This document shows, in pieces, positions 1-64,000 of a stretch of 64,000 nucleotides of DNA (within the stretch, counting starts at the first letter, position 1; every line of letters starts with the position of its first letter). Origin of the DNA: a virus; IMG/VR virus record IMGVR_UViG_3300025853_008930, positions 1-64,000 of that record, one strand, 5' to 3'. Below the pieces are notes generated by a model. That model was given only the letters and a program-made list of their open reading frames with translations, was not told the DNA's origin and did no database searches. The position numbers and the translations under genes were made by a program.

Positions 1-855
1 GATAGAATCTTTCTTGACTTTGATGCTCATGGTGAAAGTATCGAGAAAGCATGGAGAGATGTCAATGTTGTTATGACTTATGTTATTGAGAATGATTATC
101 AATATACTCTTTTCTTTTCCGGTAGAGGTTTTCACTTGTTTGTTTTTGGTGAGGTTACAGACACAATTAGAAACATACAGGTTTTCTTTAGAGAGATTAA
201 GACATACTTAGTAAATAGAGTTGGTAGTGATATAACCCTTGATGATAGGGTCGGTCAAGCAACTAGACTTAGAAGAATACCTAACACAGTAAACATGAGT
301 TCTAGGGATGAGAATGGTAATCCATACTTTTGCATACCATTGCTTAGGACTGACTTAGATAAACAAGTTCATGAAATACTTGAGTTGGCTAAGAAACCTA
401 GAAGCATACCATTTAGAATAAGTGGCAAAAACTTGGTTGTATTTCCCGAAGCACCACCTATGCAAGCAGTAAGTGGTGAAATTTCAGTTCCTAAAACAAC
501 CGGAACACTACCAATGTTGCCATGTTTACATAATGCTATCATGACCGAGAATCCTTCTCATATGGCTAGAGCATATCTAGTTTCATGGTATAGGGATTTA
601 TTATCCGGTTGTGCTAATGTAGAAAGTGATGCTGATAAACAGAAAATACTTGATGCTATTATAGATGAAATAAGAACTTTAGTTGAGACAAACGAAGAAA
701 TATGGTTAGATTGGGATGAAAGAGAAACTAGAAAGCATGCCAAGTTTACAGTGTTTGGTAATTATAGTAGCCCTCATTGTAAGACTGTATTAATCCCTAA
801 TGGCTACTGTGTCGGTAAGTGTTGGAGATACCCCGAACATGCGGAGGAAGTATAA
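1..855 (+). CDS. Archaeo-eukaryotic primase (catalytic domain plus C-terminal Cys-rich PriL-like part), 5'-truncated by the window
   Basis: Frame is open from base 1 (DRIFLDFDAH, DxD motif I), then SGRGFH (motif II) and D..RLRRIPNT (motif III); C-terminal PCL...HC...YC..KC cysteines. Confidence 0.8.
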   Translation, partial: DRIFLDFDAHGESIEKAWRDVNVVMTYVIENDYQYTLFFSGRGFHLFVFGEVTDTIRNIQVFFREIKTYLVNRVGSDITLDDRVGQATRLRRIPNTVNMSSRDENGNPYFCIPLLRTDLDKQVHEILELAKKPRSIPFRISGKNLVVFPEAPPMQAVSGEISVPKTTGTLPMLPCLHNAIMTENPSHMARAYLVSWYRDLLSGCANVESDADKQKILDAIIDEIRTLVETNEEIWLDWDERETRKHAKFTVFGNYSSPHCKTVLIPNGYCVGKCWRYPEHAEEV

Positions 856-1565
856 TGTTAGTAATAGATAGTAGAGAAAAGAAAGGCTCTAAACTAGTAG
901 AGTTAGTAGAAAGCGAAGCACTAAAGATGAAAGTCCCCTATGAAAAGAAGTGGATAGAAATAGGAGACTATGTTTATGATGATGTATGTTTTGAGGCTAA
1001 ATCAGCACACGATTTTCTTAGTTCAGTAATGAGCAAAAGAATGTGGACTCAATTAGATAATATGGATAGACACTATCAAACCAATGTTGTTATTATTTAT
1101 GGTAGTATTGATGAGGGCATTACCCAATATAAAAAATATATTAGAACCGATAAAACATTTACTAATGCACAACACGCTAATTGGTCTAACAAACTTAGAA
1201 ATAAGTTTCTTGGGGCTATTGGTAGAATAACACTAGATACAGATGCTAAGGCATTTTGGGTATCTAGTGAACAAGAAGCCGCTTTGATAATTGCTTCAAT
1301 ATGTAAAATGAAACCCATCAAGCGGGAAGTTATCAAACCGGAGATATTCAAAAGAATATCAACAGACGATTTGAGGATAGACACCCTCACAACTATAAAG
1401 GGCTTATCAGTAGACAAAGCGAATGCGCTGATAAAGCAATATGGTTCGATTATGGAAATAGGCGAACAAACAGAAAAAGAACTTCAAGAAATGGATGGTA
1501 TAGGAAAAACCCTAGCCCGAAGAATCTTGAATGTTTTGCATTCCGAAGAAAAGGTGAAAATATGA
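855..1565 (+). CDS. ERCC4/XPF-family nuclease with helix-hairpin-helix repeats
   Basis: MLVIDSRE, GDY and EAKS motifs; IKGLS and MDGIG HhH motifs; start moved to ATG 855 after GGAGG. Confidence 0.85.
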   Translation: MLVIDSREKKGSKLVELVESEALKMKVPYEKKWIEIGDYVYDDVCFEAKSAHDFLSSVMSKRMWTQLDNMDRHYQTNVVIIYGSIDEGITQYKKYIRTDKTFTNAQHANWSNKLRNKFLGAIGRITLDTDAKAFWVSSEQEAALIIASICKMKPIKREVIKPEIFKRISTDDLRIDTLTTIKGLSVDKANALIKQYGSIMEIGEQTEKELQEMDGIGKTLARRILNVLHSEEKVKI

Positions 1566-3124
1566 ATGAAGATAATGATAATTATGAGACAGAACAGCAA
1601 AGACAATATGCGGAGATAATAGAAGAAGCGTCAGTAAACATGACTAGCGAATTGCCTAGATTAGTTGCTGAATTTCAAAAAGATGCTATCGCAGTTTCTT
1701 TTAAGAATGATATACCTGCGGCACTAAGTTGCTTTGTAATATTAGGGCAGATTTGTAAAGACTTTATACAAATACCAAACGGTAGAAGCACAGAAGATAG
1801 CAGGGTGCATTTTTGCCAAATACAAACTTCCGGTTCGGGTAAATCAACTCTATGGAATTTCGTAGAGCCGGTTTCCGAAAAATTGTTTACTATGATAAAC
1901 GAAAGCGGGCTTCATGTAAATAATAAATACATAAACTCCGAAGGAGAAGAAGTTAGTGGCGAAGAAGGAGAATATCTTTCTAAAAAGAAATTTGATATTA
2001 TGTCAGCAACAGAATATACTGATGCGGCACTTGTTGGTGGCTTTGAAGAGAAACTAATAGAAAAGCCTGTATTAGATAATGAAGGTAATCCGGCACAAGA
2101 TGATAACGGTCATCAAAGAATGAAGAAAGAACTAAGCATGGTAAGACAAGCAGGTTTGTTAGAAGGTAGTGGATTAGCACATTGGGATGAGTTTGAATAT
2201 TCCGGTGTCTTTAAACAAAGCCAAAACAAAGAACAAGCCATCGTCTATCTAAATACCTTAATGAACACACTAGCAGGTTCTTCTTGGGTAATTAAGAAGA
2301 AACTAAAACAAGGAGATATGATGAAATGTTATTGCGAAAGGTCAATATTAGCCATGACATATCCACCGGAAAAATTAGCAAAGGTTATTGCTAACAAAGG
2401 TGTCTTACAAAGAATGATTCTATTTATTTGGGATGTTCCCGAACATACTCTACACCAAATGAGAAAAGAACAAATAGGTCAAGCAGGTAAAATTGATGAT
2501 GCTAAACAACCAGTTGATGTTCACGCAGAAAGACTGTTCAAAGTCTATCAAGCAGTTAGAGATAGATTCCACGAAGTTGATAAAAACGCACTGAACACTA
2601 TGGTTTATACTCCGGACTTTAACGACAGACTATACTATGAATACGAAGTCATGCGTAAATTCATTAGCGACACACATCCCGAAGTTAGAAAGATTGTATC
2701 TACCTTTCAAACTAGATTGCTCAAGATATTAATTAAAATGGCTGTATTGTGTTCTGTTGCTGAAGCCCTTAGTATTAAGGATAAATCTAAAAGGTTTAGG
2801 GTTACGAGCAAGAATGTTGAAGCGGCAGGTGTTATCGTGCAACAATGTTATAAAACATTGGTAGCATGGTTAGAGCAAAGCCTAAAGCGCACTAGGAGGA
2901 AAAAGGTCACGGAAAAGGATTCAATATTCTTCAAAGCCGCTAAAGAAGTAAAGAAAGACGAAGAAGGATTCTTTGCTAAAAACGACTTAATGAAGAAACT
3001 AGAAGAAGCCGGTGTGACTTATTCGACTAGATATAGAATGTTCGGTGATTATGAAAACGATAAGTTCATCAAAAGAAAAACAGGAAGAACCGTTTACTTG
3101 AAATTAAAGGAGGAAAAGAAATGA
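1562..3124 (+). CDS. MCM-like AAA+ ATPase, putative replicative helicase
   Basis: Walker A TSGSGKS, Walker B HWDEFE, LQRM arginine-finger-like motif, C-terminal winged-helix-like region; replication context. Confidence 0.6.
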   Translation: MNEDNDNYETEQQRQYAEIIEEASVNMTSELPRLVAEFQKDAIAVSFKNDIPAALSCFVILGQICKDFIQIPNGRSTEDSRVHFCQIQTSGSGKSTLWNFVEPVSEKLFTMINESGLHVNNKYINSEGEEVSGEEGEYLSKKKFDIMSATEYTDAALVGGFEEKLIEKPVLDNEGNPAQDDNGHQRMKKELSMVRQAGLLEGSGLAHWDEFEYSGVFKQSQNKEQAIVYLNTLMNTLAGSSWVIKKKLKQGDMMKCYCERSILAMTYPPEKLAKVIANKGVLQRMILFIWDVPEHTLHQMRKEQIGQAGKIDDAKQPVDVHAERLFKVYQAVRDRFHEVDKNALNTMVYTPDFNDRLYYEYEVMRKFISDTHPEVRKIVSTFQTRLLKILIKMAVLCSVAEALSIKDKSKRFRVTSKNVEAAGVIVQQCYKTLVAWLEQSLKRTRRKKVTEKDSIFFKAAKEVKKDEEGFFAKNDLMKKLEEAGVTYSTRYRMFGDYENDKFIKRKTGRTVYLKLKEEKK

Positions 3125-3342
3125 AATACGAAAATACATATGTTGTGTTTGATGTGACAAAGGGGCCAAAAGTAATAATAGAAACATTAGATACTTATGG
3201 TGATGAAGGTTGGGAATGTTGTTCCATGCTAAGTATAGCAGGAACTAACATTGTCGCTTTCTTGAAAAGAAGAATTGGCGCAGACGAACCAACAGTAGAT
3301 GAAGAAAGTGAAAAGATTAGCAAACTTTGGTCTAGTGATTAA
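3121..3342 (+). CDS. Small DUF4177-like protein
   Basis: MKYE...LDTYGDEGWE pattern. Confidence 0.5.
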   Translation: MKYENTYVVFDVTKGPKVIIETLDTYGDEGWECCSMLSIAGTNIVAFLKRRIGADEPTVDEESEKISKLWSSD

Positions 3343-3344
3343 GC

Positions 3345-3938
3345 ATGTCAGTATTAGCGTTAGATATTGAAACAAAAAATATGTCGCATGAAATAGGCGG
3401 CTTTGGTAATACCCATATGTTTCAAGTTTCTACCGTTGCTACTTGGGATGGAAATACAGGAACAGTGTATGTAGACGAGCCTGTAGATTCATTTGCTAAG
3501 TCCGGCCATGTTGTTAAAGGGTTGAGTGAACTAAAGTATGATTTAGACGACCATCTATCTAAAGGTGGTAAAGTCTTAGGTCACAACATAGCAGTATTCG
3601 ACCTACCTATACTTAGAGATTCTATGGATATATATTGTATTCATAAATATTTAAATGAACAAAGTTATATTGACACTAGTAAGATATTACTAAAAGAACA
3701 TGGTGAGAGATTCCAATTGAAGAATCTTGTAAAATGCACTATGGATGATTTCAAACTTATGGATAGTGCCGATGCACCTAAGTTATGGAAGATGGGTCAA
3801 TATGATGAGGTAGTAGAATACTGTATGAAAGACACCCAATTAGTTTATGACCTTTGGCAATATGGAAAAGAACATGGGATTGTTAAAGCATTCTCAATAG
3901 AGAAAGAAGAATTTGTAGATTTGGAGGTAGATTGGTAA
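3345..3938 (+). CDS. DEDD-type 3'-5' exonuclease (RNase H-like fold)
   Basis: LDIET (ExoI), GHNIAVFD (ExoII), YCMKD (ExoIII). Confidence 0.8.
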   Translation: MSVLALDIETKNMSHEIGGFGNTHMFQVSTVATWDGNTGTVYVDEPVDSFAKSGHVVKGLSELKYDLDDHLSKGGKVLGHNIAVFDLPILRDSMDIYCIHKYLNEQSYIDTSKILLKEHGERFQLKNLVKCTMDDFKLMDSADAPKLWKMGQYDEVVEYCMKDTQLVYDLWQYGKEHGIVKAFSIEKEEFVDLEVDW

Positions 3939-4087
3939 TGTCCACAGCAGAATGGTTTGGATTATTTATCTTCTTGATAATCTTAACACTATTGTTCTTT
4001 GCCGCATTTGGTGGCACAAACATAACAGAACAAAGTGTTGATGATTACATCAAGAGGCTAATGGGTCAAACGGAAGAGAAGAAATGA
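3938..4087 (+). CDS. 49-aa single-pass membrane protein
   Basis: Manual translation MSTAEWFGLFIFLIILTLLFFAAFGG...; overlaps the upstream stop; GGAGGT RBS. Confidence 0.65.
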   Translation: MSTAEWFGLFIFLIILTLLFFAAFGGTNITEQSVDDYIKRLMGQTEEKK

Positions 4088-4230
4088 GTTTAAAACAAAA
4101 GTGCGCTTATTGCGGAGATAAGACATTAGCCAAGAGAATCTTAGGATTCTATGTTGGTTCTAGTGAACAAGTAAAACTTTGGGAATGTCGTTCTTGTAAA
4201 GGTATATGGTCGGTAGACACTAAAAAATAG
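4084..4230 (+). CDS. 48-aa zinc-ribbon protein
   Basis: Manual translation with CAYC...WECRSC; ATGA overlap with the upstream gene. Confidence 0.65.
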   Translation: MSLKQKCAYCGDKTLAKRILGFYVGSSEQVKLWECRSCKGIWSVDTKK

Positions 4231-4272
4231 AGGGAGAGTAGTTTAGGCTACTCTCCTTCTAAATTTTTTTTT
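4229..4272 (+). terminator. Hairpin plus T-tract terminator between the convergent modules
   Basis: AGAGGGAGAGTAG/CTACTCTCCTTCT stem followed by a T run. Confidence 0.65.
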
Positions 4273-4331
4273 CAAAAATTTTTCAAAAATTTTCTAAAAA
4301 AGCAAAAAAAATTTTTCTGAATAGGCGAAAG

Positions 4332-4448
4332 TTATTCGTCGTTTGAATTTAAAATAATAAAGCCCAATGGTTTATCTTCAACGAATAATGCACTAACGGT
4401 TAAATAACCAATAGCGAAACTAAGCAAGAATAAGAGAAGTAATATCAT
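4332..4448 (-). CDS. 38-aa hydrophobic peptide
   Basis: Manual translation MILLLLFLLSFAIGYLTVSALF...; ATGA overlap with the upstream gene. Confidence 0.45.
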   Translation of the reverse strand: MILLLLFLLSFAIGYLTVSALFVEDKPLGFIILNSNDE

Positions 4449-5146
4449 GTGAGATTAATTGTCAAGTCATGTGTCGCTGTGCAAGTAGTTCCATCAACAT
4501 TTGCCCTTGCCGCTATTCTAACAGTAAAACTATCTCCGGCTTGTGGAGTAGCACCGCCCTTTCCCGTCAAGAATAATACAGGCATGAAGTGATTTCCAGT
4601 TTGGGGAAACGAAGTCAAGTCATGTGAACCTGCCGCACTACCACTAGAAGTGCTAAATGAAGTTGTATCTTGATTTTGGTTAAAATTATTATTATTACGA
4701 AGAGTCATCAAAACGCTATTAGTCGTGCTTCGAGATACAATTGTCTGCTGAACTTCAAACTCAAAACTACTAGCAGAACTGCCATTGTGTCTAATATATC
4801 CACCTATAACAAAAGTCGCTTCAGCCGCTTGTAAAGAACCTGTGCCGTTATAATAAGCACCATTTCTTAAATCATTAGCCGCTATATCAAACGATTGTGT
4901 TGTTCTTGTAGGAGAAGATGCTGTTCCTAATGTTGCGCCTGTTCCGTCATAAATAGTAGTAGTTCCTTGTGAAGCACCATCGAAGTCACCTGAAACAGAA
5001 TTATAAATAGCAAACTTAACTGCATTATTGTGATTACCTGTAGCCGCAGTTGCTATTGTAATAGCAGGAGTTACCCCGCCTCCTCCGCCACCCGCTAATC
5101 TTTTTTTCTTCTGTTTGGCAGTAGCCCCTGCGACTCCTAAATACAT
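4445..5146 (-). CDS. Beta-rich virion or tail-fibre-associated protein
   Basis: G/T/S/A-rich; follows the tail fibre gene; start after GAGGTGA. Confidence 0.5.
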   Translation of the reverse strand: MYLGVAGATAKQKKKRLAGGGGGGVTPAITIATAATGNHNNAVKFAIYNSVSGDFDGASQGTTTIYDGTGATLGTASSPTRTTQSFDIAANDLRNGAYYNGTGSLQAAEATFVIGGYIRHNGSSASSFEFEVQQTIVSRSTTNSVLMTLRNNNNFNQNQDTTSFSTSSGSAAGSHDLTSFPQTGNHFMPVLFLTGKGGATPQAGDSFTVRIAARANVDGTTCTATHDLTINLT

Positions 5147-5156
5147 TTTATTCACC

Positions 5157-7379
5157 TCAACCAATAGCAATCCAATCGTTATTGCCTATGGCAATACAAC
5201 TTAACGCATCAAATGTAGCAACAGTAATATCTGCGCTTGCACCATTAATACTATTACCATTTCTTGAAACAGTAATATTACCACCTGTTGTATTTAGAAT
5301 TGTATAATGCTCCCCTTCTGCTGAAGTAGAGGGTAAAGTGACATTTCCTGCACATTTCAAATATTTTCCTGCGTGAGTTGATTCTGCTAAAGTAGTGCTT
5401 GCGCTTACAGAAACCATCGGCAATCTTGTGCTTGAGAAAGTTTTACCTGTTTGAACAGTTAAACTACCACTAATAAAAGTATTTCCTCCTAATAGTGTTC
5501 CTCCATCTACAAGTTCTGTTCCTTGACCATCTATATTATCTAAATTATAGGTTTTACTTACGCTAAATGTGCTATAAGCGTTATTATAGCCAAGACCTAA
5601 AGCATCATGTCCTGAATTATCAGCATCAGCAACAGCATCATTTACAGTCCAACCTGCATCAGCAAAATTATCAGTAATATAAACTTGTAAATTATTTGTA
5701 GCATCTGCTACATAAACTTGGAATACTGCCCCATCATAGGTATCATTTTCCTTTATTCTAACTTGCTGTATAATATTAGTTGAATAATACGCTGTATTTT
5801 CCATTTGAATTGCATTTCTAACACCAAATAAATGATTTAATTTAAATTCATATAAAGCATGTCTGCTTGAAGATTCTTCTTTGATAATTACTTGTGCTAT
5901 TCCTCTTTGTTCTGAACCCCCTGTTCCGCTTGCACTTCCACCACTTCTTCCTTTAATATGTGCAACAGTATGCCAACCAACAGAAAGATTGTTTGTCATA
6001 TCCTTATACTGTTGATATATGTTATTAGTGACTCTTAAATCACCATGCACATCTACAGTAGCGGCAGGAGAACTTGTCCCTATTCCTATTCTATTGAGTC
6101 CTGCATCAACTAATAACATATTTGCATTGGTATCGCTTTCTACTCTAAAATTCACATCGTTAGAATTTTCATTAATTACAACTTCATCGTGGTTTAAATT
6201 TAAAACAGGTTGAGTTGCTCCCGCTTTAGAAACATAGAAACTAATTCTCCCCTCTTCTGCCCCTGCTGTAACAGTTTCGGAATCTGCCATTATGTAAGAA
6301 TAAAGATGCGCTGAACCGAGACTATCTTCTCCTACAAATCTAATAATACCTAAATCGTCGCCACTTGCAGGGGAAGCACTATTTTTTCTAAATTCTAATT
6401 GTGCTTCTTGGTCATCAGCATTTGTATTTTCAATAGTAATTTTAGGTTCGCCACTTGCATTACTCTTAACATGGAGTGTTGATGAGGGGGTTTCTGTTCC
6501 AATACCAATACTTTGATTACTTTCTAATATGTTGAAAACATTAATATCACCGGATTGTCTATCTCTAATACTAAATCTATCTGCTGTTGCATATATGTCC
6601 CAATAGGCACTTCTTGTATTTCCATCAACGCTAAGTTGTAAAAACTCAATTGAAGGAGAAAAAGCCGATGTTCTTGCTATTCTCATAACAGCATCCGGCC
6701 CAATAAGATTTAAATTTCTATCAGCAGTTCCTTGACTTCCTGTTATTTCACCAATAGTTACTCTTTGTGTAGAAGCATCTATTCTCATAACTTCTTGTCC
6801 TGCACCTCCACCGTCACTATCATTTACTTTGAAAATAATATCTTTATCGGATTCCTTCGCTTCTATTTCTATATCTCCTGCATTAGATTGTATCGTTAAT
6901 CCTTCTGTATATCCACTATTATTTCTACCTACACTAAGAGAATGTTCAGTTTTATTTACAGTAAGGTATTGAATGGGCATAGGATTATTACCGTTATGTG
7001 TAACTACTGCTATTATAGTATCTCCTGCGGTATAGTCAGGAACTTTGTCTTTTGCACTAGGACTTCTAATAACAATAGCGTCACTACTATTCACTACTAC
7101 CAAATGATATGAATTCTCATTAGCAGTAGTTCTACCTAAAGCCAAATTATTTACGGCTGAAATACTCACCTTCTTTCCATCTCTAAAAATAACTCCTGCC
7201 CCGACATCTATTTGTGTAGCACTATCAATGGTAATGTCAAAATCACTAATTGCATAGTTTTGGCCTAATCCATCAGATAGTGATTTTATTATTCCGGTAT
7301 GAGGAAAGTCCACCCCATCCTCTATTTGATTAAAAGTCGAAGTCGTGCTTTGGCTATAATAATTAGGGTTAGTTACCAT
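5157..7379 (-). CDS. Tail fibre / receptor-binding protein
   Basis: Repeated IGIGTxxP..TLHV fibre motifs; 740 aa; distal end of the tail module. Confidence 0.7.
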   Translation of the reverse strand: MVTNPNYYSQSTTSTFNQIEDGVDFPHTGIIKSLSDGLGQNYAISDFDITIDSATQIDVGAGVIFRDGKKVSISAVNNLALGRTTANENSYHLVVVNSSDAIVIRSPSAKDKVPDYTAGDTIIAVVTHNGNNPMPIQYLTVNKTEHSLSVGRNNSGYTEGLTIQSNAGDIEIEAKESDKDIIFKVNDSDGGGAGQEVMRIDASTQRVTIGEITGSQGTADRNLNLIGPDAVMRIARTSAFSPSIEFLQLSVDGNTRSAYWDIYATADRFSIRDRQSGDINVFNILESNQSIGIGTETPSSTLHVKSNASGEPKITIENTNADDQEAQLEFRKNSASPASGDDLGIIRFVGEDSLGSAHLYSYIMADSETVTAGAEEGRISFYVSKAGATQPVLNLNHDEVVINENSNDVNFRVESDTNANMLLVDAGLNRIGIGTSSPAATVDVHGDLRVTNNIYQQYKDMTNNLSVGWHTVAHIKGRSGGSASGTGGSEQRGIAQVIIKEESSSRHALYEFKLNHLFGVRNAIQMENTAYYSTNIIQQVRIKENDTYDGAVFQVYVADATNNLQVYITDNFADAGWTVNDAVADADNSGHDALGLGYNNAYSTFSVSKTYNLDNIDGQGTELVDGGTLLGGNTFISGSLTVQTGKTFSSTRLPMVSVSASTTLAESTHAGKYLKCAGNVTLPSTSAEGEHYTILNTTGGNITVSRNGNSINGASADITVATFDALSCIAIGNNDWIAIG

Positions 7380-7380
7380 T

Positions 7381-7731
7381 CTACTCTACCTCCATAGTTA
7401 TAAAAATCTCAAGTGTGGCACTATTAGATATCGGGCCGATTGCGTCAAAATTAATTCTTTGAAGCATATTATTACTACTATCAAACAAACCTACTTCTCT
7501 AACAGTTCGCCCATTTAATATAGAACCCGCTACTGATAATTTAACATCTATAACATTACCATCAGCAGTAGATTGACTAACCGTAGTGGCTAGATTTGTT
7601 ACTATTGGAACATCTAGAGCATTATTAGATGGATTTGTGGAGTTTCCTCCCTGTCCTATTCCTCCCGTTCCTGCATTTACTAAAGTGTTAATTTCTTCAG
7701 CGACCAGTTCTTTCAATTTATCTGTTATCAT
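7381..7731 (-). CDS. Tail-tip or fibre-attachment protein
   Basis: VREVGLFD motif typical of tail-fibre N-terminal/baseplate proteins; context. Confidence 0.5.
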   Translation of the reverse strand: MITDKLKELVAEEINTLVNAGTGGIGQGGNSTNPSNNALDVPIVTNLATTVSQSTADGNVIDVKLSVAGSILNGRTVREVGLFDSSNNMLQRINFDAIGPISNSATLEIFITMEVE

Positions 7732-10700
7732 AGCAAATTCTCCTGTATTAAATTGGTGATAGTAAGAGTCCCACCCGCAAACCCAAATGTGTTGGTGTTC
7801 GTATTTAGTGTTGCCGCAAATCCTAAGTGGAAGTCTCCGGTAGTCTCCCTAGTCCTCACTAGTAGAGAAATTTCTTTCAATTTTATTTTTTCTAATATAT
7901 CTAAAGAAGGGATTTTTGATATATAGTCTTGTGACCTGTTTTTGTTTGCATTGTTCTGTGTTTTAAGCAATAATTCTGAAAATACATCTTCTAATCTTTT
8001 AGAGTATCTGCCTATTTCTAGAGTAATAAAACCAAACAATTCATGATTTACATTTAATACTAAGAAGTTAGATAGTCCGATATTTTCCTGTTTAGATTCA
8101 AATTGTATTATATCTCCTGCCTTTACCTGTTCTACACCTGTTGGTATTACCTTTATTTTGTGTTTAATGTTTAAATTACCGTGTATGTTGAGAAGTTTAG
8201 AAGCCTGTTCATCTACATCCTGTTGAGTAATTAAACTAGAATCTACTTCTTCTAAGGTTTTTCTTCCTATTTTCTTTATACTGTTTAGATTTCTTTTTAT
8301 GCCCTTATGCGACGCACCATAAACAATAACTTCATTATAAAAGTCAAATGTTGTTTTAGTAGATTGAAACTCTATCAACTTATCATCATCAATAAGTATG
8401 TTTGTTACTAGACTAGAATCACTATGAGGAACTACAGAAAATACACCGTCTGTTTCTAACAATCTCAAATCCTTTTTCTTTAATAAGAAATTTATAGCAG
8501 TAAAGGCTGAAACTCCTCTAAACTCCGGTGCTATAAATAACGGATATGTAGGAGTGGAGTTAGTGAATTCTATTCCTTCTTCTTCAAATATTTCATTAAT
8601 AATAGATTCTGTTTCATTTGCTATTGTGACGGTAGAACCAATACAGGCTCTATTAGGTGTTATTTTCAATTCTTCTAATGAATTAACAATGAATGTTTCC
8701 GAAACCGAAACCACTCCGTTTAATTTCTTTTTATCTTTTATAACTAAAGTATGCAAATTTTCGCCTACGATTTTCGATGAAGTGTTTGTTTTGAAAGAGT
8801 TAATACCGTCACTGTAGAATAACTCATGTTCTCCTGTTGGCAAAACTAAACTAGAAAGAGTAGTAATGATATTTGTAGAGGCTGTTTGATTATGAACATC
8901 AATCATAGCATACATAGACAATACTGCCTCATTAGTAGTTTCATGTTCCTTTCCTCCTTCATTAAAGAAATAGTGGCTTTTTTGCTTACCATACATTTCA
9001 TTAGAATTAGCCTTTTTAGTATATTCCGGTCTAGGAACAAATAGTTGTATATTATCCGGTGATTCTTCATAGAAACAAACAGGGTTAGGTTGCATTATTC
9101 TGTATGCCTTACCATTAGTTAAAGCCACTTCAGTATAGAGTTCTACATCATTACTACCATTAGTAACTTCTTGAGCATAAACATATATTGGCTGAACTTT
9201 AGTGCCTATTATTGAATCTACCGAACTAACACTAGCAGTTCCGCTTTCTTCTACTAAATAACATCCTGTTAAATCTACATATTTTAGCCATGCTGTTTTA
9301 TCGGGATGATGTGGAGTAATTACCGTTTTATATATTTGACTTCCCGTAGAACGGTGTAAAACCCCTCCGCCTATTTGAGCCGAACCCGTATTGTAAAATA
9401 ATCTAAGTTTAAATCCAATAAAAGCACCATCGGCAGGAGAACGAAAATCAGCAGTTCCGTAATCATTTACGGTAGGACTAGCATTTAAATCATCAACTCT
9501 TAAAAATTCCTTAAAGTGTTTTAAAGAACAAACATTAATTATTTCTTGAGTTCCTATTGATGTTCCATCTATTTCTCTACCACCAGTATTAGTTCCTAAA
9601 ACCCCTGTGCAGTTTCCTGCTTCTAACTTATGAAAAGAATCTTCTATGTCATATCTATCTAATATAACTCCTATTGTTCCACCAAAGACATTATTTTTAG
9701 TGGTATCTATCATTTCTTGAGTAGGTATTGTGAGGGCTGAATTATGTGTTCCCGCTACAAAGTTAGCATTATTAAATAATTTATTCTTATATATACTAGG
9801 TAAAACTACTTCGGCATCATCAGGCATACTTATGGCAGAATTACCTTGAAACTCATAAGCCCAATCTCCCGAAAATTCTCCGTAATCATAATTAGAAGAT
9901 TTCGGAATAATAGCACCTTTTAGTGGGTGATATTTAGTTTCACTTCCAACAGTGTTTCCGATGAGACTATCTGTTTTGTGCCTTCCTTTGATATAACTTG
10001 TAAAGTCTGTTATTACTCTTACAGGGTTTGAGTGTGTAGTGCTAAAGTCCGGTGAGTGTAAAACACCAGTAACAGTCTTAAACACCGTTCCCGTTGTTCC
10101 ACCGGAAATTTCCGGCCCAAAACTATTATGAAGCCTACAAATAAATTTACCATCGCTAGTAAAAATTTCATCACCTCTAGAGAGCGTTAAAGAATTTTGA
10201 AAAGTAATAGTATTAGCCGTTGGGCTATTTATAGCCGTGATGGTATTTCCAGTAAGAGAGATTCTAGTGTGAAATTGATTAGCAATATCAGTTTCATTTT
10301 TAGAGTAGATTTCATCCGTGGATTTTTCGGGATTAAATAAATTAAAATTCTCATCATAAACACATTCTGTTAATCTCATTAATCCAAATCGTTTTAGATT
10401 GTTCAAAGTAACTTCTGTAGTAAATGATAGTGTTTGAAAATTGCTATCTTGTAATACTAAATTAGTTCCTCCTGTCTTTTTAGTATTTTCCAATAAAAAT
10501 AATTTATAATCGTTTATGGTTTTTAAAGTAGAAAAAATGCTGCTAGGTCTATTATCTGAATATGGTAATATATCACAAGTCATATAGAAAAACAATCTAG
10601 GAAATGAGTGGTCTTTGTATTCAAATGCCATAGAATAAATTGGGGAAAGTCCTCTAAGACTACTCGGAACAGCAGATAGGATTGCGCTATCTCTTTTCAT

Positions 10701-13700
10701 TCTTCTTTGATAAGTAATATTAGAACCATAAGCACTATTCATACCTCTCATATCATAAGGCATTTTTCTATTTGAATCAGTTTTTCCTTCTTCTATTACA
10801 TTATTTAATCCTGAATTAACATTGGGTTTAAATTGATAAGAAGTAAAGTTAGAAACAAAAGGAGTTTTTCTAACACTAAAGAAACCTGCTGTGATTGTAG
10901 GCGGGTCGTTAAATGTAAATGTTTCATCGCCTAATCTCTTAGTATCGGAATTAAATGATTTATAAATAGACATACCGAATTCTTTATTCATATCGCTAGT
11001 TCCTAAATGCATATTAAATGGAACTGTCCTACTGCTATCATCTGCAAGAAAAGTATGATGAGGTATAGTTATCATTTTTCCTCCCCAAAGATGTGCAGAA
11101 TTAAGGGTGTTAATGTGATGTCTTTTTCTAACTGAAAAATAAATAATATCGCCTATATCAAAATTTAATGTATTTCCTGCGCTGGTTTCTGTTCTATCTA
11201 CTTGAACATAAAAAGTAGAAGTGTTAGTAGCAGGATTACCCGAACTTACGAAATCTGCTGCTCTATCGGTTTGAAATATATCCAACACATATCCAATAAA
11301 TCCTTTTGTTTCGCTTACTGAATTATCAAAACTTTCACAATATAGCGGGTCGCCAATATTTACACTATTAGACAAGGAAGTAGTGGTAAAAACTACCTCT
11401 CTAGCATTTTCATTAACTGTAACTACTGCGGCTTGGGTATAAGTTGTTTCCATCCTCTCAGCATCAATGCCTTCATATTTTATTTTTCTACCTAGAGTCA
11501 AAGGAATATAAGGGGCTAATTCTATTTCTGTTACATTGTCTTTCTTAGTAGTAGAAACAACTTCAAAGTCTATTAAAGTATCAACGGTATCAAAAGCACT
11601 TTCCCCATTAGTTGATATTTCATCCTTTAATTTGCATTGGAAAGGATTATCATTTGCGATACTAGATGGTTCATGTATTTGATACCCTACTGCGTTTTTG
11701 TCTGCTGAAGAATATTTACCATTAGTTAAATTAAAAGAACCGAAAGAAGAAGTATTGACTAAACTATCCCCTTCTGCCGCACTATTGCTTAGCCCTAAAT
11801 TCATATTACCCGCAGTAAATATAACTCCTTTTTCCGAAGAACCTGATAAAGAAGTTGGCGAGGTAGAGGCGATATGCGAAGAACCCAATGCTTTTGTGAA
11901 CATATAATTTTTTTCGCTTTGTTTGTATATTGTTTCCCCTGCGGCCACTCTAGTTATTGCTCTTGTTATTCCAACTTGAACCAAACTTCCACTATAAGTG
12001 CTAACAGAAGTAACCCTTCCAATATATCCATTAACAGAAAATAATAAATCACCCACTACAGGCATCGAAGAAAAACTAGATGAAGAAACGCCAAATTGAA
12101 TTAGATTGTCAAATACTTCTACTTCATTAGGAGCAGAAGAACCATTACCTGTATAAGTCGTTGTTAATTTATTATAAGGGCTAAATGATGAATAAATAAT
12201 ATCTTCACTAAATACGGTATCTTTATTCACTATAGGAGATAGAAGTTTATTCATCGAGTCTCTTCCTTTTATATCTAAAAAGGTTTGACCCTCCTCCTTT
12301 AGTTGATTAATCTCTTCTACCTCTCCATTGAATCTTAGTGAAAATACTCTATATTCCCCTTTAACAAATTTAAAACCGTTTGAAGAATAATAACTCTTAA
12401 ATCTATTATTTTCTGCATATCTGTAAAAATCAAGAGTTGATTTATCTATATCTTTTGCTTCAACATCTGCAAATATATTTTGAAGATTACCCGAAGTAAA
12501 AAGTATTTTTAGTTTTTCAAAATCCCCACTTAAATCCATAGTTGTGAATATTCTGCGATTTGTAAAGTCCATAGCCCTTCTTTGTAATGTGTTTCCTTCG
12601 GTGGGAGTAAAAGAGACAGAAGTAAAGTTTCTTTTTCCTGCCTCTCTTTTTTCTGCTCTTACTGTTATTGTCTGCGTGGTAGTATTATTAGTAAATGAAC
12701 CAAAACTAGAAACTAGCATAATAGTAGTTCCTAATCGAATTTCATCTCCGACTTCTAATACTGTGCTTAAATCATATTCAGTATCAAACTCAAATACATT
12801 TGTAGATGAAGTAGAAGAATAAGTTGCCTTTAAATCAACAAAGTCGTCTAAATTACCAATATGCACCAACTGTTTTGCCTTGTAGGGGGTATGTTCTTCT
12901 ATCTTCTTCCTCATAATTCTAGCATTATCTAGTATTCTAGTTTCCGAAAAACTACCCTGTTCTATTGAGTCTTCTGTTTCGTGTTGGGAAACCCCTGTAA
13001 CTATGTTGGCACTTTCGGGCGAAAGGCCGTAGTGTAAATATCTCATTTCTCCTCTATTATTTTTAATACTACTATTAGAATCATCTCTTCTACAATTTGG
13101 ATAGGCTAATCTATAGGTAGTATAATTAGTCGTTATAGTATTTCCTTCATCAGTCAATGTAGAGCCGGAAGAAGTAGAACCAAATCCATCTTCATCTAGG
13201 TTACGCAACACATCGGTTAGTTCTGTTTTTAGAGAAAATTTACTATAATCAATCACTTGCTTGCCAAAATCTTGAACAGTTCTAAATACTACTCCTGTTG
13301 TATTACTACTACCCATTGATATTGTTCCCGCACCTGTTCTAGAATTCATGGAAGCATAATATTTGAAATTGTGATTTAACTCATTTTTATTAGTAAGTTT
13401 GCCATGAGAAGTTGATGCGTAGTTAGTGGAATATCCTGCTAGGGGAATATCATTATAGAAATAAAAGTGAGGCCTAGCACAAACAATATTATTTTTTAGA
13501 TTATATGTAGTCTCCTGTTTTAATCCGACAGAAAGTGCTATTATTTTTCTTTTGAATGTGTTAGAGTCGTTATCTACTCCAGTTATAACTCTATATTTTG
13601 TTCCTTTTGGTATTTCACTTCCCATTTTAGGTTCAAATTCAAAAGCATCCCCAGTAGTGGTTCCATTACCATTATCTTCTGCTACTAGATTTGTTATTCT

Positions 13701-13997
13701 AGCAAAATGATGTTTAGCGGGGTCATCGGAATATAATAGAACAAAATAATCAGTAGTCCCGAAAGAAGATAGTGTTAATAAATTGCTTCCATCAGTGTCA
13801 TGTTTTATTCGGAATCCTTTGGTATTCGCTTGGTTAGAATCTTCACTACCTATTGTTAAATTAAAACTATTGCCATCATCTGCTAATATAACTACAGCCA
13901 TTAAATCCCCATCACTAACTGATGAGTCTGCAAACTTAGGATTAGTTGGGGATTCATCCCTATTGGCTTGTGTGGCCGGACTCACATCTATAGCCAT
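7728..13997 (-). CDS. Very large tail-tip/hub protein (2089 aa)
   Basis: Beta-rich; C-terminal hub-like region (FYNEVIVYG...AGDIIQF); downstream of tape measure. Confidence 0.6.
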   Translation of the reverse strand: MAIDVSPATQANRDESPTNPKFADSSVSDGDLMAVVILADDGNSFNLTIGSEDSNQANTKGFRIKHDTDGSNLLTLSSFGTTDYFVLLYSDDPAKHHFARITNLVAEDNGNGTTTGDAFEFEPKMGSEIPKGTKYRVITGVDNDSNTFKRKIIALSVGLKQETTYNLKNNIVCARPHFYFYNDIPLAGYSTNYASTSHGKLTNKNELNHNFKYYASMNSRTGAGTISMGSSNTTGVVFRTVQDFGKQVIDYSKFSLKTELTDVLRNLDEDGFGSTSSGSTLTDEGNTITTNYTTYRLAYPNCRRDDSNSSIKNNRGEMRYLHYGLSPESANIVTGVSQHETEDSIEQGSFSETRILDNARIMRKKIEEHTPYKAKQLVHIGNLDDFVDLKATYSSTSSTNVFEFDTEYDLSTVLEVGDEIRLGTTIMLVSSFGSFTNNTTTQTITVRAEKREAGKRNFTSVSFTPTEGNTLQRRAMDFTNRRIFTTMDLSGDFEKLKILFTSGNLQNIFADVEAKDIDKSTLDFYRYAENNRFKSYYSSNGFKFVKGEYRVFSLRFNGEVEEINQLKEEGQTFLDIKGRDSMNKLLSPIVNKDTVFSEDIIYSSFSPYNKLTTTYTGNGSSAPNEVEVFDNLIQFGVSSSSFSSMPVVGDLLFSVNGYIGRVTSVSTYSGSLVQVGITRAITRVAAGETIYKQSEKNYMFTKALGSSHIASTSPTSLSGSSEKGVIFTAGNMNLGLSNSAAEGDSLVNTSSFGSFNLTNGKYSSADKNAVGYQIHEPSSIANDNPFQCKLKDEISTNGESAFDTVDTLIDFEVVSTTKKDNVTEIELAPYIPLTLGRKIKYEGIDAERMETTYTQAAVVTVNENAREVVFTTTSLSNSVNIGDPLYCESFDNSVSETKGFIGYVLDIFQTDRAADFVSSGNPATNTSTFYVQVDRTETSAGNTLNFDIGDIIYFSVRKRHHINTLNSAHLWGGKMITIPHHTFLADDSSRTVPFNMHLGTSDMNKEFGMSIYKSFNSDTKRLGDETFTFNDPPTITAGFFSVRKTPFVSNFTSYQFKPNVNSGLNNVIEEGKTDSNRKMPYDMRGMNSAYGSNITYQRRMKRDSAILSAVPSSLRGLSPIYSMAFEYKDHSFPRLFFYMTCDILPYSDNRPSSIFSTLKTINDYKLFLLENTKKTGGTNLVLQDSNFQTLSFTTEVTLNNLKRFGLMRLTECVYDENFNLFNPEKSTDEIYSKNETDIANQFHTRISLTGNTITAINSPTANTITFQNSLTLSRGDEIFTSDGKFICRLHNSFGPEISGGTTGTVFKTVTGVLHSPDFSTTHSNPVRVITDFTSYIKGRHKTDSLIGNTVGSETKYHPLKGAIIPKSSNYDYGEFSGDWAYEFQGNSAISMPDDAEVVLPSIYKNKLFNNANFVAGTHNSALTIPTQEMIDTTKNNVFGGTIGVILDRYDIEDSFHKLEAGNCTGVLGTNTGGREIDGTSIGTQEIINVCSLKHFKEFLRVDDLNASPTVNDYGTADFRSPADGAFIGFKLRLFYNTGSAQIGGGVLHRSTGSQIYKTVITPHHPDKTAWLKYVDLTGCYLVEESGTASVSSVDSIIGTKVQPIYVYAQEVTNGSNDVELYTEVALTNGKAYRIMQPNPVCFYEESPDNIQLFVPRPEYTKKANSNEMYGKQKSHYFFNEGGKEHETTNEAVLSMYAMIDVHNQTASTNIITTLSSLVLPTGEHELFYSDGINSFKTNTSSKIVGENLHTLVIKDKKKLNGVVSVSETFIVNSLEELKITPNRACIGSTVTIANETESIINEIFEEEGIEFTNSTPTYPLFIAPEFRGVSAFTAINFLLKKKDLRLLETDGVFSVVPHSDSSLVTNILIDDDKLIEFQSTKTTFDFYNEVIVYGASHKGIKRNLNSIKKIGRKTLEEVDSSLITQQDVDEQASKLLNIHGNLNIKHKIKVIPTGVEQVKAGDIIQFESKQENIGLSNFLVLNVNHELFGFITLEIGRYSKRLEDVFSELLLKTQNNANKNRSQDYISKIPSLDILEKIKLKEISLLVRTRETTGDFHLGFAATLNTNTNTFGFAGGTLTITNLIQENLL

Positions 13998-15178
13998 TAG
14001 ACATCAACCTCTTCAAATCTAAAATAAAATAGGGTGTTTGCGTAGTTAGGAGTTAAATTGGTTATGCTAGAGAATTGAGGTCTAACTATGTCTAAGAATG
14101 ACATTTCATGCATTTCTCCCATAAATTGCTGATTAGTAGAAGAACTATCAGAACCAGTAGCCCCACCACTTACTCCCGCATGAGAACCTTGACCATTAGC
14201 ACCAATATACATATTTTCTCTAGAAAACTCAAAGGTTTCAGTATTAGAACTAGTATCTGTAAAAACTAAATTACCATCTATAAAAATACTAACTCTTTTA
14301 TCAGTATCGTCATAGGTGCAAGCCACATGGTAAAGATTACTCACATATGCACAATCTCTTTCTCCCTCAATAAACACTTCACATCCTGCATCTACTATTG
14401 ATTCATGAGTAGCATAATCTCCGCTATTCGTTGCTAATACTATATTACTAGTAGTGTGGCTATTTATAGTTCCCATTCTTAAATAAGTATCTCCATTTTT
14501 AATGTAAATATCCTGTATATCTCCATTCATCATTCTGCTATGCGTTACAAAAGTCCCTGCTATTGTTGTTCCGGTCAAAGATGTAGCATCACCGACTTTT
14601 ATGAAAGCACTTCTTCCAGTATTGTCTAATCCATCTAAATCATCACTAGAAGAATATTTAACATATTTATCAACAGATGATTGAATGACTACAGGGCTAG
14701 TAAAAGTTTCAATAGCATTTGTTCCTAATTTTAATTTTACAACTATTTTATATTTAGAAGGGTTGTTAAAATTATGAAGAGTATCATTCACTAAGAATAC
14801 TTGAAAATTAGAACTATAAAATATAGCCATTTCGTGATTTAATCTGTTAGCCCTAGATAAATAATTTTCACCTTCTTTTTGGCTACTTCCTACAAAACCA
14901 AGCGGAGGTGCGGGAAAAATTTGCTTAGCAGTAGTTACATTCAAATGAGTTTGATTGTTAGTGTATGTGCCATAACCATTTACATCATATGGAGTGACTA
15001 TAGACTCAAATGTAAATGAGCCTGTATGCGCCCAAATCCCATAGGGAATATCATCACTAGTATCTGCTGATGTCGTAGCATCGGGAACATTCTTTGCATA
15101 ATCAATTGTCAAAAAACCATTACACATTATAGGAAACACCAAACTTTTTTGTTTTCCTGCAAATATACTGTATGACAT
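13997..15178 (-). CDS. Tail protein with LamG/concanavalin-like domain
   Basis: YHVACTYD, IFIDG, YIGAN and FMGEMHE motifs. Confidence 0.65.
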   Translation of the reverse strand: MSYSIFAGKQKSLVFPIMCNGFLTIDYAKNVPDATTSADTSDDIPYGIWAHTGSFTFESIVTPYDVNGYGTYTNNQTHLNVTTAKQIFPAPPLGFVGSSQKEGENYLSRANRLNHEMAIFYSSNFQVFLVNDTLHNFNNPSKYKIVVKLKLGTNAIETFTSPVVIQSSVDKYVKYSSSDDLDGLDNTGRSAFIKVGDATSLTGTTIAGTFVTHSRMMNGDIQDIYIKNGDTYLRMGTINSHTTSNIVLATNSGDYATHESIVDAGCEVFIEGERDCAYVSNLYHVACTYDDTDKRVSIFIDGNLVFTDTSSNTETFEFSRENMYIGANGQGSHAGVSGGATGSDSSSTNQQFMGEMHEMSFLDIVRPQFSSITNLTPNYANTLFYFRFEEVDV

Positions 15179-15187
15179 TTATTCACC

Positions 15188-15844
15188 TCAAGGCAATACT
15201 GTGGCTATTGTGAATTCCATATTGAAAGTAATTTCTGTTGTTTCTGCATTCAAATCATAACTAAATGACGAAACGAATCCTTTAACTCCGTTTGTTGAAC
15301 CCGCACTAGGAAAAGAAGTGGGTATGGCAATATTAGTGTTGTCTTTACTAAACGCATCGCCTCTAGCCGCAAATGAAAAGGGTATTGATTCTGTTAGACT
15401 TCCTATTGTCGCTGATGGATTTGCCGCTTGCGCCCTATCTTCATAGTTTTCATTTACTTTAGAATCCATATAAATTACTAATTCGTTAAATGCTTGGTAT
15501 CTAGTTAATCCTGTAGCATCCACACCGGAAGCAATCAACTGTGCTATTTCTTGAGCAGTAAATTCTAATGCTATGGGTGTAGCAGGATTACCTGTTTCTG
15601 TGTGGCTTCGCTTAATTGCTGTATCTACTATGAATCCGGCCAATGTTAATCTTTTTGAAGACATACCCAAATCCAATGCTATATTTTCCGACTCACCTGT
15701 GGCTAATCCGGCAAAAGGAATACTAATATTAGGAACTGTCTTATCTACGGAAATACTGACACTTTGCACCTTTAGAGGTATCGTGTCTATTTCTAAATCA
15801 GTTCCGCTAAATTTTTGTAGTTTCAAATAAACATAGTCCGTCAA
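15188..15844 (-). CDS. Distal-tail-like protein
   Basis: Immediately downstream of tape measure; beta-rich. Confidence 0.45.
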   Translation of the reverse strand: MTDYVYLKLQKFSGTDLEIDTIPLKVQSVSISVDKTVPNISIPFAGLATGESENIALDLGMSSKRLTLAGFIVDTAIKRSHTETGNPATPIALEFTAQEIAQLIASGVDATGLTRYQAFNELVIYMDSKVNENYEDRAQAANPSATIGSLTESIPFSFAARGDAFSKDNTNIAIPTSFPSAGSTNGVKGFVSSFSYDLNAETTEITFNMEFTIATVLP

Positions 15845-15853
15845 TTAATCACC

Positions 15854-17524
15854 TCACACCGAAGACCTATGGGATGTTCTTCTATTTATTTTAGAAGATA
15901 CCATTCTACCTATTTCATCTGCTATTCTTCTCATTTCTGCTTTAGAAGTATCTTTAGCGTTAATAGTTATATTAAAATTATTAACGACTCCCGAACCTCC
16001 TGCCATTCTCTTTGAATTACTATTAGAGTGAACCCTAGAACCTCTTGGTAATGAAACTAATTCCGGCCCCTTTTCTCCAACAATTGTCATATCATTGTTT
16101 ACCAGTCCACCCGTTGCATTGAAACTAAAAGCATCTTTAATTTTCCCTACGAGCCACTTGCCTATCTTGTATAGAACTACAAAGGCTAATGCCGCTAACC
16201 ATATAGGCGCACCATAAATAAATGCTATTATACCCGCAACAACACCTAGTATTGCAGGTAACGCCTTGAAAAATCCATCCCAACTAGTGAAGGTTTCTGT
16301 AAGGAATGCTATTGTTTTGGAAACTGCTAATCCGATAAATTTAACCACGAATCCTCCTAAAGTAACAAGCAACACTCCCGCTACAGATAAAGCAAGGCTT
16401 AGTAGTCCTTTAGCAATATCAATAACACCGTCAATAACATCTCCTAAATTACCATCACCAAAGAAGGCATTAAATATACTTGAGATTCCCTCCCAAACCA
16501 TTCCTAAAGATGCTACAACAAACCCTATCGCTACTTCTATTGCGGGTTTTATTTCTCTTAAAGTCTCAATAGCAGTTTTTCCAACCGTCTTCCATAAAAC
16601 ATATGCTATCATTAAGAATATGCCCGCATATAGCATCATTTTACCAAAGAACATAAGTGCTTGTCCTAAAAATTTAGGTGCGGCTTTTAATCCTTTCATA
16701 AATTTATTTGTAAACTTACCCATTTTACTCATTTCAATAGACTTATCTCTTGCTTCTTCTAATAGTTTAATTTGTTCTTCTGCCGCTTCTCTTATTTTAG
16801 TAAATTCATCTTCGGTAATTTTTCCTTTCGCCATTTGACGACCTGCATCTCTAACTCTTTTCTTTTCTTCTCCTATTGCTACACCGAACCCTTTACTTAC
16901 ATTACCTATTCTTTTAGTTTCTTCAAAGCCCGATTTTATTTTGCCAAATATATTAAAATCGCCTTTTTTCATTTTCATTATTTTAGGAAAAGACAACAAA
17001 CCTCTAACCATCTTTTTAAAGATATTATCTATGTTTTCTCCTTCTGCGGAGGTTTTTCTAAATATACCTCCTAAAAATCTAAACGAAGTAGAGATTTTAT
17101 TTACTAACCTAAACATACCGGGTGGTAAGAAACCATACATCACTTTTCTTGCCAATGCCGCTTCTACGCCAAATATCTTTACTCTTTGATTAGCACTAGA
17201 TAAAGCCAAGTCAAAGAAATCGAAGGCATTACCTCCTGCATCTCTAAAGGCATCAAATGATTTCTTAGAAATAACTTCAAACTTCTTTATCTCTTGTCCA
17301 CCTTCTCCTAGTAGTTTAAATGCTTCTTTGAGAACTTCCTCTCTTGTAACTAACTCTTTATTCAAGGCTTCTTCTGCTTTTGCGGCTTTTTTAGTTTGTT
17401 CAGTAAATGTTTTTTGTTGCCGATTAAATCCTTCTAATCCGTCAGCAACTTTATTTAATGTTTTTCGCATAGCCTCCAACATATCGTTGTTTTTTTGTAA
17501 TGTTGCAGTATATGACACTATCAC
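15854..17524 (-). CDS. Tape measure protein
   Basis: Helical with hydrophobic segments; ATGG...VGEKGPELV motif; follows the chaperone genes. Confidence 0.75.
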   Translation of the reverse strand: MIVSYTATLQKNNDMLEAMRKTLNKVADGLEGFNRQQKTFTEQTKKAAKAEEALNKELVTREEVLKEAFKLLGEGGQEIKKFEVISKKSFDAFRDAGGNAFDFFDLALSSANQRVKIFGVEAALARKVMYGFLPPGMFRLVNKISTSFRFLGGIFRKTSAEGENIDNIFKKMVRGLLSFPKIMKMKKGDFNIFGKIKSGFEETKRIGNVSKGFGVAIGEEKKRVRDAGRQMAKGKITEDEFTKIREAAEEQIKLLEEARDKSIEMSKMGKFTNKFMKGLKAAPKFLGQALMFFGKMMLYAGIFLMIAYVLWKTVGKTAIETLREIKPAIEVAIGFVVASLGMVWEGISSIFNAFFGDGNLGDVIDGVIDIAKGLLSLALSVAGVLLVTLGGFVVKFIGLAVSKTIAFLTETFTSWDGFFKALPAILGVVAGIIAFIYGAPIWLAALAFVVLYKIGKWLVGKIKDAFSFNATGGLVNNDMTIVGEKGPELVSLPRGSRVHSNSNSKRMAGGSGVVNNFNITINAKDTSKAEMRRIADEIGRMVSSKINRRTSHRSSV

Positions 17525-17525
17525 A

Positions 17526-17765
17526 TCACCTGAACCTGTTTACTCCACTCTTTGCTTGCCTATCTAGTTTATCCATCTCTTCTTGTTCTAATTCCAACAT
17601 TACTCTATGAACACTTAATAAATCTATTACTAAACTTGCGGGCATTTTGTATATTTCTAGCGGGCTTATCGCTAAAGCCTTTGATAACGAATAAACAATC
17701 ACTAAGGAAATATCTTGAGGGTCGCCTTGCTTACCTCTTAATATTCCCTTTATTCTTCGTTTTTT
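17526..17765 (-). CDS. -1 frameshift extension of the tail assembly chaperone (gpGT-like)
   Basis: Slippery A-AAA-AAC at 17765-17759; the -1 frame is open for about 79 codons to TGA at 17526. Confidence 0.7.
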   Translation of the reverse strand, partial: KKRRIKGILRGKQGDPQDISLVIVYSLSKALAISPLEIYKMPASLVIDLLSVHRVMLELEQEEMDKLDRQAKSGVNRFR

Positions 17766-18115
17766 TCTTCATCCCCCTCAAAAGCCGTAAATGGATTAGG
17801 GAGGATTTCCTTAATTTGATTTCCAATATAAGGAGTTAATCTAAGAATATCAATTGCAGAAAGTTTTGGTTCTGTTTTAACTACAAAATTTTCTACCATA
17901 AATCTAAACATGGCATTTAAATCTAATTCCATGTCTTGCCTTCTAGTATCTATTTTCATCATACTATTCATGGCTTTGTCTACCTCAAGCCAAGTGGGTT
18001 CTTTTACCCATACCTTGAGATATTCTTCACTTTCGGGTGCTACTTTAATATAATGTAGCGTAGGCTCGGTTAGTGCAAATAGCACACTCTTATCACTTAC
18101 AATTTTCTTTTCCAT
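17750..18115 (-). CDS. Tail assembly chaperone (gpG-like)
   Basis: Lies between tail tube and tape measure; ends in a slippery site. Confidence 0.7.
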   Translation of the reverse strand: MEKKIVSDKSVLFALTEPTLHYIKVAPESEEYLKVWVKEPTWLEVDKAMNSMMKIDTRRQDMELDLNAMFRFMVENFVVKTEPKLSAIDILRLTPYIGNQIKEILPNPFTAFEGDEEKNEE

Positions 18116-18164
18116 GTTATCCACCTTTTATACCAACAAACAAACAAACGGTGTTGGTGGAATA

Positions 18165-18266
18165 TTACTTTTTATTGCTCTTTTTTGGGCGACCTCTTTT
18201 TTTGGGTTTGCTCTTTTCAAGAGCCTTCTTTATTTTCTCTTGGTTCTTTTCATATGCTGATGGCAA
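18165..18266 (-). CDS. 33-aa basic peptide with AT-hook
   Basis: TTG start after GGGGTGA; ...KPKKRGRPKKSNKK. Confidence 0.4.
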   Translation of the reverse strand: MPSAYEKNQEKIKKALEKSKPKKRGRPKKSNKK

Positions 18267-18271
18267 ACAAA

Positions 18272-20281
18272 TCACCCCTGTAATAGCCAATGAGTAGTTA
18301 CTTCACAAAGCGAGCAAGTTCTAGGCATGACAGTTGCTTCTACAACAATTGGCCCCTTATCTTCGGCTATTGGGAAATTATTAGCAGTTAAGAAGTAGTT
18401 TTGGAAGTTTAGTTTTATGTTTTCTCCGGTTGATTTAGTAAATACTAATTCAATTGTGCTATTATTACCATTAGCAACAGAATTTTCTGTATTGTTTATT
18501 AATTCATTATACAGTAAATCATCAGTAACATGACCAGTAAAAGATATTTCATATGTTCTTTGTGCAGGGATGGCTTCTTGTATAGTCTTACTACCGACTC
18601 CCAAGAATCTTCTATCTTGTAGATTGTTATTCATGGTTAGAGTAAGGGTATTTATTTTTAAGAAACTCTCACCAAAGCACTTGAACACTCCATCGGAAAA
18701 GAAAAATGGTTCTCTTAGTTCCGGTATTGAAGCATAATTCAAGAATGAAGTTTCATCAGTAATGCCTCTTCTAGCATCATAACTTTCTGTTTTTTCTAAT
18801 GTGTGAACATTTCTAGTGTTTGCATTGACAGTCATTTTAACTTCTTCATTTTCATTAGCAGTTATTGTTAGAGTATTAACTCTACAGCCTCTAGCAATCT
18901 TAACGAAGTTGGTGTCTTCATTATCGTTATCAGTATTTGTTCTAAAGGTGTTAGAAGAAGGTAACTTGCTTAATACCTGTTCTAAAGCAAATGAAGGTAG
19001 TAAATCTCCATCTTGTTCTGCAAAGGTATATTCAATGGCATTTTGTAACTTGCCTCCATTCAAAGAAAAAGCACCCAATGGGTCTAAGTCTCCAAATGTT
19101 TCTGTTGCAGGATTTACCGGAGGAGTCATAACTGTTCCTACGCTTCTGTGAATAATTGGCCCTGTTTCGGTTACTGAATTATAATCAATGTAAAGTTTGT
19201 TAGAAGCACCTACGAAGGCTGTTGGGGCTGAACCACTAGGCGCACTTTCGCTAAGGCTATTATCAGCACCTATGTTTCCAATATCTACATCTGTGCATTT
19301 TCCTAAGAAATAATACAACCATGTTCCGTGATTTGCTACTAAATTAATATCAGCCGCACCTGCTGTTTCTATTCCTTTGTATTGATAAGTAAAGTTTCTA
19401 GTGCTTCCTAGTGAAAGATTAGTTTGTTTCATTTCGATTTCTGTTGTTGGGAAAGTAAGTGATTCTACAATTCCTAGCCATGTATCTGCTAGTAGTCTTT
19501 TACCAGTAGCGGTTGAAGTAGTTGTTCCTACGGTCATTGATGTAATTGAAAGTCCTGTATCTGTTGTGGCTGAACCTCCTAATCCTGTAATTGTTGTAGC
19601 AATTCCGTTTGCCCCTCCGTGGTCATTAGTAACAGTAACAACAGCCCCGTTTCTAGTGACTGTTAAATCATCTAAAGTATCTACAGCAATAGCAAAAATA
19701 GCGGCATATTCTTCTCTTGTATTGTCCGACGAAGAATGTATTTGTGCTTCTGCAACAACACCGGAACCAGTATGTTGAGTATATGTTGCGCTATTATCAT
19801 GGTCAATAAAAGCGGCTCTTTCTGTAGCACTACCGCCATCAGCCGCCAATGTTCTAAATACAACAGCAGTATCGTCATAATCTGCTTTAACATCCGAATT
19901 AAAAGTTATAACAGTTACAGCCGCAGTATGTGTTGTTCCCGAAGCCGCTTTTTCAGCAGGACATGGTGCGCCATATGATTCTAAAACAAAGTAGTCATTG
20001 CTTGCTAGTGTTGCTACTGCGGGAGAAAAGGAGATAGTAGTATCTGTATTAGCGGTAACTCTATGCATTCCTTGAAAAACATTAGAAACATTATACCTCT
20101 TAAGAATACACCCAACATATAGATTATTTACTAAAGCAAAATTTCCGGTTATATCACCGTGTAAGGTAAAGGTTGTTTTATTTGACCCTGCGCTTCCAGT
20201 TGTTATTTTACAATAAAAGTCCAATTCCGGCACTTTTGTTATGCTTGCTCCACTTCCTAAAAATATATCTTGTGCTACCAT
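18272..20281 (-). CDS. Major tail (tube) protein with extra N-terminal domains
   Basis: Tube-like C-terminal half (LPSFALEQ, GCRVNTLTI, RTYEISFTG); position before the chaperone and tape measure genes. Confidence 0.7.
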   Translation of the reverse strand: MVAQDIFLGSGASITKVPELDFYCKITTGSAGSNKTTFTLHGDITGNFALVNNLYVGCILKRYNVSNVFQGMHRVTANTDTTISFSPAVATLASNDYFVLESYGAPCPAEKAASGTTHTAAVTVITFNSDVKADYDDTAVVFRTLAADGGSATERAAFIDHDNSATYTQHTGSGVVAEAQIHSSSDNTREEYAAIFAIAVDTLDDLTVTRNGAVVTVTNDHGGANGIATTITGLGGSATTDTGLSITSMTVGTTTSTATGKRLLADTWLGIVESLTFPTTEIEMKQTNLSLGSTRNFTYQYKGIETAGAADINLVANHGTWLYYFLGKCTDVDIGNIGADNSLSESAPSGSAPTAFVGASNKLYIDYNSVTETGPIIHRSVGTVMTPPVNPATETFGDLDPLGAFSLNGGKLQNAIEYTFAEQDGDLLPSFALEQVLSKLPSSNTFRTNTDNDNEDTNFVKIARGCRVNTLTITANENEEVKMTVNANTRNVHTLEKTESYDARRGITDETSFLNYASIPELREPFFFSDGVFKCFGESFLKINTLTLTMNNNLQDRRFLGVGSKTIQEAIPAQRTYEISFTGHVTDDLLYNELINNTENSVANGNNSTIELVFTKSTGENIKLNFQNYFLTANNFPIAEDKGPIVVEATVMPRTCSLCEVTTHWLLQG

Positions 20282-20310
20282 TTTATTCTCCCCCTTTCCT
20301 AACTAACATA

Positions 20311-20820
20311 CTAGGGAATGCTTAATGCGAATCGTTTTGCCTCTACTGTCAATTTATATCCGAATAACCTCTTTGACCTGTCGTTACTTTCGCTTCTTGA
20401 ACCAACAAATATTTGATTAAACCTAGAACCATCATTTGCGGTGTAACCTTTACGACCTCGCTCAAGCGTATGACGGGCTATCAAGTATAAAGCCTTTAGC
20501 CTATCTTTGCCAAAGTTAGCATCCGTTCCTGCTCTTTCATCATGAATGGTTCTTATGTGCATTGTAAAAGAATAAGTTTCATTTCTTACATCATAATGTA
20601 TTGTTGGGTATTCTAAACTTTGCGAATCTTCAAAGAATATAATTACATCTTTAGCAGTTAAGTCATATCTAACTCCTCTATTTTTATCTAATGTTCTAAC
20701 ATCAACAAAGTTAGGAGTTCCTGCATGGTCAGCAGTTATCTTCCCTTCGCTAATTAAAGTAGTAACAGAAGAACTCCAATTAGAAGAAACTAAATCTATA
20801 AGTAAACTTACTTCATCCAT
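20311..20820 (-). CDS. Tail terminator/completion-like protein
   Basis: Size and position just upstream of the tail tube gene. Confidence 0.45.
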   Translation of the reverse strand: MDEVSLLIDLVSSNWSSSVTTLISEGKITADHAGTPNFVDVRTLDKNRGVRYDLTAKDVIIFFEDSQSLEYPTIHYDVRNETYSFTMHIRTIHDERAGTDANFGKDRLKALYLIARHTLERGRKGYTANDGSRFNQIFVGSRSESNDRSKRLFGYKLTVEAKRFALSIP

Positions 20821-21017
20821 CTTTTCATCATCCTTTCAGTTTCTTTATTTATGTATTCTTCTAATTTTTCTTCTGCGAATTGTATTATTTCTTCATCACT
20901 AAAACTAACATCAACGCCTAATATTTCTGATAGTTCCCTTGTAGCCTGTTGTCTTTCTTTTTGTATTTCTATTAGTTCTTGCATTTTAGAAATCAAATTG
21001 ACAGACAAGATAATCAC
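20808..21017 (-). CDS. Hypothetical protein
   Basis: Coupled ORF in the neck region. Confidence 0.5.
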   Translation of the reverse strand: MIILSVNLISKMQELIEIQKERQQATRELSEILGVDVSFSDEEIIQFAEEKLEEYINKETERMMKRWMK

Positions 21018-22132
21018 TCCAAAAGATAAACCAAGTCACCCTTTCCTCTCAGTATATCCATTGCCTCTTTAGTTAGAATATCATATTTTTCTTTTGTAGA
21101 TATATTGCCGCCAGTTTCAGCAATCATAATTGTTTGGTCATCATGTCGTAATAATTCAGCCGCCACTAACATCGTCGTGGCTTTGTGTATAGCCGATGGC
21201 ACACGGCTTGAACCCGCAACATATGTAATAATGATAGAGTTTTGAGTATGATATGGATAGTCCCTCAAAAAGAATATTCTACCATCATCCTTGATGCTCC
21301 AAAAACTACCTAGTCTTTTCATGTCCTGTTTATCAGTAAATACTTCCGAAGTGGACTGTGAGTTCTGCCCTGCTTTATCCGCAAGTGTTATTGTGCATCC
21401 CGAACCATCTTCTCCTGCTAATAAACTTGAGATATTAATTTTATATCCGTTATCGGGGTCAATCGAAGCATAAAAGAAGTCACTTATGCTTAAATTGTTT
21501 GGAGAAGAAGACCTCTCTTTTTCTCTATTCGCCCCTGTAAATTGTGCAGTATTAGCAGGGAACTCTTCATTGATTAAATGACAAATATCTCTTGCTGTTG
21601 TCTTTGCGCCAAATCTACTATCGAATGTATTGTGTGCTGACATAGACCCTTCTGCATGGTGAAATAAAGTAAAAGTATCTCCGCCATTTGGTAATTGTAG
21701 TGTTATGCTTCTAAGGTGTTGAAAGTTGTCGGGATTTAGTGTAATGCTTGCTTGGGCTGATGCTAACTCAAGATAACTGTTGCCTTGCCAAACTTTGAGA
21801 GATATAACTTTCTTTAGTTTCATAGTTGCCAATTGTATAAACCCAACATAACCGCCATAATATGCTTGCATTGGATGTCTCACAAATTCAAAATCGTGAA
21901 ATTCATCTTTGTGTATGATAGGTCTGTATGACCGCTTTACTTTGTCATCAACAATACCTTCTATGTTTTTAATTATCTTACCGACCTGTGCTTGGCTAGG
22001 ATATGTAGAAGATGAAAAGGCAGGAACTTGTAGCATATCCGAGACAGCATCTTTGTCTGTGTAATATCCTTTTCCTGTTGCATAGTCTACATCAATAGAT
22101 GTGTAGTCACTTGGTGATGATGCTATTGCCAT
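21014..22132 (-). CDS. Head-tail adaptor-like protein with insertion
   Basis: YYTDKDAV N-terminus and ITYVAG...VPSAIHKAT C-terminus, typical of adaptors. Confidence 0.6.
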   Translation of the reverse strand: MAIASSPSDYTSIDVDYATGKGYYTDKDAVSDMLQVPAFSSSTYPSQAQVGKIIKNIEGIVDDKVKRSYRPIIHKDEFHDFEFVRHPMQAYYGGYVGFIQLATMKLKKVISLKVWQGNSYLELASAQASITLNPDNFQHLRSITLQLPNGGDTFTLFHHAEGSMSAHNTFDSRFGAKTTARDICHLINEEFPANTAQFTGANREKERSSSPNNLSISDFFYASIDPDNGYKINISSLLAGEDGSGCTITLADKAGQNSQSTSEVFTDKQDMKRLGSFWSIKDDGRIFFLRDYPYHTQNSIIITYVAGSSRVPSAIHKATTMLVAAELLRHDDQTIMIAETGGNISTKEKYDILTKEAMDILRGKGDLVYLLE

Positions 22133-22136
22133 TGTA

Positions 22137-24116
22137 TCAAACCTCTCTTTCTAATATATTTAGTTCTTCTTTGATGTCAAATATAAAATCTCTTGCCTTT
22201 CTTGTTGATTCTAAATCGGGTTGAGAATCTTTCTTATATGCCATTTGTAATTTTCTTAAGTTCACATTTTTATATTTTATAGTGCTAGGTTGTCCGTTAA
22301 ACTTACCTAAAGAGTATGTATAACTAGTTGAAGTTTCTCCATCGGAATCTTTTGCAGTAAAGGCGAATCTATCAATAACTAGTCTAAAGTCCATAACTTT
22401 AGTAACATCTCCTATGGTTTCACCAAAGTATTCTTTGTCTAATACTTTATTTGGGCTATTGTATAATACTTCTAACATTTCACTAGTTTCAGTTTCTTCT
22501 GCATCCCTAGCAGGTAAACCCTTATCGCTTTCTTTTATTCTCTTATCAATATATCTTCTTTTATTAGCCAAATAATTTTTAAATATTGGCTTCAAAAGAT
22601 TTCCGCTATCTTTACCTTTACCTAACTCAATTTCATATCTACTTTTATCGAAATCCGGCAACAACAATAGATGCTTTGCTTTTAACGGGTTATTCTTTGG
22701 ATTGTTATGTCCTATAACTCTCATTTGACTCAACATATCTCTATGTGTTGTAACAGTGTCGGCCACATTACCAAAACCTTTACCGCCTATTTTTACTTCA
22801 CTAAGAACTCTTTTTAAGTCGGCTATTGTGCCATCTTCAATAGGTTCATCAACAATCTCTTTTAAAAAATCCTTAACGAAACCTTGTGTTTTTTCTTTTT
22901 CTTTTTCGGTAGTTTCTTCTATTATTTTCTCTTCTTTTTCTCTAAAGTCTTTCTCTTCTTCGGGGCTTTCGAGTCTATCAAACATTGCATCTACTTCTTC
23001 TTCCGTAGCATCTTTAATGTATGATTCAATATCTCTCAATGCAGGGTTTCTTTCTAAAAGCAATTCTCTTAAACTATCAATATACTCATCGAATACAGGC
23101 TTAAGTTTATCTGTTTCTCTTTTAAGTTTAGAATATTCTAATGCCGCTTTTTTTCCTTCTTTCGTGTCTTCGTATTGTTTTCCAAATATTATTTCTAAAC
23201 TATCTGCCGCAGTTTTTTGTTCTCTACCTGTTGTTGTGGCTATGGGTATAACTTGTTCTCTATAAAGAGGGCTACTTTCCAAAGATAACTTTTCCTCATC
23301 TCCGCCCCCAATAGTCATTTTAGTTTCTTGTTGGATTTTTTTACTTGTTATAATGTTAGGAAGTAATATATTCCTTAAGTCTTTTTCTTCTCTAACAAAA
23401 CCTGCTGTGATTAATGCCGACGCTTTTGGATAATACTGTTGATAAGTTACCCTTTTTCCGTCTTCTTCTACCTCAACATCTTTTGTTAAATTGTCTACAT
23501 AGGCATCATTACTTAATTCATTAAATGTAATGATTTTGGTTTCTTTGTTTTTGTTTCTGTGAGACTTCTTTTCAACATTGAAAATGCTATTGCCACTAGA
23601 ATCTTTATATTTTTTAAGTTCGTCTAACTCACTTTTAGTCAAACCCTGTCTAATCTTAGATTGACTTTCTTTTGTTGCTTTGGTATCTCTAAAAACACTT
23701 GCTAGTTTTTGACTTGTTAAATCTTTTAATTTTATTTGTGCGAGTTCCTTTCCGATTTCATTAGTTTTTAAAAAATCTTCAATGTCGTCTTTTAGACGCA
23801 GTTGAAACCTATCGTCATCTATTATACCTTTTGAAACCACATTTCCCTTTTTGTTTAATTGACTTAAAAGCGATTTGTTCTTTAATGCTGACAATGCTTT
23901 TTTATAAACAGTTATGAATTTAGTTTCATCATATGCTTCAGCACCAAAGTTCTTTTCTTTTACATCATCGGGGTCTACTCTTTCAGCGTAATCTTCTGTT
24001 CCTTTTCCGGTAGAACCTTCCGCTAAATAATCAAACAAAATGAACTCGGCAAATCTTTGAGTTGCTATAGGTTGAGTCCAAGATAAAGGACTACCTTTAG
24101 CATCTTTTATTCTCAA
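22137..24116 (-). CDS. Large K/E-rich hypothetical protein
   Basis: 659-aa ORF, TTG start after GGGTGA. Confidence 0.6.
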   Translation of the reverse strand: MRIKDAKGSPLSWTQPIATQRFAEFILFDYLAEGSTGKGTEDYAERVDPDDVKEKNFGAEAYDETKFITVYKKALSALKNKSLLSQLNKKGNVVSKGIIDDDRFQLRLKDDIEDFLKTNEIGKELAQIKLKDLTSQKLASVFRDTKATKESQSKIRQGLTKSELDELKKYKDSSGNSIFNVEKKSHRNKNKETKIITFNELSNDAYVDNLTKDVEVEEDGKRVTYQQYYPKASALITAGFVREEKDLRNILLPNIITSKKIQQETKMTIGGGDEEKLSLESSPLYREQVIPIATTTGREQKTAADSLEIIFGKQYEDTKEGKKAALEYSKLKRETDKLKPVFDEYIDSLRELLLERNPALRDIESYIKDATEEEVDAMFDRLESPEEEKDFREKEEKIIEETTEKEKEKTQGFVKDFLKEIVDEPIEDGTIADLKRVLSEVKIGGKGFGNVADTVTTHRDMLSQMRVIGHNNPKNNPLKAKHLLLLPDFDKSRYEIELGKGKDSGNLLKPIFKNYLANKRRYIDKRIKESDKGLPARDAEETETSEMLEVLYNSPNKVLDKEYFGETIGDVTKVMDFRLVIDRFAFTAKDSDGETSTSYTYSLGKFNGQPSTIKYKNVNLRKLQMAYKKDSQPDLESTRKARDFIFDIKEELNILEREV

Positions 24117-24128
24117 AAAGAATCACCC

Positions 24129-24812
24129 TCACATTAACCATTTAGCCCAAGCCGCACCCTTTTGTATAGCACTACCTAAACCTAATCCGCTTTGTGGAGG
24201 TTCGTAACTCATCTGTCCTTGAGCATCTATCCAATATGGCCTTCCATAATTATCAGTTCCCGATGGTGGAATAGGATAGCCACTACCATTATTCATAGCA
24301 CCTTGCATTTGATTATATTGTTGCATGTTACCTGTTAATCCTGCTACTGCGGAAGCGGCTGTTGGTTGTGCCATTTGTTGCATTTGCATACCACCGCCAC
24401 CACTAAATCCTTGAGATTCTAGGTATTGTTGCTTTGCTAACTTTCTTTGATTGACAACTTCTGTATTGATTGCCGCATCTAATATGTTCTTAATATCTAA
24501 CTCAATGTTTTCTTGAGTAATCTTTTCAAATTCTCTCATTGCATCATTGTGTATCTTTAACATACCTGTTGTAGAATCAGTTGTAAATTGTAACTTAGCC
24601 AACATCTTGCTAACTACTCTTTCTACAACATCTTCCATAAGTTTCTCCATCTGTGTCAAAAACATTTGACCATGATATTGAAAGAACTCTTCGACATGAT
24701 TATCTTGTAAAGAAAGTAAGTTATTTACATTCTTGAATTGTTGGTCACTTTGTTGCTGAACTGCACCTAAAACTGTGCCATTACTTGTTCCGAATATTCC
24801 CATGTTACTCAC
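24129..24812 (-). CDS. Q/M/G-rich protein with coiled coil and amphipathic C-terminus
   Basis: ORF composition; ends GAAWAKWLM. Confidence 0.6.
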   Translation of the reverse strand: MSNMGIFGTSNGTVLGAVQQQSDQQFKNVNNLLSLQDNHVEEFFQYHGQMFLTQMEKLMEDVVERVVSKMLAKLQFTTDSTTGMLKIHNDAMREFEKITQENIELDIKNILDAAINTEVVNQRKLAKQQYLESQGFSGGGGMQMQQMAQPTAASAVAGLTGNMQQYNQMQGAMNNGSGYPIPPSGTDNYGRPYWIDAQGQMSYEPPQSGLGLGSAIQKGAAWAKWLM

Positions 24813-25437
24813 CCTTCGCTCCCTTTAATAAATGATTTATCCTTTCTGTATTTAATTGTATTTCAGTATTCAATCTTACTATTTCTGCCAGTTGTGTTTC
24901 TTCGTCTGCTATTGGAGTTGGTGGCGTTATAGTCCATCCCATGCTAGTCAGCCTCATAACATCTTCTTTTGTTAAGTCAGTTATTTGTTGTCTTTTCAAC
25001 ATAGAGGGCATTTTCGCTTTAGGAATAAATGCCTTGAAATCTAATCCGTGTTCATCTGCTAATATTTGTTGTTGTAGCATTTCCATTTGCTTATGGATAG
25101 CCGCATGTCTAGGACAATAAGTTCCTCTAAGTGGTCTTCCTTTCTCTACTTTATCTAATGGTATTGGTGGTCTTAGATAATCACCGGACTCCCAAACATG
25201 GTGAGTTCCGCATACTACACATCTATCTTTAAAGTTAAACTTGTGACCATATCTTAAGAAAAGAATTTTTTTCTTTTCCGGCAACAATACTTTTCTTATT
25301 TCTTTCATTTGCTTCTTTGGCTTTAGCGCATCAAACTTATAATCTTCAATTGGCCCAATTGCTCTATACTGTTGTAGTTTAGGCAAAAAAGCGTTCTTTG
25401 CTTGTTGCGTGTTTATCAAATTCGGTTGCTGATACAT
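24805..25437 (-). CDS. Zinc-finger and coiled-coil protein
   Basis: CVVC...YCPRH; C-terminal heptads. Confidence 0.6.
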   Translation of the reverse strand: MYQQPNLINTQQAKNAFLPKLQQYRAIGPIEDYKFDALKPKKQMKEIRKVLLPEKKKILFLRYGHKFNFKDRCVVCGTHHVWESGDYLRPPIPLDKVEKGRPLRGTYCPRHAAIHKQMEMLQQQILADEHGLDFKAFIPKAKMPSMLKRQQITDLTKEDVMRLTSMGWTITPPTPIADEETQLAEIVRLNTEIQLNTERINHLLKGAKGE

Positions 25438-25440
25438 CTT

Positions 25441-26007
25441 TCATTCCTCTAAATTCTTTCTCCAATTCTTCGATTCTCTTACTTCTTCTACTTGTTCGGG
25501 TGTAAGATACATAGCAGGGTGAATATTTGCTCCCATCATACCGAATCTTTCAATTATTTCTTTTTGCTTTTCATTAACAAATTGCTTTACTTGTGGATTT
25601 TCTTCAAAGACATATATTTCAATATGAGAGGGGTCGCCATATTGACCTAAAGCATGAAAATAAATAACATCTGTAGGAAGATTAAATAAATAATCTTCCC
25701 CTAATCTTTCTTTATCTTGTTCATCAATACCATAATATGTAATTGCATCAACTTGATTATCTATTGCCCCTCCCCCAATATCTTCTCCTCCAAAATCACC
25801 ATCTATTAAATCTCTCAATATCATATCTTTAGCAATATTGACTGAATATTCTTTTGACATATAAATAATCATACGCTGAGAATCCGAAAATACCTTACTG
25901 TCTTTCCCGTATATTCTTTTAAGTTCATCTAATATTTCTTTGGTTAAATCACCAAGATATTTTTGAGCCGAAGCCCTATCCATTCTTTTTAATATATTGA
26001 ACCACAT
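25441..26007 (-). CDS. WxxILK-leader accessory protein
   Basis: Starts MWFNILK. Confidence 0.6.
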   Translation of the reverse strand: MWFNILKRMDRASAQKYLGDLTKEILDELKRIYGKDSKVFSDSQRMIIYMSKEYSVNIAKDMILRDLIDGDFGGEDIGGGAIDNQVDAITYYGIDEQDKERLGEDYLFNLPTDVIYFHALGQYGDPSHIEIYVFEENPQVKQFVNEKQKEIIERFGMMGANIHPAMYLTPEQVEEVRESKNWRKNLEE

Positions 26008-26012
26008 AATAA

Positions 26013-26675
26013 TCAATAATCCTTTATCATACTAGTTATTCCTTTATACACCATTTCGGGGTCGGACTTTGCTGATACTATGTATTTGAAACAAGGTATG
26101 CCCTTGTCATTCAACTGCCTCATCCCGTATGTAAATGGTTCAAATATTTCATGTTTATCTATGGGCTTATCGCTTTTATATTTCTCTCCCCACATATCAT
26201 ATTTGTTAGCCCATATTCCGACAGCCATAGGATAATCCACTTCTTTTTTCTTTTTACCCGAAGGCCACCTATCTGCTACAATGGTATCTACTAAAAACTT
26301 CCATGCTAATTGATGGTCTAAATTAGAAGGTGAATCTAAATGTCTATGGTCTATCATGAAAATAATATACTTTACTCTACGCTTCTGCATATCTTTAACC
26401 CATTCTTTCCAATAGATTGCTTCGCCTCCTAAGTCAGCACTTTTAATTGTATGAGAATTTCCATCAATCTTAACATTCTTTCTAGTGGCTCTATGTAAGC
26501 CAACCGTTCTTTCGCTTATTGTAGGAACTTCCCCCCTTGTTCTAAGTTGGTGGCTTAAGGTTGTTTTACCAACCATTGTAGAACCGTAAACTCCAAAGTT
26601 AATTGCATGAACTTTTTTGTAAAAACCTATTATGGCTTCACCAACAAGAATAGCAAAGCCTGTCATTATGGACAT
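26013..26675 (-). CDS. Ras/Arf-superfamily small GTPase with hydrophobic N-terminal helix
   Basis: G1 GSTMVGKT, G2 T, G3 DLGG, G4 NKYD, G5 SAK. Confidence 0.85.
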   Translation of the reverse strand: MSIMTGFAILVGEAIIGFYKKVHAINFGVYGSTMVGKTTLSHQLRTRGEVPTISERTVGLHRATRKNVKIDGNSHTIKSADLGGEAIYWKEWVKDMQKRRVKYIIFMIDHRHLDSPSNLDHQLAWKFLVDTIVADRWPSGKKKKEVDYPMAVGIWANKYDMWGEKYKSDKPIDKHEIFEPFTYGMRQLNDKGIPCFKYIVSAKSDPEMVYKGITSMIKDY

Positions 26676-26680
26676 TTTAT

Positions 26681-27202
26681 TCACCCAAAATATTTTTCTA
26701 ACATTTTTTTCATATGCTCTTTTGTTTCCATTACATCTTCATCTAGCGATAGTTCCATCCCTGCCGCACTTCTAAAATACCCTGTAATTTTAGGATAGTC
26801 ATATTCTGTTGCATCATCTATTAAATTCATTAACTCCGTCGCTTTCTTTTTTACTACTTTGTCGGGTAGATATTTATATTCTATATCTTCGTCGTGAGAA
26901 ATACCTCTAGGCATTCCCATTTCTTTTTTGTTTCTTATGTTTCTATTAACAGTGTATTCTCCATCGCCTTCTAGCCATTTTTCTTTATTTGTTTTCAAGG
27001 CTTGCTTTATCATGGGTTTTCCTTCATCTTTTATTGAATAAATTTTAGAACCAAAAAAAGCATAAATTAATGCTTCATCTAAAGAAGGAGTCCAATATCG
27101 AGTATCTTCTTTTCCCTGTGTTCCTTGAAACAACTTACTGTAAGCATTAACATAATCTTTTGATTGTATTTTGTAAGGTGCTTTTAAAATATTTTTCCAC
27201 AT
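26681..27202 (-). CDS. WxxILK-leader protein, possible ADP-ribosyltransferase fold
   Basis: MWKNILK; LFQGT...YWTPSLDEALIYA...GEY resembles the HGT/Y-T..A..YA/E ART motifs. Confidence 0.4.
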   Translation of the reverse strand: MWKNILKAPYKIQSKDYVNAYSKLFQGTQGKEDTRYWTPSLDEALIYAFFGSKIYSIKDEGKPMIKQALKTNKEKWLEGDGEYTVNRNIRNKKEMGMPRGISHDEDIEYKYLPDKVVKKKATELMNLIDDATEYDYPKITGYFRSAAGMELSLDEDVMETKEHMKKMLEKYFG

Positions 27203-27539
27203 ATTAATGCCCCCAAATATCCATTTTATTCACCTATGAATACATCTAAACCTACAAAATCCCCGTCTATTTGTTTTTCATAGTTCCAAAAAATCTCACC
27301 GTTAAACTCATCTTCATCCGCATATCTCAATTTCCAACCTAACTCATTTAATTTTTTATTTAGTTTATCCCAATCTACATCTAAAGGAAACAACAAATCA
27401 ATATCTTTTGGGTCTTCCTTTTTACCAACCGAACCCACTATTTTAGGTTTAAAATATTCTAAATCTTTTAACAATTGATTAGCAATAGAGACATAATTTT
27501 TAAGAATATTTTTCCACATATTAATGCCCCCAAATATCC
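27188..27539. repeat. 35-bp perfect direct repeat (27188-27222 and 27505-27539)
   Basis: AATATTTTTCCACATATTAATGCCCCCAAATATCC occurs twice. Confidence 0.9.
27226..27519 (-). CDS. WxxILK-leader minimal nucleotidyltransferase (Pol-beta superfamily)
   Basis: MWKNILK; IVGS...KDIDLL...LDVF catalytic pattern. Confidence 0.65.
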   Translation of the reverse strand: MWKNILKNYVSIANQLLKDLEYFKPKIVGSVGKKEDPKDIDLLFPLDVDWDKLNKKLNELGWKLRYADEDEFNGEIFWNYEKQIDGDFVGLDVFIGE

Positions 27540-27739
27540 TTAGCCCTCTCTATAATCCAACCCATTATATTGATGTCAAAGACTCCCATGATATTACCTA
27601 TCAAAAACGATGATAAGGCCGCACAAGAACCCCAAAAATACATCTTCATTTTTATAAAGAACATATCTGCTGAATGCGCCCGACTTTGATTATACACATA
27701 GTCGGACTCACTAAAGCCCATTATGTCGCCAAAGACCAA
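27521..27739 (-). CDS. Small membrane protein
   Basis: Hydrophobic stretch YFWGSCAALSSFLIGNIMGVF. Confidence 0.6.
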   Translation of the reverse strand: MVFGDIMGFSESDYVYNQSRAHSADMFFIKMKMYFWGSCAALSSFLIGNIMGVFDINIMGWIIERAKDIWGH

Positions 27740-27750
27740 TCAACCACAAC

Positions 27751-28158
27751 CTATTGTTGTATAGTCGCTAAGAATTCATTACCTATTGTATTGTCGTCGT
27801 ATTCTTCGTTAGCCATTACTCCGCCTCGCCATGATTCACGCCTTACTGTTCCGTATTGCTTCATGCTTTCTTGTAGTTTAGCCTTGATTTGTTCTTCCCT
27901 TTGTAGTCTTTGGAAGTGATTTTCTATTTGTCTGTCTAGTAACCTAATCTCAATCTTATCATTTAGTGATAGGTCAAACAATGCTTTCATAACCATTATT
28001 CCACCAACTGTAATAAGACCAAACAAAACAGAATGTGCTAATGCCGTATAAGGAAAGTTCATTCCATATGTAGAATAGAAATATACATTCGCTCCGCTAA
28101 CTGTTCCGACAAATAAAATTGTCATAATCAACCTTGTATCTTGACTTAGTGCCGCCAT
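27751..28158 (-). CDS. Two-TM membrane protein with coiled coil
   Basis: Two hydrophobic helices, then a heptad region. Confidence 0.65.
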   Translation of the reverse strand: MAALSQDTRLIMTILFVGTVSGANVYFYSTYGMNFPYTALAHSVLFGLITVGGIMVMKALFDLSLNDKIEIRLLDRQIENHFQRLQREEQIKAKLQESMKQYGTVRRESWRGGVMANEEYDDNTIGNEFLATIQQ

Positions 28159-28167
28159 AATAAAACC

Positions 28168-28473
28168 TCAGTTGAACTCGACTGAAACATTGGCTGTAGA
28201 AATTCCTGCTTCTGTTACTTCCAAAAATATTCCGTTTCTACACAAAACACCATGCATATCGTATTCAAGATTGTAATGTCCTGTAACTGCATGATGTATT
28301 CTAGCAACTTCTGTTCCTGTGTTATCTGTTCCGTTGAAAACCTTAACTGTAACTGCCGCATTAGAAGCAATTGTGATTGCCGCATGAATGCTAATTAACT
28401 TAGCACCTTCATTGCTTACAACCGCACTTGCACCTAATACGCCACTACTTCTACAACCGCCTATGCCTGTCAT
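28168..28473 (-). CDS. Small beta-rich virion protein
   Basis: Composition and head-module context. Confidence 0.45.
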   Translation of the reverse strand: MTGIGGCRSSGVLGASAVVSNEGAKLISIHAAITIASNAAVTVKVFNGTDNTGTEVARIHHAVTGHYNLEYDMHGVLCRNGIFLEVTEAGISTANVSVEFN

Positions 28474-28525
28474 ACTCTCACCTGTTCAATTGACGGAGAT
28501 AGACTCCACCTATTTAATGTAGCGA

Positions 28526-28870
28526 TTACTCTTTCTTTGTTTTAGAAGGAGTTTTTGCTTTTGGTTTAGGCTTTGGTTTAGGTTTAGGCTTAGGCTTCTC
28601 TTTCTTAGGGAGAAGTTCATCTGCTAATTGTTTAGCAGTTGAAATATCCTTACCTGTTTCCTTACAACCCATTAGAACAAGTTTTTCATTAAGTGCTAAT
28701 AACTCTTCACGGTCTTCTTCACCGAAAGTAAAGAAATAATTTGGGTCGGAAAGACGAAGGACAGCCCATTTTACCGAGACTGTCGCTTCTTCTTTCCTTG
28801 TTATTTCTTGCTTTGGTGTAATGTTAAGTCTACCGATTTTTGAATTATCAGATAATCTAACTGTTACCAA
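28526..28870 (-). CDS. Hypothetical protein with KP-repeat tail
   Basis: KPKPKPKPKPKPKAK. Confidence 0.6.
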   Translation of the reverse strand: MVTVRLSDNSKIGRLNITPKQEITRKEEATVSVKWAVLRLSDPNYFFTFGEEDREELLALNEKLVLMGCKETGKDISTAKQLADELLPKKEKPKPKPKPKPKPKAKTPSKTKKE

Positions 28871-28880
28871 TCAAGCCACC

Positions 28881-29243
28881 TCAAAGGTTGCCCCAAACTC
28901 TTACTCTTACGCTCATGTCAGTAATATTTCCGGTAGCGGCCGCATTTGTTCCGTCGTTTGCTACAAAAACTAATGCAAATTGTGTGCTACTTTCATATTC
29001 ACCTGCGGAATTTACAGGATGGTTTCCTACTTCAACATAGGCTTGGTAAGTAGCAGAAAGACCGTTTCCGGTTATTGCTACACAATGAACTGTGCTTAGT
29101 CCGAAAGAACTAGCCTCTATTACTTCTCCACCGCTTGTTGCGTCTGTTACTCTAACATAACCATCAACTACATATTCATTACCGCTAACTTTAGGTCGTG
29201 TAATGCCATTATGGTCAGGTAATAATGCTACTGTATGTGTCAT
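28881..29243 (-). CDS. Putative capsid decoration/minor protein
   Basis: Beta-rich, downstream of the MCP gene. Confidence 0.45.
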   Translation of the reverse strand: MTHTVALLPDHNGITRPKVSGNEYVVDGYVRVTDATSGGEVIEASSFGLSTVHCVAITGNGLSATYQAYVEVGNHPVNSAGEYESSTQFALVFVANDGTNAAATGNITDMSVRVRVWGNL

Positions 29244-29254
29244 TATTAATCACC

Positions 29255-29518
29255 TTACTGTCCAATAGCCATGAAATAAACTACATCACCGCTAACACAA
29301 TGTATTGCTACATCACCACTTTCTAGTGGTAAATCTGCATTAACTACTGCTGTTGCCGCTTCTTCTGCACTTCCCTTGTGGGTAAATACAAGACTTTCAA
29401 CTAGTGATAGCCCAGTTTCAATGTTTCCATCGGTGCTATCCGAAGTAGTTTGACCACAAACTATCTTTCTGTTTCCTTCTAAATTCATTTCTAAATGTAT
29501 TACTGTTGCAAATGCCAT
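29255..29518 (-). CDS. Putative capsid decoration/minor protein
   Basis: Beta-rich, directly downstream of the MCP gene. Confidence 0.45.
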   Translation of the reverse strand: MAFATVIHLEMNLEGNRKIVCGQTTSDSTDGNIETGLSLVESLVFTHKGSAEEAATAVVNADLPLESGDVAIHCVSGDVVYFMAIGQ

Positions 29519-29540
29519 ATATATCCTCTCCTTTTTTTCC

Positions 29541-30878
29541 TCACTGTATGTTTGTTATCTTTCCTTGACCCTTGAAGAAGGAACATCCGACTTCACCAAT
29601 TGTTCGATACAAAGCCCTGTTACCTAGAGTTCCAACACCGAATGGGTTTCCATTGGCGATACCATCTTCAAAGTATTGTGTTGGTTTCATAACCGATAGC
29701 CACAAATGGTCTGTATCAAGGAATAGTAAATCACTTAGTTTTGTTGAAGCACTACCTGTTTGGCACATATCCTTAACAGGGATTAGTGGAATATCGTAGT
29801 ATGTTGCTACTCTAAATCCAACTTCTTGACCTTTAACTCCTCTAACACCGTTTACAGTTGGCACGACTTCTTTTCTGTCCATGAATCTTTCTTGGCTTTG
29901 TAGTAAGTCAGCAAGTGCTTGAATAGTATCATAACCTGTTAGAATAACCTTTGGAGAACCACCGGCTAGTCTTAGGTTTCTAATCATATCATTTAGTCTT
30001 GTTAGAGTTAGTGAACGAACATCTCCTGCCGCATATCCACTACCAAAGTCTACTTCTGCATCAAGGAAAGATGCCGCAGTAAATCTCTCACTACCGTAAA
30101 TCTTTCCTAGAGCGTTAGAAGCGGAAGTTGTATCAGTAGCGATAACTCCACCGTCAATTGCTAGTAGTTCTGCTCTTGAGGTAATAACCTTGTTTAGAGA
30201 AGTATAGTTGTTTCCGATATTTGGCATAGCGGATGATTCACCATAATGCTCTAGTGGCATAACCAACATTTTGTTTTGAACTTCAGCGTGATGCTTACCC
30301 ATATCTTCACGCATTTGCGCTCTAATATCGCCAATACCATCATCAATTTGTGCCATTTCCATAGCAAGTTCACTGAAATCAAATTGATGTGCAACTACTT
30401 TAGGACTCATGTTGAGTTGTGCATAAGTTGGTGCAATTGGGCCAAGTCCATCTTGTGCTGTTGAAAGTCCTGCATTTTCAGGAACACCACCAATCATATC
30501 TGCTCTTGGGCTATCCGAACCTAGTTCTGCTAAGTTTTCTGTTCCGCTTGCATCAACAGTAAACAAGTTACCGCTTCCACCGGCAGGTCGTGACTTTAGA
30601 ACTCTCCAACCACTAGAAGAATATGGCCTCTTTGAAATCATTGAAAGAGCATTAACTTCTCTATTCAACATTGACCATACTTTCTGTCCGTAAACAATGT
30701 TGTAAAGTGCTGATACATCACTAACAGCACTACCGGAGAATGATGGAGAACCATCATGTCCTGTGTGTATTCCACCAATAGCACCGGCTTGCTTCAAAAG
30801 AGCGTTACCGGCAGGTAGATTGTTTATTCCATATGTGCTTGCTTCTAAATCTGCGATTGTGTTAATATAACCTGTCAT
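29541..30878 (-). CDS. Major capsid protein (HK97 fold)
   Basis: 445 aa directly after protease/scaffold; resembles archaeal tailed-virus MCPs; highly biased codon usage. Confidence 0.85.
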   Translation of the reverse strand: MTGYINTIADLEASTYGINNLPAGNALLKQAGAIGGIHTGHDGSPSFSGSAVSDVSALYNIVYGQKVWSMLNREVNALSMISKRPYSSSGWRVLKSRPAGGSGNLFTVDASGTENLAELGSDSPRADMIGGVPENAGLSTAQDGLGPIAPTYAQLNMSPKVVAHQFDFSELAMEMAQIDDGIGDIRAQMREDMGKHHAEVQNKMLVMPLEHYGESSAMPNIGNNYTSLNKVITSRAELLAIDGGVIATDTTSASNALGKIYGSERFTAASFLDAEVDFGSGYAAGDVRSLTLTRLNDMIRNLRLAGGSPKVILTGYDTIQALADLLQSQERFMDRKEVVPTVNGVRGVKGQEVGFRVATYYDIPLIPVKDMCQTGSASTKLSDLLFLDTDHLWLSVMKPTQYFEDGIANGNPFGVGTLGNRALYRTIGEVGCSFFKGQGKITNIQ

Positions 30879-30879
30879 C

Positions 30880-32112
30880 TTAAATTCCTCCTACCATTTT
30901 GTGAATGTCCGACCAATCCATTTCAGCCATCTCATCCATACTTGGGAGTTTAATTGCGGATTCTTCTTGAGCCTTTAGGATAGTTTCCTTTTCTGCTGTC
31001 AAAGATTTCCTTAGTTGTGTAAATTCATCTTTAAGAGAAGCAATCTCGCTTTGTGCATCATAGTTTTGCTTTGCGATAACATTCTCTCTTGTTGAAACTT
31101 CTCTTGCGAATCTTGCTTCAAAAGACTTCTTTAGGTTGTCATAAGCAAGTGATTCAAGTTGTTCTTGTCGGAAAGCCTCATATGCTTTCTCAATGTTTCC
31201 AACTGACAAATCAAGAGTATCAAATTCTCCATTGTTAAATGCCTTTACAACAGGCATGTCGGATGAAGTTGGCTTACCGTTGTTAATAACAATACGGTCA
31301 GCAGGTTCTCCAATTTGGTTTCCTGCACCATCAAGAGTTCTCAAGTAAGCCTTTGCTTCTTCATCTTGGTATTCTCCCATTCCCTTCTCATCTTCTGCAT
31401 CCATGTCTTCTTCATCTTCTTTGTCCATGCCGTAGTCTCCTCTCTCCATGTCATCATCAGCCATTTCTGTTTCTTTCATACCCTTTTCATCAAGAGCCTC
31501 TTCTTCTTTACGAAGCGTATTTACTTCTTCTAGCAAAGTGTCTAGTTCTGCTAGGGCTTTTTCCAGTTTATCACTCATATTATTGTCTCCTTTATCTTGT
31601 TTCAAAATATCGAATCTCGCTTCGGGGTTAATTCCTTTTTCGCATATAGTAATTTCATGCAATTCTAACTTGCTGATTTCATTATACTCACCCAAGTTTT
31701 CATTACTTTTCTTTACTTTTTGGAGGGCTTGACCTCCTATGCTAAAAGACCTTAATGACCCTTTGCGAATGTTTCTGCCAACTTCTTTGGCTTTTTCTAT
31801 ATCATCTCGTAGTTTAATTACTACAAAGAAACCAACATCATCTACTTCAGATTTCCAAAGTCTACCTGTGCTGTCTCTATAAGAATCCACAACTTCTCCA
31901 ACTTGAACATTGGAATGGTTTGTCATGACATTTCTAAATTTAGAATCTTTCATGAACTTAACAACTGCTTCTTTCAAAGCAGATAGTGTAATTAAATCAT
32001 TTTGCTTATCAACAATTTCAATGCTAGCATAGCCGCCAATCATTAAGTCGTCACTTCTAGCCTTAAGGATGGTAAACCCATCATTCCTAGTTGCTAGAAC
32101 TGCCGATGCCAT
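30880..32112 (-). CDS. Prohead protease (HK97 family) fused to scaffold
   Basis: IGGYAS..VDKQND, H (MTNHS), SFSIGG and LHEITICEKGINPEA motifs; acidic coiled-coil C-terminal half. Confidence 0.85.
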   Translation of the reverse strand: MASAVLATRNDGFTILKARSDDLMIGGYASIEIVDKQNDLITLSALKEAVVKFMKDSKFRNVMTNHSNVQVGEVVDSYRDSTGRLWKSEVDDVGFFVVIKLRDDIEKAKEVGRNIRKGSLRSFSIGGQALQKVKKSNENLGEYNEISKLELHEITICEKGINPEARFDILKQDKGDNNMSDKLEKALAELDTLLEEVNTLRKEEEALDEKGMKETEMADDDMERGDYGMDKEDEEDMDAEDEKGMGEYQDEEAKAYLRTLDGAGNQIGEPADRIVINNGKPTSSDMPVVKAFNNGEFDTLDLSVGNIEKAYEAFRQEQLESLAYDNLKKSFEARFAREVSTRENVIAKQNYDAQSEIASLKDEFTQLRKSLTAEKETILKAQEESAIKLPSMDEMAEMDWSDIHKMVGGI

Positions 32113-32171
32113 TTCGCTCAAAGGGAAAAAATTTCCTTTTAATATATAATACACACGGTTATTTTAAACAA

Positions 32172-34721
32172 TTAATCCTCTTTTGGAGGTAATTCAAGAC
32201 TACTATATTTATCTTCATAAATATTCCATAATCCTTTATCAGCATCAGTATCAGCAGGTTTTTGTTCATAGCCTGTCCATGCTAGCCACATTTTCTTTCC
32301 TTTAACTTCAAGCATTCTAACATGAAGTTTAGTTTCAAACTTATTACCCTCTAAGAAATATTCGTGATAGCCTTCCTTTTGAACACCTAACTTAACATCA
32401 CCACTATCAATCAATTTACGCTTGGATATGTTCTTAGCAACAATAGCAGGGAACTTCCCTGCCTTGCCAAATAGTTCAAAGACATCATCTTGTGAATCTA
32501 ATCTAACCATCCAATTAATGCTTTCATCACCTAACTTCATTACTATGTTTAGGCTATCGTCGTCTCTAAGATATATTTTAAACTCGCCACTTCTGTATTT
32601 TTCAGGTGTCTCATATTCTTTCTTGATAGTGTCCATTAATATCTTATCATGCTCGGCAAACAACTTTTTTGTTTTAGCATCAAAGGATATTCCATCTCTA
32701 TTTTCAAACCAATCCTTAACTCTACTTTCTTTGCTTTCTAATATATCTTGATATTCTTTTTTATTATTCTTTACCAAAAAGTTGTGAACTTCTTTAGGAG
32801 TCTTTGCTCCTTTCTCTTTCAAGTAATTAAATATAGCAACAGTAAGTTTAGATTGTTTCGTTTTCATTATCTCTTCTGCTTGTTCTTTCCACAAGTCTAA
32901 ATCCATTAAGGCATTTTTAGCCATTAGATTATCTTGCTCAAAGCCATAGATAGTAAAACCATCCATATCGCTCTTAATTATAATGCTAGCCTCACCGTGA
33001 ATATGGTCAGTAATTACAATGCCTTTCTCTACTTCTTCTACATTATATTTGAGAGACTTGTCAGTATCATTGATTAGCATTTGTAATGTAACTAATTTAT
33101 CCGGTGTTTTACTTTCTGCAATCTCAGTTATCTTTGCGGAATAAACTACAGGCTTACCCTTGACTTCTTTTACCTTATCAATAGAGACTCTAACTACTTC
33201 TCCAACATCTGCTGAAACTTTAGTGTTAGTAGCACTACCAACTTCAAGATAGTTTACTCCTTCTATCTTTTCATCTCCTTCTTCAACCGGCCCTGCCCCT
33301 AATTTGTAAGAAAAGTTAGAACCGTTTTTCTTTTTATCAAGAACAATTAAATCTAGTTCTACAAATGGTTTCCAACGAATCCACTTAGGATTCTTTTTCG
33401 TTCCCAAGAAATATGTAGATGTAGAATCTTTAATCATAGCCCCTTCTGCTGTTGGTATTTCCATAATTTTCTTAGCATATTCTTCAACATCTTTTAGGCT
33501 GTCTGCAACCCTAGTATCTTTTTTAGATGGGAATGTTAAGTCCTCACTAGAATGTATAGAATAGTTGTTAAACATTATTTGCATTCTATTTTGTAGCGTA
33601 TCTTCCATGAGGTTTTCTTCATTGTGTCTCATAATGTCAAACACATGAATTCTAACCTTGCCTTCTCTTTTTCCCTCTAAGTATTCTGCGGCTTCTTTTC
33701 TTTTAAGAGAATCTTCTCCGTCAAATAAAACTAAAGAAGCATCTAAGATACAATCACCAAAATGTTTTTTCTTTAGTTCCTCAACTGCTTCTTTACACTT
33801 TGATGTAATGTCTTTTCCTGTATAATCATAGACTTTTATATTCTTATCTATTTTATGTAATTGAATTCTAAAACCATCGTATTTTTCTTGAACATAAAAC
33901 TCACCACTAAATCCCTTTAGTTCGTTCATATCTTCTATTGTAAATATTCTATACATTGGTTTGTTAGGGATTATGAAATCACTTTGGGCTTTTTCTTCAT
34001 CGGACTTCTTTTCTTTTAGAATAACTTTATCGTCTTGTTCCTTATCTTTAGTGGCTTTTTCTTCATCCATATCTGTATCTATGTCTTCTAATTCAGCCCA
34101 CTCTTCTTTAGTGTTTTTAGATAAGAATATTAATTCTAACATATTCATAGCGGCTTTTACTTTAGCCTCTACTTTTTTAGAGTCTTTACCATCACCATAA
34201 TGTTCTATAATGTAAAGTGCAACATCATCTACTTCTAGGTCTAATCCCATAAGTCCTTCTGTGATGTCATCCGGTTTCATATCTTTAATTGAATATGCTT
34301 CTTTTGGTAGTGCTTTATCATCTTCTCTAATAGCATAATGAACAAACTTAATCATAAGTTCGGGTGATTCTAATAATGCTTCTAATACATTGCCTTTGAA
34401 TTTTTTAGCGAAGGGGTCACTAACTTCTTCCGAAGAATACCTAAGTGCCTTTATTGCTTCATACAATTTTTCAGCATTATTTGTGCTAACATCGGAGACA
34501 TCATCCGCCTCTAATAAGTCATCATCAATATAATCCTTGAGTTCATTTGAAAGAGCATCCGTCATTTCATATGCGTCTTTAATTCTATTTACTGCGTTTC
34601 TCCATTTAGAACCGTATTCCTTTGGGTCGGTTCTTGCTGAAAGATAAGCGACTCTCGTTCTTTCAAAGAGTCTTAGAATATCTGTGGATATTGACTTATC
34701 CTTCTCAATAAGGAGAGGCAT
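32172..34721 (-). CDS. ATP-dependent DNA ligase with N- and C-terminal extensions
   Basis: EKYDG (motif I), FDIM, EGAMIK, WIRWKP, OB fold. Confidence 0.85.
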   Translation of the reverse strand: MPLLIEKDKSISTDILRLFERTRVAYLSARTDPKEYGSKWRNAVNRIKDAYEMTDALSNELKDYIDDDLLEADDVSDVSTNNAEKLYEAIKALRYSSEEVSDPFAKKFKGNVLEALLESPELMIKFVHYAIREDDKALPKEAYSIKDMKPDDITEGLMGLDLEVDDVALYIIEHYGDGKDSKKVEAKVKAAMNMLELIFLSKNTKEEWAELEDIDTDMDEEKATKDKEQDDKVILKEKKSDEEKAQSDFIIPNKPMYRIFTIEDMNELKGFSGEFYVQEKYDGFRIQLHKIDKNIKVYDYTGKDITSKCKEAVEELKKKHFGDCILDASLVLFDGEDSLKRKEAAEYLEGKREGKVRIHVFDIMRHNEENLMEDTLQNRMQIMFNNYSIHSSEDLTFPSKKDTRVADSLKDVEEYAKKIMEIPTAEGAMIKDSTSTYFLGTKKNPKWIRWKPFVELDLIVLDKKKNGSNFSYKLGAGPVEEGDEKIEGVNYLEVGSATNTKVSADVGEVVRVSIDKVKEVKGKPVVYSAKITEIAESKTPDKLVTLQMLINDTDKSLKYNVEEVEKGIVITDHIHGEASIIIKSDMDGFTIYGFEQDNLMAKNALMDLDLWKEQAEEIMKTKQSKLTVAIFNYLKEKGAKTPKEVHNFLVKNNKKEYQDILESKESRVKDWFENRDGISFDAKTKKLFAEHDKILMDTIKKEYETPEKYRSGEFKIYLRDDDSLNIVMKLGDESINWMVRLDSQDDVFELFGKAGKFPAIVAKNISKRKLIDSGDVKLGVQKEGYHEYFLEGNKFETKLHVRMLEVKGKKMWLAWTGYEQKPADTDADKGLWNIYEDKYSSLELPPKED

Positions 34722-34727
34722 GTGGCA

Positions 34728-35246
34728 TCACTTTGTTATTGGCCCAACTCTATCTTTTTTGAGTCTTGGACTTGTTGGAGGAATGACTTTTATTTTTTCA
34801 ATAATATATCTTTCCGAACTACCATCTGCTGACTTGGCTATAATCTGTAATTTTGCATCAGCAATAAAACTAGGATTAGATGAGGAAGAAGATTCTTGTT
34901 TTACATCACCAAATCGGTTAGCAAGGGTTTCCGTAAGTTTATCCATAGAAAATGTTTTACCAATCAAGGATTTTCCAACTAATTGTAAACCCCCCTCATC
35001 TTGTTTCTTCAAACTCTCACCTGCTAAACCATAGCCTTCTTTCTTTTGAGTTTGATTAGTAATCTTAGAAGCGTCTTGCACCTTTGGCCTCTTAATCTTC
35101 TCAACTTCGGGGTCTGTATCTATTTCCAATACTTGAGTTGGCTCAATGTTCTTTCTTTGTTTTGCGCTTAATTCTTCCTTAGCCTTTCTTGCTTTTTCGA
35201 TAGCAAGACTAATTATTCTTTCTTCTTTTGTTACTCTTTCCGGCAC
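34728..35246 (-). CDS. Hypothetical head-module protein
   Basis: Coupled ORF. Confidence 0.55.
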   Translation of the reverse strand: MPERVTKEERIISLAIEKARKAKEELSAKQRKNIEPTQVLEIDTDPEVEKIKRPKVQDASKITNQTQKKEGYGLAGESLKKQDEGGLQLVGKSLIGKTFSMDKLTETLANRFGDVKQESSSSSNPSFIADAKLQIIAKSADGSSERYIIEKIKVIPPTSPRLKKDRVGPITK

Positions 35247-35494
35247 TACTGACCACCTACATTTTCTACCATCTTATGAATGTCTTTCCATTCCATGTTT
35301 CCTACATCCTTTAATGGAGAACCACCAATGGTTCCGTTATTCATCTTAGGAGTCGGACTATCAACAACAACAAAGCCGGACTTCATTAGTAAGTTATCGT
35401 CATTGTAAACTGCTTTCTCTAAACTTTCTATCTTAGCACTAAGGGCTTTAATAATCTCAAGTAGTTCTTGATTAATTGTATTTTCTTCACTCAT
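35246..35494 (-). CDS. Small coiled-coil protein ending in scaffold-like WKDIHKMV motif
   Basis: C-terminus MEWKDIHKMVENVGGQ versus scaffold MDWSDIHKMVGGI. Confidence 0.65.
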   Translation of the reverse strand: MSEENTINQELLEIIKALSAKIESLEKAVYNDDNLLMKSGFVVVDSPTPKMNNGTIGGSPLKDVGNMEWKDIHKMVENVGGQ

Positions 35495-35499
35495 ATTTA

Positions 35500-35688
35500 T
35501 CACTTCATTTTATCCGCTAGGACAAACGGTGGACTCCCGTTATACACAAGAACCTTCTCACGGTTCTTATTAAAAATATATCCTATTGCGTATATTGCCT
35601 TTCCAGTATCCAAGTCTTTTCTTTCTCTCACAACTATTCTCTTAGTGTATAGAGGCAAGTCTTCTTTAATTATATTTTTCCAACTCAT
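35500..35688 (-). CDS. WxxILK-leader protein
   Basis: MSWKNIIKE. Confidence 0.6.
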   Translation of the reverse strand: MSWKNIIKEDLPLYTKRIVVRERKDLDTGKAIYAIGYIFNKNREKVLVYNGSPPFVLADKMK

Positions 35689-36047
35689 CTCTTTTCCTCC
35701 TTTGGTGGATATACTAAATCTCTTAGTTGTCTGTAAAGCAACTCATAGTCCTTACGGAGTTCGGTAGCCGAAGCGACTATATCTACATTCCGTTCATCCA
35801 TAGACTTCATTTTCTTTGTAAGTTTTTTATCGGACTTAACTAACTCTACATCTTTTAATGCTCTAATTAACTCACCTAACTTAGTAAAATCTTGACCAAA
35901 AAATTCTGTTGGTTGTGCGGCTTGTAGTGTTTTCTTTAGACGCTTAGTTTGTTTCTTATCTAATGTGTCTAATATATTCTTCTTTATTTTTTCTTCTTTC
36001 TTTATGGTAAATTCTTTACCTTCTTCATAATAATCCCATGTCATCAC
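35685..36047 (-). CDS. Hypothetical helical protein
   Basis: Coupled ORF. Confidence 0.6.
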   Translation of the reverse strand: MMTWDYYEEGKEFTIKKEEKIKKNILDTLDKKQTKRLKKTLQAAQPTEFFGQDFTKLGELIRALKDVELVKSDKKLTKKMKSMDERNVDIVASATELRKDYELLYRQLRDLVYPPKEEKR

Positions 36048-39000
36048 TTATCACCTTTTTTTCCAATACCCATAGCCTGACTATAAAGAGACAGTATTCT
36101 TTCTAAATATCCTAGTGGTTCTGTTTTGTCATCTAATTGTCCTTTCTCATCTATTCTATTCAAATTAGTTTCTAGGGTTTTAAGTTGTTCTATTTTAAAA
36201 TCCACTACATCTATAAATTGAACTTCTAATCTATTTGCGGCCTTAACTGATTCTTCGTGTTCTTTTTCTAATCTTCTTAACTCTCTTAGATAGTCTCTAA
36301 ACTCATCAACTGCAAAAGCCGCTAATGTCATTCGACTGAAGCCTTCCTTTTCGGGGTCTAATACTTCTGCTGTCTTTTCTTCTTTTATTTGCCTTCCAAT
36401 ATCAAAAGCATCATATAACGAAACTAGTTCCTTTTCTCCCTGCCTTCCATCAATCATGGGTATGTATTCAAATCTTAATTGAGACAAGTCCATAAAGGTT
36501 TTATTTTTACTAAATGCTTCTATTAAATTCTCAATTCCTTTGTTTACTTCTTTGATATTCTCGTTATATCTATCAATGATTCCCTTAGACCTATCTCTAA
36601 CTTTATTGGTTAAAAGGTATTTTTCTATTGCTTTTTGTATATTTTTTAATGCATCTTTTTTAATTTTAGGAACCCTTAGAAGTCTTTTATCCTCAACCAC
36701 TATTAGTATATCACTAAGTTTTGGATATAACTTATCTATGATAGTGAATACCTCTTTGCCCGTCAATGGAACGATGTCTTTTGTTAAGGAAACAGGTAAA
36801 TCTAAATACATTTTTAATGCTCTTTCTGTTATTGTTTCTTCCAGTTCTCCTGTGGGTATTTCTTTAAGAGCATTAGTAACAATGACTTCTTTAGGCTTTC
36901 TTGCATAAGCCCCACCCTTAAAATCTCTAACATCTTTTTGAGTCATAAATTTAAATTCTTCTTTTACAGTCGTTAGTTTTCTTACAGTATTAGCATCAAT
37001 AAGTTCTCGTTCAATCTTTTTAGTATAGGCTTGTGCTATTTTTGCTATTCTTTTCTTGTCTTTTCCTGCGTAAATAGAATCTCTTTCTCCTTCTAATTGC
37101 CCTATTATATTTTGAAAACTCGCAAGCATTTCAGTAAAATCATCTAGTGCATCAAAAAGATTTTCTCCGGTTTCAGCATCTTTGATATTTTTCTTCAAAA
37201 ATTCAGAAATAGCCTTGTAGTTTTTTTCTGCCCTAGACTTATTTTGTTCGGCAAATTCTTTTTTCATCAATTGATTAGATTTCATTAATATCCGTAGTTC
37301 TTGACGAACCTTATCTAGTAATTTTTGTCCTTCTTTGCTTAGAGTTTTCTCCTTTATTTTTCCCTCTTTAGGGTCAAAATCTTGAAGACCGGCTATTGCT
37401 TTTATCTTCTTTTTGATTTGTTCTTCAGTATAATTCAAAATTTGTATTTGTTTAGAAGGTTTACCGGCTTTCAACTCTTTTTCTAGTCTTTCTGCCCTTT
37501 CTATGTATCTATCCCAAACCTGTTCTAATACTTCGGGAGTTGTTAGTTTTTCATTATCTTTTGATTCTATTGAAGGAAAGTAAGAAACATATTTTGGTTT
37601 TTCTATTTCTTTGTTATACCTCAAACCTTTTTCATCTAAGGTTATTTTCTTTACCATCGGTGTAACAGTTTTTGCCCGAACCTTCAAGTCTCCTTCTGTG
37701 TCTTTTTCATCATTCACAACTATGCTATCATCTACCGTTAATACTCCACTAATTATTCGCATTTTAGCAAGTCTCTCTAATACCTTGAAAAGACCTGTAG
37801 ATGCTTCTTCTTCTGCTTTTATGTATTTATTTACAACAGTCTTTGGTATTCCTATACCTGCAATCATCATTTTTCTGCGTCTATCTGTTATCTTTTTGAA
37901 TCTCTTTTCTTTGATACTTCTCAACTTCTTTCTTTTCTTTTTAGTTTCAGTATCTATACCTTGAACAGTTCTTCCTGTAAGTTCTTCAAATGTATCTGCA
38001 ACGACATCCATTACTTTACTATCTTTCAAAATACTACTAAGACCATCTATTACTGCTTTCAGTGTATTAACTCCTTTTTCTCCGTCAGCAAGTGGAGAGT
38101 CCCTAGCATCCCACATCCACTTTCCTTTTACTTTCTTAGCATCAAAATACCTAAACATTTCACCAGTATCTTGTTTCTTGAATTGTAATTTTTTTCTTTC
38201 TGCTTCTCTTTGTCTTCTTGAAGCATCCGATAACACCCCCGAACCTGCTCTTTTTCCTCTTATTCTTTCTTTATCAAAGACTTTTCTTCCAAACAACTCT
38301 CTTTTAGGGTATTTATCTTCCGAAAGACTAGATTCTTCCGGTTTTGTTTTTGGAGATTCTTCTTTTGGCTTCATCCTGTTTAAAACAATATTTATTCCAT
38401 CCATAATAAATTGAGGATTATCATAATTAGTATTTTTAAACATAGTTCTTAACTTATTAGAAGCACCAGTTTTACCGCCTTTCTCTAAGTTTTCTTTTAC
38501 TTCTTCAAGATTTTTCAACAAGAAATCAAAAAATTTAGGAGTGCTTTCACTAACTTCTTGTTCTTTTCTTTTGTCAGCAAACAATTTGTTATCTACTACT
38601 TCTTTTCTGTTTGCTAGCATATCTATGAAGTCTTGAATTTTCTTTCCTTTTTCGGGATTTTCTTTCTTTGTTTTGTTAAGAGCAGTAACTAGTTGATTGT
38701 ATATTTTGATATAAGTGTTTTTTATTTTTCCATATCCAGTGGTATCTTTCATTCCCTTCGGGCTTTCTTTACCCGACGCTAATCTATCTAGTTGGGTTTT
38801 TATCTGCTTATCGCTTAATCTCTTTCCTTTGCGCTGTAGCCTAATTGTTTTCTTAGACATTGTATCTAATACCCTTTTAACTTCGGGATTATCTTTGAGT
38901 GTTTCTAATTCTGCTACAGTGTCTTTACCGCTATAAATTCCCAACAATCTTTTTGGGCTTATTGCTTCAAAATCGCTTTCTTCCGGTGAAGTCGGCTGAA

Positions 39001-39421
39001 AAAAAGGTTTACCCTTTCTTGCTTTACGCCTTATTACTTCTAGTCTTCTTTCCTCAAACTCATCAATATTTTTTTTCTTTTTTGCATCGAATTTGGCTTT
39101 TTCTTTACTCCATAGTTTTAGGGCTTCGTTTTGTCTCTTTTGTCGTGCCTTTCTCTCTCTTTCCAATACTTTGAGTCTAACAGGGTCTAAATAAGGACTT
39201 TGTTTAAACTCTTTTTCTTTTCTTTTTTGTTCTTCATGCAATCTAACAGACTCAAAATATGCTTCTGCTTTTTTTCGTTGTTCGGGAGTTAGATTGTTCA
39301 TAACAATCATTTGAACCGGATTATATTTAAGAATAGCCTTATCCTGTAACTCTTCTATCAAACACTTCAAAAGAAAATGAAGGTCATCTTCTCTATTGTG
39401 TAAGATAGCCTTCATAAACAT
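36044..39421 (-). CDS. Very large K/E/R-rich protein (1125 aa)
   Basis: Long ORF downstream of portal. Confidence 0.65.
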   Translation of the reverse strand: MFMKAILHNREDDLHFLLKCLIEELQDKAILKYNPVQMIVMNNLTPEQRKKAEAYFESVRLHEEQKRKEKEFKQSPYLDPVRLKVLERERKARQKRQNEALKLWSKEKAKFDAKKKKNIDEFEERRLEVIRRKARKGKPFFQPTSPEESDFEAISPKRLLGIYSGKDTVAELETLKDNPEVKRVLDTMSKKTIRLQRKGKRLSDKQIKTQLDRLASGKESPKGMKDTTGYGKIKNTYIKIYNQLVTALNKTKKENPEKGKKIQDFIDMLANRKEVVDNKLFADKRKEQEVSESTPKFFDFLLKNLEEVKENLEKGGKTGASNKLRTMFKNTNYDNPQFIMDGINIVLNRMKPKEESPKTKPEESSLSEDKYPKRELFGRKVFDKERIRGKRAGSGVLSDASRRQREAERKKLQFKKQDTGEMFRYFDAKKVKGKWMWDARDSPLADGEKGVNTLKAVIDGLSSILKDSKVMDVVADTFEELTGRTVQGIDTETKKKRKKLRSIKEKRFKKITDRRRKMMIAGIGIPKTVVNKYIKAEEEASTGLFKVLERLAKMRIISGVLTVDDSIVVNDEKDTEGDLKVRAKTVTPMVKKITLDEKGLRYNKEIEKPKYVSYFPSIESKDNEKLTTPEVLEQVWDRYIERAERLEKELKAGKPSKQIQILNYTEEQIKKKIKAIAGLQDFDPKEGKIKEKTLSKEGQKLLDKVRQELRILMKSNQLMKKEFAEQNKSRAEKNYKAISEFLKKNIKDAETGENLFDALDDFTEMLASFQNIIGQLEGERDSIYAGKDKKRIAKIAQAYTKKIERELIDANTVRKLTTVKEEFKFMTQKDVRDFKGGAYARKPKEVIVTNALKEIPTGELEETITERALKMYLDLPVSLTKDIVPLTGKEVFTIIDKLYPKLSDILIVVEDKRLLRVPKIKKDALKNIQKAIEKYLLTNKVRDRSKGIIDRYNENIKEVNKGIENLIEAFSKNKTFMDLSQLRFEYIPMIDGRQGEKELVSLYDAFDIGRQIKEEKTAEVLDPEKEGFSRMTLAAFAVDEFRDYLRELRRLEKEHEESVKAANRLEVQFIDVVDFKIEQLKTLETNLNRIDEKGQLDDKTEPLGYLERILSLYSQAMGIGKKGDK

Positions 39422-39430
39422 ATTATCGCC

Positions 39431-39658
39431 TCAAAATGGAATATTCTCTTTCTTACCTCTCCTCTTTTGTGGGGGTAAGATAACATCGGGAACATCATTA
39501 GATGCTCTTATTGCTTTATGAGTTGTATCCGGTGGTAGTCCACCAACAGAAAAATCACGATTCTTCGTGGTCTTTCTAGTATCATTTGCATTCTGTGTTC
39601 TAACTTTCGCTAATTCTTTCTTTAGTCTAATCTCTTTCTGTCTATTATCTTCTGTCAT
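39431..39658 (-). CDS. Hypothetical protein
   Basis: Coupled to the portal stop. Confidence 0.55.
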   Translation of the reverse strand: MTEDNRQKEIRLKKELAKVRTQNANDTRKTTKNRDFSVGGLPPDTTHKAIRASNDVPDVILPPQKRRGKKENIPF

Positions 39659-41304
39659 TAACCTGTCCTCCTTTCACTCCTTCTATCTACATTTTGATTA
39701 CCTGCGTCTTCCGGTAATCCGCTTAATCTTTTATCCGGCCCAACACTCATAGAAGGTTTATTTCTAGTAGCCGGTGGATTTTCTTGTGGCTTACTACCGC
39801 CACCTTCTGCAAACATTCTTGTTTGTTCATCTAAATCTCTTTGGTCTAAATTAGAACCTGCTAGTGGGTCTTTTTCTATGGGTCTTCCATCATCATCCAT
39901 TTGTTGTTCATCTTCTTTTGGTTCGGGTTTCTTGTAAGTAAAGTTACCATCCTCATCCATATCAACTTCAAAGCCTAAGTTCTTTATTGATGCCGCAATA
40001 TTGACTTCAATCTCTTTCTTTCTTAGTCCTGCAATCTCATCTTCTTCTTCGCTAGGAGGCAACTTCAACTTCCAATCTGTAATGCCAAATTGCTTTACAA
40101 GATAAGGAAATACATATTCATTGTAAACATTCTGTGCCATTTGAACTGCTCTATTAGTTACAAGTATTTGCATACCTTCATTGTTTAAGCCGCCACTTGT
40201 AGTATTATCAGCCATGAAGACTTTACTGACACCATAGAACGCTGATATTCTATCTCTCAAATCATCCTTAACAGAAATATAATCCATTTCTTTTAGGCTA
40301 TCCATGAACTTAATCCACTCAACAGCACCTTTACCGCCTTCTGCTTCTATACCCATAACAGGAATAAAGTGCGGGTCTGCCTCCATCTTTTCTTTTACTC
40401 CTCTCCAAAAGGCTCTCATTGAATCCATGTTTCTAGTTTGAACCGCTAACAAACCTCTTGGCATTCTGCTCTTAGTATAGGCTGAATTGACATAGTTCTC
40501 CATAGCAATTAAAGTCATGATATGATTGTAAAGTGTAATTACAGGGGAAAAACCGTAAAGTCTTGAAGGACTATACTTACTAAAATGTAATACTTCTCCT
40601 TCGATGAAATACTGTTCATCACCTTTTGCTCGATTGACATAATGAATAGGCATAAGAGGAGAGCCACAAGTTTCACAACTATCGTGTGGTTCTGTTGAAA
40701 TAATATCTCTATGATGAACACAAGTAAATCCTTTGTTACCCTTTACGCCATCTTCATCGGCATAAATAAACATAGTAACAGGGTCGCCACGATACACTTC
40801 CTTAACACGGTGCATTCTAATTTTACCATTACCATCCAAGAAATATTCTTTGACCATAACTATGTATGCGTCATCCATAATATTCAAATCGTCTTCCAAT
40901 TCCTTCAACACATCAATAAATAATTGCTCGGATGAGTTTACATAACCCTCTAAGAACTTTTCAGCATATTCTAATTGCTTAACATCGGGTATTTTTAAAT
41001 CAGTAGAGCCACATCTTGAACACTCTTGAACAGGTCTTGTGTGGGTTTTTCCGCAATTGTTACACTTTGCTTCAAATGCTTTTTCCCAAACATAGCCTCT
41101 TCTGTAGACTTCCTGCTTTAGTTGAGTTATACAAGTTCTAACAATTACTGATTGTTGAACCATAGAATAGATGATGGGGGCTGTCATCATGTAATTGTTC
41201 TGCCTTTCTTGAATACCCATGTTGTAGATATTCCTGTCAGCAGGTTTCGGAGTAGTGCGCCTGAAAAGATTAGTGAAAGAGAACCGCCTTCTTTTTTCTG
41301 CCAC
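39658..41304 (-). CDS. Portal protein with zinc-ribbon insertions
   Basis: YGFSP, RISAFYGVS and VFPYLVKQF portal-like motifs; size and position. Confidence 0.8.
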   Translation of the reverse strand: MAEKRRRFSFTNLFRRTTPKPADRNIYNMGIQERQNNYMMTAPIIYSMVQQSVIVRTCITQLKQEVYRRGYVWEKAFEAKCNNCGKTHTRPVQECSRCGSTDLKIPDVKQLEYAEKFLEGYVNSSEQLFIDVLKELEDDLNIMDDAYIVMVKEYFLDGNGKIRMHRVKEVYRGDPVTMFIYADEDGVKGNKGFTCVHHRDIISTEPHDSCETCGSPLMPIHYVNRAKGDEQYFIEGEVLHFSKYSPSRLYGFSPVITLYNHIMTLIAMENYVNSAYTKSRMPRGLLAVQTRNMDSMRAFWRGVKEKMEADPHFIPVMGIEAEGGKGAVEWIKFMDSLKEMDYISVKDDLRDRISAFYGVSKVFMADNTTSGGLNNEGMQILVTNRAVQMAQNVYNEYVFPYLVKQFGITDWKLKLPPSEEEDEIAGLRKKEIEVNIAASIKNLGFEVDMDEDGNFTYKKPEPKEDEQQMDDDGRPIEKDPLAGSNLDQRDLDEQTRMFAEGGGSKPQENPPATRNKPSMSVGPDKRLSGLPEDAGNQNVDRRSERRTG

Positions 41305-41341
41305 GACAACAACCCCCGTTTACTTTGGACTATTCTATCTA

Positions 41342-41575
41342 TTATAGAATCTTCGCAAAGGCTTTCCTCAATACATTTCTCCAATTACCTTTTTTTCTAC
41401 CATAATTTTTTGTTTCGTATTGTTTAGGATTTTTATTTGCATAAAGAGCCGCCATGTATTTTTTTGCCCTAGATTTGGACAAAGGGGTTTTATTTTTGGC
41501 CTTACCTGTATCGGTATTAATAACATAGTAGCCGTTTTTTCCGACTCTTAATTCATAAGGCAAGGCATTCACCAC
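41342..41575 (-). CDS. Small basic protein with C-terminal WRNVLRK motif
   Basis: Coupled ORF. Confidence 0.55.
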   Translation of the reverse strand: MVNALPYELRVGKNGYYVINTDTGKAKNKTPLSKSRAKKYMAALYANKNPKQYETKNYGRKKGNWRNVLRKAFAKIL

Positions 41576-41856
41576 AACTTCTTACATGCTAGACATTTAG
41601 GTGTTGTGATTCTACCTTTGCATTGGTCACAATTATGTCTTGCTTTAAAATTAGCCCTACGCTTTTTGTTGGTATGAGTTCCACCGCCCCTATTCTTTCC
41701 TTTGCCTTTGTAATTGCCATATCCTTTAGCACCTGCATGAATCTTTTTTCCTTCATGAGTAAGCATCATAATTTTTTTACCTTCTCTATCGGAAGGATAT
41801 ACACGACCTACTCGCATGTCTTTCTTATCTTTTTTACACACATCGAACCAAGTCAT
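41569..41856 (-). CDS. Basic protein with leader variant MTWFDVCKK
   Basis: KIHAGAKGY...RRANFKARH...W. Confidence 0.6.
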   Translation of the reverse strand: MTWFDVCKKDKKDMRVGRVYPSDREGKKIMMLTHEGKKIHAGAKGYGNYKGKGKNRGGGTHTNKKRRANFKARHNCDQCKGRITTPKCLACKKLW

Positions 41857-42257
41857 TGCTTACCCCTCATTTGATTTTCTTTAGAACGCTTATCGTCTTT
41901 TATCGGGCCGCCTTTAGCCCATGTTCTACAAGACCTAGCCGAATGACATTTAAAATGGTGCATCCAACAATAACCTAATTTACCATCATCATCTAATTCT
42001 AACGGCATACATTTTTCCATTCTAGGACTAATATCAAACGCTACACAATTACCGCAGTTAGAATCCATAGCGGCTTCTACTGATGTATTCCAAAAGTCTG
42101 CAATATCTTCCCAATAATCTTCGGGCTTGTCTATATTAAGTGGGCCATATTGTATATGTTCTGCTTTTATGGCGGCATTTCTATTCTTAGTGTTTAACTT
42201 CAAATCCTGTGTTGCTCTAGGACAAGTAAGTTCCTTTAGAATAATATGCCAACTCAT
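41853..42257 (-). CDS. WxxILK-leader Cys/His-rich protein
   Basis: MSWHIILKE; CGNC...YCWMHHFKCHSARSC. Confidence 0.65.
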   Translation of the reverse strand: MSWHIILKELTCPRATQDLKLNTKNRNAAIKAEHIQYGPLNIDKPEDYWEDIADFWNTSVEAAMDSNCGNCVAFDISPRMEKCMPLELDDDGKLGYCWMHHFKCHSARSCRTWAKGGPIKDDKRSKENQMRGKQ

Positions 42258-42261
42258 AATA

Positions 42262-42678
42262 TCATCTCGGACTATGTGTGTAAATATCTCCATCTTTGTG
42301 CATGAATATTTTACCTTCTTTTTCTAATTTCTTCAAGGCCGCTTTAATCTCGGTTTCCTTTCCAAATTGTTTTAGGTTTTTCATTCCTAATGCTCCGCCC
42401 TCTTTCTTAATTTCTCTTAAGATTTGACGCTCTAATTTTGCTGTCTTCATTCTAGGACTAATGTTCATAAAGTCTGTCATTTCTTCGGGGTCTTTACCAA
42501 AAATAGATTTCTTAACCTTTCTTCGTTTAAGTTCATCAAAATCTGCACCTGTTATTTTTCCTTTCGGTTTAGCCACATCTAATTTTTTTTGCCCACCATA
42601 AAGCATCTTTTCATCTTCTTTATGAGTTCCACAATGGGCTTTCTCATCTTCTGTTTTTAGTATGTCTTTCCAACTCAT
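42262..42678 (-). CDS. WxxILK-leader protein with winged-helix-like C-terminus
   Basis: MSWKDILKT; ALKKLEKEGKIF. Confidence 0.6.
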   Translation of the reverse strand: MSWKDILKTEDEKAHCGTHKEDEKMLYGGQKKLDVAKPKGKITGADFDELKRRKVKKSIFGKDPEEMTDFMNISPRMKTAKLERQILREIKKEGGALGMKNLKQFGKETEIKAALKKLEKEGKIFMHKDGDIYTHSPR

Positions 42679-43025
42679 CTTGTAAATCCCCTGCCTCTAC
42701 TTTTTGTTTTTTCTTTACTCGCTTCCTTTCTTTGCTTGGCGTAAGTGTGTGCCGCTTTTAGCCTTTTCTTTACTTTACGGTCTTTAGCATTTTTAACTGC
42801 GGCTCGTAATCTTTGCTCCACTAAATTGATTATTTGTGATTGTCTTTTATGAGACTTAGATTTGAATGCACTACTACTAAATGTTTCTTGAACATCTTTA
42901 ACGGTTCTAAATTTTACAGGAACAGTATCTTTTGGGTTTTCATCTGTGTATAATCTTCTTGCTGAACCTTTTGGTTTTTTACCCGTTCCTTTTTTCGGGT
43001 CAGCCTTCAAGATATTCTGCCACAT
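42675..43025 (-). CDS. WxxILK-leader basic protein
   Basis: MWQNILKA. Confidence 0.6.
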   Translation of the reverse strand: MWQNILKADPKKGTGKKPKGSARRLYTDENPKDTVPVKFRTVKDVQETFSSSAFKSKSHKRQSQIINLVEQRLRAAVKNAKDRKVKKRLKAAHTYAKQRKEASKEKTKSRGRGFTR

Positions 43026-43336
43026 TATGCTCCCTTCCTCCTTTTGTAAGTTTTACAAGCGGCACAAGTTGGCCTACATCTTTGTTTAGTTCCTTTAGAA
43101 GCATCCGGTCTTCCGCAAGGTTTTGTTCCTTTTTTATCATCTTCACATGATTGACAAGAAACCCAACCTTTTGCTTTACCACTACCGCCTCTTCTTTGAA
43201 ACCATCCATGAAGACCGGACTCTTTTTCTCTCTTGAAATTGTCTCCGCCCTTTCTTCTTTGTTTCTTCTTATATCTTTTAGCACCGCTTCTTCTTCGAGC
43301 CTTGCTCTTTTTTTGAAGAATGTCCTGCCATGTCAT
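43025..43336 (-). CDS. WxxILK-leader basic Cys-containing protein
   Basis: MTWQDILQKK. Confidence 0.6.
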   Translation of the reverse strand: MTWQDILQKKSKARRRSGAKRYKKKQRRKGGDNFKREKESGLHGWFQRRGGSGKAKGWVSCQSCEDDKKGTKPCGRPDASKGTKQRCRPTCAACKTYKRRKGA

Positions 43337-43341
43337 ATTAA

Positions 43342-43572
43342 TCACTTCTTAGATTTGTTGCCCCAATTATCCGCACCAACTTTACGACATCTAACTAAAG
43401 CACCGCTAGCATAAGCGGAAGGCCACTTATCATATCTGCTACGAACTTTGTAATAACAAGCATCTTGTTTTTTATCGGACTTACGATTTCTGCGGCCTTT
43501 TTTCTTAGCCCGCTTAGAACCTTTTTTTCTTCGAGACTTACTCTTTTTTTGAAGAATATCTTGCCAACTCAT
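43342..43572 (-). CDS. WxxILK-leader basic protein
   Basis: MSWQDILQKK; DACYYKV..RY..WPSAYASG. Confidence 0.6.
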   Translation of the reverse strand: MSWQDILQKKSKSRRKKGSKRAKKKGRRNRKSDKKQDACYYKVRSRYDKWPSAYASGALVRCRKVGADNWGNKSKK

Positions 43573-43697
43573 TTCTTCATCACCTTTGGTTTATCTGCTT
43601 GTTCCCAACATCTCCTACAAAAGCCAAATGGGTGAACATCTCTTGTCATGTAACATCTACCACAATACTTGAATTGTAGTTTTTGTTTACTAATCAC
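43569..43697 (-). CDS. 42-aa zinc-finger peptide
   Basis: Manual translation with CGRC...FCRRC; ATGA overlap with the next gene. Confidence 0.45.
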   Translation of the reverse strand: MISKQKLQFKYCGRCYMTRDVHPFGFCRRCWEQADKPKVMKK

Positions 43698-43711
43698 CCA
43701 TTCTTTTGTAT

Positions 43712-45067
43712 TTATGCTATCACTCCTCCAATATTTTCCATACTATCCATTAAAGACATTTTACAGTTGTCTTTGTATTTCTGTATGTTATCAAGATATA
43801 TACCTTCTTTTAGCCAATCAAAACCAACATGGTCTTTGTGATTTTCCCACTTCATCAGTTTAAAAATCTCATCACATCTTCCCTTATACCAATCTTCTTT
43901 CTTGTAGGATTTTTTCATCCGTATAAGTTCCATAAGTAATTTAGCATTACCTTTTTTTAATCTAAAATGAGGGAGGCATTTTTCCAATAAACCATAAACA
44001 TCATCTTGAGAATAAAAATTTAATCTTTGAACAGGTCTAGTTTGTTGCGGAGACTTTTGATTTAGATGCAACTTACCAAAGCCTATACTCTTGTGCATTT
44101 CTTCCATGAATGCTCTACCTCTTTCTCCTGTGGCAATAAGTCCAACTCTAGGGTTATGGTTTCTATCCATTGTAATGTAACCATCCGAATCAATAAATGC
44201 CGCAGTATAAGCCCAAATGTTTTTCTTAAGCATTGTTGGTAATTTGTAATATGCCCCATCAACATTAGCAACATCTAACTTCTTTACCATTTTAGAAATC
44301 ATATTTGTTGTTGTGCTTTTATGCAAAGTGTTTGGCATTCTATCATGTATTTGTTTAGCACCGATAGAAGGACTTTTGATAATTTCACTTTCAATAAATG
44401 ACATGATTCTTTCTTTCTTACTCTTAGTAATAGATTGGTCTGTAATATTTTTTATTTGTTGCTTGTAATCTCTTTTAGCGAGACGACATTCTTTTTCTAA
44501 TTGAGCATATTCTTTAGAGTAAACCATATCTGTTTTCTTTAGGTCACTCTCCCAATACTTACATATTGCATCAATAATATTTCTTCTACCATTTACAGAA
44601 TCAATCTTATTTATTTTCATGAGGTCTTTCTCACTAAAGCCCATCTTAAGTATCGCAGGTTTGTATGGTTTAATCCAATAGATAGAATCTATGCACTTAT
44701 TGATATGGTCGGAATATCCATCAATAACAGTATCAATAGCCTTAGCCATTCTAGTTCGCTGTTCTCCTTTTAACTTCCTTCGAGCCTTTCTCATTTTCTT
44801 CACAAGGTCGGGTATGTTTTCACCATCAATAGAATATTCACTAGGGAAAGAACTCAATTGTTTTCTAGCATCACTAGCATTAATGTTTAGATTCTTAGAA
44901 AGTAAATTTACTGCTTCATAATCCGACATAATATAATCATTTACAGAAGCCAATTTATTTCCCAACGCTTCTTCAATTTCATCCTTAGTTTCGTCTTGCT
45001 CTCTTTGAAGTTCAGCAAGCCTAGCCATGTTTCGTGAACCTTCTTCATACTCTTCTGCTGTTGGCAT
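43712..45067 (-). CDS. Protein with C-terminal LAGLIDADG domain
   Basis: AYTAAFIDSDGYI; long helical N-terminus plus HTH-like segment. Confidence 0.7.
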   Translation of the reverse strand: MPTAEEYEEGSRNMARLAELQREQDETKDEIEEALGNKLASVNDYIMSDYEAVNLLSKNLNINASDARKQLSSFPSEYSIDGENIPDLVKKMRKARRKLKGEQRTRMAKAIDTVIDGYSDHINKCIDSIYWIKPYKPAILKMGFSEKDLMKINKIDSVNGRRNIIDAICKYWESDLKKTDMVYSKEYAQLEKECRLAKRDYKQQIKNITDQSITKSKKERIMSFIESEIIKSPSIGAKQIHDRMPNTLHKSTTTNMISKMVKKLDVANVDGAYYKLPTMLKKNIWAYTAAFIDSDGYITMDRNHNPRVGLIATGERGRAFMEEMHKSIGFGKLHLNQKSPQQTRPVQRLNFYSQDDVYGLLEKCLPHFRLKKGNAKLLMELIRMKKSYKKEDWYKGRCDEIFKLMKWENHKDHVGFDWLKEGIYLDNIQKYKDNCKMSLMDSMENIGGVIA

Positions 45068-45076
45068 TCACATCAC

Positions 45077-46507
45077 CTAAAAGTTAATTCCCATGACTCC
45101 TTGAGAGCGTTTATACTTATTGACCTTTGGCGGGTCAAATAACCCCATGTCATCTAAGAGTATGAATGTTTCACTCATCGTATGAGTAGCGGCATTAGCC
45201 AACGCTAAACTCATAACCATGTCGTCATGCGCCCCTATTCCCTCAAACTTTCCTTTGTCTGTAATAGCAAACATAGATAATTCTTCTATTAAAGTAGAAG
45301 TAACTCGACGACTTTCTTCATTAGCGTAAGGTAATATTATCTTACCATTTTCAAAGTTCATTTGTAGACTTAGAATAATCTCTTCTTTCTTTTTCCTAGT
45401 GGTGTTAAAGTCGTGAACATTTAAATCTGTAACATTTCTAATCTCTTGTGTAAATGATTTAGCAAATGTATTTGTTTCAAACAATATTGCTTCGGGCTGA
45501 AATACTTTACCGATTAATTTCACCTTCTGTATATTCTCTCTAAACTCTACATTCTTAGAACGGTCAATATACACAATAGTTTTGTTATCATTTTCATCAA
45601 CTTCTAATACAGTAATTACATTATAATCTCCATCAGTAGAAATAGCGGGGTCAATGCCAACATAATATTTGTAGCCCTCTCTACGCATTGGTTTCAAAAC
45701 ATGGTCTTTGCTCTTTGCCGCTTCCAAATATTCGGGATTGAATAGAGAAGTTCCTGTAGATATTGGAACACACATATATTCTCTTGTAAACATTAGAGAG
45801 CCGACTTCAGCCTTTCTCGCCATAAGAGCATCATAATCCCATCTATTCGGCCATAGCGGTTCGTTAAGAGCATTAAGACAAGGATATGTTCTAAGAGTAT
45901 ATGCAGGGTTTTCAGCGAGTTGTTGGTAAATATCTGTATAACTAAATGGAGTTCCAATAACTCTTAGAGAAGCAGTATGGTGAAGTGTTGGTATCATGTC
46001 ACCATAAAACCAATCTGTAACCTTTTGAATTCCTGTCATACTAAACTCTTTCAAAGGGTCGTCAATGATAATCTCTTGAGGGTGAAGTCCACGAATCTGT
46101 GAACCGACAGAACGCTCTAAGATTTGATTACCATTAGTAAGTGTGATATTTCCAATTGCCCAACCCTTTGCCGGTTTGTATTTCTTTAACATTGGATGAT
46201 TGAATAGTTTATCTATATCTCTCATGTGAACCAAAGTCTGTTTTTGGTTAGAAGAAATGTATAGCATTTGATATGGTGGTTCTCTAAACACTAAATTCCA
46301 TACAACCCAAGCATGCATAAATACTGATTTACCGTGACCTCTTGAACAAATGATAACAGTTCTTTGTGTATCGTTCATCAAATCGTGCCACTCTTCTTGG
46401 TGCTTGGCGAACTCCCAACCTAGAACTTGCTGAAAGAAATAAGGAAATGAGTTTTTAGATAATTCCATATCCATTTGATGCTCAAAGTTAAATGCGTCTA
46501 TATCCAT
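45077..46507 (-). CDS. terL: Terminase large subunit
   Basis: SRGHGKS, IIIDD, IGTP, GIDPA and HDDMV motifs. Confidence 0.9.
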   Translation of the reverse strand: MDIDAFNFEHQMDMELSKNSFPYFFQQVLGWEFAKHQEEWHDLMNDTQRTVIICSRGHGKSVFMHAWVVWNLVFREPPYQMLYISSNQKQTLVHMRDIDKLFNHPMLKKYKPAKGWAIGNITLTNGNQILERSVGSQIRGLHPQEIIIDDPLKEFSMTGIQKVTDWFYGDMIPTLHHTASLRVIGTPFSYTDIYQQLAENPAYTLRTYPCLNALNEPLWPNRWDYDALMARKAEVGSLMFTREYMCVPISTGTSLFNPEYLEAAKSKDHVLKPMRREGYKYYVGIDPAISTDGDYNVITVLEVDENDNKTIVYIDRSKNVEFRENIQKVKLIGKVFQPEAILFETNTFAKSFTQEIRNVTDLNVHDFNTTRKKKEEIILSLQMNFENGKIILPYANEESRRVTSTLIEELSMFAITDKGKFEGIGAHDDMVMSLALANAATHTMSETFILLDDMGLFDPPKVNKYKRSQGVMGINF

Positions 46508-46515
46508 AATCCCAC

Positions 46516-47298
46516 CTACTGATATAGTTCTCTCTTTCTTCTTTGAATAATCTTATTTAGTTCTTCTTTGAGTTCCTTTCCATTTTTATATTTGGTTTCT
46601 ATTATCTCAACAATTTCACCAAATTTTCTCATAATGTCTTTATGTTCAGCACCCTCTCCCATATAAGCAACCATTTGAATTATGTCTGTTATAGCAAACC
46701 AATTCCTTCCTGTTCCTCTATCTAATTTACCTTGCATTTCATATATTGAATTTATAAAAACTTGCATCCATTCTTCCATTTCATTTAATGGAGTAAAACT
46801 TTTTTTTAATACCATCTGCCACTTTTTTATTCCATCAGCCGGTTTAATTCCCCAAGCCACATCTTTGCTCTCAACATATTCTGTTATTTTCTTAACTATA
46901 TTTTCGGGAACAGAATCAAGTAGTTCTTTACTCTTATTTTCTATTTTCCAACCTATGCCCTCACTTGCCGCTATCCATCTTGGTTCGTTTACAAATGTAG
47001 CCAGTTGGGGTTTATCGCTAGAAATTTTCTTTTCTCTATAGGGAACTAAATCAGCCATATGACCCTTTGCAGAACCTTTAATGGATTTAGTTCCACCAAT
47101 CATAATATATTCGGGATGTTCGTTCCACCCTGTAGTGGATATAGTTTTATCATTATCATCAACTCTAATAATCCACTCATTCAAATCATACCAAGAAGGA
47201 ACCTGCCCCATTCTAGCATAAGGTTCATTTGGGTTATCAGTATTCCACCTTTCTTTCATTTCTTCAAAAGAAAACACTTGGTCTAATACTCTTGGCAC
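46516..47298 (-). CDS. Possible GNAT-fold domain followed by an internal WQMVLKK motif and a helical domain
   Basis: WIIRV..TGW..MIGG..KGH..L...GWKI pattern. Confidence 0.4.
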   Translation of the reverse strand: MPRVLDQVFSFEEMKERWNTDNPNEPYARMGQVPSWYDLNEWIIRVDDNDKTISTTGWNEHPEYIMIGGTKSIKGSAKGHMADLVPYREKKISSDKPQLATFVNEPRWIAASEGIGWKIENKSKELLDSVPENIVKKITEYVESKDVAWGIKPADGIKKWQMVLKKSFTPLNEMEEWMQVFINSIYEMQGKLDRGTGRNWFAITDIIQMVAYMGEGAEHKDIMRKFGEIVEIIETKYKNGKELKEELNKIIQRRKRELYQ

Positions 47299-47304
47299 AA
47301 CAAA

Positions 47305-49761
47305 TCACCTAAAATTAGCCTTAATAAAATACACATGCTCGCTATTTATTCCGTATGCCTTACTAATACTGTCGAAAGAGTCAATCTCATTAACGATGCT
47401 AACTAGTTCACTAGCCGACATATCTACATTATATTTAGTTTCCATTTTCTGTAGCATAGCATCCACATCATCAAAGTCTTCTTCATTTCTCTTAGCAAAG
47501 AATATTTCCTTTCCTTTGAGTATTCTCAAAGAATCGTGTGCTTCTAATATTCTACTGTAAATTGTAGACTTGGCTATCCTATCAACCTGTTTCAAGAACT
47601 CTAAAGTTTGCTTATACAATGATTCGTTTTCTGTTTCCAAAACCTTTTGTTTTTCTCTAAGAGTATCTATTAGAATCCTAATTGGTGTCATTTCATCAAT
47701 GTCATCAATGCCTCTACTCCTAAATGCGTCGGAGGTGTTTAATCCCATAAACTTGTCAAGTATCTTTTTACCCGATGACATTGATTCTAAGCCGCCAAAA
47801 ATAGATGCTACATCTTTTTTTATTTGTTGCTTTATGCTAGACTTACCCCGATATATTTCACTAAGAGCATTAACAAAACTCTCGGCTTTCTTTTCACTTT
47901 GTTTTGGATTTGTGAATATTTCACCGGAGTTTATTGACTTGAGGAAAGGCATAAGTTTTTTCAATCTTCTCGGTTTAATAAATCTACTTTGCGAATCAAC
48001 AATTTTATCATTCATGGTTCGATAGGCTTGATATTTTTCTCCTGTTATTTGAGTAGAAACTATGATTCTCAAATGGCCATCTTTCGCAAATGGTAGTGCA
48101 ACTCCTAATGTATTTTTGGAATGTATTGGCTCTAAAAATAATTCACCTACCATTTCCGATATTTCCTTGAAAAGAGTTTTCATATCTTCTGTTATTTCTT
48201 TTGAGGCTCTAACCATACCTCTTCTTCCCAATGTGGTTTTCATATACTTTTCATACGCTCTATGTTGAAAACCGGAATCCTTTACTCCTTTACCTGTCAT
48301 ATCCAAGTATGTTGTGAAGTCAAATAGGGTTTTTTCTTCTTCTAATAATTCAGCAAACAAACGCAAAAATTCCTGTATGTTTTCTCTTTTTTCGTTTGCC
48401 CTGCTGACTTCCGAACTATACCTTTCCCTTAGTGCAGGTTCTTTGAATATTTCAAAAGGTAAAGAAAAAGTAGTTTCGTCTAATTTGTCTATTGATTTAA
48501 TTGTGGCCTTTAGTTTATTTAGGGTAGTTTGTGTATCTTCACCGTCTAGTATTTCTTTTACTTCGTCTTTAATGGATAAGAAAAACTCTTCCACCGTTTC
48601 TACAAAATTAACATCATTAAAAGTATCAACTATTCCATCCATTTCGTCTTTCAAATACAAAATAGCCAACGGGTCTAAATCTATATCTTCAAGAAGTGGC
48701 TTACTTTCAGTATTAGAAATAGTATCTTTAGCAGACATTATATCGCTAATCTCACGCATTTCTTTTTCTTCTCCTGTTTCGGAGTCTTGCACTTTATCAT
48801 AAATTAATTCTATATCGGTTTCATCGGTTAATGCGCTCAACGCTCTAATTTCTGTGAGAAAGTTTGTTATTAGTTTATCTGCTCTTTCATATACATCTTC
48901 TAACTGATAGGTCTTTTTTGTTGAAGCAGATATATAATTTAAAGAGTCTTTATCAAATCCACCTATCAGTTCTACGAATGCTTTAGCGTCTTCGGCCAAA
49001 ACTTCATCTTTACTTTCTTGTAGTGGCTCAATCAACTTAGTTAATTCTAATATCTTTGCATGTAAGTCTGCAAACTTAGGAGACATATCTTCCCAAAACT
49101 GATAGATGTCACCTCTTTTTGATATGTCTTTCAGTTTTTTATTTCCTAATAAGTAAGCAACATCAATATCTACAATTTTAAATTCAAAGAGACTCCTATC
49201 TTCATAAGCACCTTCTATTTCATCTATAATCATCCCTACATTTTTAACAATGGTTTCGTCTTCTATTGTGTCTTTTACACCATTAAATTTATTCCTCATA
49301 ATTTTAGTATCGAATAAGTCTTCGCCATCTTTATCCTTTAGATTTATTGAAGAAGAATCTATGCTTAAATTAGGATTTTCTAAATCTCTTTCTAACAAAT
49401 TATTTCCGTCAGTTTTCTTAATTGTCCTTATGCCCCTACCTTTCTTGAACAATATCTCATCTTTAAAAACTTCAATTGCTGTCTGTAAGTCGGTGTTATC
49501 ATCTTCCTCTACTACTCTTCTATCAGCAAGAGTTAGAGTTTTTGCTAGATTTTTCTTAACATACTCAAGAACTTCATTGTTTATATCTCTCTTTACTGCG
49601 AACTTAGCACCTTCGGGATATTTTATATTGGCTTTCTTTTTAATTAATTTTTTTAGTTCTTTGTCTCGTTGTTCTAAATTAGAATATTCTCTATATATGT
49701 CTAAGAATTCAGCCTTTATTTCTTGCAGGAAGCCTTCAGGGTTGTCTAGGTATTCCATCAT
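47305..49761 (-). CDS. Large acidic helical protein (818 aa)
   Basis: Long ORF. Confidence 0.65.
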   Translation of the reverse strand: MMEYLDNPEGFLQEIKAEFLDIYREYSNLEQRDKELKKLIKKKANIKYPEGAKFAVKRDINNEVLEYVKKNLAKTLTLADRRVVEEDDNTDLQTAIEVFKDEILFKKGRGIRTIKKTDGNNLLERDLENPNLSIDSSSINLKDKDGEDLFDTKIMRNKFNGVKDTIEDETIVKNVGMIIDEIEGAYEDRSLFEFKIVDIDVAYLLGNKKLKDISKRGDIYQFWEDMSPKFADLHAKILELTKLIEPLQESKDEVLAEDAKAFVELIGGFDKDSLNYISASTKKTYQLEDVYERADKLITNFLTEIRALSALTDETDIELIYDKVQDSETGEEKEMREISDIMSAKDTISNTESKPLLEDIDLDPLAILYLKDEMDGIVDTFNDVNFVETVEEFFLSIKDEVKEILDGEDTQTTLNKLKATIKSIDKLDETTFSLPFEIFKEPALRERYSSEVSRANEKRENIQEFLRLFAELLEEEKTLFDFTTYLDMTGKGVKDSGFQHRAYEKYMKTTLGRRGMVRASKEITEDMKTLFKEISEMVGELFLEPIHSKNTLGVALPFAKDGHLRIIVSTQITGEKYQAYRTMNDKIVDSQSRFIKPRRLKKLMPFLKSINSGEIFTNPKQSEKKAESFVNALSEIYRGKSSIKQQIKKDVASIFGGLESMSSGKKILDKFMGLNTSDAFRSRGIDDIDEMTPIRILIDTLREKQKVLETENESLYKQTLEFLKQVDRIAKSTIYSRILEAHDSLRILKGKEIFFAKRNEEDFDDVDAMLQKMETKYNVDMSASELVSIVNEIDSFDSISKAYGINSEHVYFIKANFR

Positions 49762-52079
49762 TTCTCCTCCTTGAATAGTTTTCCGTCTATCATTTGTCTT
49801 AGCAAATTCTCATCGTAGTATAATGTCTTATAGTTCTCCGGCCTATTTGCTATGTCTTCTAATTTCTTCTTTAAAGATTTCTTAAACAACTCTCTTATTT
49901 TGTTTAAATCTTCATTGACTTTATTGGCGAGTTCTTCTATGGCTTCTTTAAGAGATTCATTTTCTAGTGAAAGATTCTCTCTAGCAATATCGCCAACTAT
50001 CTCTTTCAAAGGTTTATCTGCTTCAACAACTATTTCGTTTTCGTCGGCATCTAAGTCTTTCACTTGCACTTTCTTTTTGTATTCAGCCGCAGGGAATAAA
50101 AGTTCTGCTGTGTATAGGGCGACAGCAAAGGCTTGAGACTTATCCATTTTTTTAGACAATAAATTTTCTATATTCGTTTTTGATATAACTTTGCCTAATG
50201 TTTGGTTTTTAGGCAAGGAAACTAATAATTCATAAAACGCTTTGGCGATTTCGCTAGAAAAATCATCGGCTGTTATTGGTTCTAAGTCTTCTAGTTCATC
50301 AATAAATTCACCTAGTTTTTCATCATCTTCATCCCAAGATTCCTCTTCTGTCATTGTCTCTCTTACAAGAGGTTCTAGTGTTTTAATGAAGTTTCCTAAC
50401 TCTTTATTTGTTGTAATATATTTATTTCCTGCTCTTATCAAATATTTACTCTTATCATCTGTATTTTGAGTATCTAGGTTTTGAGTTCTAAACTTCCCAT
50501 AAAGGTCTGCAAAGGTATCATCCTCCAAATTTTCTTTGCTGAATAGCCATTTTATCACTTCTGCATCAAACTCTTCAAAGTTTTCATCTCCGACCAATTC
50601 ATTGTATTCTTTTTCTGTTTCTGCTAATTGTTTATCGTCTAATTGAGACATGCTGATGCCTAGTTTTCTAGCGGCTGTCGCTTTAGCAGAATCTAAAGAA
50701 TATTTTGCGGTTCTTTTTGATAGTCCTTTACTTGCTTCAAAAAAAGCATCCGAACCGCTAGTAGTTAGCAATTGTTCAAAAAATGGGTGAATTTCTAACT
50801 TTCTTGCTCCTCTAGCACCTTTTTGAAACATAAGATTATCAATTTTTTCATTATTTATCTTGAAAAGTAAAGGAGTTTTGTCCAATTGTCGCTTTGCTCT
50901 CTTTTCTCCACGAACTTTTATGCCAAATTGCATTTTGCTTGCTCCTAAAACATTCAAATATGTCTCTACTTGTTTTTCTCCGACATTTTCAGCAATCAAC
51001 TTAGTCAATTCGGCATCTTCCATAGCATATCCGCCAATTTTTGTTTTATTTTGCAGTTTTTCATCTGAACTCACTAATAATTCATATAATTCGGGATAAT
51101 CAACATAAAAAAGTATTCTTGCTTTACGATTTGCTTTCATTTTAGCGGCTCTTTGTGAATATTCAGCCGGTTTTATGTCTTTTTCTGCTATATCCTTGAA
51201 TGATTTTTCGCCACCACGAATAATTCTTTTCTTTGTCCTTGCTTCAGCCGTAAATCCTTCTCTAAATGTCAAACGAACACCATCTTTATCAACAAATTTA
51301 GATAAAAATTCTTCTTGTTCAATTTTTTTCCTTACGGGGATGTCTACAACCTTACCATAAAGCGTAAGATTTTCTTTTATCTTGTTTTTTGACTTAAATT
51401 TGTTGCTATTCGCTGTAAATTTTTTGAAATCCCCTACCTTTTTAGCATAAACTATGCCTTCAATGTTCTCAATTCCAATCACAATCAAGGCTTTATTGAA
51501 AATAACACGGTCTTTAAAAAAATCTTGAACACTTACATTACTATCCTTGATACTGTTTTTCAAAATAGTAGTTAATTTTTTTAGATTTTGCTGTCCTATT
51601 ACCTTTCTTAGTCTATCTTTGCCTCCACCGGACAAATTTTTCCTTTGTTCTTCTAGTGAATTTCTCAAGTCTTGTAGTTGGTTTGAATTTAGCGTTTCTA
51701 AATTAGCATATTTGTTTATTTTTTCTATAAAACTTAAAGATTTTATTTCTCTTTCTTCAGGTTTATCTTTACTATAATCTCTTTTAGTGGCCATGTGTTT
51801 TTCCATAACCTTTGTGAATCTTTCGTGAACTTCCTCTAGCCTGTCTTTGTATTTTCTGTATGCCTCATTGAAATTCCTACGAAAAATATTTTTAAATTCT
51901 GTAACATTTGAGTAAAAATATTCTACTGAACCGGAAGAGGTGGTTTTTCCAAACTTAGACAGAACTTCTCTTTTAGCATCCTTTTTGTTTTCTGTTTTCT
52001 TATTAGAAAGCATGTCTTGATAAGTAGAATCACCCATCAAAAAATCCCAAAAGAAAGAAGCAGGAAAAGGAAATACCAC
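49758..52079 (-). CDS. Large charged helical protein (773 aa)
   Basis: Long ORF. Confidence 0.65.
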   Translation of the reverse strand: MVFPFPASFFWDFLMGDSTYQDMLSNKKTENKKDAKREVLSKFGKTTSSGSVEYFYSNVTEFKNIFRRNFNEAYRKYKDRLEEVHERFTKVMEKHMATKRDYSKDKPEEREIKSLSFIEKINKYANLETLNSNQLQDLRNSLEEQRKNLSGGGKDRLRKVIGQQNLKKLTTILKNSIKDSNVSVQDFFKDRVIFNKALIVIGIENIEGIVYAKKVGDFKKFTANSNKFKSKNKIKENLTLYGKVVDIPVRKKIEQEEFLSKFVDKDGVRLTFREGFTAEARTKKRIIRGGEKSFKDIAEKDIKPAEYSQRAAKMKANRKARILFYVDYPELYELLVSSDEKLQNKTKIGGYAMEDAELTKLIAENVGEKQVETYLNVLGASKMQFGIKVRGEKRAKRQLDKTPLLFKINNEKIDNLMFQKGARGARKLEIHPFFEQLLTTSGSDAFFEASKGLSKRTAKYSLDSAKATAARKLGISMSQLDDKQLAETEKEYNELVGDENFEEFDAEVIKWLFSKENLEDDTFADLYGKFRTQNLDTQNTDDKSKYLIRAGNKYITTNKELGNFIKTLEPLVRETMTEEESWDEDDEKLGEFIDELEDLEPITADDFSSEIAKAFYELLVSLPKNQTLGKVISKTNIENLLSKKMDKSQAFAVALYTAELLFPAAEYKKKVQVKDLDADENEIVVEADKPLKEIVGDIARENLSLENESLKEAIEELANKVNEDLNKIRELFKKSLKKKLEDIANRPENYKTLYYDENLLRQMIDGKLFKEEK

Positions 52080-52087
52080 TAAACCAC

Positions 52088-52231
52088 CTACTTCATAGCA
52101 TATCTTTCTATTTCATCTATCGCTGTCTTAACATACTTAGGGGCTGACTTCATACTATCTCTTAGTGTTGCTAAGGCTTGAGCAATCATAGCCTCATCTA
52201 TATCTTCTTTAATTATATCTTGCCAATTCAT
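52088..52231 (-). CDS. 47-aa WxxILK-leader peptide
   Basis: Manual translation MNWQDIIKEDIDEAM...; GGTGA RBS. Confidence 0.6.
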   Translation of the reverse strand: MNWQDIIKEDIDEAMIAQALATLRDSMKSAPKYVKTAIDEIERYAMK

Positions 52232-52240
52232 TGTAATCAC

Positions 52241-52681
52241 CTAATATGAGCCTTGCCAATCAATGTCTCCTCTATACTCGAATTGGTTTTTATCTTTTTG
52301 ATTTTTCATATCAATGTAAACTGTAACACTCGAAACATTAAAACTAGGGCTTTCGTATGAGTCGGGCATATGATTATCTAATTTATCTGCATCAAACTCT
52401 ACATCATATTCAGTTTCGTCTTGCTCAAATGTATCTGTCTCTACAACATAATTAAAGTTTAGACGGACTTTACTCGCATAAGACCCAACACCCTTTACTC
52501 CCCAACTTCTAAGTTCAACATCAAATCTTCCGTCTACATATCCAGTTGCATTGTCAATGTATGAGTCATTTTTTTCTTCGGGAGCATTTTCTAAAAAAAC
52601 ACTTAGCATTCTGCCATCTATTTCCCAAGTAATGTCTGCCATTTTTTTAATATCTTCTTTTACTATATCTTTCCAACTCAT
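52241..52681 (-). CDS. WxxILK-leader acidic protein
   Basis: MSWKDIVKE. Confidence 0.6.
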   Translation of the reverse strand: MSWKDIVKEDIKKMADITWEIDGRMLSVFLENAPEEKNDSYIDNATGYVDGRFDVELRSWGVKGVGSYASKVRLNFNYVVETDTFEQDETEYDVEFDADKLDNHMPDSYESPSFNVSSVTVYIDMKNQKDKNQFEYRGDIDWQGSY

Positions 52682-53334
52682 TGTAATTTCTCCTGCATTC
52701 TTTTCTTAATGTCTAACCAAATTTCGGGATTGTTTTCAGCAAGCACTTCTTGGACAATTTGCATCTGTGCAAATATAATTGTGTCCTGTCTCTTATGTAT
52801 AAGTTTGCCCTTAAACTCCATAAGATATTTTAGCGACTCCCTAACTTCTTTCGCAAGTTTAGTTAGGCTATCTATTTCTCTAGGTTCTAAATCAACTGCA
52901 CCGAACAAGTCATCTAACTTGCTATCCAGTCTTTGTATGTTATTACTTAGCAAATCAATCTCATTAACTTCTTTCTTTGCTATTATTACTGCGGCTGACT
53001 CTTGAACAATCGGTGCTAGATGGTGTTTCATGTGTCGTTGCACTTGTTCCTTTGTAGTGTCTAATGCTTCGGCAATTGCTTCAGCACTTATTTCACCATT
53101 GGCTAAGTTTTCTTCGTAGTGCTTTCTCATTGGGTCTGTGCATAATACACACTTAGGATTACTACTATTGACATAATCTCCCATGTGATTTCTTTGGTGT
53201 TGTGCCGCAGTTCCACTTCTCCAATCGTGTCTTGAATCTAAATCATCACAAGAAACCTCACCGGCTTCCAACATTCTTTCAAGTTCTTCTCTATCTTCAT
53301 GTTGGCAAAAGCCACAACGCTTTCTTGTTACCAT
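52678..53334 (-). CDS. Putative terminase small subunit (tandem Zn-HTH plus coiled coil)
   Basis: Two CxxC...H...H units around HTH-like helices, then oligomerisation-like helices. Confidence 0.5.
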   Translation of the reverse strand: MVTRKRCGFCQHEDREELERMLEAGEVSCDDLDSRHDWRSGTAAQHQRNHMGDYVNSSNPKCVLCTDPMRKHYEENLANGEISAEAIAEALDTTKEQVQRHMKHHLAPIVQESAAVIIAKKEVNEIDLLSNNIQRLDSKLDDLFGAVDLEPREIDSLTKLAKEVRESLKYLMEFKGKLIHKRQDTIIFAQMQIVQEVLAENNPEIWLDIKKRMQEKLQ

Positions 53335-53348
53335 TTTAAATCACCTCA

Positions 53349-53708
53349 TCACTTGTAGAACTTGAAGGAAATCAAAGGTTCATTATCAAATTCTTCACTA
53401 TCAATAAAAACACTTTCCGGTTCTAAATCTCCTAAGAATCCATGTTTTACATTTTGGAAATCTATACCTAAAATTTGTATTAGATAGCCCTCCATATTTG
53501 TAAATTCAAATGGTTCAAAACCATCTTTAAATTCTACTTTGTGAACTTCTAATGCCATAGCAATAGTTTCGCTACTTCTATCAATATCCAAACTCCATGT
53601 AACAAAACATTTCTGTCCATCTTGGTCTTTGTATTTTTTACTATCTTTAGACATTACTCTACATTCAGTCGTCAGTTTATCTTGCTTTTTCAGTTCGTCT
53701 TTCCACAT
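53349..53708 (-). CDS. WxxILK-leader variant protein
   Basis: MWKDELKK. Confidence 0.55.
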   Translation of the reverse strand: MWKDELKKQDKLTTECRVMSKDSKKYKDQDGQKCFVTWSLDIDRSSETIAMALEVHKVEFKDGFEPFEFTNMEGYLIQILGIDFQNVKHGFLGDLEPESVFIDSEEFDNEPLISFKFYK

Positions 53709-53709
53709 T

Positions 53710-53991
53710 TTAAACACCTAATTTTTTCTCCATACTTTCGACGAACTTTCTTAAAGAGGCAATTAGATTATCTATTTGCCTTATAGGAATATTATCATCA
53801 ATAAATCTATCTAGTCTTTTATTTTCTTTCTTTTCCATCAAGTCTTCTTTGTAGTCCAAAAGAGACTCTATCATGCTCTCGGCTCTTGTAATTACTGAAC
53901 CCTTTTCTGCTCTTAGCATGTCTTCGTGCATACTTGACATATTTTGCCTAAAGGCATCAAACTTGTCTTCTTTTAGTATGTTCTTCCACAT
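53710..53991 (-). CDS. WxxILK-leader protein
   Basis: MWKNILKE. Confidence 0.6.
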   Translation of the reverse strand: MWKNILKEDKFDAFRQNMSSMHEDMLRAEKGSVITRAESMIESLLDYKEDLMEKKENKRLDRFIDDNIPIRQIDNLIASLRKFVESMEKKLGV

Positions 53992-53995
53992 TTTA

Positions 53996-55123
53996 TCAAC
54001 TCCATAAATATTCATGCCATGACTTTTGTATATCATCCTGTGGAACTTTTAATCCTTTTAGATTTAGATGTTCGCCCCACGCTAACTTCTTTGATTTACC
54101 CTTTCCAACAACCGCTACAATCAGTGATGACATAGCAGTTGCTTGAAAGGGCTTTAATGAAAATGTTTTGATTTGACCCGCAGGTGGTTCTATACCTGCT
54201 ATCTTTGAAAGTGCTTCTTTACTTGTCTTTTTGTTATCCAATGTAAACTTCATACCCGAAAAAGTGCTTGCCATTTCTACCAACTTAGGTATTCCATTTT
54301 CTTTAAACAAGGCTTTTCTTTTTAGCAATCCCAATACATGCTTTCTAACAGGTGGGAAAATTGCCAACTTAGAAGGTAATTTAACTTGTAAGTGCATATT
54401 TTCTATTGCTTTATTTGATTCTGCTAAAGCAATCTTCAATATATCTTTTAATCCAACTTTGATTAAATCACCTCTACCAAAAAGTGCTTGAGCCAAAGGT
54501 GGATTAGCAGTATTTGGTGTATCGCTATACCATGTCGGAGGTGCTTTCTTTCCATATTTTTTCTTATACCATTCATTTGCATAGTGGCCAAAAACCTTGT
54601 CTTTTTCTTTACCTATGGCATTACCATCAGCATCCGACTTTGCAGGAAAATTAAATACAGTATTTCTAGGATTTAATGTGCTTGTTGCTTCTTCAAATCC
54701 TTCAATGGCTTCTTGAAATTCTTGTAGTTTTTTTACATGGCTTACTAACAGAATCTTATCTTCTTTGAATTCTTCCATAAATTCTTCTATGTCATCTAAT
54801 AGAGTAAATGCTCCTGTGCTTCCCCTATTTGGCGACCTATCCCTTCTATATCCGCTAGTTACATGCTCTTTCAATTGTAAATATAGATTAGCAGGGTGAG
54901 GCTGTCCACTCTTAGTATCTATTTGTCCAACCTTCTTTCCCTCTCTAGGTTTTCTAATTCTTCTACCTTCACTAAGTAATTTTTTTCTACCTATACCTTC
55001 ACACTTCTTAACCCAAGCCTCATACTCATCAATAAACTTGAATGAGCCTCTAACTTCAATATCGGTGCTTCCAACCCTAATCACGGACTTTTTCTTTTCG
55101 TCTTTTCTTACCACGCTTTCCAC
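53996..55123 (-). CDS. Hypothetical basic protein
   Basis: 375-aa ORF ending IQKSWHEYLWS. Confidence 0.6.
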   Translation of the reverse strand: MESVVRKDEKKKSVIRVGSTDIEVRGSFKFIDEYEAWVKKCEGIGRKKLLSEGRRIRKPREGKKVGQIDTKSGQPHPANLYLQLKEHVTSGYRRDRSPNRGSTGAFTLLDDIEEFMEEFKEDKILLVSHVKKLQEFQEAIEGFEEATSTLNPRNTVFNFPAKSDADGNAIGKEKDKVFGHYANEWYKKKYGKKAPPTWYSDTPNTANPPLAQALFGRGDLIKVGLKDILKIALAESNKAIENMHLQVKLPSKLAIFPPVRKHVLGLLKRKALFKENGIPKLVEMASTFSGMKFTLDNKKTSKEALSKIAGIEPPAGQIKTFSLKPFQATAMSSLIVAVVGKGKSKKLAWGEHLNLKGLKVPQDDIQKSWHEYLWS

Positions 55124-55472
55124 CTCCGTATTCTATATTGAATAATTCAGGATTAGCCCCATGACCACCAAAAGAAACGCCTCCGGCTTCTTTTTCAAAA
55201 GTATCACTAGTGTTTTCTACAATGTCGTTGAACTCTTCCATGAAACTATTAAATTGTTTTTTCATAGATTTGGCTAATGCTTCCTCATCTAATATTTCAT
55301 CGTATGGGTCTGTGTGTAAGTAGCCCAAATAGTCACTCAAACCCATAAAATTACCGCTATCAAACTCAAGTAAACCTAATAGAGCCTTATGGTGTTTTTC
55401 TAAAGCCCTTTTGAGTTTGACAGCAACCTCCTCAAGTTCTTGGTTGCGCTTCAATACTTCTTCCCAACTCAT
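55077..55472 (-). CDS. WxxILK-leader protein
   Basis: MSWEEVLKR. Confidence 0.6.
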   Translation of the reverse strand: MSWEEVLKRNQELEEVAVKLKRALEKHHKALLGLLEFDSGNFMGLSDYLGYLHTDPYDEILDEEALAKSMKKQFNSFMEEFNDIVENTSDTFEKEAGGVSFGGHGANPELFNIEYGGGKRGKKRRKEKVRD

Positions 55473-55484
55473 GTCAAACCCTCT

Positions 55485-55784
55485 TTAATCATCTAAAGCA
55501 ATAGACATGATTTTTTCTATCTCTTTTTCGAGTCCTTTTATTGTTCTATTCATTGACTCTCTTTTTTCAGCATCAAAATCTTTACTCATCGTTTGTAATT
55601 CCTTGATTGTTTTCTTTAGTTCATCTACTCTTTTCAAAAAGTAACTCATGTCTCTTTTCTCTTGGCCTCTAACCGCTTTGCCCTTTAGTCTTCTTCTTTC
55701 CAAAGCCCTTTGCTTTCTTCTGCGAATTCTATCTTTCTCTCGTTCAAAACGACTATCTTCTTTAATTATGTTTTCCCAGTTCAT
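55485..55784 (-). CDS. WxxILK-leader protein
   Basis: MNWENIIKE. Confidence 0.6.
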   Translation of the reverse strand: MNWENIIKEDSRFEREKDRIRRRKQRALERRRLKGKAVRGQEKRDMSYFLKRVDELKKTIKELQTMSKDFDAEKRESMNRTIKGLEKEIEKIMSIALDD

Positions 55785-55785
55785 A

Positions 55786-56013
55786 TCAAGCCCTCGCTAA
55801 ACTTCCAAGTATTCTCTTAATGCTATCCATAGTAGTCTTATGCAATCTATGATATTCTCCGGCAATGTCTTCAAACTCTTCAGCATCAATCATTTCTTCA
55901 CCTTGATACTGTCTAACAATTTCATCCAACTCTTTCAAAACATCCCTTTGTCTGCCAAAGTTATCAATGGCATTTTGCGTGGTGTTACGCTTTAGAATAC
56001 TTTGCCATGCCAT
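55786..56013 (-). CDS. WxxILK-leader protein
   Basis: MAWQSILKR. Confidence 0.6.
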   Translation of the reverse strand: MAWQSILKRNTTQNAIDNFGRQRDVLKELDEIVRQYQGEEMIDAEEFEDIAGEYHRLHKTTMDSIKRILGSLARA

Positions 56014-56015
56014 AA

Positions 56016-56465
56016 TTAACTCTCCATCGCATTCTTATCTTGGAAACCCCTACTAAATCCCTGCTCAAAGTCTATTCGCTTAACTTCTTTAACCGCACTA
56101 GTAGTAGGGTCGTCTTTTATTTCTTTAAATCTCATAATAGCCAAATCTACAAAAGATTCTATTCCTTCGGGAGTCAATCGCATTATAGTATCATTTTTTG
56201 GACTGTTGCCCCCGAAAAGGTCTACTGTTACAAAGGGCGTATCATCTTCCCCTGTGTCAATAAAAGCAATTTCATATGCCTTATATGAATGAGGGTCTTG
56301 TAATTTGCCGTGAGGAATTGACCCTAATCTATCTCCTGCTACCACGCTTAATTCTAAATCGGGTGCAATTTCAGTTCTTGAGTGATAGCCTCTCCTGTCA
56401 TTATACGGCTTAAACTCAATATCTTGGAATCTAAATTGTTTCTTAAGAATATCTTGCCAAGTCAT
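56016..56465 (-). CDS. WxxILK-leader protein
   Basis: MTWQDILKK. Confidence 0.6.
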   Translation of the reverse strand: MTWQDILKKQFRFQDIEFKPYNDRRGYHSRTEIAPDLELSVVAGDRLGSIPHGKLQDPHSYKAYEIAFIDTGEDDTPFVTVDLFGGNSPKNDTIMRLTPEGIESFVDLAIMRFKEIKDDPTTSAVKEVKRIDFEQGFSRGFQDKNAMES

Positions 56466-56818
56466 TTCTTACCCACCTGTCTGCCTTCTCCTGAAAATGG
56501 ATTATATGGAATATTTCTCGCTTTTCTTCTAGCCCTCATAGGCATTGAGTTAGTTTTATTACCTGCCATTCCAAACCCTACCTTTTTTCCTTTTCTTTGC
56601 TTAGTTTTACCCTTTGGTTGTGGTTGTCCAAAACTAGGTGAATCTGTTACATTACCAAACTCTTCTTCTAGTTCTTGCATTTCTGCATCTCTAACCTTTT
56701 TAGAACTTCGTCGTTCAACCCCAAGTTTCTTTTTTTGACGGTCATCTATTTTCCTTTCTATTGCTCTCAACCTACCTTCGGTAAAATATGGCTTTTTTAG
56801 TATATCTTGCCAAGTCAT
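56462..56818 (-). CDS. WxxILK-leader basic protein
   Basis: MTWQDILKK. Confidence 0.6.
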   Translation of the reverse strand: MTWQDILKKPYFTEGRLRAIERKIDDRQKKKLGVERRSSKKVRDAEMQELEEEFGNVTDSPSFGQPQPKGKTKQRKGKKVGFGMAGNKTNSMPMRARRKARNIPYNPFSGEGRQVGKK

Positions 56819-56922
56819 TTCTTACCACCTGTAACAAAACACTTCTTTGACTTTGCCTCTTTCTCATCAACTTCTTTTGACTTTGCATCAAACCACTTAT
56901 CGAGATAACTACACCTTGTCAT
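56815..56922 (-). CDS. 35-aa peptide
   Basis: Manual translation MTRCSYLDKWFD...; GGTGA RBS and ATGA overlap. Confidence 0.45.
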   Translation of the reverse strand: MTRCSYLDKWFDAKSKEVDEKEAKSKKCFVTGGKK

Positions 56923-56923
56923 A

Positions 56924-57265
56924 TTATTCACCTTCGGGGCCATAATCTCCTACATATCGAGCAAGTCTTAAAATTTCTTCAGCCACATCTCTAGCCTCAA
57001 ATTCCAAACCTGCTAATTTATCATAGAACTCTATTATTTTATTCTCATCATAATCTCTATTATCCCTGTTGTAGTCTCTTACTTTTTCAAAGAGTTTTAT
57101 GTAGTAATCTCTTGCGTCTACAGCCGGATTTTTTTCGTGCATTTCCATTAATTCAAATTTTGTTCTCACTAAACCTCTTATTAATTTAGACCTTGAGTCC
57201 ATAGACCTTTCTCGTCTATCAATTGCATCTCCTAAATCTTTTCTTATTTCGTCTTTCCATGTCAT
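56924..57265 (-). CDS. WxxILK-leader variant protein
   Basis: MTWKDEIRK. Confidence 0.6.
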   Translation of the reverse strand: MTWKDEIRKDLGDAIDRRERSMDSRSKLIRGLVRTKFELMEMHEKNPAVDARDYYIKLFEKVRDYNRDNRDYDENKIIEFYDKLAGLEFEARDVAEEILRLARYVGDYGPEGE

Positions 57266-57274
57266 ATTATTCAC

Positions 57275-57421
57275 CTACTGTAATTTTTTCAACATTAGTG
57301 CCGCTTTAGAACAAACTTTCCTTAGTAGGTCTGCATCATACATATCTTGTTTACTTGCATCCTCTAAATAATCTATCACATGCTCAAGCCCTTTTTGTTT
57401 AATTATATCTTCCCATGTCAT
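57275..57421 (-). CDS. 48-aa WxxILK-leader peptide
   Basis: Manual translation MTWEDIIKQKGLEHV...; GGTGA RBS. Confidence 0.6.
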   Translation of the reverse strand: MTWEDIIKQKGLEHVIDYLEDASKQDMYDADLLRKVCSKAALMLKKLQ

Positions 57422-57463
57422 ATTATTCACCTTTTATTTTAAACGCTTTTTTCAAAAATTTTT

Positions 57464-57841
57464 CTAGGATTTTTTTCTACCGGCTTCTTTCATTTCATCA
57501 CGATATTCAAATAGAGTTTCCTGTATTGCTTTTTCTATTGCTTGTGTTATTTTATAAAAGCGATTATTAGGGAATGAAAAACCCACAACAGGGTAGGCTT
57601 CAAACTTGTCTGCAAAATAAAGATAGGATTTATGTAATATCTCTCGTATATTTGCATAATCTAAATAATCAACCCCATCAACTATCTCAAAGGGGGTTTT
57701 TTCATTAAGATTATAATGTTCTCTACCATCAAAAATAATACTTTTCGCCTCTTCTCGGCTCATTGAACCACCCGCCTTTCTTCTAGCATCTATGTTTTCA
57801 CTATGCTCACTCGTTTTTTTAACGGTATCTTTCCAATTCAT
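57464..57841 (-). CDS. WxxILK-leader variant protein
   Basis: MNWKDTVKK. Confidence 0.6.
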   Translation of the reverse strand: MNWKDTVKKTSEHSENIDARRKAGGSMSREEAKSIIFDGREHYNLNEKTPFEIVDGVDYLDYANIREILHKSYLYFADKFEAYPVVGFSFPNNRFYKITQAIEKAIQETLFEYRDEMKEAGRKKS

Positions 57842-57960
57842 TCAAATTCAACTCTTTTTTCAAAAAATGTGGCGGAATTTTTGTAGCACTAGCGTAAAAT
57901 TTTTTTTTATAACTATTGTATTTCCAGAATAAAAGTTATACTATTCATTATTAATCATGC

Positions 57961-58317
57961 TTAGTTATAATCAAATAAACTAGTATTCTTAGTTTCTTTA
58001 ACTTCACCCTGCATAGTTATTTTATGCTTGGCTTTAACATCTCTAATGTATCTTAGTAGTGTGTTTAACTTAGTTTTAAGCCCTTTTAACTCACTATCCA
58101 ATTCATCAGTATATTCATTACCCTTAGTTTGAGTTTCTTTAAGTAACTCTCTAAGTTTTTGTGATATTGTATTTAGCCTTGATAATAAGCCAAAGTCAAT
58201 ATCCTTACTAATGCAACAACCTCCTTTGAAGGGTCGTAGTAATATAAGGGTAATAAATGTAGTAGTTTTATGGGTTAATATGTTATACACAGTAGTTAAT
58301 AGGTCAAAATTAACCAT
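57961..58317 (-). CDS. Hypothetical coiled-coil protein (start uncertain)
   Basis: C-terminal 80 aa look protein-like; internal GGAGG. Confidence 0.35.
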   Translation of the reverse strand: MVNFDLLTTVYNILTHKTTTFITLILLRPFKGGCCISKDIDFGLLSRLNTISQKLRELLKETQTKGNEYTDELDSELKGLKTKLNTLLRYIRDVKAKHKITMQGEVKETKNTSLFDYN

Positions 58318-58363
58318 GAATGCTTATATTATTCAAAATTAACAAAGAAAAAAATTTTGGAAC

Positions 58364-58432
58364 AAAGCCATATGGTTGTAGAGCAACCGATTAACAAGCA
58401 TATGGTTCACTTTGCGGAACCCGCCATATATA
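58364..58432 (+). promoter_or_regulatory. Array repeat R1 (divergent, doubled core) plus TATA
   Basis: CCATATGGTTG-TAGAG-CAACC, then GCATATGGTTC-ACTTTGCG-GAACC and CATATATA. Confidence 0.7.
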
Positions 58433-58452
58433 CTTTACAGGAATGAGTAGTC

Positions 58453-58836
58453 ATGTCACTGAACATAGTATATCAAAGAAGCATAAAAGAGGAGAACGAA
58501 GACAGTATTGAGATAAGTTGCTGTAAAGAAGGCAACGAATATTGGGCATATGCCTTAAAAGTCCTTACTTCAATAGCCAACAAGTCAAACACACGGCCAC
58601 ACATCTATTTTGATTGGGGAAAGAGTAGTAAATGCACCATGAGAGTAGCGGGTTCTTGGAATGCCGAAAGCATGAGTAGTTTCCTAAGAAAAGCATCAAG
58701 CAAGAGAGCAATCGAAAGCGGTCTTTTCAATGGTCGCAGAACTTGGGTTTTCAATCATAAAACTGAAGAATACGAGCGAGTGAATGAAGAAGATGTAGAT
58801 GCTTTACCTAGAGATACCTACGCTATGATGGAGTAG
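58453..58836 (+). CDS. Cassette 1 hypothetical protein (leaderless)
   Basis: ATG 53 nt after the repeat ATAT. Confidence 0.7.
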   Translation: MSLNIVYQRSIKEENEDSIEISCCKEGNEYWAYALKVLTSIANKSNTRPHIYFDWGKSSKCTMRVAGSWNAESMSSFLRKASSKRAIESGLFNGRRTWVFNHKTEEYERVNEEDVDALPRDTYAMME

Positions 58837-58844
58837 ATAAATAC

Positions 58845-58895
58845 GGTTAAAAAAACCCTGCAAGGTTTCGGCCTTGTGGGGTTTTACCTTTTTTT
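58845..58895 (+). terminator. Hairpin/T-tract terminator
   Basis: AAAACCCTGCAAGG-TTTCGG-CCTTGTGGGGTTTT followed by ACC and a T run. Confidence 0.8.
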
Positions 58896-58901
58896 GGTCA
58901 A

Positions 58902-58993
58902 GGTTTGGTGCTTACGCTACGCTCTAAATTCATTATATAAATTACATTTATTATATGAATTTACACCAAACCATATGGTTCACTTTCGGAACC
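58902..58993 (+). repeat. Array repeat R2 (double hairpin/promoter)
   Basis: GGTTTGGTG..CACCAAACC-ATAT-GGTTC-ACTTTCG-GAACC. Confidence 0.9.
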
Positions 58994-59024
58994 CAGAATA
59001 TATATCTTCCATCAAGGAGTATGT

Positions 59025-59228
59025 GTCTAGCCGGCATAATAGACAAGAACAGACCGGAGTTAAGCGGCCTATCGGCTTAACACTATGGCCTAATGACGAG
59101 AGGAAACTTGGAATAGAGGTAAAGTGGCTAGAAAAACATGGCGATGGATATGAACGCCCGTATCTAACAAATCAAGTGTTTTTTGCAGGACTAGGGGATA
59201 TAGGCTCTCCCCTAGTCCAAGTTTTTTT
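59025..59228 (+). ncRNA. Cassette 2: putative ~200-nt structured RNA
   Basis: No self-contained ORF; stems TCTAGCC/GGCTAGA and GTTAAGC/GCTTAAC; 11-bp terminal hairpin plus T run. Confidence 0.5.
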
Positions 59229-59233
59229 ATCGA

Positions 59234-59300
59234 GGTTTGGTGTCGTTATATATTATAACGGTGAATGTGACACCAAACCATATGGTATGCTTTCAATACC
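59234..59300 (+). repeat. Array repeat R3
   Basis: GGTTTGGTGTC..GACACCAAACC-ATAT-GGTAT-GCTTTCA-ATACC (compensatory changes in the small stem). Confidence 0.9.
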
Positions 59301-59331
59301 CGTTTCATATAGTTGTATAGTAATAGTATGC

Positions 59332-59619
59332 ATGTCAGTAGTACAAAAACCGATTAGGCCTAATATTGAAGATTACCAAATTGATAGTGAAAATGATTGG
59401 ATTGAAACATTTTGGAGAGATATGGAAACATATAACAATGAAATGAGATTGTGGAATTTTCGCCAACAGTGGTTAAGTGAATATGGAGTAACTGAAGAAA
59501 TGTGGATTCAAACACCTGTTGAACTTCAGCGAATTATGGTCGAGTTACATCATGAATGTGAGAAGCAAAATCAACTCATGTATGACCTTGAGGAATGGCG
59601 TGACTCAATGCCCATTTGA
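59332..59619 (+). CDS. Cassette 3 hypothetical protein (leaderless, 95 aa)
   Basis: MSVVQKPIRP...; ATG 52 nt after the repeat ATAT. Confidence 0.7.
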   Translation: MSVVQKPIRPNIEDYQIDSENDWIETFWRDMETYNNEMRLWNFRQQWLSEYGVTEEMWIQTPVELQRIMVELHHECEKQNQLMYDLEEWRDSMPI

Positions 59620-59629
59620 GGCATTAGTC

Positions 59630-59679
59630 GGTCAAAAAACCTCCCTTGCTTTCGGGCTTGGGAGGTTTTACCTTTTTTT
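59630..59679 (+). terminator. Hairpin/T-tract terminator
   Basis: AAAACCTCCC..TTCG..GGGAGGTTTT followed by ACC and a T run. Confidence 0.8.
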
Positions 59680-59684
59680 ATTGA

Positions 59685-59750
59685 GGTTTGAGGTCGTTTT
59701 AATTAACTTACTAGATAGTAACCTCAAACCATATGGTTCACTTTAGGAAC
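59685..59750 (+). repeat. Array repeat R4
   Basis: GGTTTGAGGT..ACCTCAAACC-ATAT-GGTTC-ACTTTAG-GAAC. Confidence 0.9.
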
Positions 59751-59798
59751 ACGAATTATATATTATATCTATATTAGAGGGTAGAAAGAGTGATTAAA

Positions 59799-60200
59799 AT
59801 GGTGTGCGAAGAATGTGGAAGAGGATTGAGATATAATACAGAAAGCGGTTTATGTAGTATGTGCATGAATGATTTAATAGACGAGACGCTAGAGCGTTTT
59901 ATGCAAGAAGAGTATAAGGCAGAAGGCGAAAAGGTGTTTAAATGCCCTAAGTGTAATCGCTTAGACTGTATTCAAGGAGACTTTGTTTTGAATGATTGGG
60001 AAGAGTTTAAACCTATACTAAAACCGACAAATACTGATATGTGGTGTCAATATATGTATAAGGGTAAAATGGTTCAAGGTAACACTTTACTGGATGAAAT
60101 TCAGGAGTTAAGAATGGAATGCAAGTATTGTGGATATGACTTTGACGGCCAAGACGACGAACTTAACAACAACACAGTTATTACTCATGGAGGTGTCTAA
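59799..60200 (+). CDS. Cassette 4 zinc-finger protein
   Basis: CEEC, CSMC, CPKC and CKYC pairs; GAGTGA RBS. Confidence 0.7.
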   Translation: MVCEECGRGLRYNTESGLCSMCMNDLIDETLERFMQEEYKAEGEKVFKCPKCNRLDCIQGDFVLNDWEEFKPILKPTNTDMWCQYMYKGKMVQGNTLLDEIQELRMECKYCGYDFDGQDDELNNNTVITHGGV

Positions 60201-60202
60201 TA

Positions 60203-60385
60203 ATGATAGTAATAACAGGTTGGGCAGTTTGGGATAATGAGGCATGGAGGACAGATTTTCGGAACATATACCCCACAAAGGAACTTGCTATGGAAGCGGC
60301 TAAAAAGCATTATAGTTACTTAGGAGACACAGAAGAAGACTATGGCGACCACATGATAAGTCCGGTTGAAATAACGGTTCATTGA
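60203..60385 (+). CDS. Cassette 4 small protein
   Basis: GGAGGT RBS; IYPTKELAMEAA. Confidence 0.65.
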   Translation: MIVITGWAVWDNEAWRTDFRNIYPTKELAMEAAKKHYSYLGDTEEDYGDHMISPVEITVH

Positions 60386-60392
60386 GTTAAAC

Positions 60393-60442
60393 GGTAAAAA
60401 AACCCCTTGTTTTTAGGAGCAAGGGGTTTTTACCTTTTTTTT
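60393..60442 (+). terminator. Hairpin/T-tract terminator
   Basis: AAAAACCCCTTG..CAAGGGGTTTTT followed by ACC and a T run. Confidence 0.8.
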
Positions 60443-60447
60443 ATTGA

Positions 60448-60512
60448 GGTTTGAGGTCGTTTTATACTTATTACTGTTAGTAACCTCAAACCATATGGTT
60501 CACTTTCGGAAC
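60448..60512 (+). repeat. Array repeat R5
   Basis: GGTTTGAGGT..ACCTCAAACC-ATAT-GGTTC-ACTTTCG-GAAC. Confidence 0.9.
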
Positions 60513-60544
60513 TCGGATTATATATCGAACAGGGTGGAGTATGC

Positions 60545-61023
60545 ATGTCGGGAGTCATGAACCGGCAGGGATTGACCGAACACCCTATTGAACGGGGGTA
60601 AGGTGCAATGTTCCGAGTAGTTTCGGCTTATGTAATTATGATGCTCTAATGAGTGAGTTTTTACCTCTAAGAAAAAGTCCTTGAACCTCAAAAGGGGAGT
60701 TATTACTAGTAACTTGGATAACATTGGCAGTATGGCTCTTAAGAATCAAAGAATCAAGAGAGCGTTCAAAGTGAGTGCGACCCAATCGTATCATACTTGA
60801 AGATACCCAACTCTTCATCCCATCCTATTCCAATGGCTATTAGTGGCCATAACACCATTGAGAAACAAAGGCGAAAGTCAAAGTTGAAAATGTAAGGCGG
60901 CAGAAAATAGAAAGAGATTGTAAGTTATCTAAATACTAGTTAGTTAGTGACCTCTCATCAAACCTACTAAGCATCACGCATTCCCTTGCTTTGAACGAGT
61001 AGCCGGAGTTTCTCACTTTTTTT
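60545..61023 (+). ncRNA. Cassette 5: putative ~480-nt structured RNA
   Basis: Bounded by promoter and T-tract; no + strand ORF of 60 aa or more; several stems including TGAGAAAC/GTTTCTCA and GGC-GAAA-GTC. Confidence 0.55.
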
Positions 61024-61028
61024 ATCGA

Positions 61029-61100
61029 GGTTTGGCATCGTTATTATTATGAATTACTTTACCTATGGTAATGCCAAACCATATGGTTCACTTTGAGAAC
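61029..61100 (+). repeat. Array repeat R6
   Basis: GGTTTGGCAT..ATGCCAAACC-ATAT-GGTTC-ACTTTGA-GAAC. Confidence 0.9.
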
Positions 61101-61174
61101 ACGGTTCTTATACCGAATCATAGGTAGTAGTCGCTTCAAGGGGTTGAAGTGTAATTATCATTGAGGTGAAAATT

Positions 61175-61651
61175 ATGAATTTGGAAAAACTAGAAACTAA
61201 TAGAAATAACATACGAACATGGATGAAGGAAAACGAAAGCCCGCTTAATGATGCTTTAGAGGGTCTACTCACAGCATCGGAGTTGGCTAAAACTGATGAT
61301 GAGGCGGTCAAGTATTGGTCGTCAATTCGTTCACTTTGTGGCAACATGAGTCCTTCTCCTGTTAGAAAAGGTGTGCAATCAAAATACAGTGTCGAGCAAT
61401 TGGCAGTATTAGACGCTATTGGAACAGAAGTTGATGAGGCTTCTGTCCGCTACCACAACGACGGTATTATGTCTAAGGTATTGTTTTCTCACGGTAAATC
61501 CGGTGGAAAAACTATGCTTGCAGAAGTATTTGGTAAGACTATGAGAAATATGACCATCAGCAAACTTAAGAAAAAGTTAGATGCAGGAATATGGGATGGA
61601 ACTCTAGCCGGTTTAGACTCCTTGACCGAAACAACGGAGGATAATGAGTGA
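61175..61651 (+). CDS. Cassette 6 protein, paralogue of 62460-62969
   Basis: YWSSIRSLCGNMSPSPVRKG...WDGTL; GAGGTGA RBS. Confidence 0.75.
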   Translation: MNLEKLETNRNNIRTWMKENESPLNDALEGLLTASELAKTDDEAVKYWSSIRSLCGNMSPSPVRKGVQSKYSVEQLAVLDAIGTEVDEASVRYHNDGIMSKVLFSHGKSGGKTMLAEVFGKTMRNMTISKLKKKLDAGIWDGTLAGLDSLTETTEDNE

Positions 61652-61686
61652 TTAACATTTCAACCCCTTGTTGCCCCCACTCCCGA

Positions 61687-61782
61687 TTAGGCCGAATAGT
61701 GAAACTACTCTTACAGTGCAGTAAATAAGCACTTCTTAAGAGATTTGAAAAAATAGTTTCACTATTCGGTCTAAGTTTTTTT
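61687..61782 (+). ncRNA. Conserved 3' RNA element, copy 1
   Basis: 21-bp outer stem (one G-U) enclosing CTCTTA-CAGTGC..GCACTTCT-TAAGAG-ATTTG-AAAAAA. Confidence 0.65.
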
Positions 61783-61788
61783 ATTTAG

Positions 61789-61859
61789 GGTTTGATGCGG
61801 CCTTCGGCCTAAATGTTTAAAGAACATTTCATCAAACCATATGGTTCACTTTAAGAACC
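61789..61859 (+). repeat. Array repeat R7
   Basis: GGTTTGATG..CATCAAACC-ATAT-GGTTC-ACTTTAA-GAACC. Confidence 0.9.
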
Positions 61860-61890
61860 CGATTGATATATCTATTGGCATGGAGATAAC

Positions 61891-62238
61891 ATGCGAAAAA
61901 TAACACAAGACGCAATAAGAGCATTTGAACAGCATAAGAAATTTAAGCGAAGCAATACCGAAGTTGAAGTAAGTGGAAGCGGATTATTTGCCGAACTAAA
62001 ACTACATGGGAATACAATCGCCAAAAGTGGAATATTTGAAGGTTTGATGATTTCATCAGCCGGATGGAATACCAACACCACAAAAGAACGCTTAAACGGA
62101 TTTGATGGAGTTCACATCCATCAAAAAGACTTCACATGGTATTTGAATGGCCGTGAATGGACAGGCGAATGGGTTGATGTTGATGATTTCACCAAACACG
62201 GCCATTATTGTCAATTCGTTGGCGGAACATCATTCTAA
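61891..62238 (+). CDS. Cassette 7 hypothetical phage protein
   Basis: ATG 52 nt after the repeat ATAT; LHGNTIA...GWNTNTTKERLN. Confidence 0.7.
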   Translation: MRKITQDAIRAFEQHKKFKRSNTEVEVSGSGLFAELKLHGNTIAKSGIFEGLMISSAGWNTNTTKERLNGFDGVHIHQKDFTWYLNGREWTGEWVDVDDFTKHGHYCQFVGGTSF

Positions 62239-62270
62239 TTATGAACTGATATAGTTTGAGGACTATAACT

Positions 62271-62309
62271 GCCTTTCTCGACCCTTCGGGGTCGGGATTG
62301 GCTTTTTTT
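62271..62309 (+). terminator. Hairpin/T-tract terminator
   Basis: CGACCC-TTCG-GGGTCG followed by a T run. Confidence 0.8.
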
Positions 62310-62311
62310 GG

Positions 62312-62380
62312 GGTTGTGAGTAATGTATTTTATAATACTAGGGGAGTATTACTCACAACCATATGGTTCACTTTGAGAAC
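62312..62380 (+). repeat. Array repeat R8
   Basis: GGTTGTGAGTAAT..ATTACTCACAACC-ATAT-GGTTC-ACTTTGA-GAAC. Confidence 0.9.
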
Positions 62381-62459
62381 TTGATTCATATACTATTAAG
62401 GAAATAGTAGTTGCTTCACGGGGTATGAAGTAAACTTACAAACATCGGAGTGATAAAAA

Positions 62460-62969
62460 ATGATGGAATATAGTAAAATAATTAGCAAAACAGACGATAT
62501 ATTGACTTGGCTTGATGTCAATGATGCAGGTGCTTTGGATAGTGCCATTCGAGGCATCATTGCAGTTGCTAGAGTCGAAGGACAGACAGAAAAACAATAC
62601 GGTAACTATTGGGGTAGTATTCGCCAAATGTGCGGCAACCTCCCAAACTCACCTATCCGCAAAGGAACTCAACCGTCACTACCTGTCGAAGCACAAGCGG
62701 TTGTGGATTCTGTAATGACTCAAGTAACAGATGCTTTTGCGGGTATTACTGAAAACACTGGACTACTTCTTGAAGTTATCCTACCTTTCAGAAATACAAC
62801 CGGCAAAGGCTTTGAGTCTATGGATGACCTAGCCGCATATATGGCAGGTCGAGCCCGTGATGCATTAATTAAGGCTCATAAAGATGGTCGTTGGGATGGA
62901 ACTCTTAACGACGGACTAACAGGTATGACCCCTCCTCAACCTGCATCAAAGAAGGAGGCTAGTAAGTAA
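62460..62969 (+). CDS. Cassette 8 protein, paralogue of 61175-61651
   Basis: YWGSIRQMCGNLPNSPIRKG...WDGTL; GGAGTGA RBS. Confidence 0.75.
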   Translation: MMEYSKIISKTDDILTWLDVNDAGALDSAIRGIIAVARVEGQTEKQYGNYWGSIRQMCGNLPNSPIRKGTQPSLPVEAQAVVDSVMTQVTDAFAGITENTGLLLEVILPFRNTTGKGFESMDDLAAYMAGRARDALIKAHKDGRWDGTLNDGLTGMTPPQPASKKEASK

Positions 62970-63017
62970 GGCTAACCGATTACCCCGTGTTGCCCCTCTA
63001 CTAAATTAATTCAACAA

Positions 63018-63119
63018 ATAGCACCCAAAGGACATTACAACTCATACAGTCAAGAGAGTTCACGACTTCTTATGAGATAGTAAAAAATAAAGTGTCCTTT
63101 GGGTGTCTATGCTTTTTTT
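63018..63119 (+). ncRNA. Conserved 3' RNA element, copy 2
   Basis: Outer stem CACCCAAAGGACAT/GTGTCCTTTGGGTG enclosing CTCATA-CAGTC..GACTTCT-TATGAG-ATAGT-AAAAAA. Confidence 0.65.
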
Positions 63120-63125
63120 ATGCAG

Positions 63126-63192
63126 GGTTTGAGGCGTAGAATAATATTCAACAAAAGAATGTGCCTCAAACCATATGGTTCACTTTCGGAAC
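63126..63192 (+). repeat. Array repeat R9
   Basis: GGTTTGAGGC..GCCTCAAACC-ATAT-GGTTC-ACTTTCG-GAAC. Confidence 0.9.
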
Positions 63193-63224
63193 ACAATTGA
63201 TATACGCCTCGACCTATAGATACC

Positions 63225-63497
63225 ATGACGGTAATAGATTGGCATGAGCAAGTAAGAGAATACAAAAAACACTATGATGATGATGATGGGATTCATGAAT
63301 ATATAGAAGGGTTACTCCCTGTATATTTCGGTGACATCAACCAAGTATATCATGATGAGATAGGAACACCTCTCAATATTGAGATTGAACCTCATCATGT
63401 CGGCCTTGAGTTTTGGCGAATAATGATAGGTCATATTTTCGAGGAATATGTTGAGAAATTCTTAGAGGCTTGGCATGAAGTAGAGGAGGAAGAGTAA
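63225..63497 (+). CDS. Cassette 9 acidic protein (leaderless)
   Basis: ATG 52 nt after the repeat ATAT; very acidic. Confidence 0.7.
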   Translation: MTVIDWHEQVREYKKHYDDDDGIHEYIEGLLPVYFGDINQVYHDEIGTPLNIEIEPHHVGLEFWRIMIGHIFEEYVEKFLEAWHEVEEEE

Positions 63498-63716
63498 ATG
63501 ATACCGAGATGGAACGACGAAGTTTATCCGGTAATATCTTCCTTAGACGGTTTCAATAATTCAGCAATTGAAGCGATATGTAGCACATACAAAGACGCAA
63601 AAAATTATGTTGCTAAATTAGAGAGTAGAGAGGCGTTAAAGGGTCTTGAGTTCGCTATCCTATGCTTCGACATAATAGAATGCGGGGAAATAGTAGACAG
63701 TAAAATACTGGAATAA
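63498..63716 (+). CDS. Cassette 9 small protein
   Basis: Abuts the upstream stop; GAGG RBS. Confidence 0.6.
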   Translation: MIPRWNDEVYPVISSLDGFNNSAIEAICSTYKDAKNYVAKLESREALKGLEFAILCFDIIECGEIVDSKILE

Positions 63717-63725
63717 ATCACACTC

Positions 63726-63775
63726 GGTCAAAAAAACCGGCTATCTTTCGGGGTAGTCGGTTTTTACCTTTTTTT
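63726..63775 (+). terminator. Hairpin/T-tract terminator
   Basis: AAAAACCGGCTATC-TTTCGG-GGTAGTCGGTTTTT followed by ACC and a T run. Confidence 0.8.
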
Positions 63776-63778
63776 CGA

Positions 63779-63830
63779 GGTTTTGTGCAGTTATTATTTA
63801 TTTAACCCCTTGACAGTTGCACAAAACCAT
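63779..63830 (+). repeat. Array repeat R10 (long hairpin only, promoter half missing)
   Basis: GGTTTTGTGCA..TGCACAAAACC-AT, then diverges. Confidence 0.75.
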
Positions 63831-64000
63831 ACCACATTATAACCATAAGCCTTCACTTGGTAGCAACAATTACTACCCAAGATTCCCACACCCTCGATAA
63901 TATTATTTTCAATTGAGTGTATAAATAATGAAAATAATAATAAAAATATCAATATCATATACTATATAATAGTAAGAAAAACATTATTTTGGGTCAGCAG

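Follow-up and report, generated by a model that had tools for sequence, protein, structure and literature searches.

A tailed archaeal virus was found to encode five co-conserved genes arranged around a very divergent Arf-type GTPase, and we put the probability that these genes form a conserved GTPase cassette that is membrane-associated and serves one common function at about 0.85. The cassette lies in a 64,000-nucleotide stretch of viral DNA, the whole of which is referred to here as the window. The window belongs to a magrovirus (a tailed, Aoguangviridae-like virus of Poseidoniales) whose host group is Marine Group II, abundant archaea of the ocean; the viral record spans 80.7 kb, with an estimated completeness of 86%. 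Between positions 24129 and 28158, all eight open reading frames are on the minus strand and densely packed, with intergenic gaps of -8 to +23 nt. The features of this region are as follows.

27751..28158, minus strand: core gene 1, 135 aa, with hydrophobic segments at residues 10-28 and 43-61 and a charged, heptad-like C-terminal tail
27521..27739, minus strand: core gene 2, 72 aa, with a hydrophobic segment at residues 38-56 and a short amphipathic end
27499..27539, no strand: 41-nt direct repeat, copy 2, 95% identical
27226..27519, minus strand: insert outside the core, 97 aa, MWKNILK-tagged and faintly nucleotidyltransferase-like (weak DUF6932 and NTP_transf_5 matches)
27182..27222, no strand: 41-nt direct repeat, copy 1, which with copy 2 brackets the 97-aa insert
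26681..27202, minus strand: insert outside the core, 173 aa, MWKNILK-tagged, in 3-4 of 80 loci
26013..26684, minus strand: core gene 3, an Arf/ArvA-like small GTPase of 220-223 aa, assigned from motifs, fold and profile matches
25441..26016, minus strand: insert outside the core, 191 aa, with the tag MIIMWFNILK, in 3 of 80 loci
24805..25437, minus strand: core gene 4, 210 aa, a Cys/His protein (CxxC...GR...TYCPxH), helical in its C-terminal half
24129..24812, minus strand: core gene 5, 227 aa, Gln/Gly-rich, its helical core conserved (motif ITQENI)

With the inserts set aside, the core runs from the two-TM protein through the one-TM protein, the GTPase and the Cys/His protein to the Gln/Gly-rich protein. 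The genes abut or overlap (by 8 nt between core genes 4 and 5) in an operon-like arrangement inside the late genes. An earlier note on this DNA had put the module between genes for the head and genes for the neck; a gene for the capsid protein (29541-30878) and a tail-tube-like gene (18272-20281) were located on either side of it, and neck genes were not recognized. The same note had treated the leader-tagged genes as inserts apart from the core, and each was indeed confined to 2-4 of 80 GTPase-anchored loci, the 97-aa insert to 2 of them. The 173-aa insert had no family match in Pfam or PHROG. On the coding strand, the 41-nt repeat takes in the end of the upstream gene, with the stop codon of that gene, and the opening codons of the MWKNI leader. 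Of 43 MCP-anchored loci, 18 had inserts of 200-800 bp between the GTPase and Cys/His genes.

The core gene order proposed in the earlier note withstood a synteny comparison. The five genes were co-conserved in every testable clade A locus, with the same order in 32 of the 32 capsid-anchored loci that had enough DNA and agreement from about 75 GTPase-anchored loci. The five-gene cassette was found again in clades B and C, two clades of distant GTPases (30-35% identity), next to other flanking genes: a protein of 2200-2360 aa or one of 941 aa in clade B and a thermosome gene in clade C. Thus, since the order recurs in two distant clades with differing flanks, the five genes travel as a unit. All five are under purifying selection, which is strongest on the GTPase, with a dN/dS of 0.06 that was the lowest of the genes compared (capsid protein, 0.19). 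A reading of these genes as accessory or defence genes was countered by the universality of the cassette in the loci examined and by the constraint on it. Queries of a phage collection with DNA and protein gave no match in a searched set from which close records may be missing.

The GTPase contains motifs G1 to G5 (G1 GSTMVGKTT, switch-I RT60, G3 DLGGE88, G4 NKYD and G5 SAK), all of which were invariant across 18 relatives of 70-95% identity. Together with the fold, these motifs place the protein in the Ras superfamily as defined by a P-loop NTPase fold, G1 GxxxxGK[ST], a switch-I Thr, DxxG, NKxD and SAx. Using an AF2 model of medium confidence (pLDDT 70, with switch regions <50), Foldseek matched Rab, Ras and G-alpha at E ~1e-8, and VIA-align returned Z scores of 15.1-13.6 at an rmsd of ~3 Å over ~160 residues, with Arf/Arl chains making up most of the top 36 ranks. 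The hydrophobic N-terminal stretch covers residues 4-22 (19 residues; Kyte-Doolittle 1.66). These results bear out the initial description of a Ras/Arf-like small GTPase with complete G1-G5 motifs and a hydrophobic N-terminal helix. An N-terminal helix of ~24 residues was present ahead of beta-1 in every clade, with a mean hydrophobicity of 0.6-0.9 and a hydrophobic moment of 0.2-0.45; such a helix could lie flat along the membrane or pass through it. In one cellular relative, the place of the short helix is taken by a hydrophobic N-terminal extension of ~185 residues fused to the GTPase domain. The start used in relatives probably corresponds to the ATG at 26675.

Switch II of the GTPase is of the Arf/Sar type, DxGG[E/Q/H], with a nearly invariant Trp (W95) 11 residues past the Asp that aligns with the Trp of Arl3 and G-alpha. 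Across 23 diverse relatives, the D, GG and W that mark Arf/Sar/G-alpha-type switch II were invariant or nearly so. The catalytic Gln position is occupied by Glu in clade A, Gln in clade B and His in clade C, and the hydrolysis chemistry of clade A is uncertain because of this Glu. The best Pfam matches of the GTPase all fell below the cut-off (MMR_HSR1, 18.9 bits; Roc, 15.8; SRPRB, 15.2; Ras, 13.6), and Pfam Arf (PF00025, curated threshold 22.3 bits) was not among its matches at E<=1. Five remote relatives found by the viral profile (P0168, P0182, P0197, P0159 and P0195) exceed Pfam Arf's own threshold. With a profile of clades A+B+C, the best solved relative was the Asgard GerdArfR1 (8OUN, E 1e-7), with Arl8 next. 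Alignment of the viral profile by hhalign with an ArvA-like protein of Thermoplasmatota, the gene of which adjoins a Cdc6/Orc-like gene, gave 95.7% at E 9.4e-9 with the N-terminal helix included. Collectively, these data indicate that the GTPase is a genuine Arf-type GTP switch, though a highly divergent one; it is Arf/ArvA-like and scores under the curated cut-offs for Arf, SR-beta and Ras. Its Arf-like character, and with it the suggested relevance to small-GTPase evolution, is supported by profile, switch II and fold comparisons alike. Relatives were few, with only 80 at E<=1e-3 among 1.84 billion representatives. Searches of viral contigs with the remote relatives P0168, P0159 and P0132 gave no match, and a weak search for longer fused GTPase forms (486-2000 aa) found none.

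When compared with the Arf family (Arf1, Arf6, Arl1/2/3/6/8, Sar1 and Asgard ArfR proteins such as GerdArfR1, PDB 8OUN/8OUM; bioRxiv 10.1101/2024.02.28.582541), the viral GTPase shares the fold, the hydrophobic N-terminal helix, the DxGG with Trp at +11 and the NKxD. It differs in a polybasic insertion (GKKKK, residues 143-147) before beta-5, in the Glu that replaces the catalytic Gln in clade A, in a helix whose hydrophobicity exceeds that of the usual Arf helix and which may be membrane-spanning, and in being encoded by a virus of a non-Asgard archaeon. Its G5 SAK is in the style of Ras and Rab, unlike what we take to be the Arf pattern. SR-beta also combines an Arf-like GTPase with an N-terminal hydrophobic anchor; SRPRB was the second-best Pfam match (E 0.014), and some remote relatives of the viral GTPase reach about the SRPRB threshold. 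However, the viral GTPase itself, at 15.2 bits, falls below the PF09439 threshold of 25 bits, the cassette has no SR-alpha-like gene, and SR-beta is eukaryotic.

The two genes ahead of the GTPase, core genes 1 and 2, were found in 77 and 78 clade A loci, with dN/dS values of 0.11 and 0.12, respectively. The coiled coil of core gene 1 was assigned by inspection of its heptad-like tail. In clades B and C, the position of core gene 1 is held by a protein of 170-270 aa with a TM segment and a Gln-rich helix, an architecture like that in clade A, and the position of core gene 2, directly before the GTPase, by a hydrophobic protein of 72-85 aa. Comparison of clades A and B was not significant for either the core gene 1 profile (E 0.12) or core gene 2 by hhalign (E 0.078), and the equivalence of these genes between clades is one of position and architecture.

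The two genes that follow the GTPase were matched between clades by profile. For core gene 4, hhalign of clade A against clade B gave 96% at E 3.7e-9; in 58 of 80 clade B loci, the gene immediately following that of the GTPase was a homologue (hmmsearch, E<1e-3), and clade C also has the gene. Across clades, the first Cys and TYCP alone are invariant, the His of CPxH is nearly so, and the second Cys is missing in some clade B proteins; an invariant Gly and a mostly conserved Arg stand ahead of TYCPxH. Because this leaves only part of CxxC...CPxH invariant, we go no further than to call zinc binding by the Cys/His protein plausible. The protein matched no Pfam, PHROG or NCBIfam family, its AF2 model (pLDDT 67.5) matched no known fold (the top Foldseek entry was T4 endonuclease VII, E 0.52, and the top VIA score was Z 4.3), and a protein atlas search returned a score of ~0.8, which is noise. 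A likeness to HNH/EndoVII (CxxCG..HH...CPxH) was dropped as unsupported. Whereas the ArfGAP zinc finger has CxxC-x16-CxxC and a catalytic Arg, the Cys/His protein has CxxC-x31-CxxH and no Pfam match. Core gene 5 (dN/dS 0.13) encodes a protein in which Gln makes up 12% and Gly 10% of the residues and whose hydrophobic C-terminal end is rich in Gly. For this gene, hhalign of clade A against clade B gave E 1.2e-4, compared with 0.2-0.8 in mismatched controls, and a [ST][QA]EN[IV] motif and the Gly-rich tail were common to all three clades.

A review (PMC10791045) describes the means by which archaeal tailed viruses lyse the host cell as completely unknown. The cassette provides a concrete, clonable candidate for the lysis step because it is universal in the loci examined, strongly constrained and built on a predicted membrane-anchored Arf-like switch. 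We hypothesized that the five core genes encode one membrane-directed machine around this GTP switch. Late in infection, the GTPase would be held on the cytoplasmic face of the host membrane by its N-terminal helix, aided by the polybasic loop. In its GTP state, it would recruit the two membrane proteins and the Cys/His and Gln/Gly-rich proteins into an assembly able to deform the membrane or break through it, and virions would exit; the timing would be set by GTP hydrolysis or exchange, possibly under the control of the Cys/His protein. Since the membrane association of the cassette proteins was predicted from hydrophobicity alone, and lysis or egress is indistinguishable here from other roles at the membrane, we regard GTPase-controlled egress as a reasonable hypothesis. 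Egress or lysis is accordingly put forward as a tentative function of the cassette, at rather less than even odds. More doubtful is the full proposal that archaeal tailed viruses have their missing release machine in this cassette, a GTP-timed membrane breach by an anchored Arf-like switch with two membrane and two soluble partners.

The earlier observation that no holin or endolysin is recognizable in the window stands for the 28 window proteins that were checked, none of which matched a lysis family; no holin, endolysin or S-layer-degrading family was detected. As in holin-based phage lysis cassettes, the late genes here include a set for short proteins that have one or two TM segments and a charged tail; unlike in those cassettes, the two-TM core gene 1 has no Pfam or PHROG holin match and no wall-degrading enzyme is adjacent. 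The diversity of holins is too great for a missing match to rule out the two-TM protein. We know of no holin system with a GTPase.

In Euryarchaeota, vesicle formation is driven by ArvA, an Arf-like GTPase with an N-terminal amphipathic helix that works with a Zn-ribbon protein, its proposed GAP (PMC10927574). Similarly, the viral protein is an archaeal small GTPase that carries an N-terminal helix, is followed by a Cys/His protein and has a profile that matches the Thermoplasmatota ArvA-like protein, all of which would suit a viral counterpart of ArvA vesiculation, in which the membrane is remodelled without lysis to form vesicles, membrane domains or an assembly compartment. We consider such a role unlikely. 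ArvB/OapB (PF09846) and ArvC/OapC (PF09845) had no match in the 80.7-kb record (86% complete), whereas control genomes, including that of Haloferax volcanii, did match; G3 is DTPG in the ArvA-like protein but DxGG[E/Q/H] in the virus; and ArvA has no partners comparable to the two membrane proteins, which, like the Gln-rich protein, are absent from the Arv operon. Tailed viruses lack a membrane, and a need for vesicles is not known in any of them. Membership of the viral cassette in ArvABC (OapABC) itself was ruled out by the absent ArvB and ArvC together with the differing G3.

The clade A cassette is flanked by the capsid and tail-tube-like genes in one co-directional late block, and hydrophobic ejection proteins are common among the structural genes of tailed phages. 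These points would favour a part in virion morphogenesis or ejection, whether at the head-tail junction, in tail assembly or as packaged membrane proteins that serve as a DNA conduit at entry. However, the neighbours are different in clades B and C, no structural family was matched in Pfam or PHROG, the GTPase is under tighter constraint than the capsid protein, and we are aware of no tailed virus in which a small GTPase has been reported to be part of the virion or of its assembly; we judge this role quite improbable. The location of the clade A cassette inside the virion gene block counts against egress, being equally compatible with an assembly role. Least probable is host takeover or superinfection exclusion, in which the switch would change transport, division or the exposure of receptors in the host: many processes at membranes are regulated by small GTPases, and the cassette proteins have a predicted membrane location, but such accessory functions are usually patchy, whereas the cassette is universal in the loci examined, constrained over three deep clades and situated among late genes.

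The GTPase goes unmentioned in the searched papers on magroviruses and, more broadly, Poseidoniales viruses, and the prior labels that we met were automatic annotations only, such as "GTPase SAR1 family protein." The present findings extend Arf/ArvA-like membrane GTPases to viruses of Thermoplasmatota-related archaea and bear on the pre-eukaryotic spread of such switches. If the cassette does prove to be a release machine, Arf-type membrane machinery would be at work in a virus-host pair that involves neither Asgard archaea nor eukaryotes.

The GTPase gene and its four core partners lie in the block of late, morphogenetic genes of a magrovirus. Magroviruses are tailed viruses whose hosts, according to the literature alone, are Marine Group II archaea. 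The cassette was placed in this block because its neighbours include portal, prohead protease, HK97-type capsid and tail-tube-like genes. Among named sequences, the GTPase was closest to a hypothetical protein from Poseidoniales virus YSH_150918 (79% identity), a virus classified in Caudoviricetes, Magrovirales, Aoguangviridae. The whole record is a linear virus of 80.7 kb with an estimated completeness of 86%, and the window covers its first 64 kb. The genes concerned are as follows.

39658-41304, minus strand: portal gene
32172-34721: ATP-dependent DNA ligase domain protein, 849 aa (PF01068, E 1.6e-22)
30880-32154, minus strand: prohead protease
29541-30878, minus strand: HK97-type capsid protein
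27751-28158, minus strand: two-TM protein (core)
27521-27739, minus strand: one-TM protein (core)
27226-27519, minus strand: tagged insert, 97 aa
26681-27202, minus strand: tagged insert
26013-26684, minus strand: GTPase (core), central ORF of eight; the start used in relatives is the ATG at 26675
25441-26016, minus strand: tagged insert
24805-25437, minus strand: Cys/His protein (core)
24129-24812, minus strand: Gln/Gly-rich protein (core)
22137-24116: Lys/Glu-rich protein, 659 aa, directly after the cassette
18272-20281, minus strand: tail-tube-like gene

The ligase-domain gene lies directly upstream of the prohead protease gene, within the head gene block. The 659-aa protein is hypervariable: a homologue was detectable in few of 80 otherwise colinear loci, at 22-25% identity with one at 84%, and the slot otherwise holds a gene of similar size.

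The window encodes a genuine, Arf-like GTPase whose nucleotide motifs are intact and highly constrained. The complete set of G1-G5 motifs reported in the earlier note was confirmed, comprising G1 (GSTMVGKTT), G3 (DLGGE88), G4 (NKYD) and G5 (SAK) together with switch-I RT60, and every motif position was invariant among 18 relatives of 70-95% identity. Across 23 diverse relatives, G34, G39, K40, D84, G87, D112, N160 and K161 were invariant. W95, 11 residues past the G3 Asp, was nearly so, and Arf, Sar1 and G-alpha have their switch-II Trp at this same position. The hydrophobic N-terminal helix described in that note was also recovered, with residues 4-22 hydrophobic (Kyte-Doolittle 1.66) and containing one invariant Glu; this helix may be a true transmembrane anchor instead of an Arf-type amphipathic helix. 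A polybasic insertion (WPSGKKKKEVDYP) precedes beta-5, and R/K-rich stretches occur at the equivalent place in two further GTPase groups, clades B and C.

An AlphaFold2 model of the GTPase (pLDDT 70, pTM 0.70; switch regions poorly defined) displayed Ras-type alternation of strands and helices with a helix at residues 2-25 ahead of it. Foldseek searches with this model returned Rab, Ras and G-alpha chains (E about 1e-8). On re-ranking by VIA-align, the top 36 places went mostly to Arf, Arl1/2/3/6/8 and Arf6 chains (Z 15.1-13.6, with an rmsd of about 3 A across about 160 residues), followed by Rag, GerdArfR1, G-alpha, mimivirus Rab and Ras-like chains (Z 13-14). Since these Z values are close together, the Arf/Arl-first ranking is suggestive rather than decisive.

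The family is narrow, as its profile retrieved just 80 sequences at E<=1e-3 from a library of 1.84 billion representative proteins. Its groups, with P numbers denoting relatives in the protein library, are as follows.

Clade A: window type, 220 aa, DxGGE
Clade B: P0133-like, 240 aa, DxGGQ
Clade C: P0136-like, 241 aa, DIGGH
Single lineages: P0132 and P0138
Remote sequences: from short metagenome contigs

At residue 88, where the catalytic Gln would lie, clade A has Glu, clade B Gln, clade C His and lineage P0146 Ala, and Sar1 has His there, like clade C. This dependence on clade suggests that hydrolysis chemistry or regulation differs among the groups.

For the window GTPase, Pfam matches to MMR_HSR1, SRPRB, Roc and Ras were all below threshold, NCBIfam gave a weak small_GTP domain and nothing else, and a profile of clade A only reached Ras in the PDB at E 0.08. 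With the combined A+B+C profile, the best solved relative was GerdArfR1 (8OUN; E 1e-7), an Asgard Arf-related GTPase (bioRxiv 10.1101/2024.02.28.582541), with the N-terminal helix within the alignment; Arl8 was next (7e-5 to 1.5e-4), then Ras and Rab (about 5e-4 or higher). Several remote relatives exceeded the Pfam Arf threshold (P0168 at 57 bits, P0182 and P0197 at 36, P0159 at 27 and P0195 at 24.5), often with SRPRB as the second match. The widest profile matched Arl3, Sar1, Arf1, Arl2, Arl8 and G-alpha, a result that is not independent evidence because that profile includes the remote sequences that pass Arf. The curated Pfam test did not assign the window GTPase itself to Arf. An automatic label, 'GTPase SAR1 family protein', is attached to some database entries, and the word 'GTPase' was absent from the searched texts of the magrovirus and Poseidoniales virus papers. 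We conclude that the viral GTPase belongs to a new family that is very divergent and shows Arf/Sar-type features.

The cassette genes form a single tightly packed unit among the late genes, in which eight minus-strand ORFs fill 24129-28158 with gaps of -8 to +23 nt. The partner proteins agreed with their earlier description: the two-TM protein (135 aa) has a pair of hydrophobic segments followed by a charged, heptad-like tail, the one-TM protein (72 aa) a single hydrophobic segment, and the Gln/Gly-rich protein (227 aa; 12% Gln, 10% Gly) a Gly-rich hydrophobic end. A model of the 210-aa Cys/His protein (pLDDT 67.5) had no match to known folds. The GTPase is always accompanied by these four partners, and two of them are hydrophobic. 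Among 80 viral contigs fetched via the GTPase, the order was kept wherever the DNA reaches, with the capsid gene followed by three or four small genes, then the two-TM protein, the one-TM protein, the GTPase, the Cys/His protein and the Gln-rich protein, and finally the later genes. In the reverse direction, 80 contigs were fetched via the capsid protein and scored where at least 5.5 kb lay downstream; all five core genes were present in unchanged order in 32/32. Thus, the proposed conservation of the five-gene order across related viruses held, and it extended to the distant clades B and C. Within clade A, the pairwise dN/dS of the GTPase was 0.06, that of its four partners 0.11-0.17 and that of the capsid protein 0.19; these ratios are rough because dS (1.1-1.5) is near saturation.

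The three remaining small genes have a common N-terminal MW(K/F)NILK motif, and each was found in 2-4 of 80 related loci. These genes are rare inserts, in keeping with the earlier note, which had set them aside as leader-tagged inserts. The junction between the one-TM and GTPase genes was empty in 39/43 loci and occupied in 4/43, and the junction between the GTPase and Cys/His genes held 200-800 bp of extra DNA in 18/43. Both junctions flanking the GTPase gene behave as hot spots for insertion. The 97-aa insert is bracketed by a 41-nt direct repeat (27182-27222 and 27499-27539; copies 95% identical), which on the coding strand takes in the end of the upstream gene with its stop codon, and also the opening codons of the tag. 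This repeat looks like the footprint of gene insertion via junction duplication.

Because clade A loci are all colinear relatives, the distant clades provide stronger evidence that the cassette is a unit. The clade B GTPase is 30-35% identical to that of the window. Before it come a protein of 170-210 aa, which has TM segments plus a Gln-rich helix, and a hydrophobic protein of 77-85 aa; after it come a Cys/His protein of 290-360 aa and a protein of 190-230 aa in which Gln makes up 10-17%. The flanks differ from those of clade A: the upstream flank holds a 2200-2360 aa protein, or proteins of 941 aa and 411 aa, and the downstream flank an HTH protein. The same five genes occur in clade C, where they come after a thermosome gene. 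The clade A Cys/His profile matched the gene directly past the GTPase in 58/80 clade B loci (E<1e-3), and profile-profile comparison between clades A and B gave 96% probability (E 3.7e-9) for the Cys/His proteins and E 1.2e-4 for the Gln-rich proteins, against 0.2-0.8 for mismatched controls. The Gln-rich proteins of all three clades have in common an [ST][QA]EN[IV] motif and a Gly-rich tail. Profile-profile similarity of the two membrane proteins between clades was not significant (E 0.12 and 0.078), and their equivalence rests on position and architecture.

The clade C thermosome (group II chaperonin) gene lies directly before the cassette in magrovirus-like contigs (loci L162:3250-4785 and L165:2820-4481), and its best cellular matches, in Thermoplasmata MAGs, were just 34-36% identical. 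Most clade B and C loci carry a sixth gene after the Gln-rich gene, encoding 77-90 aa with two hydrophobic segments (for example, locus L084:10314-10571); it is absent from the window and clade A.

Cellular relatives were sought with the viral GTPase profile in 301 sampled Thermoplasmatota genomes, and 72 contained a match (E<=1e-5). Most matches covered the N-terminal half alone (about positions 10-130), and the open frames that hold them were mostly about 210-250 aa long; full-length relatives occurred in only 2/301 genomes. One match of the half-length kind adjoins a Cdc6/Orc-like gene, has DTPG as its G3 and resembles ArvA (OapA). ArvA drives vesicle formation in Haloferax; it is an Arf-like GTPase whose N-terminal helix is amphipathic, and its gene is accompanied by those for ArvB and for ArvC, a Zn-ribbon protein proposed to be a GAP (PMC10791045, PMC10927574). 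This ArvA-like protein matched the A+B+C profile with 95.7% probability (E 9.4e-9) and clade A alone at E 3.9e-5. The virus does not carry an Arv operon, since PF09845 (OapC) and PF09846 (OapB) had no match in the viral record and did match control genomes. One of the two full-length relatives, a 379-aa protein of a Thermoplasmatota genome (L169:988-2127; DVGGE, NKRDQW; hhalign 96.7%, E 4.5e-10), has a hydrophobic N-terminal extension of ~185 residues fused to the family GTPase domain, an independent hint that fits a family working at membranes.

Virion release is the favoured function of the cassette, with a probability of about 0.35, because every examined locus has the cassette and it lies among the late genes, and because a review of archaeal virus egress describes lysis by tailed archaeal viruses as uncharacterised (PMC10791045). 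Non-lytic membrane remodelling of the ArvA type is considered unlikely. A role in virion assembly or DNA ejection is somewhat more doubtful still, and host takeover or exclusion is improbable. For virion release, the GTPase would sit on the cytoplasmic face of the host membrane via its N-terminal helix, and perhaps its polybasic loop too. In its GTP form it would organise its two membrane partners and its two soluble ones; among the latter, the Cys/His protein could be a regulator or effector. The resulting assembly would deform or breach the membrane, and nucleotide hydrolysis would set the timing of this action.

What the first reader, a model, noticed from the sequence alone, without database searches (positions are those of the whole stretch)
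25441..57841. At least 22 unrelated proteins share an N-terminal M(x)WxxILK leader: candidate capsid-loading address tag
Seen at minus-strand starts 26007, 27202, 27519, 35688, 41856, 42257, 42678, 43025, 43336, 43572, 52231, 52681, 53708, 53991, 55472, 55784, 56013, 56465, 56818, 57265, 57421 and 57841 (e.g. MWKNILK, MSWKDILK, MTWQDILKK, MNWENIIK, MAWQSILK; a few are variants). Sequences after the leader are unrelated and codons within it vary, so it is conserved as peptide. It occurs only in the packaging/head part of the morphogenesis region, not in tail, replication or array genes. Established: T4 internal proteins use a short N-terminal capsid targeting sequence (IPIII MKTYQEFIAE) removed by the prohead protease, and the HK97 protease cleaves after Lys. 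Inference: an archaeal-virus equivalent ending in Lys that loads a variable payload for injection.
Basis: partly seen in the sequence, partly recalled or inferred. Interest (0 to 1): 0.9.

Follow-up and report, generated by a model that had tools for sequence, protein, structure and literature searches.

The report
Shared address tag on virus proteins
In a very abundant group of marine archaeal tailed viruses, about twenty otherwise unrelated small proteins per genome begin with the same eight-residue peptide, which resembles the capsid-scaffold's tail and most likely addresses them into the capsid, though this is untested.

Summary
All 22 listed minus-strand genes start with M(x)W-x-x-[IV]-[LI]-K: 11 matches to the strict DNA pattern against 0.03 expected by chance. 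The rest of each protein is unrelated to the others. The genome is a magrovirus-like archaeal tailed virus. The tag occurs on 381 distinct proteins in 120 families in related IMG/VR contigs, always on the late morphogenesis strand and never on core virion or replication proteins. It is about 100,000-fold rarer in 596 Gb of prokaryote genomes.

New here:
- The best non-N-terminal matches to the tag in the whole proteome are the C-termini of the prohead protease-scaffold fusion and of an 85-aa scaffold-like protein.
- The tag is a movable module. One cargo domain occurs without a tag in distant viruses, and with variable inserts between tag and domain.
- A sister lineage carries a different tag, M-x-x-F-x-x-A-W-x-V-L-K, including on that same domain.
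- Tagged proteins are all soluble and strongly acidic or basic.

Best reading (about 55%): a capsid-interior targeting peptide, like the T4 CTS or the 80alpha RIIK hook. Cleavage after Lys and injection into the host are untested.

An overlapping window of this same genome produced the same note earlier in the scan. I found no published description.

The parts
25441..26007 (-). tagged gene, MWFNILK, 188 aa, acidic
26681..27202 (-). tagged gene, MWKNILK, 173 aa
27226..27519 (-). tagged gene, MWKNILK, 97 aa
35500..35688 (-). tagged gene, MSWKNIIK, 62 aa
41569..41856 (-). tagged gene, MTWFDVCK, 95 aa, DUF5754 domain. Distant homologues lack the tag, and one carries the type-2 tag.
41853..42257 (-). 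tagged gene, MSWHIILK, 134 aa, Cys-rich, one of the most conserved cargo families
42262..42678 (-). tagged gene, MSWKDILK, 138 aa. Tag helix, then disordered linker, then C-terminal winged-helix domain.
42675..43025 (-). tagged gene, MWQNILK, 116 aa, pI 11
43025..43336 (-). tagged gene, MTWQDILQ, 103 aa, 33% K+R
43342..43572 (-). tagged gene, MSWQDILQ, 76 aa, 37% K+R
52088..52231 (-). tagged gene, MNWQDIIK, 47 aa
52241..52681 (-). tagged gene, MSWKDIVK, 146 aa, pI 4.3
53349..53708 (-). tagged gene, variant MWKDELK, 119 aa
53710..53991 (-). tagged gene, MWKNILK, 93 aa
55077..55472 (-). tagged gene, MSWEEVLK, 131 aa
55485..55784 (-). tagged gene, MNWENIIK, 99 aa
55786..56013 (-). tagged gene, MAWQSILK, 75 aa
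56016..56465 (-). tagged gene, MTWQDILK, 149 aa
56462..56818 (-). tagged gene, MTWQDILK, 118 aa
56924..57265 (-). tagged gene, variant MTWKDEIR, 113 aa
57275..57421 (-). tagged gene, MTWEDIIK, 48 aa
57464..57841 (-). tagged gene, variant MNWKDTVK, 125 aa
35685..36047 (-). 120-aa near-core gene with a split tag (MTWDYYEEGKEF-TIK). Some orthologues have the canonical MWELILK.
30880..32154 (-). prohead serine protease (S78) fused to an acidic, coiled-coil scaffold. The C-terminal tag-like peptide MDWSDIHKMV lies at 30892-30921.
35246..35503 (-). 85-aa scaffold-like protein. Its C-terminal MEWKDIHKMV (35267-35296) is the best non-N-terminal match to the tag profile in the whole proteome.
41342..41575 (-). 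77-aa protein with a C-terminal variant NWRNVLRK (41363-41386), conserved in 10 of 10 relatives
29541..30878 (-). major capsid protein (HK97 fold, SU10/halovirus type). It is the presumed receptor. The N-terminal INTIxDLEAxTYG and LLK (residues 27-29) are invariant.
39658..41304 (-). portal protein, an alternative receptor
45077..46507 (-). terminase large subunit. It separates the two main blocks of tagged genes.

Best explanation
The octapeptide (M)-x-W-x-x-[IV]-[LI]-K is a modular address label. It is a short amphipathic helix ending in a hydrophobic-hydrophobic-Lys hook.

Proposed mechanism (inferred):
- The tag lets soluble accessory proteins made from the late operon dock to the inner face of the assembling procapsid.
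- It uses the same kind of contact that the C-terminal peptide of the protease-scaffold fusion uses. The most probable receptor is the N-arm / A-P cleft of the HK97-fold MCP.
- The proteins are thereby enclosed, stay in the head with the DNA, and are delivered to the next host cell.
- The tag may be clipped off after the Lys by the S78 prohead protease.

Shown here:
- The tag exists and is selected at the peptide level.
- It is modular and interchangeable between lineages.
- It is restricted to the morphogenesis operon.
- It is virus-specific.
- It resembles the scaffold C-terminus.

Inferred, not shown: binding to the shell, encapsidation, cleavage and injection.
For: 1. Strength and specificity of the observation.
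- 11 strict matches against 0.03 expected in the window.
- 288 tagged ORF starts on the coding strand against 4 on the other strand in 1.28 Mb of relatives.
- 29 strict matches, all on one strand, in five 100%-complete relatives, with 0 in reversed-pattern controls.
- 10-15 matches per Mb in these viruses against 0.00012 per Mb in 596 Gb of prokaryote genomes. Those were 71 scattered single hits, none in multi-hit contigs.

2. Selection acts on the peptide.
- All Leu codons are used, and information content drops sharply right after K.

3. Only accessory proteins carry the N-terminal tag.
- Portal, MCP, protease, TerL, ligase and tail proteins never carry it.
- Tagged families are tagged in nearly all members. 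Most apparent exceptions are miscalled starts.

4. The tag is a separable module.
- In the DUF5754 family, distant homologues P0335-P0342 start MAKNPKKDMRCGE... with no tag.
- Close relatives have the tag fused directly, or separated from the domain by inserts of 20-55 aa.
- P0309 carries the other lineage's tag on the same domain.

5. A sister lineage has its own tag.
- In the P0129-type protease lineage the type-1 tag is absent: 5 on the coding strand against 10 on the other in 947 kb.
- That lineage has a type-2 N-terminal tag, M-x-x-[AP]-F-x-x-A-W-x-[VIL]-[LI]-K, with an ATG mostly 7-8 codons before W, on unrelated proteins.
- The core pattern gives 31 matches on the dominant strand, 2 on the other, and 1 in controls, in five genomes.

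6. Resemblance to the scaffold C-terminus.
- A profile built from 220 tags was scanned over all 113 proteins of the genome.
- Its best non-N-terminal hits are the C-terminus of the 85-aa scaffold-like protein (10.5 bits) and of the protease-scaffold fusion (8.2 bits).
- In shuffles, P(max>=10.5) = 0.044 and P(second protein>=8.2) = 0.008.
- The C-terminal peptide M-[SD]-W-x-[DE]-[IV]-H is conserved in 54 of 66 and 56 of 70 relatives, and in distant protease-scaffold homologues.

7. Precedent.
- The T4 CTS loads internal proteins and GFP into the prohead core and is cut off by gp21 (PMC7411985; PMC9958956).
- A segment of HK97 protease gp4 loads GFP into capsids (PMC11626933).
- The 80alpha scaffold and the unrelated SaPI1 protein CpmB share a C-terminal helix-and-hook with RIIK. 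It binds the MCP N-arm and the A-P cleft (PMC5644958).

8. The properties of the tagged proteins fit encapsidated cargo.
- 0 of 120 family representatives has a hydrophobic TM-like segment.
- pI is bimodal: 53 acidic, 53 basic, 14 neutral.
- Several are 30-37% Lys+Arg.
- One conserved cargo is tag helix, disordered linker, winged helix.

9. Tagged gene content turns over faster than untagged content among close relatives.
- Mean Jaccard is 0.28 against 0.42.
- 2 of 47 tagged families are near-universal, against 8 of 83 untagged families.
Against: - There is no direct evidence that any tagged protein is in a virion.
- The resemblance to the scaffold C-terminus is strong only in this lineage. 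At position +4 the tag has Leu where the scaffold has His. The type-2 tag of the sister lineage looks much less like that lineage's scaffold tail (MSWDEVHQLA). Tags and scaffold tails therefore do not obviously co-vary.
- Twenty or more different cargo species per capsid is many, although SPN3US heads hold about 50 proteins (abstract).
- The ILK-like strings near the N-terminus and at the end of the protease domain are conserved strands of the S78 fold in distant homologues. They do not indicate a cleavage specificity.
- About half of the tags (M-S/T/A/G-W) should lose the initiator Met. In a few proteins the tag is internal, behind a roughly 40-aa module. The 'Met is part of the motif' idea is therefore weak.
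- One tagged protein has a PAP2 Pfam hit, which is unexpected for capsid cargo.
Confidence: 0.55

Rival explanations
1. The tag addresses late proteins to a different hub than the capsid interior. Candidates are the portal or head-completion site, the tail, a virus assembly factory, the virus-encoded GroES/GroEL chaperonin, or an egress machine. The proteins would act in the producing cell and would not be packaged.
For: - The tag is confined to the late operon, and three tagged genes sit between the connector and tail genes.
- The genome encodes a Cpn60 chaperonin.
- No binding partner was demonstrated.
- The tag and the scaffold tail differ at position +4, and the type-2 tag differs more.
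Against: - The closest internal matches to the tag are exactly the scaffold and protease C-termini. Structural precedent places such peptides on the MCP.
- According to Philosof 2017, chaperonins are present in only 12 of 26 magroviruses.
- Small, highly charged, fast-turning-over proteins made at the very end of infection are hard to explain unless they are carried to the next cell.
Confidence: 0.2
2. The tag is mainly a pro-peptide or protease substrate signal. It would keep potentially toxic effectors inactive, or mark them for processing by the S78 prohead protease, with cleavage after the invariant Lys. Targeting would be secondary or absent.
For: - K is 95% conserved, and conservation stops exactly after it.
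- Both tag types end in [VIL]-[LI]-K.
- The MCP has an invariant LLK at residues 27-29, after a variable stretch.
- The T4 CTS ends at its cleavage site.
Against: - No cleavage data exist.
- The ILK strings in the protease are fold elements.
- The sister lineage's MCP N-terminus lacks LLK.
- An 8-residue peptide followed by a disordered linker is unlikely to inhibit unrelated folds.
Confidence: 0.1
3. The tag is a recognition or acceptor motif for the virus-encoded ubiquitin-like conjugation kit (ThiF/E1-like gene and its neighbours). The invariant Lys would be the modified residue.
For: - A ThiF-family gene is present.
- It occurs in 5 of 5 complete type-1-tag genomes and in the P0128-lineage genome. 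It is absent from 4 of 4 sister-lineage genomes, which lack type-1 tags.
- hydrophobic-K-x-[DE] occurs in about 30% of tags.
Against: - The co-occurrence rests on two lineages only, so it is confounded by phylogeny.
- The sister lineage keeps a tag ending in L-K without any ThiF gene.
- The Ubl and JAB assignments were not confirmed by Pfam.
Confidence: 0.05
4. The shared start reflects DNA- or RNA-level function (translation-initiation enhancer, recombination linker for cassette exchange) or common descent of one fast-diverging paralogue family. On this reading it is not a protein signal.
For: - The invariant ATG..TGG and tight gene packing, with overlapping stop and start codons.
- The high turnover of tagged genes could use conserved 5' ends for recombination.
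Against: - Synonymous codons vary freely at I, L and K, and substitutions are conservative at the amino-acid level.
- The same motif occurs at C-termini and, rarely, internally.
- Untagged homologues exist, and a different tag sits on the same domain.
- There is no residual similarity among the 22 proteins.
Confidence: 0.05

Closest known systems
T4 capsid targeting sequence (CTS) of internal proteins IPII/IPIII/Alt
   Same: - Short N-terminal peptide of about 10 aa shared by otherwise unrelated, non-essential, often highly charged proteins.
- Encoded by the virus.
- In T4 it directs them, and GFP, into the prohead core.
   Different: - No sequence similarity.
- T4 uses a different protease (gp21) and a separate scaffold core.
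- T4 has about 4 tagged proteins, against 22 or more here, and 120 or more families across relatives.
- The host is an archaeon.
- Two lineage-specific tag versions exist here.
- Encapsidation and cleavage are unproven here.
80alpha scaffolding protein / SaPI1 CpmB C-terminal helix-and-hook (RIIK motif)
   Same: - A short amphipathic helix ending in hydrophobic-hydrophobic-Lys.
- It is shared by a scaffold and by an unrelated protein.
- It binds the N-arm and A-P cleft of an HK97-fold MCP.
- Here the tag (..ILK) resembles the protease-scaffold C-terminus.
   Different: - In 80alpha the motif is C-terminal and serves capsid-size control, not cargo loading.
- Here it is N-terminal on many cargo proteins.
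- No structural evidence here.
HK97 maturation protease gp4 encapsidation segment
   Same: An S78-family protease carries a terminal segment that is sufficient to load foreign protein into the HK97 capsid (Duda et al. 2013, cited but not held in the library).
   Different: - In HK97 the segment is known only on the protease itself.
- HK97 has a delta domain instead of a scaffold.
- No family of cargo proteins re-uses the signal there.
Encapsulin cargo-loading peptides
   Same: A terminal peptide on diverse cargo that docks to the inner face of an HK97-fold shell. Cargo genes lie near the shell gene (abstracts).
   Different: - Different consensus.
- Mostly C-terminal.
- The shells are cellular compartments without terminase, portal or tail, usually with one cargo type.
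N-terminal propeptides of ejection proteins in giant phages (SPN3US, phiKZ-like)
   Same: Many head-internal proteins carry N-terminal regions that are proposed to target them to the prohead and are then removed by the prohead protease.
   Different: Those propeptides are 110-130 aa long and are not a shared short motif.

Membership tests
T4-type capsid targeting sequence | Short N-terminal peptide shared by otherwise unrelated virus proteins | tested here: met
T4-type capsid targeting sequence | Tagged proteins are found inside proheads or virions | not testable with these tools
   No proteomic data. Indirect only: late-operon location, solubility and charge.
T4-type capsid targeting sequence | Tag removed by the prohead protease at a consensus site at its end | tested here: inconclusive
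   - K is 95% conserved and conservation ends there.
- The MCP has an invariant LLK.
- The ILK strings in the protease are fold elements.
- The sister lineage's MCP lacks LLK.
T4-type capsid targeting sequence | Sequence or evolutionary relationship to the T4 CTS and the gp21 system | tested here: not met
   The protease is S78/HK97-type, not gp21-type. The tag is unlike MKTYQEFIAE.
Scaffold/protease capsid-binding terminal peptide (80alpha RIIK, HK97 gp4) | The same peptide is present on the virus's own scaffold or protease terminus | tested here: met
   The top non-N-terminal profile hits are the scaffold-like and protease-scaffold C-termini. They are conserved in relatives. The resemblance is weaker for the type-2 tag.
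Scaffold/protease capsid-binding terminal peptide (80alpha RIIK, HK97 gp4) | Amphipathic helix plus hydrophobic-hydrophobic-basic hook, flexibly linked to the rest of the protein | tested here: inconclusive
   The AF2 model shows helix 3-11 at pLDDT about 60, then disordered residues 11-22, then a folded domain. Confidence in the tag itself is low.
Scaffold/protease capsid-binding terminal peptide (80alpha RIIK, HK97 gp4) | Physical binding to the MCP N-arm / inner surface | not testable with these tools
The MCP monomer model is too poor: pLDDT 55 overall, and under 50 for residues 1-92.
Encapsulin cargo-loading peptide | The shell is a non-viral compartment, with a CLP consensus on the cargo | tested here: not met
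   Terminase, portal, protease and tail genes are present. The consensus is different.
Secretion / membrane signal peptides (Sec, Tat, class III) | Hydrophobic h-region or twin-arginine after a short charged N-terminus | tested here: not met
   0 of 120 tagged family representatives has a segment with Kyte-Doolittle >=1.6 over 19 aa. The tag is followed by charged residues.
Magrovirus (Magrovirales, group B-like) archaeal tailed virus | MCP related to halovirus MCPs; ATP-dependent ligase inside the structural module; chaperonin; archaeal-type replication and transcription genes; about 90-100 kb marine genomes | tested here: met
   - MCP hits are only archaeal tailed viruses.
- Ligase domain at 32172-34721.
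- Cpn60 and a TFIIB-like Zn-ribbon protein.
- ERCC4 nuclease.
- Relatives are 91-96 kb.
- Description of the group in Philosof 2017.
- No direct comparison with a named magrovirus sequence was possible.

The most novel reading that the evidence does not exclude
The tags are lineage-specific 'postcodes' of a large protein-delivery system in archaeal viruses. More than 100 families of soluble effectors would be loaded into capsids by an 8-13-residue label that copies the scaffold's capsid anchor. The two magrovirus lineages would use mutually distinct labels, so a cargo gene has to change its label when it moves between them. A still stranger reading is not excluded: the invariant Lys could be the acceptor for the virus's own ThiF/E1-type ubiquitin-like conjugation kit.
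Probability: 0.4. Interest if true: 0.9.

Novelty: new variant of a known kind. Interest (0 to 1): 0.8.

Why it matters
Magroviruses are among the most abundant viruses of the surface ocean, and neither they nor their hosts (Poseidoniales) are cultivated. Most of their genes are dark matter.

- A recognisable address label would sort a fifth of the genome into one functional class: putative packaged and injected proteins. It would give a handle to find anti-defence and host-takeover factors of archaeal viruses.
- It would be the first cargo-loading signal described for an archaeal virus. It would be by far the most widely used one in any tailed virus: 22 per genome, and at least 120 families in the roughly 3 Mb sampled here.
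- The label is 8 residues long and apparently portable, so it could become a tool for loading proteins into HK97-fold particles.
- The hypothesis can be tested without culturing the virus, by co-expressing the MCP, the protease-scaffold and tag-GFP.

Tried and rejected
No binding test was possible.
Distant protease lineages were reached through the search for related loci instead. The scan with P0131 found no relatives.
- The AF2 model of the MCP was too poor to say anything about the N-arm or the LLK site. Mean pLDDT was 55, and under 50 for residues 1-92.
- Pfam and PHROGs on the 22 proteins, and Pfam on 114 family representatives, gave almost nothing. There was DUF5754, weak winged-helix hits, and six families in total. 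The ESM Atlas gave only unnamed viral clusters.
- I first read the ILK strings at residues 29 and 183 of the protease-scaffold as cleavage sites. I rejected this because the same strands, FxILKS and FD/EILx, are conserved at the edges of the S78 domain in distant homologues.
- I looked for co-variation between scaffold tails and tags across lineages. Tails stay M-S-W-x-E-V-H while the tags switch type, so there is no clean co-variation.
- Halovirus HCTV-1 has the nearest cultivated MCP relative. Its head module has no such tags.
- Literature: there is no mention of the motif in the magrovirus papers read or in string searches. Duda et al. 2013 is not held.

Full report
**What the window is**

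The window is part of an 80.7-kb IMG/VR virus record, estimated 86% complete. The minus strand from about 4.4 to 58 kb is one long morphogenesis operon:
- terminase large subunit at 45077-46507
- portal at 39658-41304
- an S78 prohead protease fused to an acidic coiled-coil scaffold at 30880-32154
- an HK97-fold MCP at 29541-30878
- a protein with an ATP-dependent ligase domain at 32172-34721, inside the head module
- a tail tube gene, with further tail genes, at 18272-20281

Several lines point to an archaeal virus of the magrovirus kind:
- Among 50,697 phage and archaeal-virus records, the MCP matches only archaeal tailed viruses. These are haloviruses HCTV-1, HVTV-1 and HCTV-5, and Methanomassiliicoccales and Methanofastidiosa viruses.
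- The plus-strand modules encode an ERCC4/HhH nuclease, a TFIIB-like protein, a ThiF/E1-like protein and a Cpn60 chaperonin.
- Gene content, marine origin, and the 91-96 kb size of complete relatives fit the magroviruses of Marine Group II archaea. The ligase inside the structural module and the GroEL-type chaperonin point to group B (Philosof 2017).
- I could not compare directly with a named magrovirus sequence.

- Every one of the 22 coordinates is an ATG with an SD-like element upstream, and encodes M(x)W-x-x-[IV]-[LI]-K or a close variant.
- In six frames the motif occurs 23 times. Twenty-two are these starts.
- The strict DNA pattern occurs 11 times, against 0.03 expected by chance.
- After trimming the first ten residues the 22 proteins share no detectable similarity.
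- Across 270 unique tags from relatives, W is invariant, K is 95%, I/V 93% and L/I 93%. The next position carries under 1 bit. Five different Leu codons are used in comparable numbers.
- Selection therefore acts on an 8-residue peptide whose boundary is the Lys.

**Distribution**

- In 80 contigs whose portal is at least 80% identical, 288 tagged ORF starts lie on the coding strand and 4 on the other.
- Over all type-1 loci I collected 381 distinct tagged proteins in 120 sequence clusters.
- Core proteins (portal, MCP, protease, TerL, ligase, connector and tail proteins) are never N-tagged. Families that are tagged are tagged almost throughout, and most exceptions are upstream in-frame start miscalls.
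- Five complete relatives carry 4-7 strict matches each, all on one strand, clustered upstream of the portal.
- The most common codon pattern occurs at 10-15 per Mb in these viruses. In one genome for each of 185,579 prokaryote species (596 Gb) it occurs as 71 scattered single hits, which is about the chance level.
- The label is therefore a property of this virus clade, not of cells.

**The tag is a portable module**

The 95-aa protein at 41569-41856 contains a DUF5754 domain that begins right after the tag. Its homologues show three states:
- Distant homologues at 45-49% identity start MAKNPKKDMRCGE... with no tag.
- Closer homologues have the tag fused directly, or separated from the domain by unrelated inserts of 20-55 residues, with the tag always staying at the end.
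- One homologue, P0309, carries a different N-terminal peptide, MVSPFNLAWSLLK.

That second peptide is the standard label of a sister lineage, the one with a P0129-type protease and genomes of 86-107 kb:
- The type-1 tag is absent there: 5 against 10 on the two strands in 947 kb.
- Unrelated proteins begin M-x-x-[AP]-F-x-x-A-W-x-[VIL]-[LI]-K, with the ATG mostly 7-8 codons before W.
- The core pattern is found 31 times on the dominant strand, twice on the other and once in controls, in five genomes.
- Both labels end in hydrophobic-hydrophobic-Lys.

In a handful of proteins the type-1 tag is internal, behind a roughly 40-aa module. In gene 35685-36047 it is split by an insertion.

**Link to the scaffold**

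- The protease-scaffold fusion ends ...MDWSDIHKMVGGI.
- A neighbouring 85-aa protein, which shares the scaffold's C-terminal region, ends ...MEWKDIHKMVENVGGQ.
- Both tails are conserved in relatives, in 54 of 66 and 56 of 70.
- A profile of the tag scanned over all 113 proteins of the genome puts exactly these two sites on top of the non-N-terminal hits, at 10.5 and 8.2 bits. Proteome shuffles reach these values in 4.4% of trials for the best hit and 0.8% for a second protein. The chance that the top hits land in the last 15 residues of the scaffold proteins is far smaller still.
- A further variant closes the 77-aa protein at 41342-41575.
- Among 150 representatives of distant protease homologues, many protease-scaffold fusions end in (K)M-S-W-x-[DE]-[IV]-[HNE]-x-[LMA]. 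The scaffold tail is therefore an old, widespread element.

Precedent from other systems:
- In 80alpha, the C-terminal 16-21 residues of the scaffold form an amphipathic helix and a hook with the motif RIIK. [quoted passage not shown] The unrelated SaPI1 protein CpmB carries the same motif and binds the same site (PMC5644958).
- A segment of the HK97 protease loads GFP into HK97 particles.
- The T4 CTS is the classical N-terminal version.

**Nature of the tagged proteins**

- They are short (median 109 aa, maximum 480).
- None of the 120 representatives has a membrane-like segment.
- pI is sharply bimodal, 53 acidic and 53 basic.
- Several in this window are 30-37% Lys+Arg.
- Only 6 of 114 representatives have any Pfam match.
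- The conserved family at 42262-42678 is predicted as tag helix (residues 3-11, low confidence), disordered linker (11-22), variable middle and a C-terminal winged helix. The winged helix has pLDDT 80-86 and Foldseek target-normalised TM 0.7-0.84 to WH domains, but with E>0.01.
- Tagged gene content differs more between close relatives than untagged content.

**Interpretation**

The simplest model consistent with all this is a capsid-loading label that copies the way the scaffold and protease anchor to the shell. It explains four things:
- why only accessory, soluble, highly charged proteins of the late operon carry it
- why it is terminal and flexibly linked
- why a cargo domain changes label when it is found in the other lineage
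- why the scaffold itself carries the nearest look-alike

I put this at about 55%.

The extra claim that the tag is cut off after Lys is plausible but unsupported:
- The sharp boundary, the T4 analogy and the invariant LLK in this lineage's MCP speak for it.
- The protease's own ILK strings are fold elements, and the sister lineage's MCP lacks LLK.

Delivery into the host is inference from timing of expression only.

**Rivals**

- Targeting to another late hub, such as the portal, tail, factory or chaperonin (about 20%).
- A processing signal or pro-peptide without targeting (about 10%).
- A motif for the virus's ThiF-type conjugation kit (about 5%). The ThiF gene is present in all six type-1 genomes tested and absent from four sister-lineage genomes. 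That is two lineages only, and the sister lineage keeps an L-K-terminated tag without ThiF.
- A DNA/RNA-level signal or common descent (about 5%). This is contradicted by codon variation, C-terminal copies and untagged homologues.

**Novelty and limits**

I found no description of this motif in the magrovirus papers read or in full-text string searches. An overlapping window of the same genome produced the same note earlier in this scan, including the resemblance to the scaffold C-terminus. I re-derived that and tested it here.

The kind of thing, a capsid-targeting peptide, is known from T4, HK97, 80alpha and encapsulins. What is new is the scale, the archaeal-virus setting and the two interchangeable lineage-specific labels.

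The binding step therefore remains entirely inferred.

Noticed in passing
L162-L235, L424-L426 (sister-lineage IMG/VR records, e.g. L424:1200-8900 minus strand): A second, lineage-specific N-terminal tag, M-x-x-[AP]-F-x-x-A-W-x-[VIL]-[LI]-K, sits on unrelated and often larger proteins (134-665 aa). A short subtype, M-D-[FL]-A-W-R-L-L-K, also occurs. The motif is also found at the C-terminus of a 258-aa protein (..SSFRDAWSVLKS).
   Followed up: partly
G000 73083-73667 (beyond window; L423:9083-9667): A ThiF/E1-family gene (Pfam E=1e-15) lies next to a TFIIB-like protein and a Cpn60 chaperonin. It is present in all 6 type-1-tag genomes tested and absent from 4 sister-lineage genomes. The neighbouring Ubl and JAB candidates gave no Pfam hit.
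   Followed up: partly
window 29541-30878 (MCP residues 1-60): The first 59 or so residues have no counterpart in the halovirus MCP alignment. They contain an invariant INTIxDLEAxTYG and an invariant LLK (residues 27-29), separated by a stretch of variable length. This could be a short propeptide or N-arm receptor.
   Followed up: partly
L031, L045, L058, L063, L099, L113, L115 (e.g. L115 ORF with motif at residue 25): A roughly 40-aa N-terminal module, MPIRKVKGGYKWGSKGKVYRNRKDAERQAAAAYASGY, precedes an internal copy of the tag in some cargo proteins. A similar start (MPIHKKRGKWFWGSQGPF) heads a 1236-aa protein, P0158, whose C-terminus is an S78 protease domain.
   Followed up: no
window 32172-34721: An 849-aa protein with an ATP-dependent DNA ligase domain lies between the scaffold-like genes and the protease, inside the head module. 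Philosof 2017 noted this for magrovirus groups A and B. It is itself untagged.
   Followed up: no
window 43712-45067: A 451-aa protein with a weak HNH-endonuclease PHROG hit lies between TerL and the block of very basic tagged proteins. It is conserved in 54 relatives.
   Followed up: no
window 46516-47298: A 260-aa untagged protein has an internal tag-like string, KKWQMVLKKS, at residue 160. It is the third-best non-N-terminal profile hit at 7.0 bits. Its meaning is unknown.
   Followed up: no
L427 (halovirus HCTV-1, 7523-19641 of locus): In the nearest cultivated MCP relative, the space between portal and MCP is filled by five very large proteins instead of many small tagged genes. They are 1046, 675, 296 (Mu gpF-like), 1210 (zeta-toxin domain) and 665 aa.
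   Followed up: no

Follow-up and report, generated by a model that had tools for sequence, protein, structure and literature searches.

The junction between two core genes of a putative marine archaeal tailed virus, one encoding a 72-aa membrane protein and the other a small-GTPase-like protein, is in our judgement quite probably a hot spot for accessory genes. On the same quite probable explanation, leader-tagged cassettes would be exchanged at this slot by homologous recombination, and the tandem of two cassettes (A and B) that occupies it here would have been formed by one unequal, partly illegitimate event. The slot is polymorphic among relatives, cassettes differ from their flanks in degree of identity, and independent stacks bear other scars. 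The locus provides a nucleotide-resolution view of gene gain in an uncultured archaeal virus, with a defined slot, at least five alternative cargo families, transfer over diverged backbones and three independent stacks, in which the scars record the previous neighbour.

Magroviruses are viruses of Marine Group II archaea, and magrovirus-like viruses abound in surface waters of the ocean. To our knowledge, none of them has been cultured, and almost nothing is known about their variation or the roles of their accessory genes. The window (the whole stretch of 64,000 nucleotides analysed) is the first 64 kb of an 80.7-kb record, IMG/VR IMGVR_UViG_3300025853_008930, and its gene content suggests a tailed virus of marine archaea that bears magrovirus hallmarks. 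For the MCP (29541–30878), the only matches are to haloarchaeal and other archaeal tailed viruses, with 21–25% identity and haloviruses being best. A ligase domain (32172–34721) lies in the structural module between the protease and portal genes, the protease-scaffold protein being encoded at 30880–32154. A halovirus-like MCP/portal/protease/terminase module with an embedded ATP-dependent ligase has been described for magroviruses (PMC5434244).

Gene layout and repeats

All genes and repeats of the locus lie on the minus strand. The core gene for the 72-aa single-pass membrane protein (27521..27739) is an ORF with a homologue in all 78 evaluable related loci, and its last codons (TGG GGG CAT, followed by the stop codon) contain a G-run ribosome-binding site for the next gene. 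It is followed by cassette A (27226..27519, 97 aa) and cassette B (26681..27202, 173 aa), both leader-tagged, and then by the core small-GTPase-like gene (26013..26675), which opens with ATG TCC ATA ATG and bounds the slot on its downstream side. The product of the latter gene gives weak P-loop GTPase matches in Pfam, and the gene has 234 relatives in IMG/VR.

A first-pass annotation of this DNA had described a 35-bp repeat, a 13-bp repeat and a mini-ORF at this locus, and all three are found exactly where it placed them. The 35-bp repeat (J1; G GAT ATT TGG GGG CAT TAA T ATG TGG AAA AAT ATT) encodes the final five codons and the stop codon of the 72-aa gene followed by MWKNI, in agreement with the earlier reading. 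The first cassette has its native start region in copy 1 (27505..27539), and copy 2 (27188..27222) is upstream of cassette B. The repeat is perfect over 35 bp and stretches to 41 nt if 2 mismatches are allowed. With its copies 317 bp apart, it should be far above chance in an 80.7-kb genome of 35% GC; the remaining repeats within the 3-kb region are at most 22 nt long and all imperfect.

The 13-mer GGTGAATAAAATG (J2) is also a perfect repeat. Copy 1 (27222..27234) comprises a GGTGA site, the stop codon of A and an ATG, and in copy 2 (26673..26685), which overlaps the stop codon of B, the ribosome-binding site and start codon belong to the GTPase gene. The two copies are used in different frames (GGT GAA TAA in A and GGG TGA in B), and the J1 and J2 pairs interleave with base 27222 in common. 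The ATG of J2 copy 1 is the start of the mini-ORF here, and the same ATG is the start of the GTPase in relatives with A only; in L082, L129, L130 and L133 the identical 13-mer is followed by ATGTC... of the GTPase gene. J2 had been taken as an insertion scar. However, GGTGA with a start codon 3–8 nt downstream precedes 28 ORFs of at least 40 aa genome-wide, and the 13-mer with at most 1 mismatch occurs seven times in the window (0.18 expected), always on the minus strand, and thus it is the generic Shine-Dalgarno, spacer and ATG of this virus and non-random for that reason. Each cassette natively carries it (L082, L088 and L009), and the reading of it as a recombination scar was dropped.

In the mini-ORF MDIWGH-stop (27204..27224), the ATG of J2 runs directly into 20 nt that duplicate the 3' end of the 72-aa gene; the sequence across the A/B junction (27215–27229) is AAAATGGATATTTGG. 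Stacking left this segment as its scar, and it provides B with its native ribosome-binding site. The mini-ORF itself may be a by-product of stacking, and may also couple translation. A designed mini-ORF was dropped from consideration, the scars of other stacks being without an ORF.

Occupancy of the slot among relatives

The 72-aa/GTPase junction is empty in 66 of 78 related contigs, and A, B, C or D is present in the remaining 12; cassette E and further variants of B, D and A are found in additional contigs. In the empty-slot relatives, the 72-aa gene ends with ...TGGGGGCAT TAA(T) and the GTPase ATG comes directly after it. The slot cassettes all start with MW[KFW]xx[LI]K exactly at the position of the GTPase ATG, and the motif TGGRGNCATTRRTDTGTGG precedes about 30 slot occupants. 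A is alone at the slot in L030, L082, L129, L130, L133 and L090, and B is alone in L009, L063, L086 and L033, so that A and B are indeed alternative occupants of one slot, as had been supposed from the window. The junction holds zero, one or different inserts across relatives, and its arrangement is not fixed, so that the uniform arrangement named as a refuting case for the first-pass reading is not observed. Both predicted parents of the tandem exist: A is followed by GGTGAATAAAATGTC in L082 and L129, and L009 carries B with the same 3' end as the B of the window. L129 has a backbone resembling that of the window, and its A is 97.3% identical to the A of the window. The conserved flanks of the slot offer a practical PCR target for surveying accessory-gene diversity in seawater.

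Cassettes resemble each other much more closely than their flanks do. The A cassettes of the window and L030 are 96.6% identical, with 9 synonymous codon differences and 1 non-synonymous, whereas the flanks are 69–83% identical. B is 90% identical to that of L063 with flanks of 72–82%, and the variant A' is 99% identical between L088 and L090 with flanks of 68–83%. The backbone tree requires at least 11 slot-state changes, and one starred clade groups L030 (A), L031 (empty) and L033 (B), the backbones of L030 and L031 being near-identical.

Stacking recurs independently, because other assemblies hold independent stacks with different scars. A stack of B'+A' with a copy of GGTGGGGGCATTGAT is present in contigs of three samples, and L131 has a stack of E+A''+B'', in which the end of the 72-aa gene recurs as a diverged copy and the opening four GTPase codons are also duplicated. 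The independent stacks in other samples make an assembly artefact unlikely.

Deletion in the opposite direction deserves consideration. If the stack were the old state, the single and empty forms would have arisen by deletion between the 35-bp or 13-bp repeats; recombination between the J1 copies would yield the exact B-only arrangement, recombination between the J2 copies would yield the exact A-only arrangement with GGTGAATAAAATGTC seen in L082 and L129, and such deletions are expected to occur. The 20-nt fragment of the 72-aa gene before B nevertheless requires an earlier state with B beside that gene. Moreover, empty slots dominate every clade, the most diverged included, and the slot is empty in L006 and L001, the closest backbones to the window. 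The other stacks differ in order and scars, and therefore no single ancestral array is indicated. An old-state stack is thus very unlikely, and the direction of change, gain versus loss, is suggested by parsimony and the scar.

Origin of the tandem

The 20 nt that precede B and copy the end of the 72-aa gene indicate that B once directly adjoined that gene. At the joint, AAAATG is connected to GATATTT outside the leader, and the parental contexts (L082 and L009) share only about 1 nt there, indicating an illegitimate join. The first-pass annotation had proposed the leader and ribosome-binding site as the homology arms of stacking; since the joint is outside the leader and the contexts share about 1 nt, these elements were not the arms of the A/B crossover. 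As a joint, the leader or start region has some support, in that leader variants do move between cassettes, identical leader DNA is found on different bodies and an 8-bp repeat flanks A in L030.

A stricter form of that model, in which the stack was made by homologous crossovers in the leader and the 13-bp ribosome-binding site alone, is unlikely, although several features agree with it. L036 and L034 have cassette C with an A-type leader, an instance of identical leader DNA on unrelated bodies, and the leader type of the A family tracks location, MW being found in the slot and MSW in the array of L132. Over its first 15 nt, the B leader in the window is also A-type. The 8-bp repeat TAATATGT is present on both sides of A in L030, and L031, its near-identical relative, is empty. 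In L132, about 17 nt of upstream sequence recur, together with the leader, from one tagged gene to the next. An aligned crossover, however, swaps cassettes and cannot stack them around a fragment of the 72-aa gene, the joint itself is outside both elements, the 13-mer is generic, and the identity tracts reach into the flanking genes. These tracts coincide with a conserved island around the slot, consisting of about 80 nt of the 72-aa gene end and about 40 nt of the GTPase start, which is present even in pairs where both slots are empty; its GTPase part is conserved over diverged backbones. A high-identity tract extending into the flanks was dropped as proof of flank co-transfer, the same island being seen in empty-slot pairs. 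Routine cassette exchange probably uses this island in the flanking core genes.

In the preferred scheme of slot exchange followed by an unequal event, a cassette would be a promoterless ORF that starts exactly at the would-be GTPase ATG, borrows the ribosome-binding site within the last codons of the 72-aa gene and, in most cases, ends in its own GGTGA-type site to restart translation of the GTPase. Cassettes would be gained, lost and swapped between co-infecting relatives mostly via homologous recombination, presumably with the terminal ~80 nt of the 72-aa gene and the initial ~40 nt of the GTPase gene as arms, and some crossovers may occur inside the leader/start region itself. The tandem would then require one further unequal event, in which the ATG after A was joined to a point 20 nt upstream of the B start in a B-bearing genome, one end probably arising by homology and the other by an illegitimate join with about 1 nt of microhomology. 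Expression would be confined to products that retain the ribosome-binding site of B, which may be why the scar is exactly that segment. The start region of B differs from that of L009 at 4 positions over the 35-bp J1 and at one more just 3' of it, and the J1 of B is identical to the copy before A. This pattern could result from later gene conversion or from a different history. Tandem duplication followed by divergence was rejected, A and B being unrelated in sequence and fold.

A search for the exact A/B junction pattern ATGGATATTTGGRGNCATTRRTWTGTGG gave 0 matches among IMG/VR and JGI metagenome contigs, the record of the window itself being possibly excluded, and thus the joint rests on one assembly. 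Both single-cassette alleles occur in nature, and an assembler might have strung the alleles of an A-strain and a B-strain together over shared repeats. Such a chimera is nevertheless most improbable. The joint is new sequence, neither allele having AAAATG followed by GATATTTGG, and the contexts have about 1 nt in common, so that a graph or overlap assembler would have had no shared k-mer by which to return from the last bases of A to a position 20 nt short of the 72-aa gene end. The outcome is functionally tidy, in that neither ORF is broken and the ribosome-binding site of B is retained, and analogous stacks with different scars are found in four other assemblies of different samples.

A dedicated insertion system of an integron-like or homing-like type might recognise the junction, one candidate site being a hairpin of the 72-aa gene end and the leader. 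J1 folds into a stem of 8–11 bp around the ribosome-binding site and ATG (z of -3.8 in the window and -3.1 in L009), the 35-bp repeat approximately spans this hairpin, and the insertions are nucleotide-precise. On the other hand, the hairpin is absent from the junction in L063, L086, L033, L075, L088 and L090, the scars of the stacks vary in length and origin, and no homing endonuclease adjoins the slot. Searches of the 80.7-kb record (86% complete) with the tyrosine and serine recombinase families (PF00589 and PF00239) gave no match, while the positive controls matched. We regard such a system as extremely unlikely, and the J1 hairpin was dropped as a recombination site, not being conserved.

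Relation to known modes of gene gain

The slot has several features in common with known systems of gene gain. In the T4-type hyperplastic regions, gene borders carry short conserved regulatory sequences (PeSL, promoter-early stem-loop) at which ORFans are inserted, deleted or replaced between close relatives, and direct repeats around a gene could release a mini-circle (Arbiol et al. 2010, PMC2839356). Similarly, conserved border sequences (J1, J2, TGGRGNCATTRRTDTGTGG and GCAGGAGWGAYTACAATG) are common to neighbouring or alternative cassettes here, and A lies between the 35-bp J1 copies and B between the 13-bp J2 copies, like a gene that repeats could release as a mini-circle. PeSLs combine a promoter and a terminator in intergenic DNA, whereas the present slot is without intergenic DNA. 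The cassette ATG is 1 nt past the stop codon of the 72-aa gene and the GTPase ATG is at most 6 nt from the cassette stop codon, leaving no room for a promoter/stem-loop terminator unit of the PeSL type. The element shared here is a ribosome-binding site with the first protein codons.

Morons of lambdoid phages, reportedly described by Juhala, Hendrix and colleagues in 2000, are likewise extra genes between genes that are adjacent in relatives, with a history different from that of the flanks. Unlike morons, which have their own promoter and terminator, the cassettes have no intergenic spacers, seem to have neither of these elements and appear to rely on operon read-through and translational coupling. 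The modular theory of Susskind and Botstein and the work of Clark et al. in 2001 on HK620 are said to place boundary or linker sequences between the modules of lambdoid phages. Such short conserved stretches at gene ends, preferred as crossover points, resemble the island from about -80 to +40 nt, although the island flanks a presence/absence slot instead of alleles of an essential function and is partly a protein-coding leader. Homology-facilitated illegitimate recombination, which de Vries and Wackernagel reportedly observed in bacterial transformation in 2002, combines a homologous anchor with a microhomology join and leads to insertion with a duplicated flank. By analogy, it may apply to the A/B joint. 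Integron cassettes are also promoterless ORFs in tandem at one site that use upstream expression signals and form arrays varying among relatives, but here the record has no integrase, no attC-like structure is conserved and the junction scars are heterogeneous. The compact design of the cassettes, which have no apparent promoter, borrow an upstream ribosome-binding site, donate a downstream one and share a 7-residue leader, is distinct from morons, PeSL units and integron cassettes.

Cargo proteins

By its conserved motifs and its predicted structure (AlphaFold, pLDDT of 86), A is a minimal nucleotidyltransferase of the Pol beta superfamily. G29, S30, D39, D41 and D92 are invariant in 18 homologues of the A family, and they correspond to hG[GS], DxD and the third carboxylate. 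The top Foldseek matches are all Pol lambda/mu, MenT1 and URT1 (probability of 0.96–1.00, TM of at most 0.66), with E-values of only about 2e-3 at best, and the Pfam sequence match is below threshold.

For B, the predicted model (pLDDT of 78) gives a weak, convergent hint of an Arr-like ADP-ribosyltransferase fold. The best match in VIA-align is Arr with Z of 5.0, and diphtheria-toxin-like, Tpt1, RES and exotoxin A chains follow with Z of 2.7–3.9, all below the trustworthy level. The nearest named Atlas cluster is Arr-ms with a score of 0.87, which is a lead only, and the Foldseek E-values are all above 0.4. Arr has an HGT-type motif, and the catalytic triad expected of an Arr-like ADP-ribosyltransferase is H-Y-[EDQ]; the invariant motif of the B family is FQGxQG in an alignment of 9 sequences, apparently in place of one of the HGT type. 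The leader of B is disordered in the model.

In Pfam and PHROGs, the 72-aa protein, A, B and the neighbouring small proteins had no match above threshold, and PDB sequence searches with A, B and the B profile gave no match. The cargo appears to consist of nucleic-acid- or protein-modifying enzymes, as would fit a role in host takeover or counter-defence.

Shared leader and second slot

The leader consists of 7 residues, MWxxILK, and is common to at least 24 unrelated protein families in this virus group. In the 80.7-kb record, M(x)Wxx[ILV][LIV]K is found at the start of 18 ORFs, and about 20 tagged genes are present genome-wide. With related loci included there are 25 leader-tagged clusters, the bodies of which are unmatched at E of 1e-5. 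Over these 25 families the leader codons vary synonymously (ATT/ATA/ATC, five Leu codons and AAA/AAG). A literature search with leader peptide strings returned only unrelated papers, on frog-skin peptides and similar subjects.

T4 packages the ADP-ribosyltransferase Alt via a short N-terminal leader, the capsid targeting sequence (CTS). [quoted passage not shown] The tagged genes resemble the IP genes in that unrelated small proteins have only a short N-terminal leader in common, that gene content differs among close relatives, and that the cargo resembles host-modifying or counter-defence enzymes. They differ in that the virus is archaeal, that MWxxILK is unrelated to the CTS and packaging or cleavage is only putative here, that tagged genes are spread genome-wide including the presumed early region, and that the cassettes are inside a translationally coupled operon junction. 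As a short candidate address tag, the leader might, together with the ribosome-binding site, form a dual-purpose module that is both a DNA joint and a protein address, a reading that we offer tentatively and consider rather doubtful. The DNA side would be a joint for capture, slot-to-slot movement and stacking of unrelated enzyme genes, the cargo including nucleotidyltransferase, ART-like, GNAT-like and other proteins. The protein side would be an address tag, for example for capsid loading and delivery to the next host, with cleavage after Lys7. If this were true, the leader would be the archaeal-virus counterpart of the T4 capsid targeting sequence.

Leader-tagged genes also occupy a second slot, between the GTPase stop codon and a 210-aa gene. 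The occupant in the window is a gene for a 188-aa protein starting with MWFNILK (25441..26007, minus strand). Of 73 loci, 51 have no cassette in this slot, and its occupants belong to at least eight cassette families, seven of which bear the leader. The insertion point is between TATTGA and GGAATGAAAGATG, and cassettes are stacked there in L041. In L132, where tagged genes form an array, GCAGGAGWGAYTACAATG is repeated. By eye, the N-terminus of the MCP has NALLK, which resembles NILK.

Tandem cassettes between two core genes

On the minus strand of the window, slot 1, the junction of the core 72-aa membrane protein gene (27739-27521) and the core GTPase-like gene (ATG at 26675), is occupied by two unrelated genes that share a short N-terminal leader of the MWxxILK type. 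These are cassette A (97 aa, 27519-27226) and cassette B (173 aa, 27202-26681), separated by a mini-ORF of seven codons, MDIWGH plus stop (27224-27204). A 35-bp perfect repeat, J1 (27188-27222 and 27505-27539), which lengthens to 41 nt with two mismatches, runs from the final five codons of the 72-aa gene through its stop into ATG TGG AAA AAT ATT. A 13-mer, J2 (GGTGAATAAAATG; 26673-26685 and 27222-27234), is perfect in both positions. The two pairs interleave with base 27222 in common, so that the region reads (J1-A-J2)(J1-B-J2). Repeat comparison confirms every detail of the first-pass annotation's account of these repeats and the mini-ORF. The second copy of J1 is a true scar, a displaced 20-nt piece of the 72-aa gene. 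That J2 is likewise an insertion scar, as had been proposed, is ruled out, because it is the generic ribosome-binding site, spacer and ATG of this virus: it occurs seven times in the window at one mismatch or fewer, always on the coding strand (0.18 expected); GGTGA plus 3-8 nt precedes the start codon of 28 ORFs of at least 40 aa genome-wide; its reading frame differs between the ends of A and B; and it is native to lone A (L082, L088/L090, L129, L130, L133) and lone B (L009) in related loci of other contigs.

Occupancy of slot 1 among relatives

When IMG/VR was scanned with the GTPase protein, 234 related places were hit; 80 of them were retrieved, and 78 were suitable for evaluation. Slot 1 is empty in 66 of the 78, where the GTPase ATG lies 2-5 nt past the 72-aa stop (...TGGGGGCAT TAA(T) ATGTC...). 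Each of the other 12 loci has a single insert: A (L030), B (L009, L063, L033), cassette C, which is 96-105 aa long and weakly GNAT-like (seven loci), or cassette D of 165 aa (L075). Further scans yielded A alone (L082, L090, L129, L130, L133), B alone (L086), divergent B (L092, L123, L127), additional D relatives and a fifth family, E (L097, L099, L128). All slot-1 occupants begin with MW[KFW]xx[LI]K precisely where the GTPase ATG would be. Given these slot states, the arrangement varies between genomes, and the same slot can hold either A or B; the first-pass annotation had anticipated this and had called for the alignment of the junction in relatives. In many empty-slot relatives (e.g. L050, L054, L076), the start region reads TCATTRAT ATG TCATTAAT G. 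Here an 8-nt direct repeat surrounds the GTPase ATG, and GTPase codons 1-3 resemble a second copy of the upstream stop and spacer. The repeat might be a landing site, or else an old footprint.

Mobility of cassettes relative to the backbone

Cassette A of the window is 96.6% identical to that of L030, whereas the flanks are 69% (135-aa gene), 79% (72-aa gene) and 83% (GTPase gene) identical. Cassette B is 90% identical to that of L063, with flanks at 72-82%, and the variant A' is 99% identical between the two halves of one 184.7-kb contig, with flanks at 68-83%. Cassette C differs by 2 nt between L008 and L028, whose 72-aa proteins are 99% and 72% identical, respectively, to that of the window. 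On a backbone tree of the 135-aa gene and the distal GTPase gene, with the junction left out, the slot state changes at least 11 times and the filled or empty state at least nine times. One starred clade contains L030 (A), L031 (empty) and L033 (B), the backbones of L030 and L031 being near-identical, and the closest backbones to the window, L006 and L001, both have an empty slot 1. These comparisons show that the cassettes travel independently of the backbone. A is a working gene, judging from the nine synonymous codon differences to L030 against one non-synonymous difference. The 184.7-kb contig (IMG/VR 3300021958_000021, 184,733 bp) contains the virus region twice, as L088 and L090, at a spacing of about 92 kb; one copy has B' and A' and the other a lone A'. 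Their core genes are just 68-83% identical, and the contig looks like two related genomes in one, which might be an assembly chimera or else a heterodimer.

Origin of the stack

The A|B joint in the window reads AAAATG|GATATTT. After the ATG, the A-only parent type (L082, L129) continues with TCC; ahead of GATATTT, the B-only parent type (L009) has CTAAG. Since the two parental contexts have only about 1 nt in common, the crossover was illegitimate. In the simplest history, a B-bearing genome and an A-bearing genome or fragment would have met in one cell, one crossover would have occurred in the common upstream sequence, and the other end would have been joined without homology 20 nt ahead of the B start. 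Products without the ribosome-binding site of B would not express B, and this would account for the retention of exactly that segment.

A stack of the opposite order (72-aa gene, B', A', GTPase) is present in contigs from three samples; B' is 211 aa long and 34% identical to B, A' is 81% identical to A, and the cassettes are separated by a copy of GGTGGGGGCATTGAT, with no mini-ORF. In L131 (ENA contig FUFK010720099.1, 943-3301), slot 1 carries a triple stack of E, A'' and B''. The scar before A'' is a diverged 17-nt copy of the end of the 72-aa gene, while that before B'' repeats GTPase codons 1-4, and B'' therefore starts with MSLMWFDIIKK. The exact A|B joint of the window was matched nowhere else among IMG/VR and JGI metagenome contigs, as might be the case if it were a one-off assembly error. 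Such an error is unlikely, because other stacks with other scars exist in other contigs, and because the joint is absent from either allele, so that an assembler presumably could not have created it from two strains. Stacking has recurred, with a different scar each time.

Homology arms and recombination

In comparisons of diverged backbones, identity rises to about 93% from about 80 nt ahead of the cassette and remains close to 90% over roughly the first 100 nt of the GTPase gene. Empty-slot pairs at equal backbone distance have the same island, from about -80 to +40 nt; conserved ends of the two core genes thus border the slot, and these suffice for ordinary homologous exchange. Exchange also seems to involve the leader and start region. 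The leader DNA of A is found on cassette C in L036 and L034, and nucleotides 1-15 of the leader of B in the window are of the A type. In L030, an 8-bp repeat, TAATATGT, lies on both sides of cassette A, and removal of the cassette with one copy of TAATATGT gives the sequence of the near-identical relative L031. In an array of tagged genes in L132, the A-family member begins with MSWELILK and the neighbouring tagged genes each have GCAGGAGWGAYTACAATG upstream. The suggestion that the leader and ribosome-binding site act as homology arms thus holds in part for swapping and fails for the joint of the stack.

Neither a tyrosine nor a serine recombinase was found in the record (86% complete), and no dedicated insertion machinery is visible. 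In the J1 region (27490-27545, minus), a stem of 11 bp (z -3.8) forms between the DIW codons of the 72-aa gene and the KNIL codons of the leader and encloses the ribosome-binding site and ATG. This type of stem is strong in L009, weaker in several lineages and absent from the same junction in six others, an absence that speaks against a site for dedicated machinery; it may serve lineage-specific translational control.

Expression design and comparison with known systems

A G-run ribosome-binding site sits in the final codons of the 72-aa gene. An incoming cassette would capture this site, and A and B would each supply a GGTGA site restarting the GTPase. No spacer of promoter or terminator size was found around slot-1 cassettes in the window or at the junctions of relatives. 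The final 20 nt of the 72-aa gene, duplicated ahead of B in the window, leave B with exactly the start region of its standalone state.

The polymorphic slot is real and has strong backing from the comparative data; the mechanism at the DNA level would be ordinary, while the cassette design is unusually compact. Lacking promoter and terminator, the cassettes differ from a PeSL unit or moron, and lacking an attC site and integrase, from an integron cassette. Slot 1 is similar to the module exchange of lambdoid phages at conserved gene boundaries. Closest in working are the hyperplastic regions (PMC2839356) and internal-protein loci (PMC3012670) of T4-type phages. In having small modifying enzymes under a common short leader, the system resembles the internal proteins of phage T4 (PMC3012670) and also T4 Alt.

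A second slot, the leader and its cargo

A second polymorphic slot occupies the next downstream junction, where the GTPase stop meets a 210-aa gene (25441-26016 in the window). Of 73 loci, 51 have no insert here, and the occupants of the others belong to at least eight families, seven of which bear the leader; the family without a leader (L010, L012, L014) begins with MSLDEQVYY. Insertion is between TATTGA and GGAATGAAAGATG, so that the cassette ORF ends inside the resident ribosome-binding site. In L041 (5620-6560), two leader-tagged cassettes of 101 and 182 aa are stacked in this slot with TGATTATTATGTGG ahead of each.

An M(x)Wxx[ILV][LIV]K start is found in 18 ORFs of the record, and in 25 unrelated clusters when relatives are added. 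The Trp is invariant and the Ile, Leu and Lys positions use every synonymous codon, which indicates constraint on the peptide and not on the DNA alone. The leader may load proteins into the capsid, be cleaved or have another role. The L132 array (230-4540, JGI contig Ga0181373_1000532) consists of six leader-tagged genes, one with a degenerate leader; three consecutive genes have the upstream GCAGGAGWGAYTACAATG in common. Besides the A-family member, it includes a 592-aa protein starting with MSWTSLLK, and the leader is therefore not confined to small proteins. Most other tagged ORFs of the window are in runs of small genes at 52000-57900, 41800-43600 and 35500-35700 (minus).

A has invariant GS...DxD...D motifs and is confidently predicted to have a Pol-beta-type nucleotidyltransferase fold. 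No named sequence relatives of B were found. The best structural match of its model is Arr (rifampin ADP-ribosyltransferase), at a Z of 5.0, below the trustworthy level, with many further ART-fold chains at Z 2.7-3.9. Independently, the nearest named cluster in Atlas is also Arr, with a score of 0.87, again below the trustworthy level. An Arr-like ADP-ribosyltransferase fold is only a lead for B.

The source virus

The window covers the first 64 kb of the source record, one IMG/VR virus sequence of 80,705 bp with 35% GC and without end repeats (86% complete by CheckV). The minus strand carries most genes of the window. On this strand are an HK97-type major capsid protein (29541-30878), an S78 prohead protease fused to a scaffold-like tail (30880-32154), an 849-aa protein with an ATP-dependent ligase domain (32172-34721), the portal (39658-41304) and the large terminase (45077-46507). 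The capsid protein matches haloarchaeal and other archaeal tailed viruses only (21-25% identity), haloviruses best. Magroviruses have as a hallmark a structural module of the halovirus type in which a ligase is embedded (Philosof et al., 2017; PMC5434244), and the virus is here called 'magrovirus-like' from its structural module. By eye, PAGNALLKQAG, about 25-30 residues into the capsid protein (30770-30878, minus), resembles the NILK of the leader, and NALLK and NILK may represent a common prohead-protease site.
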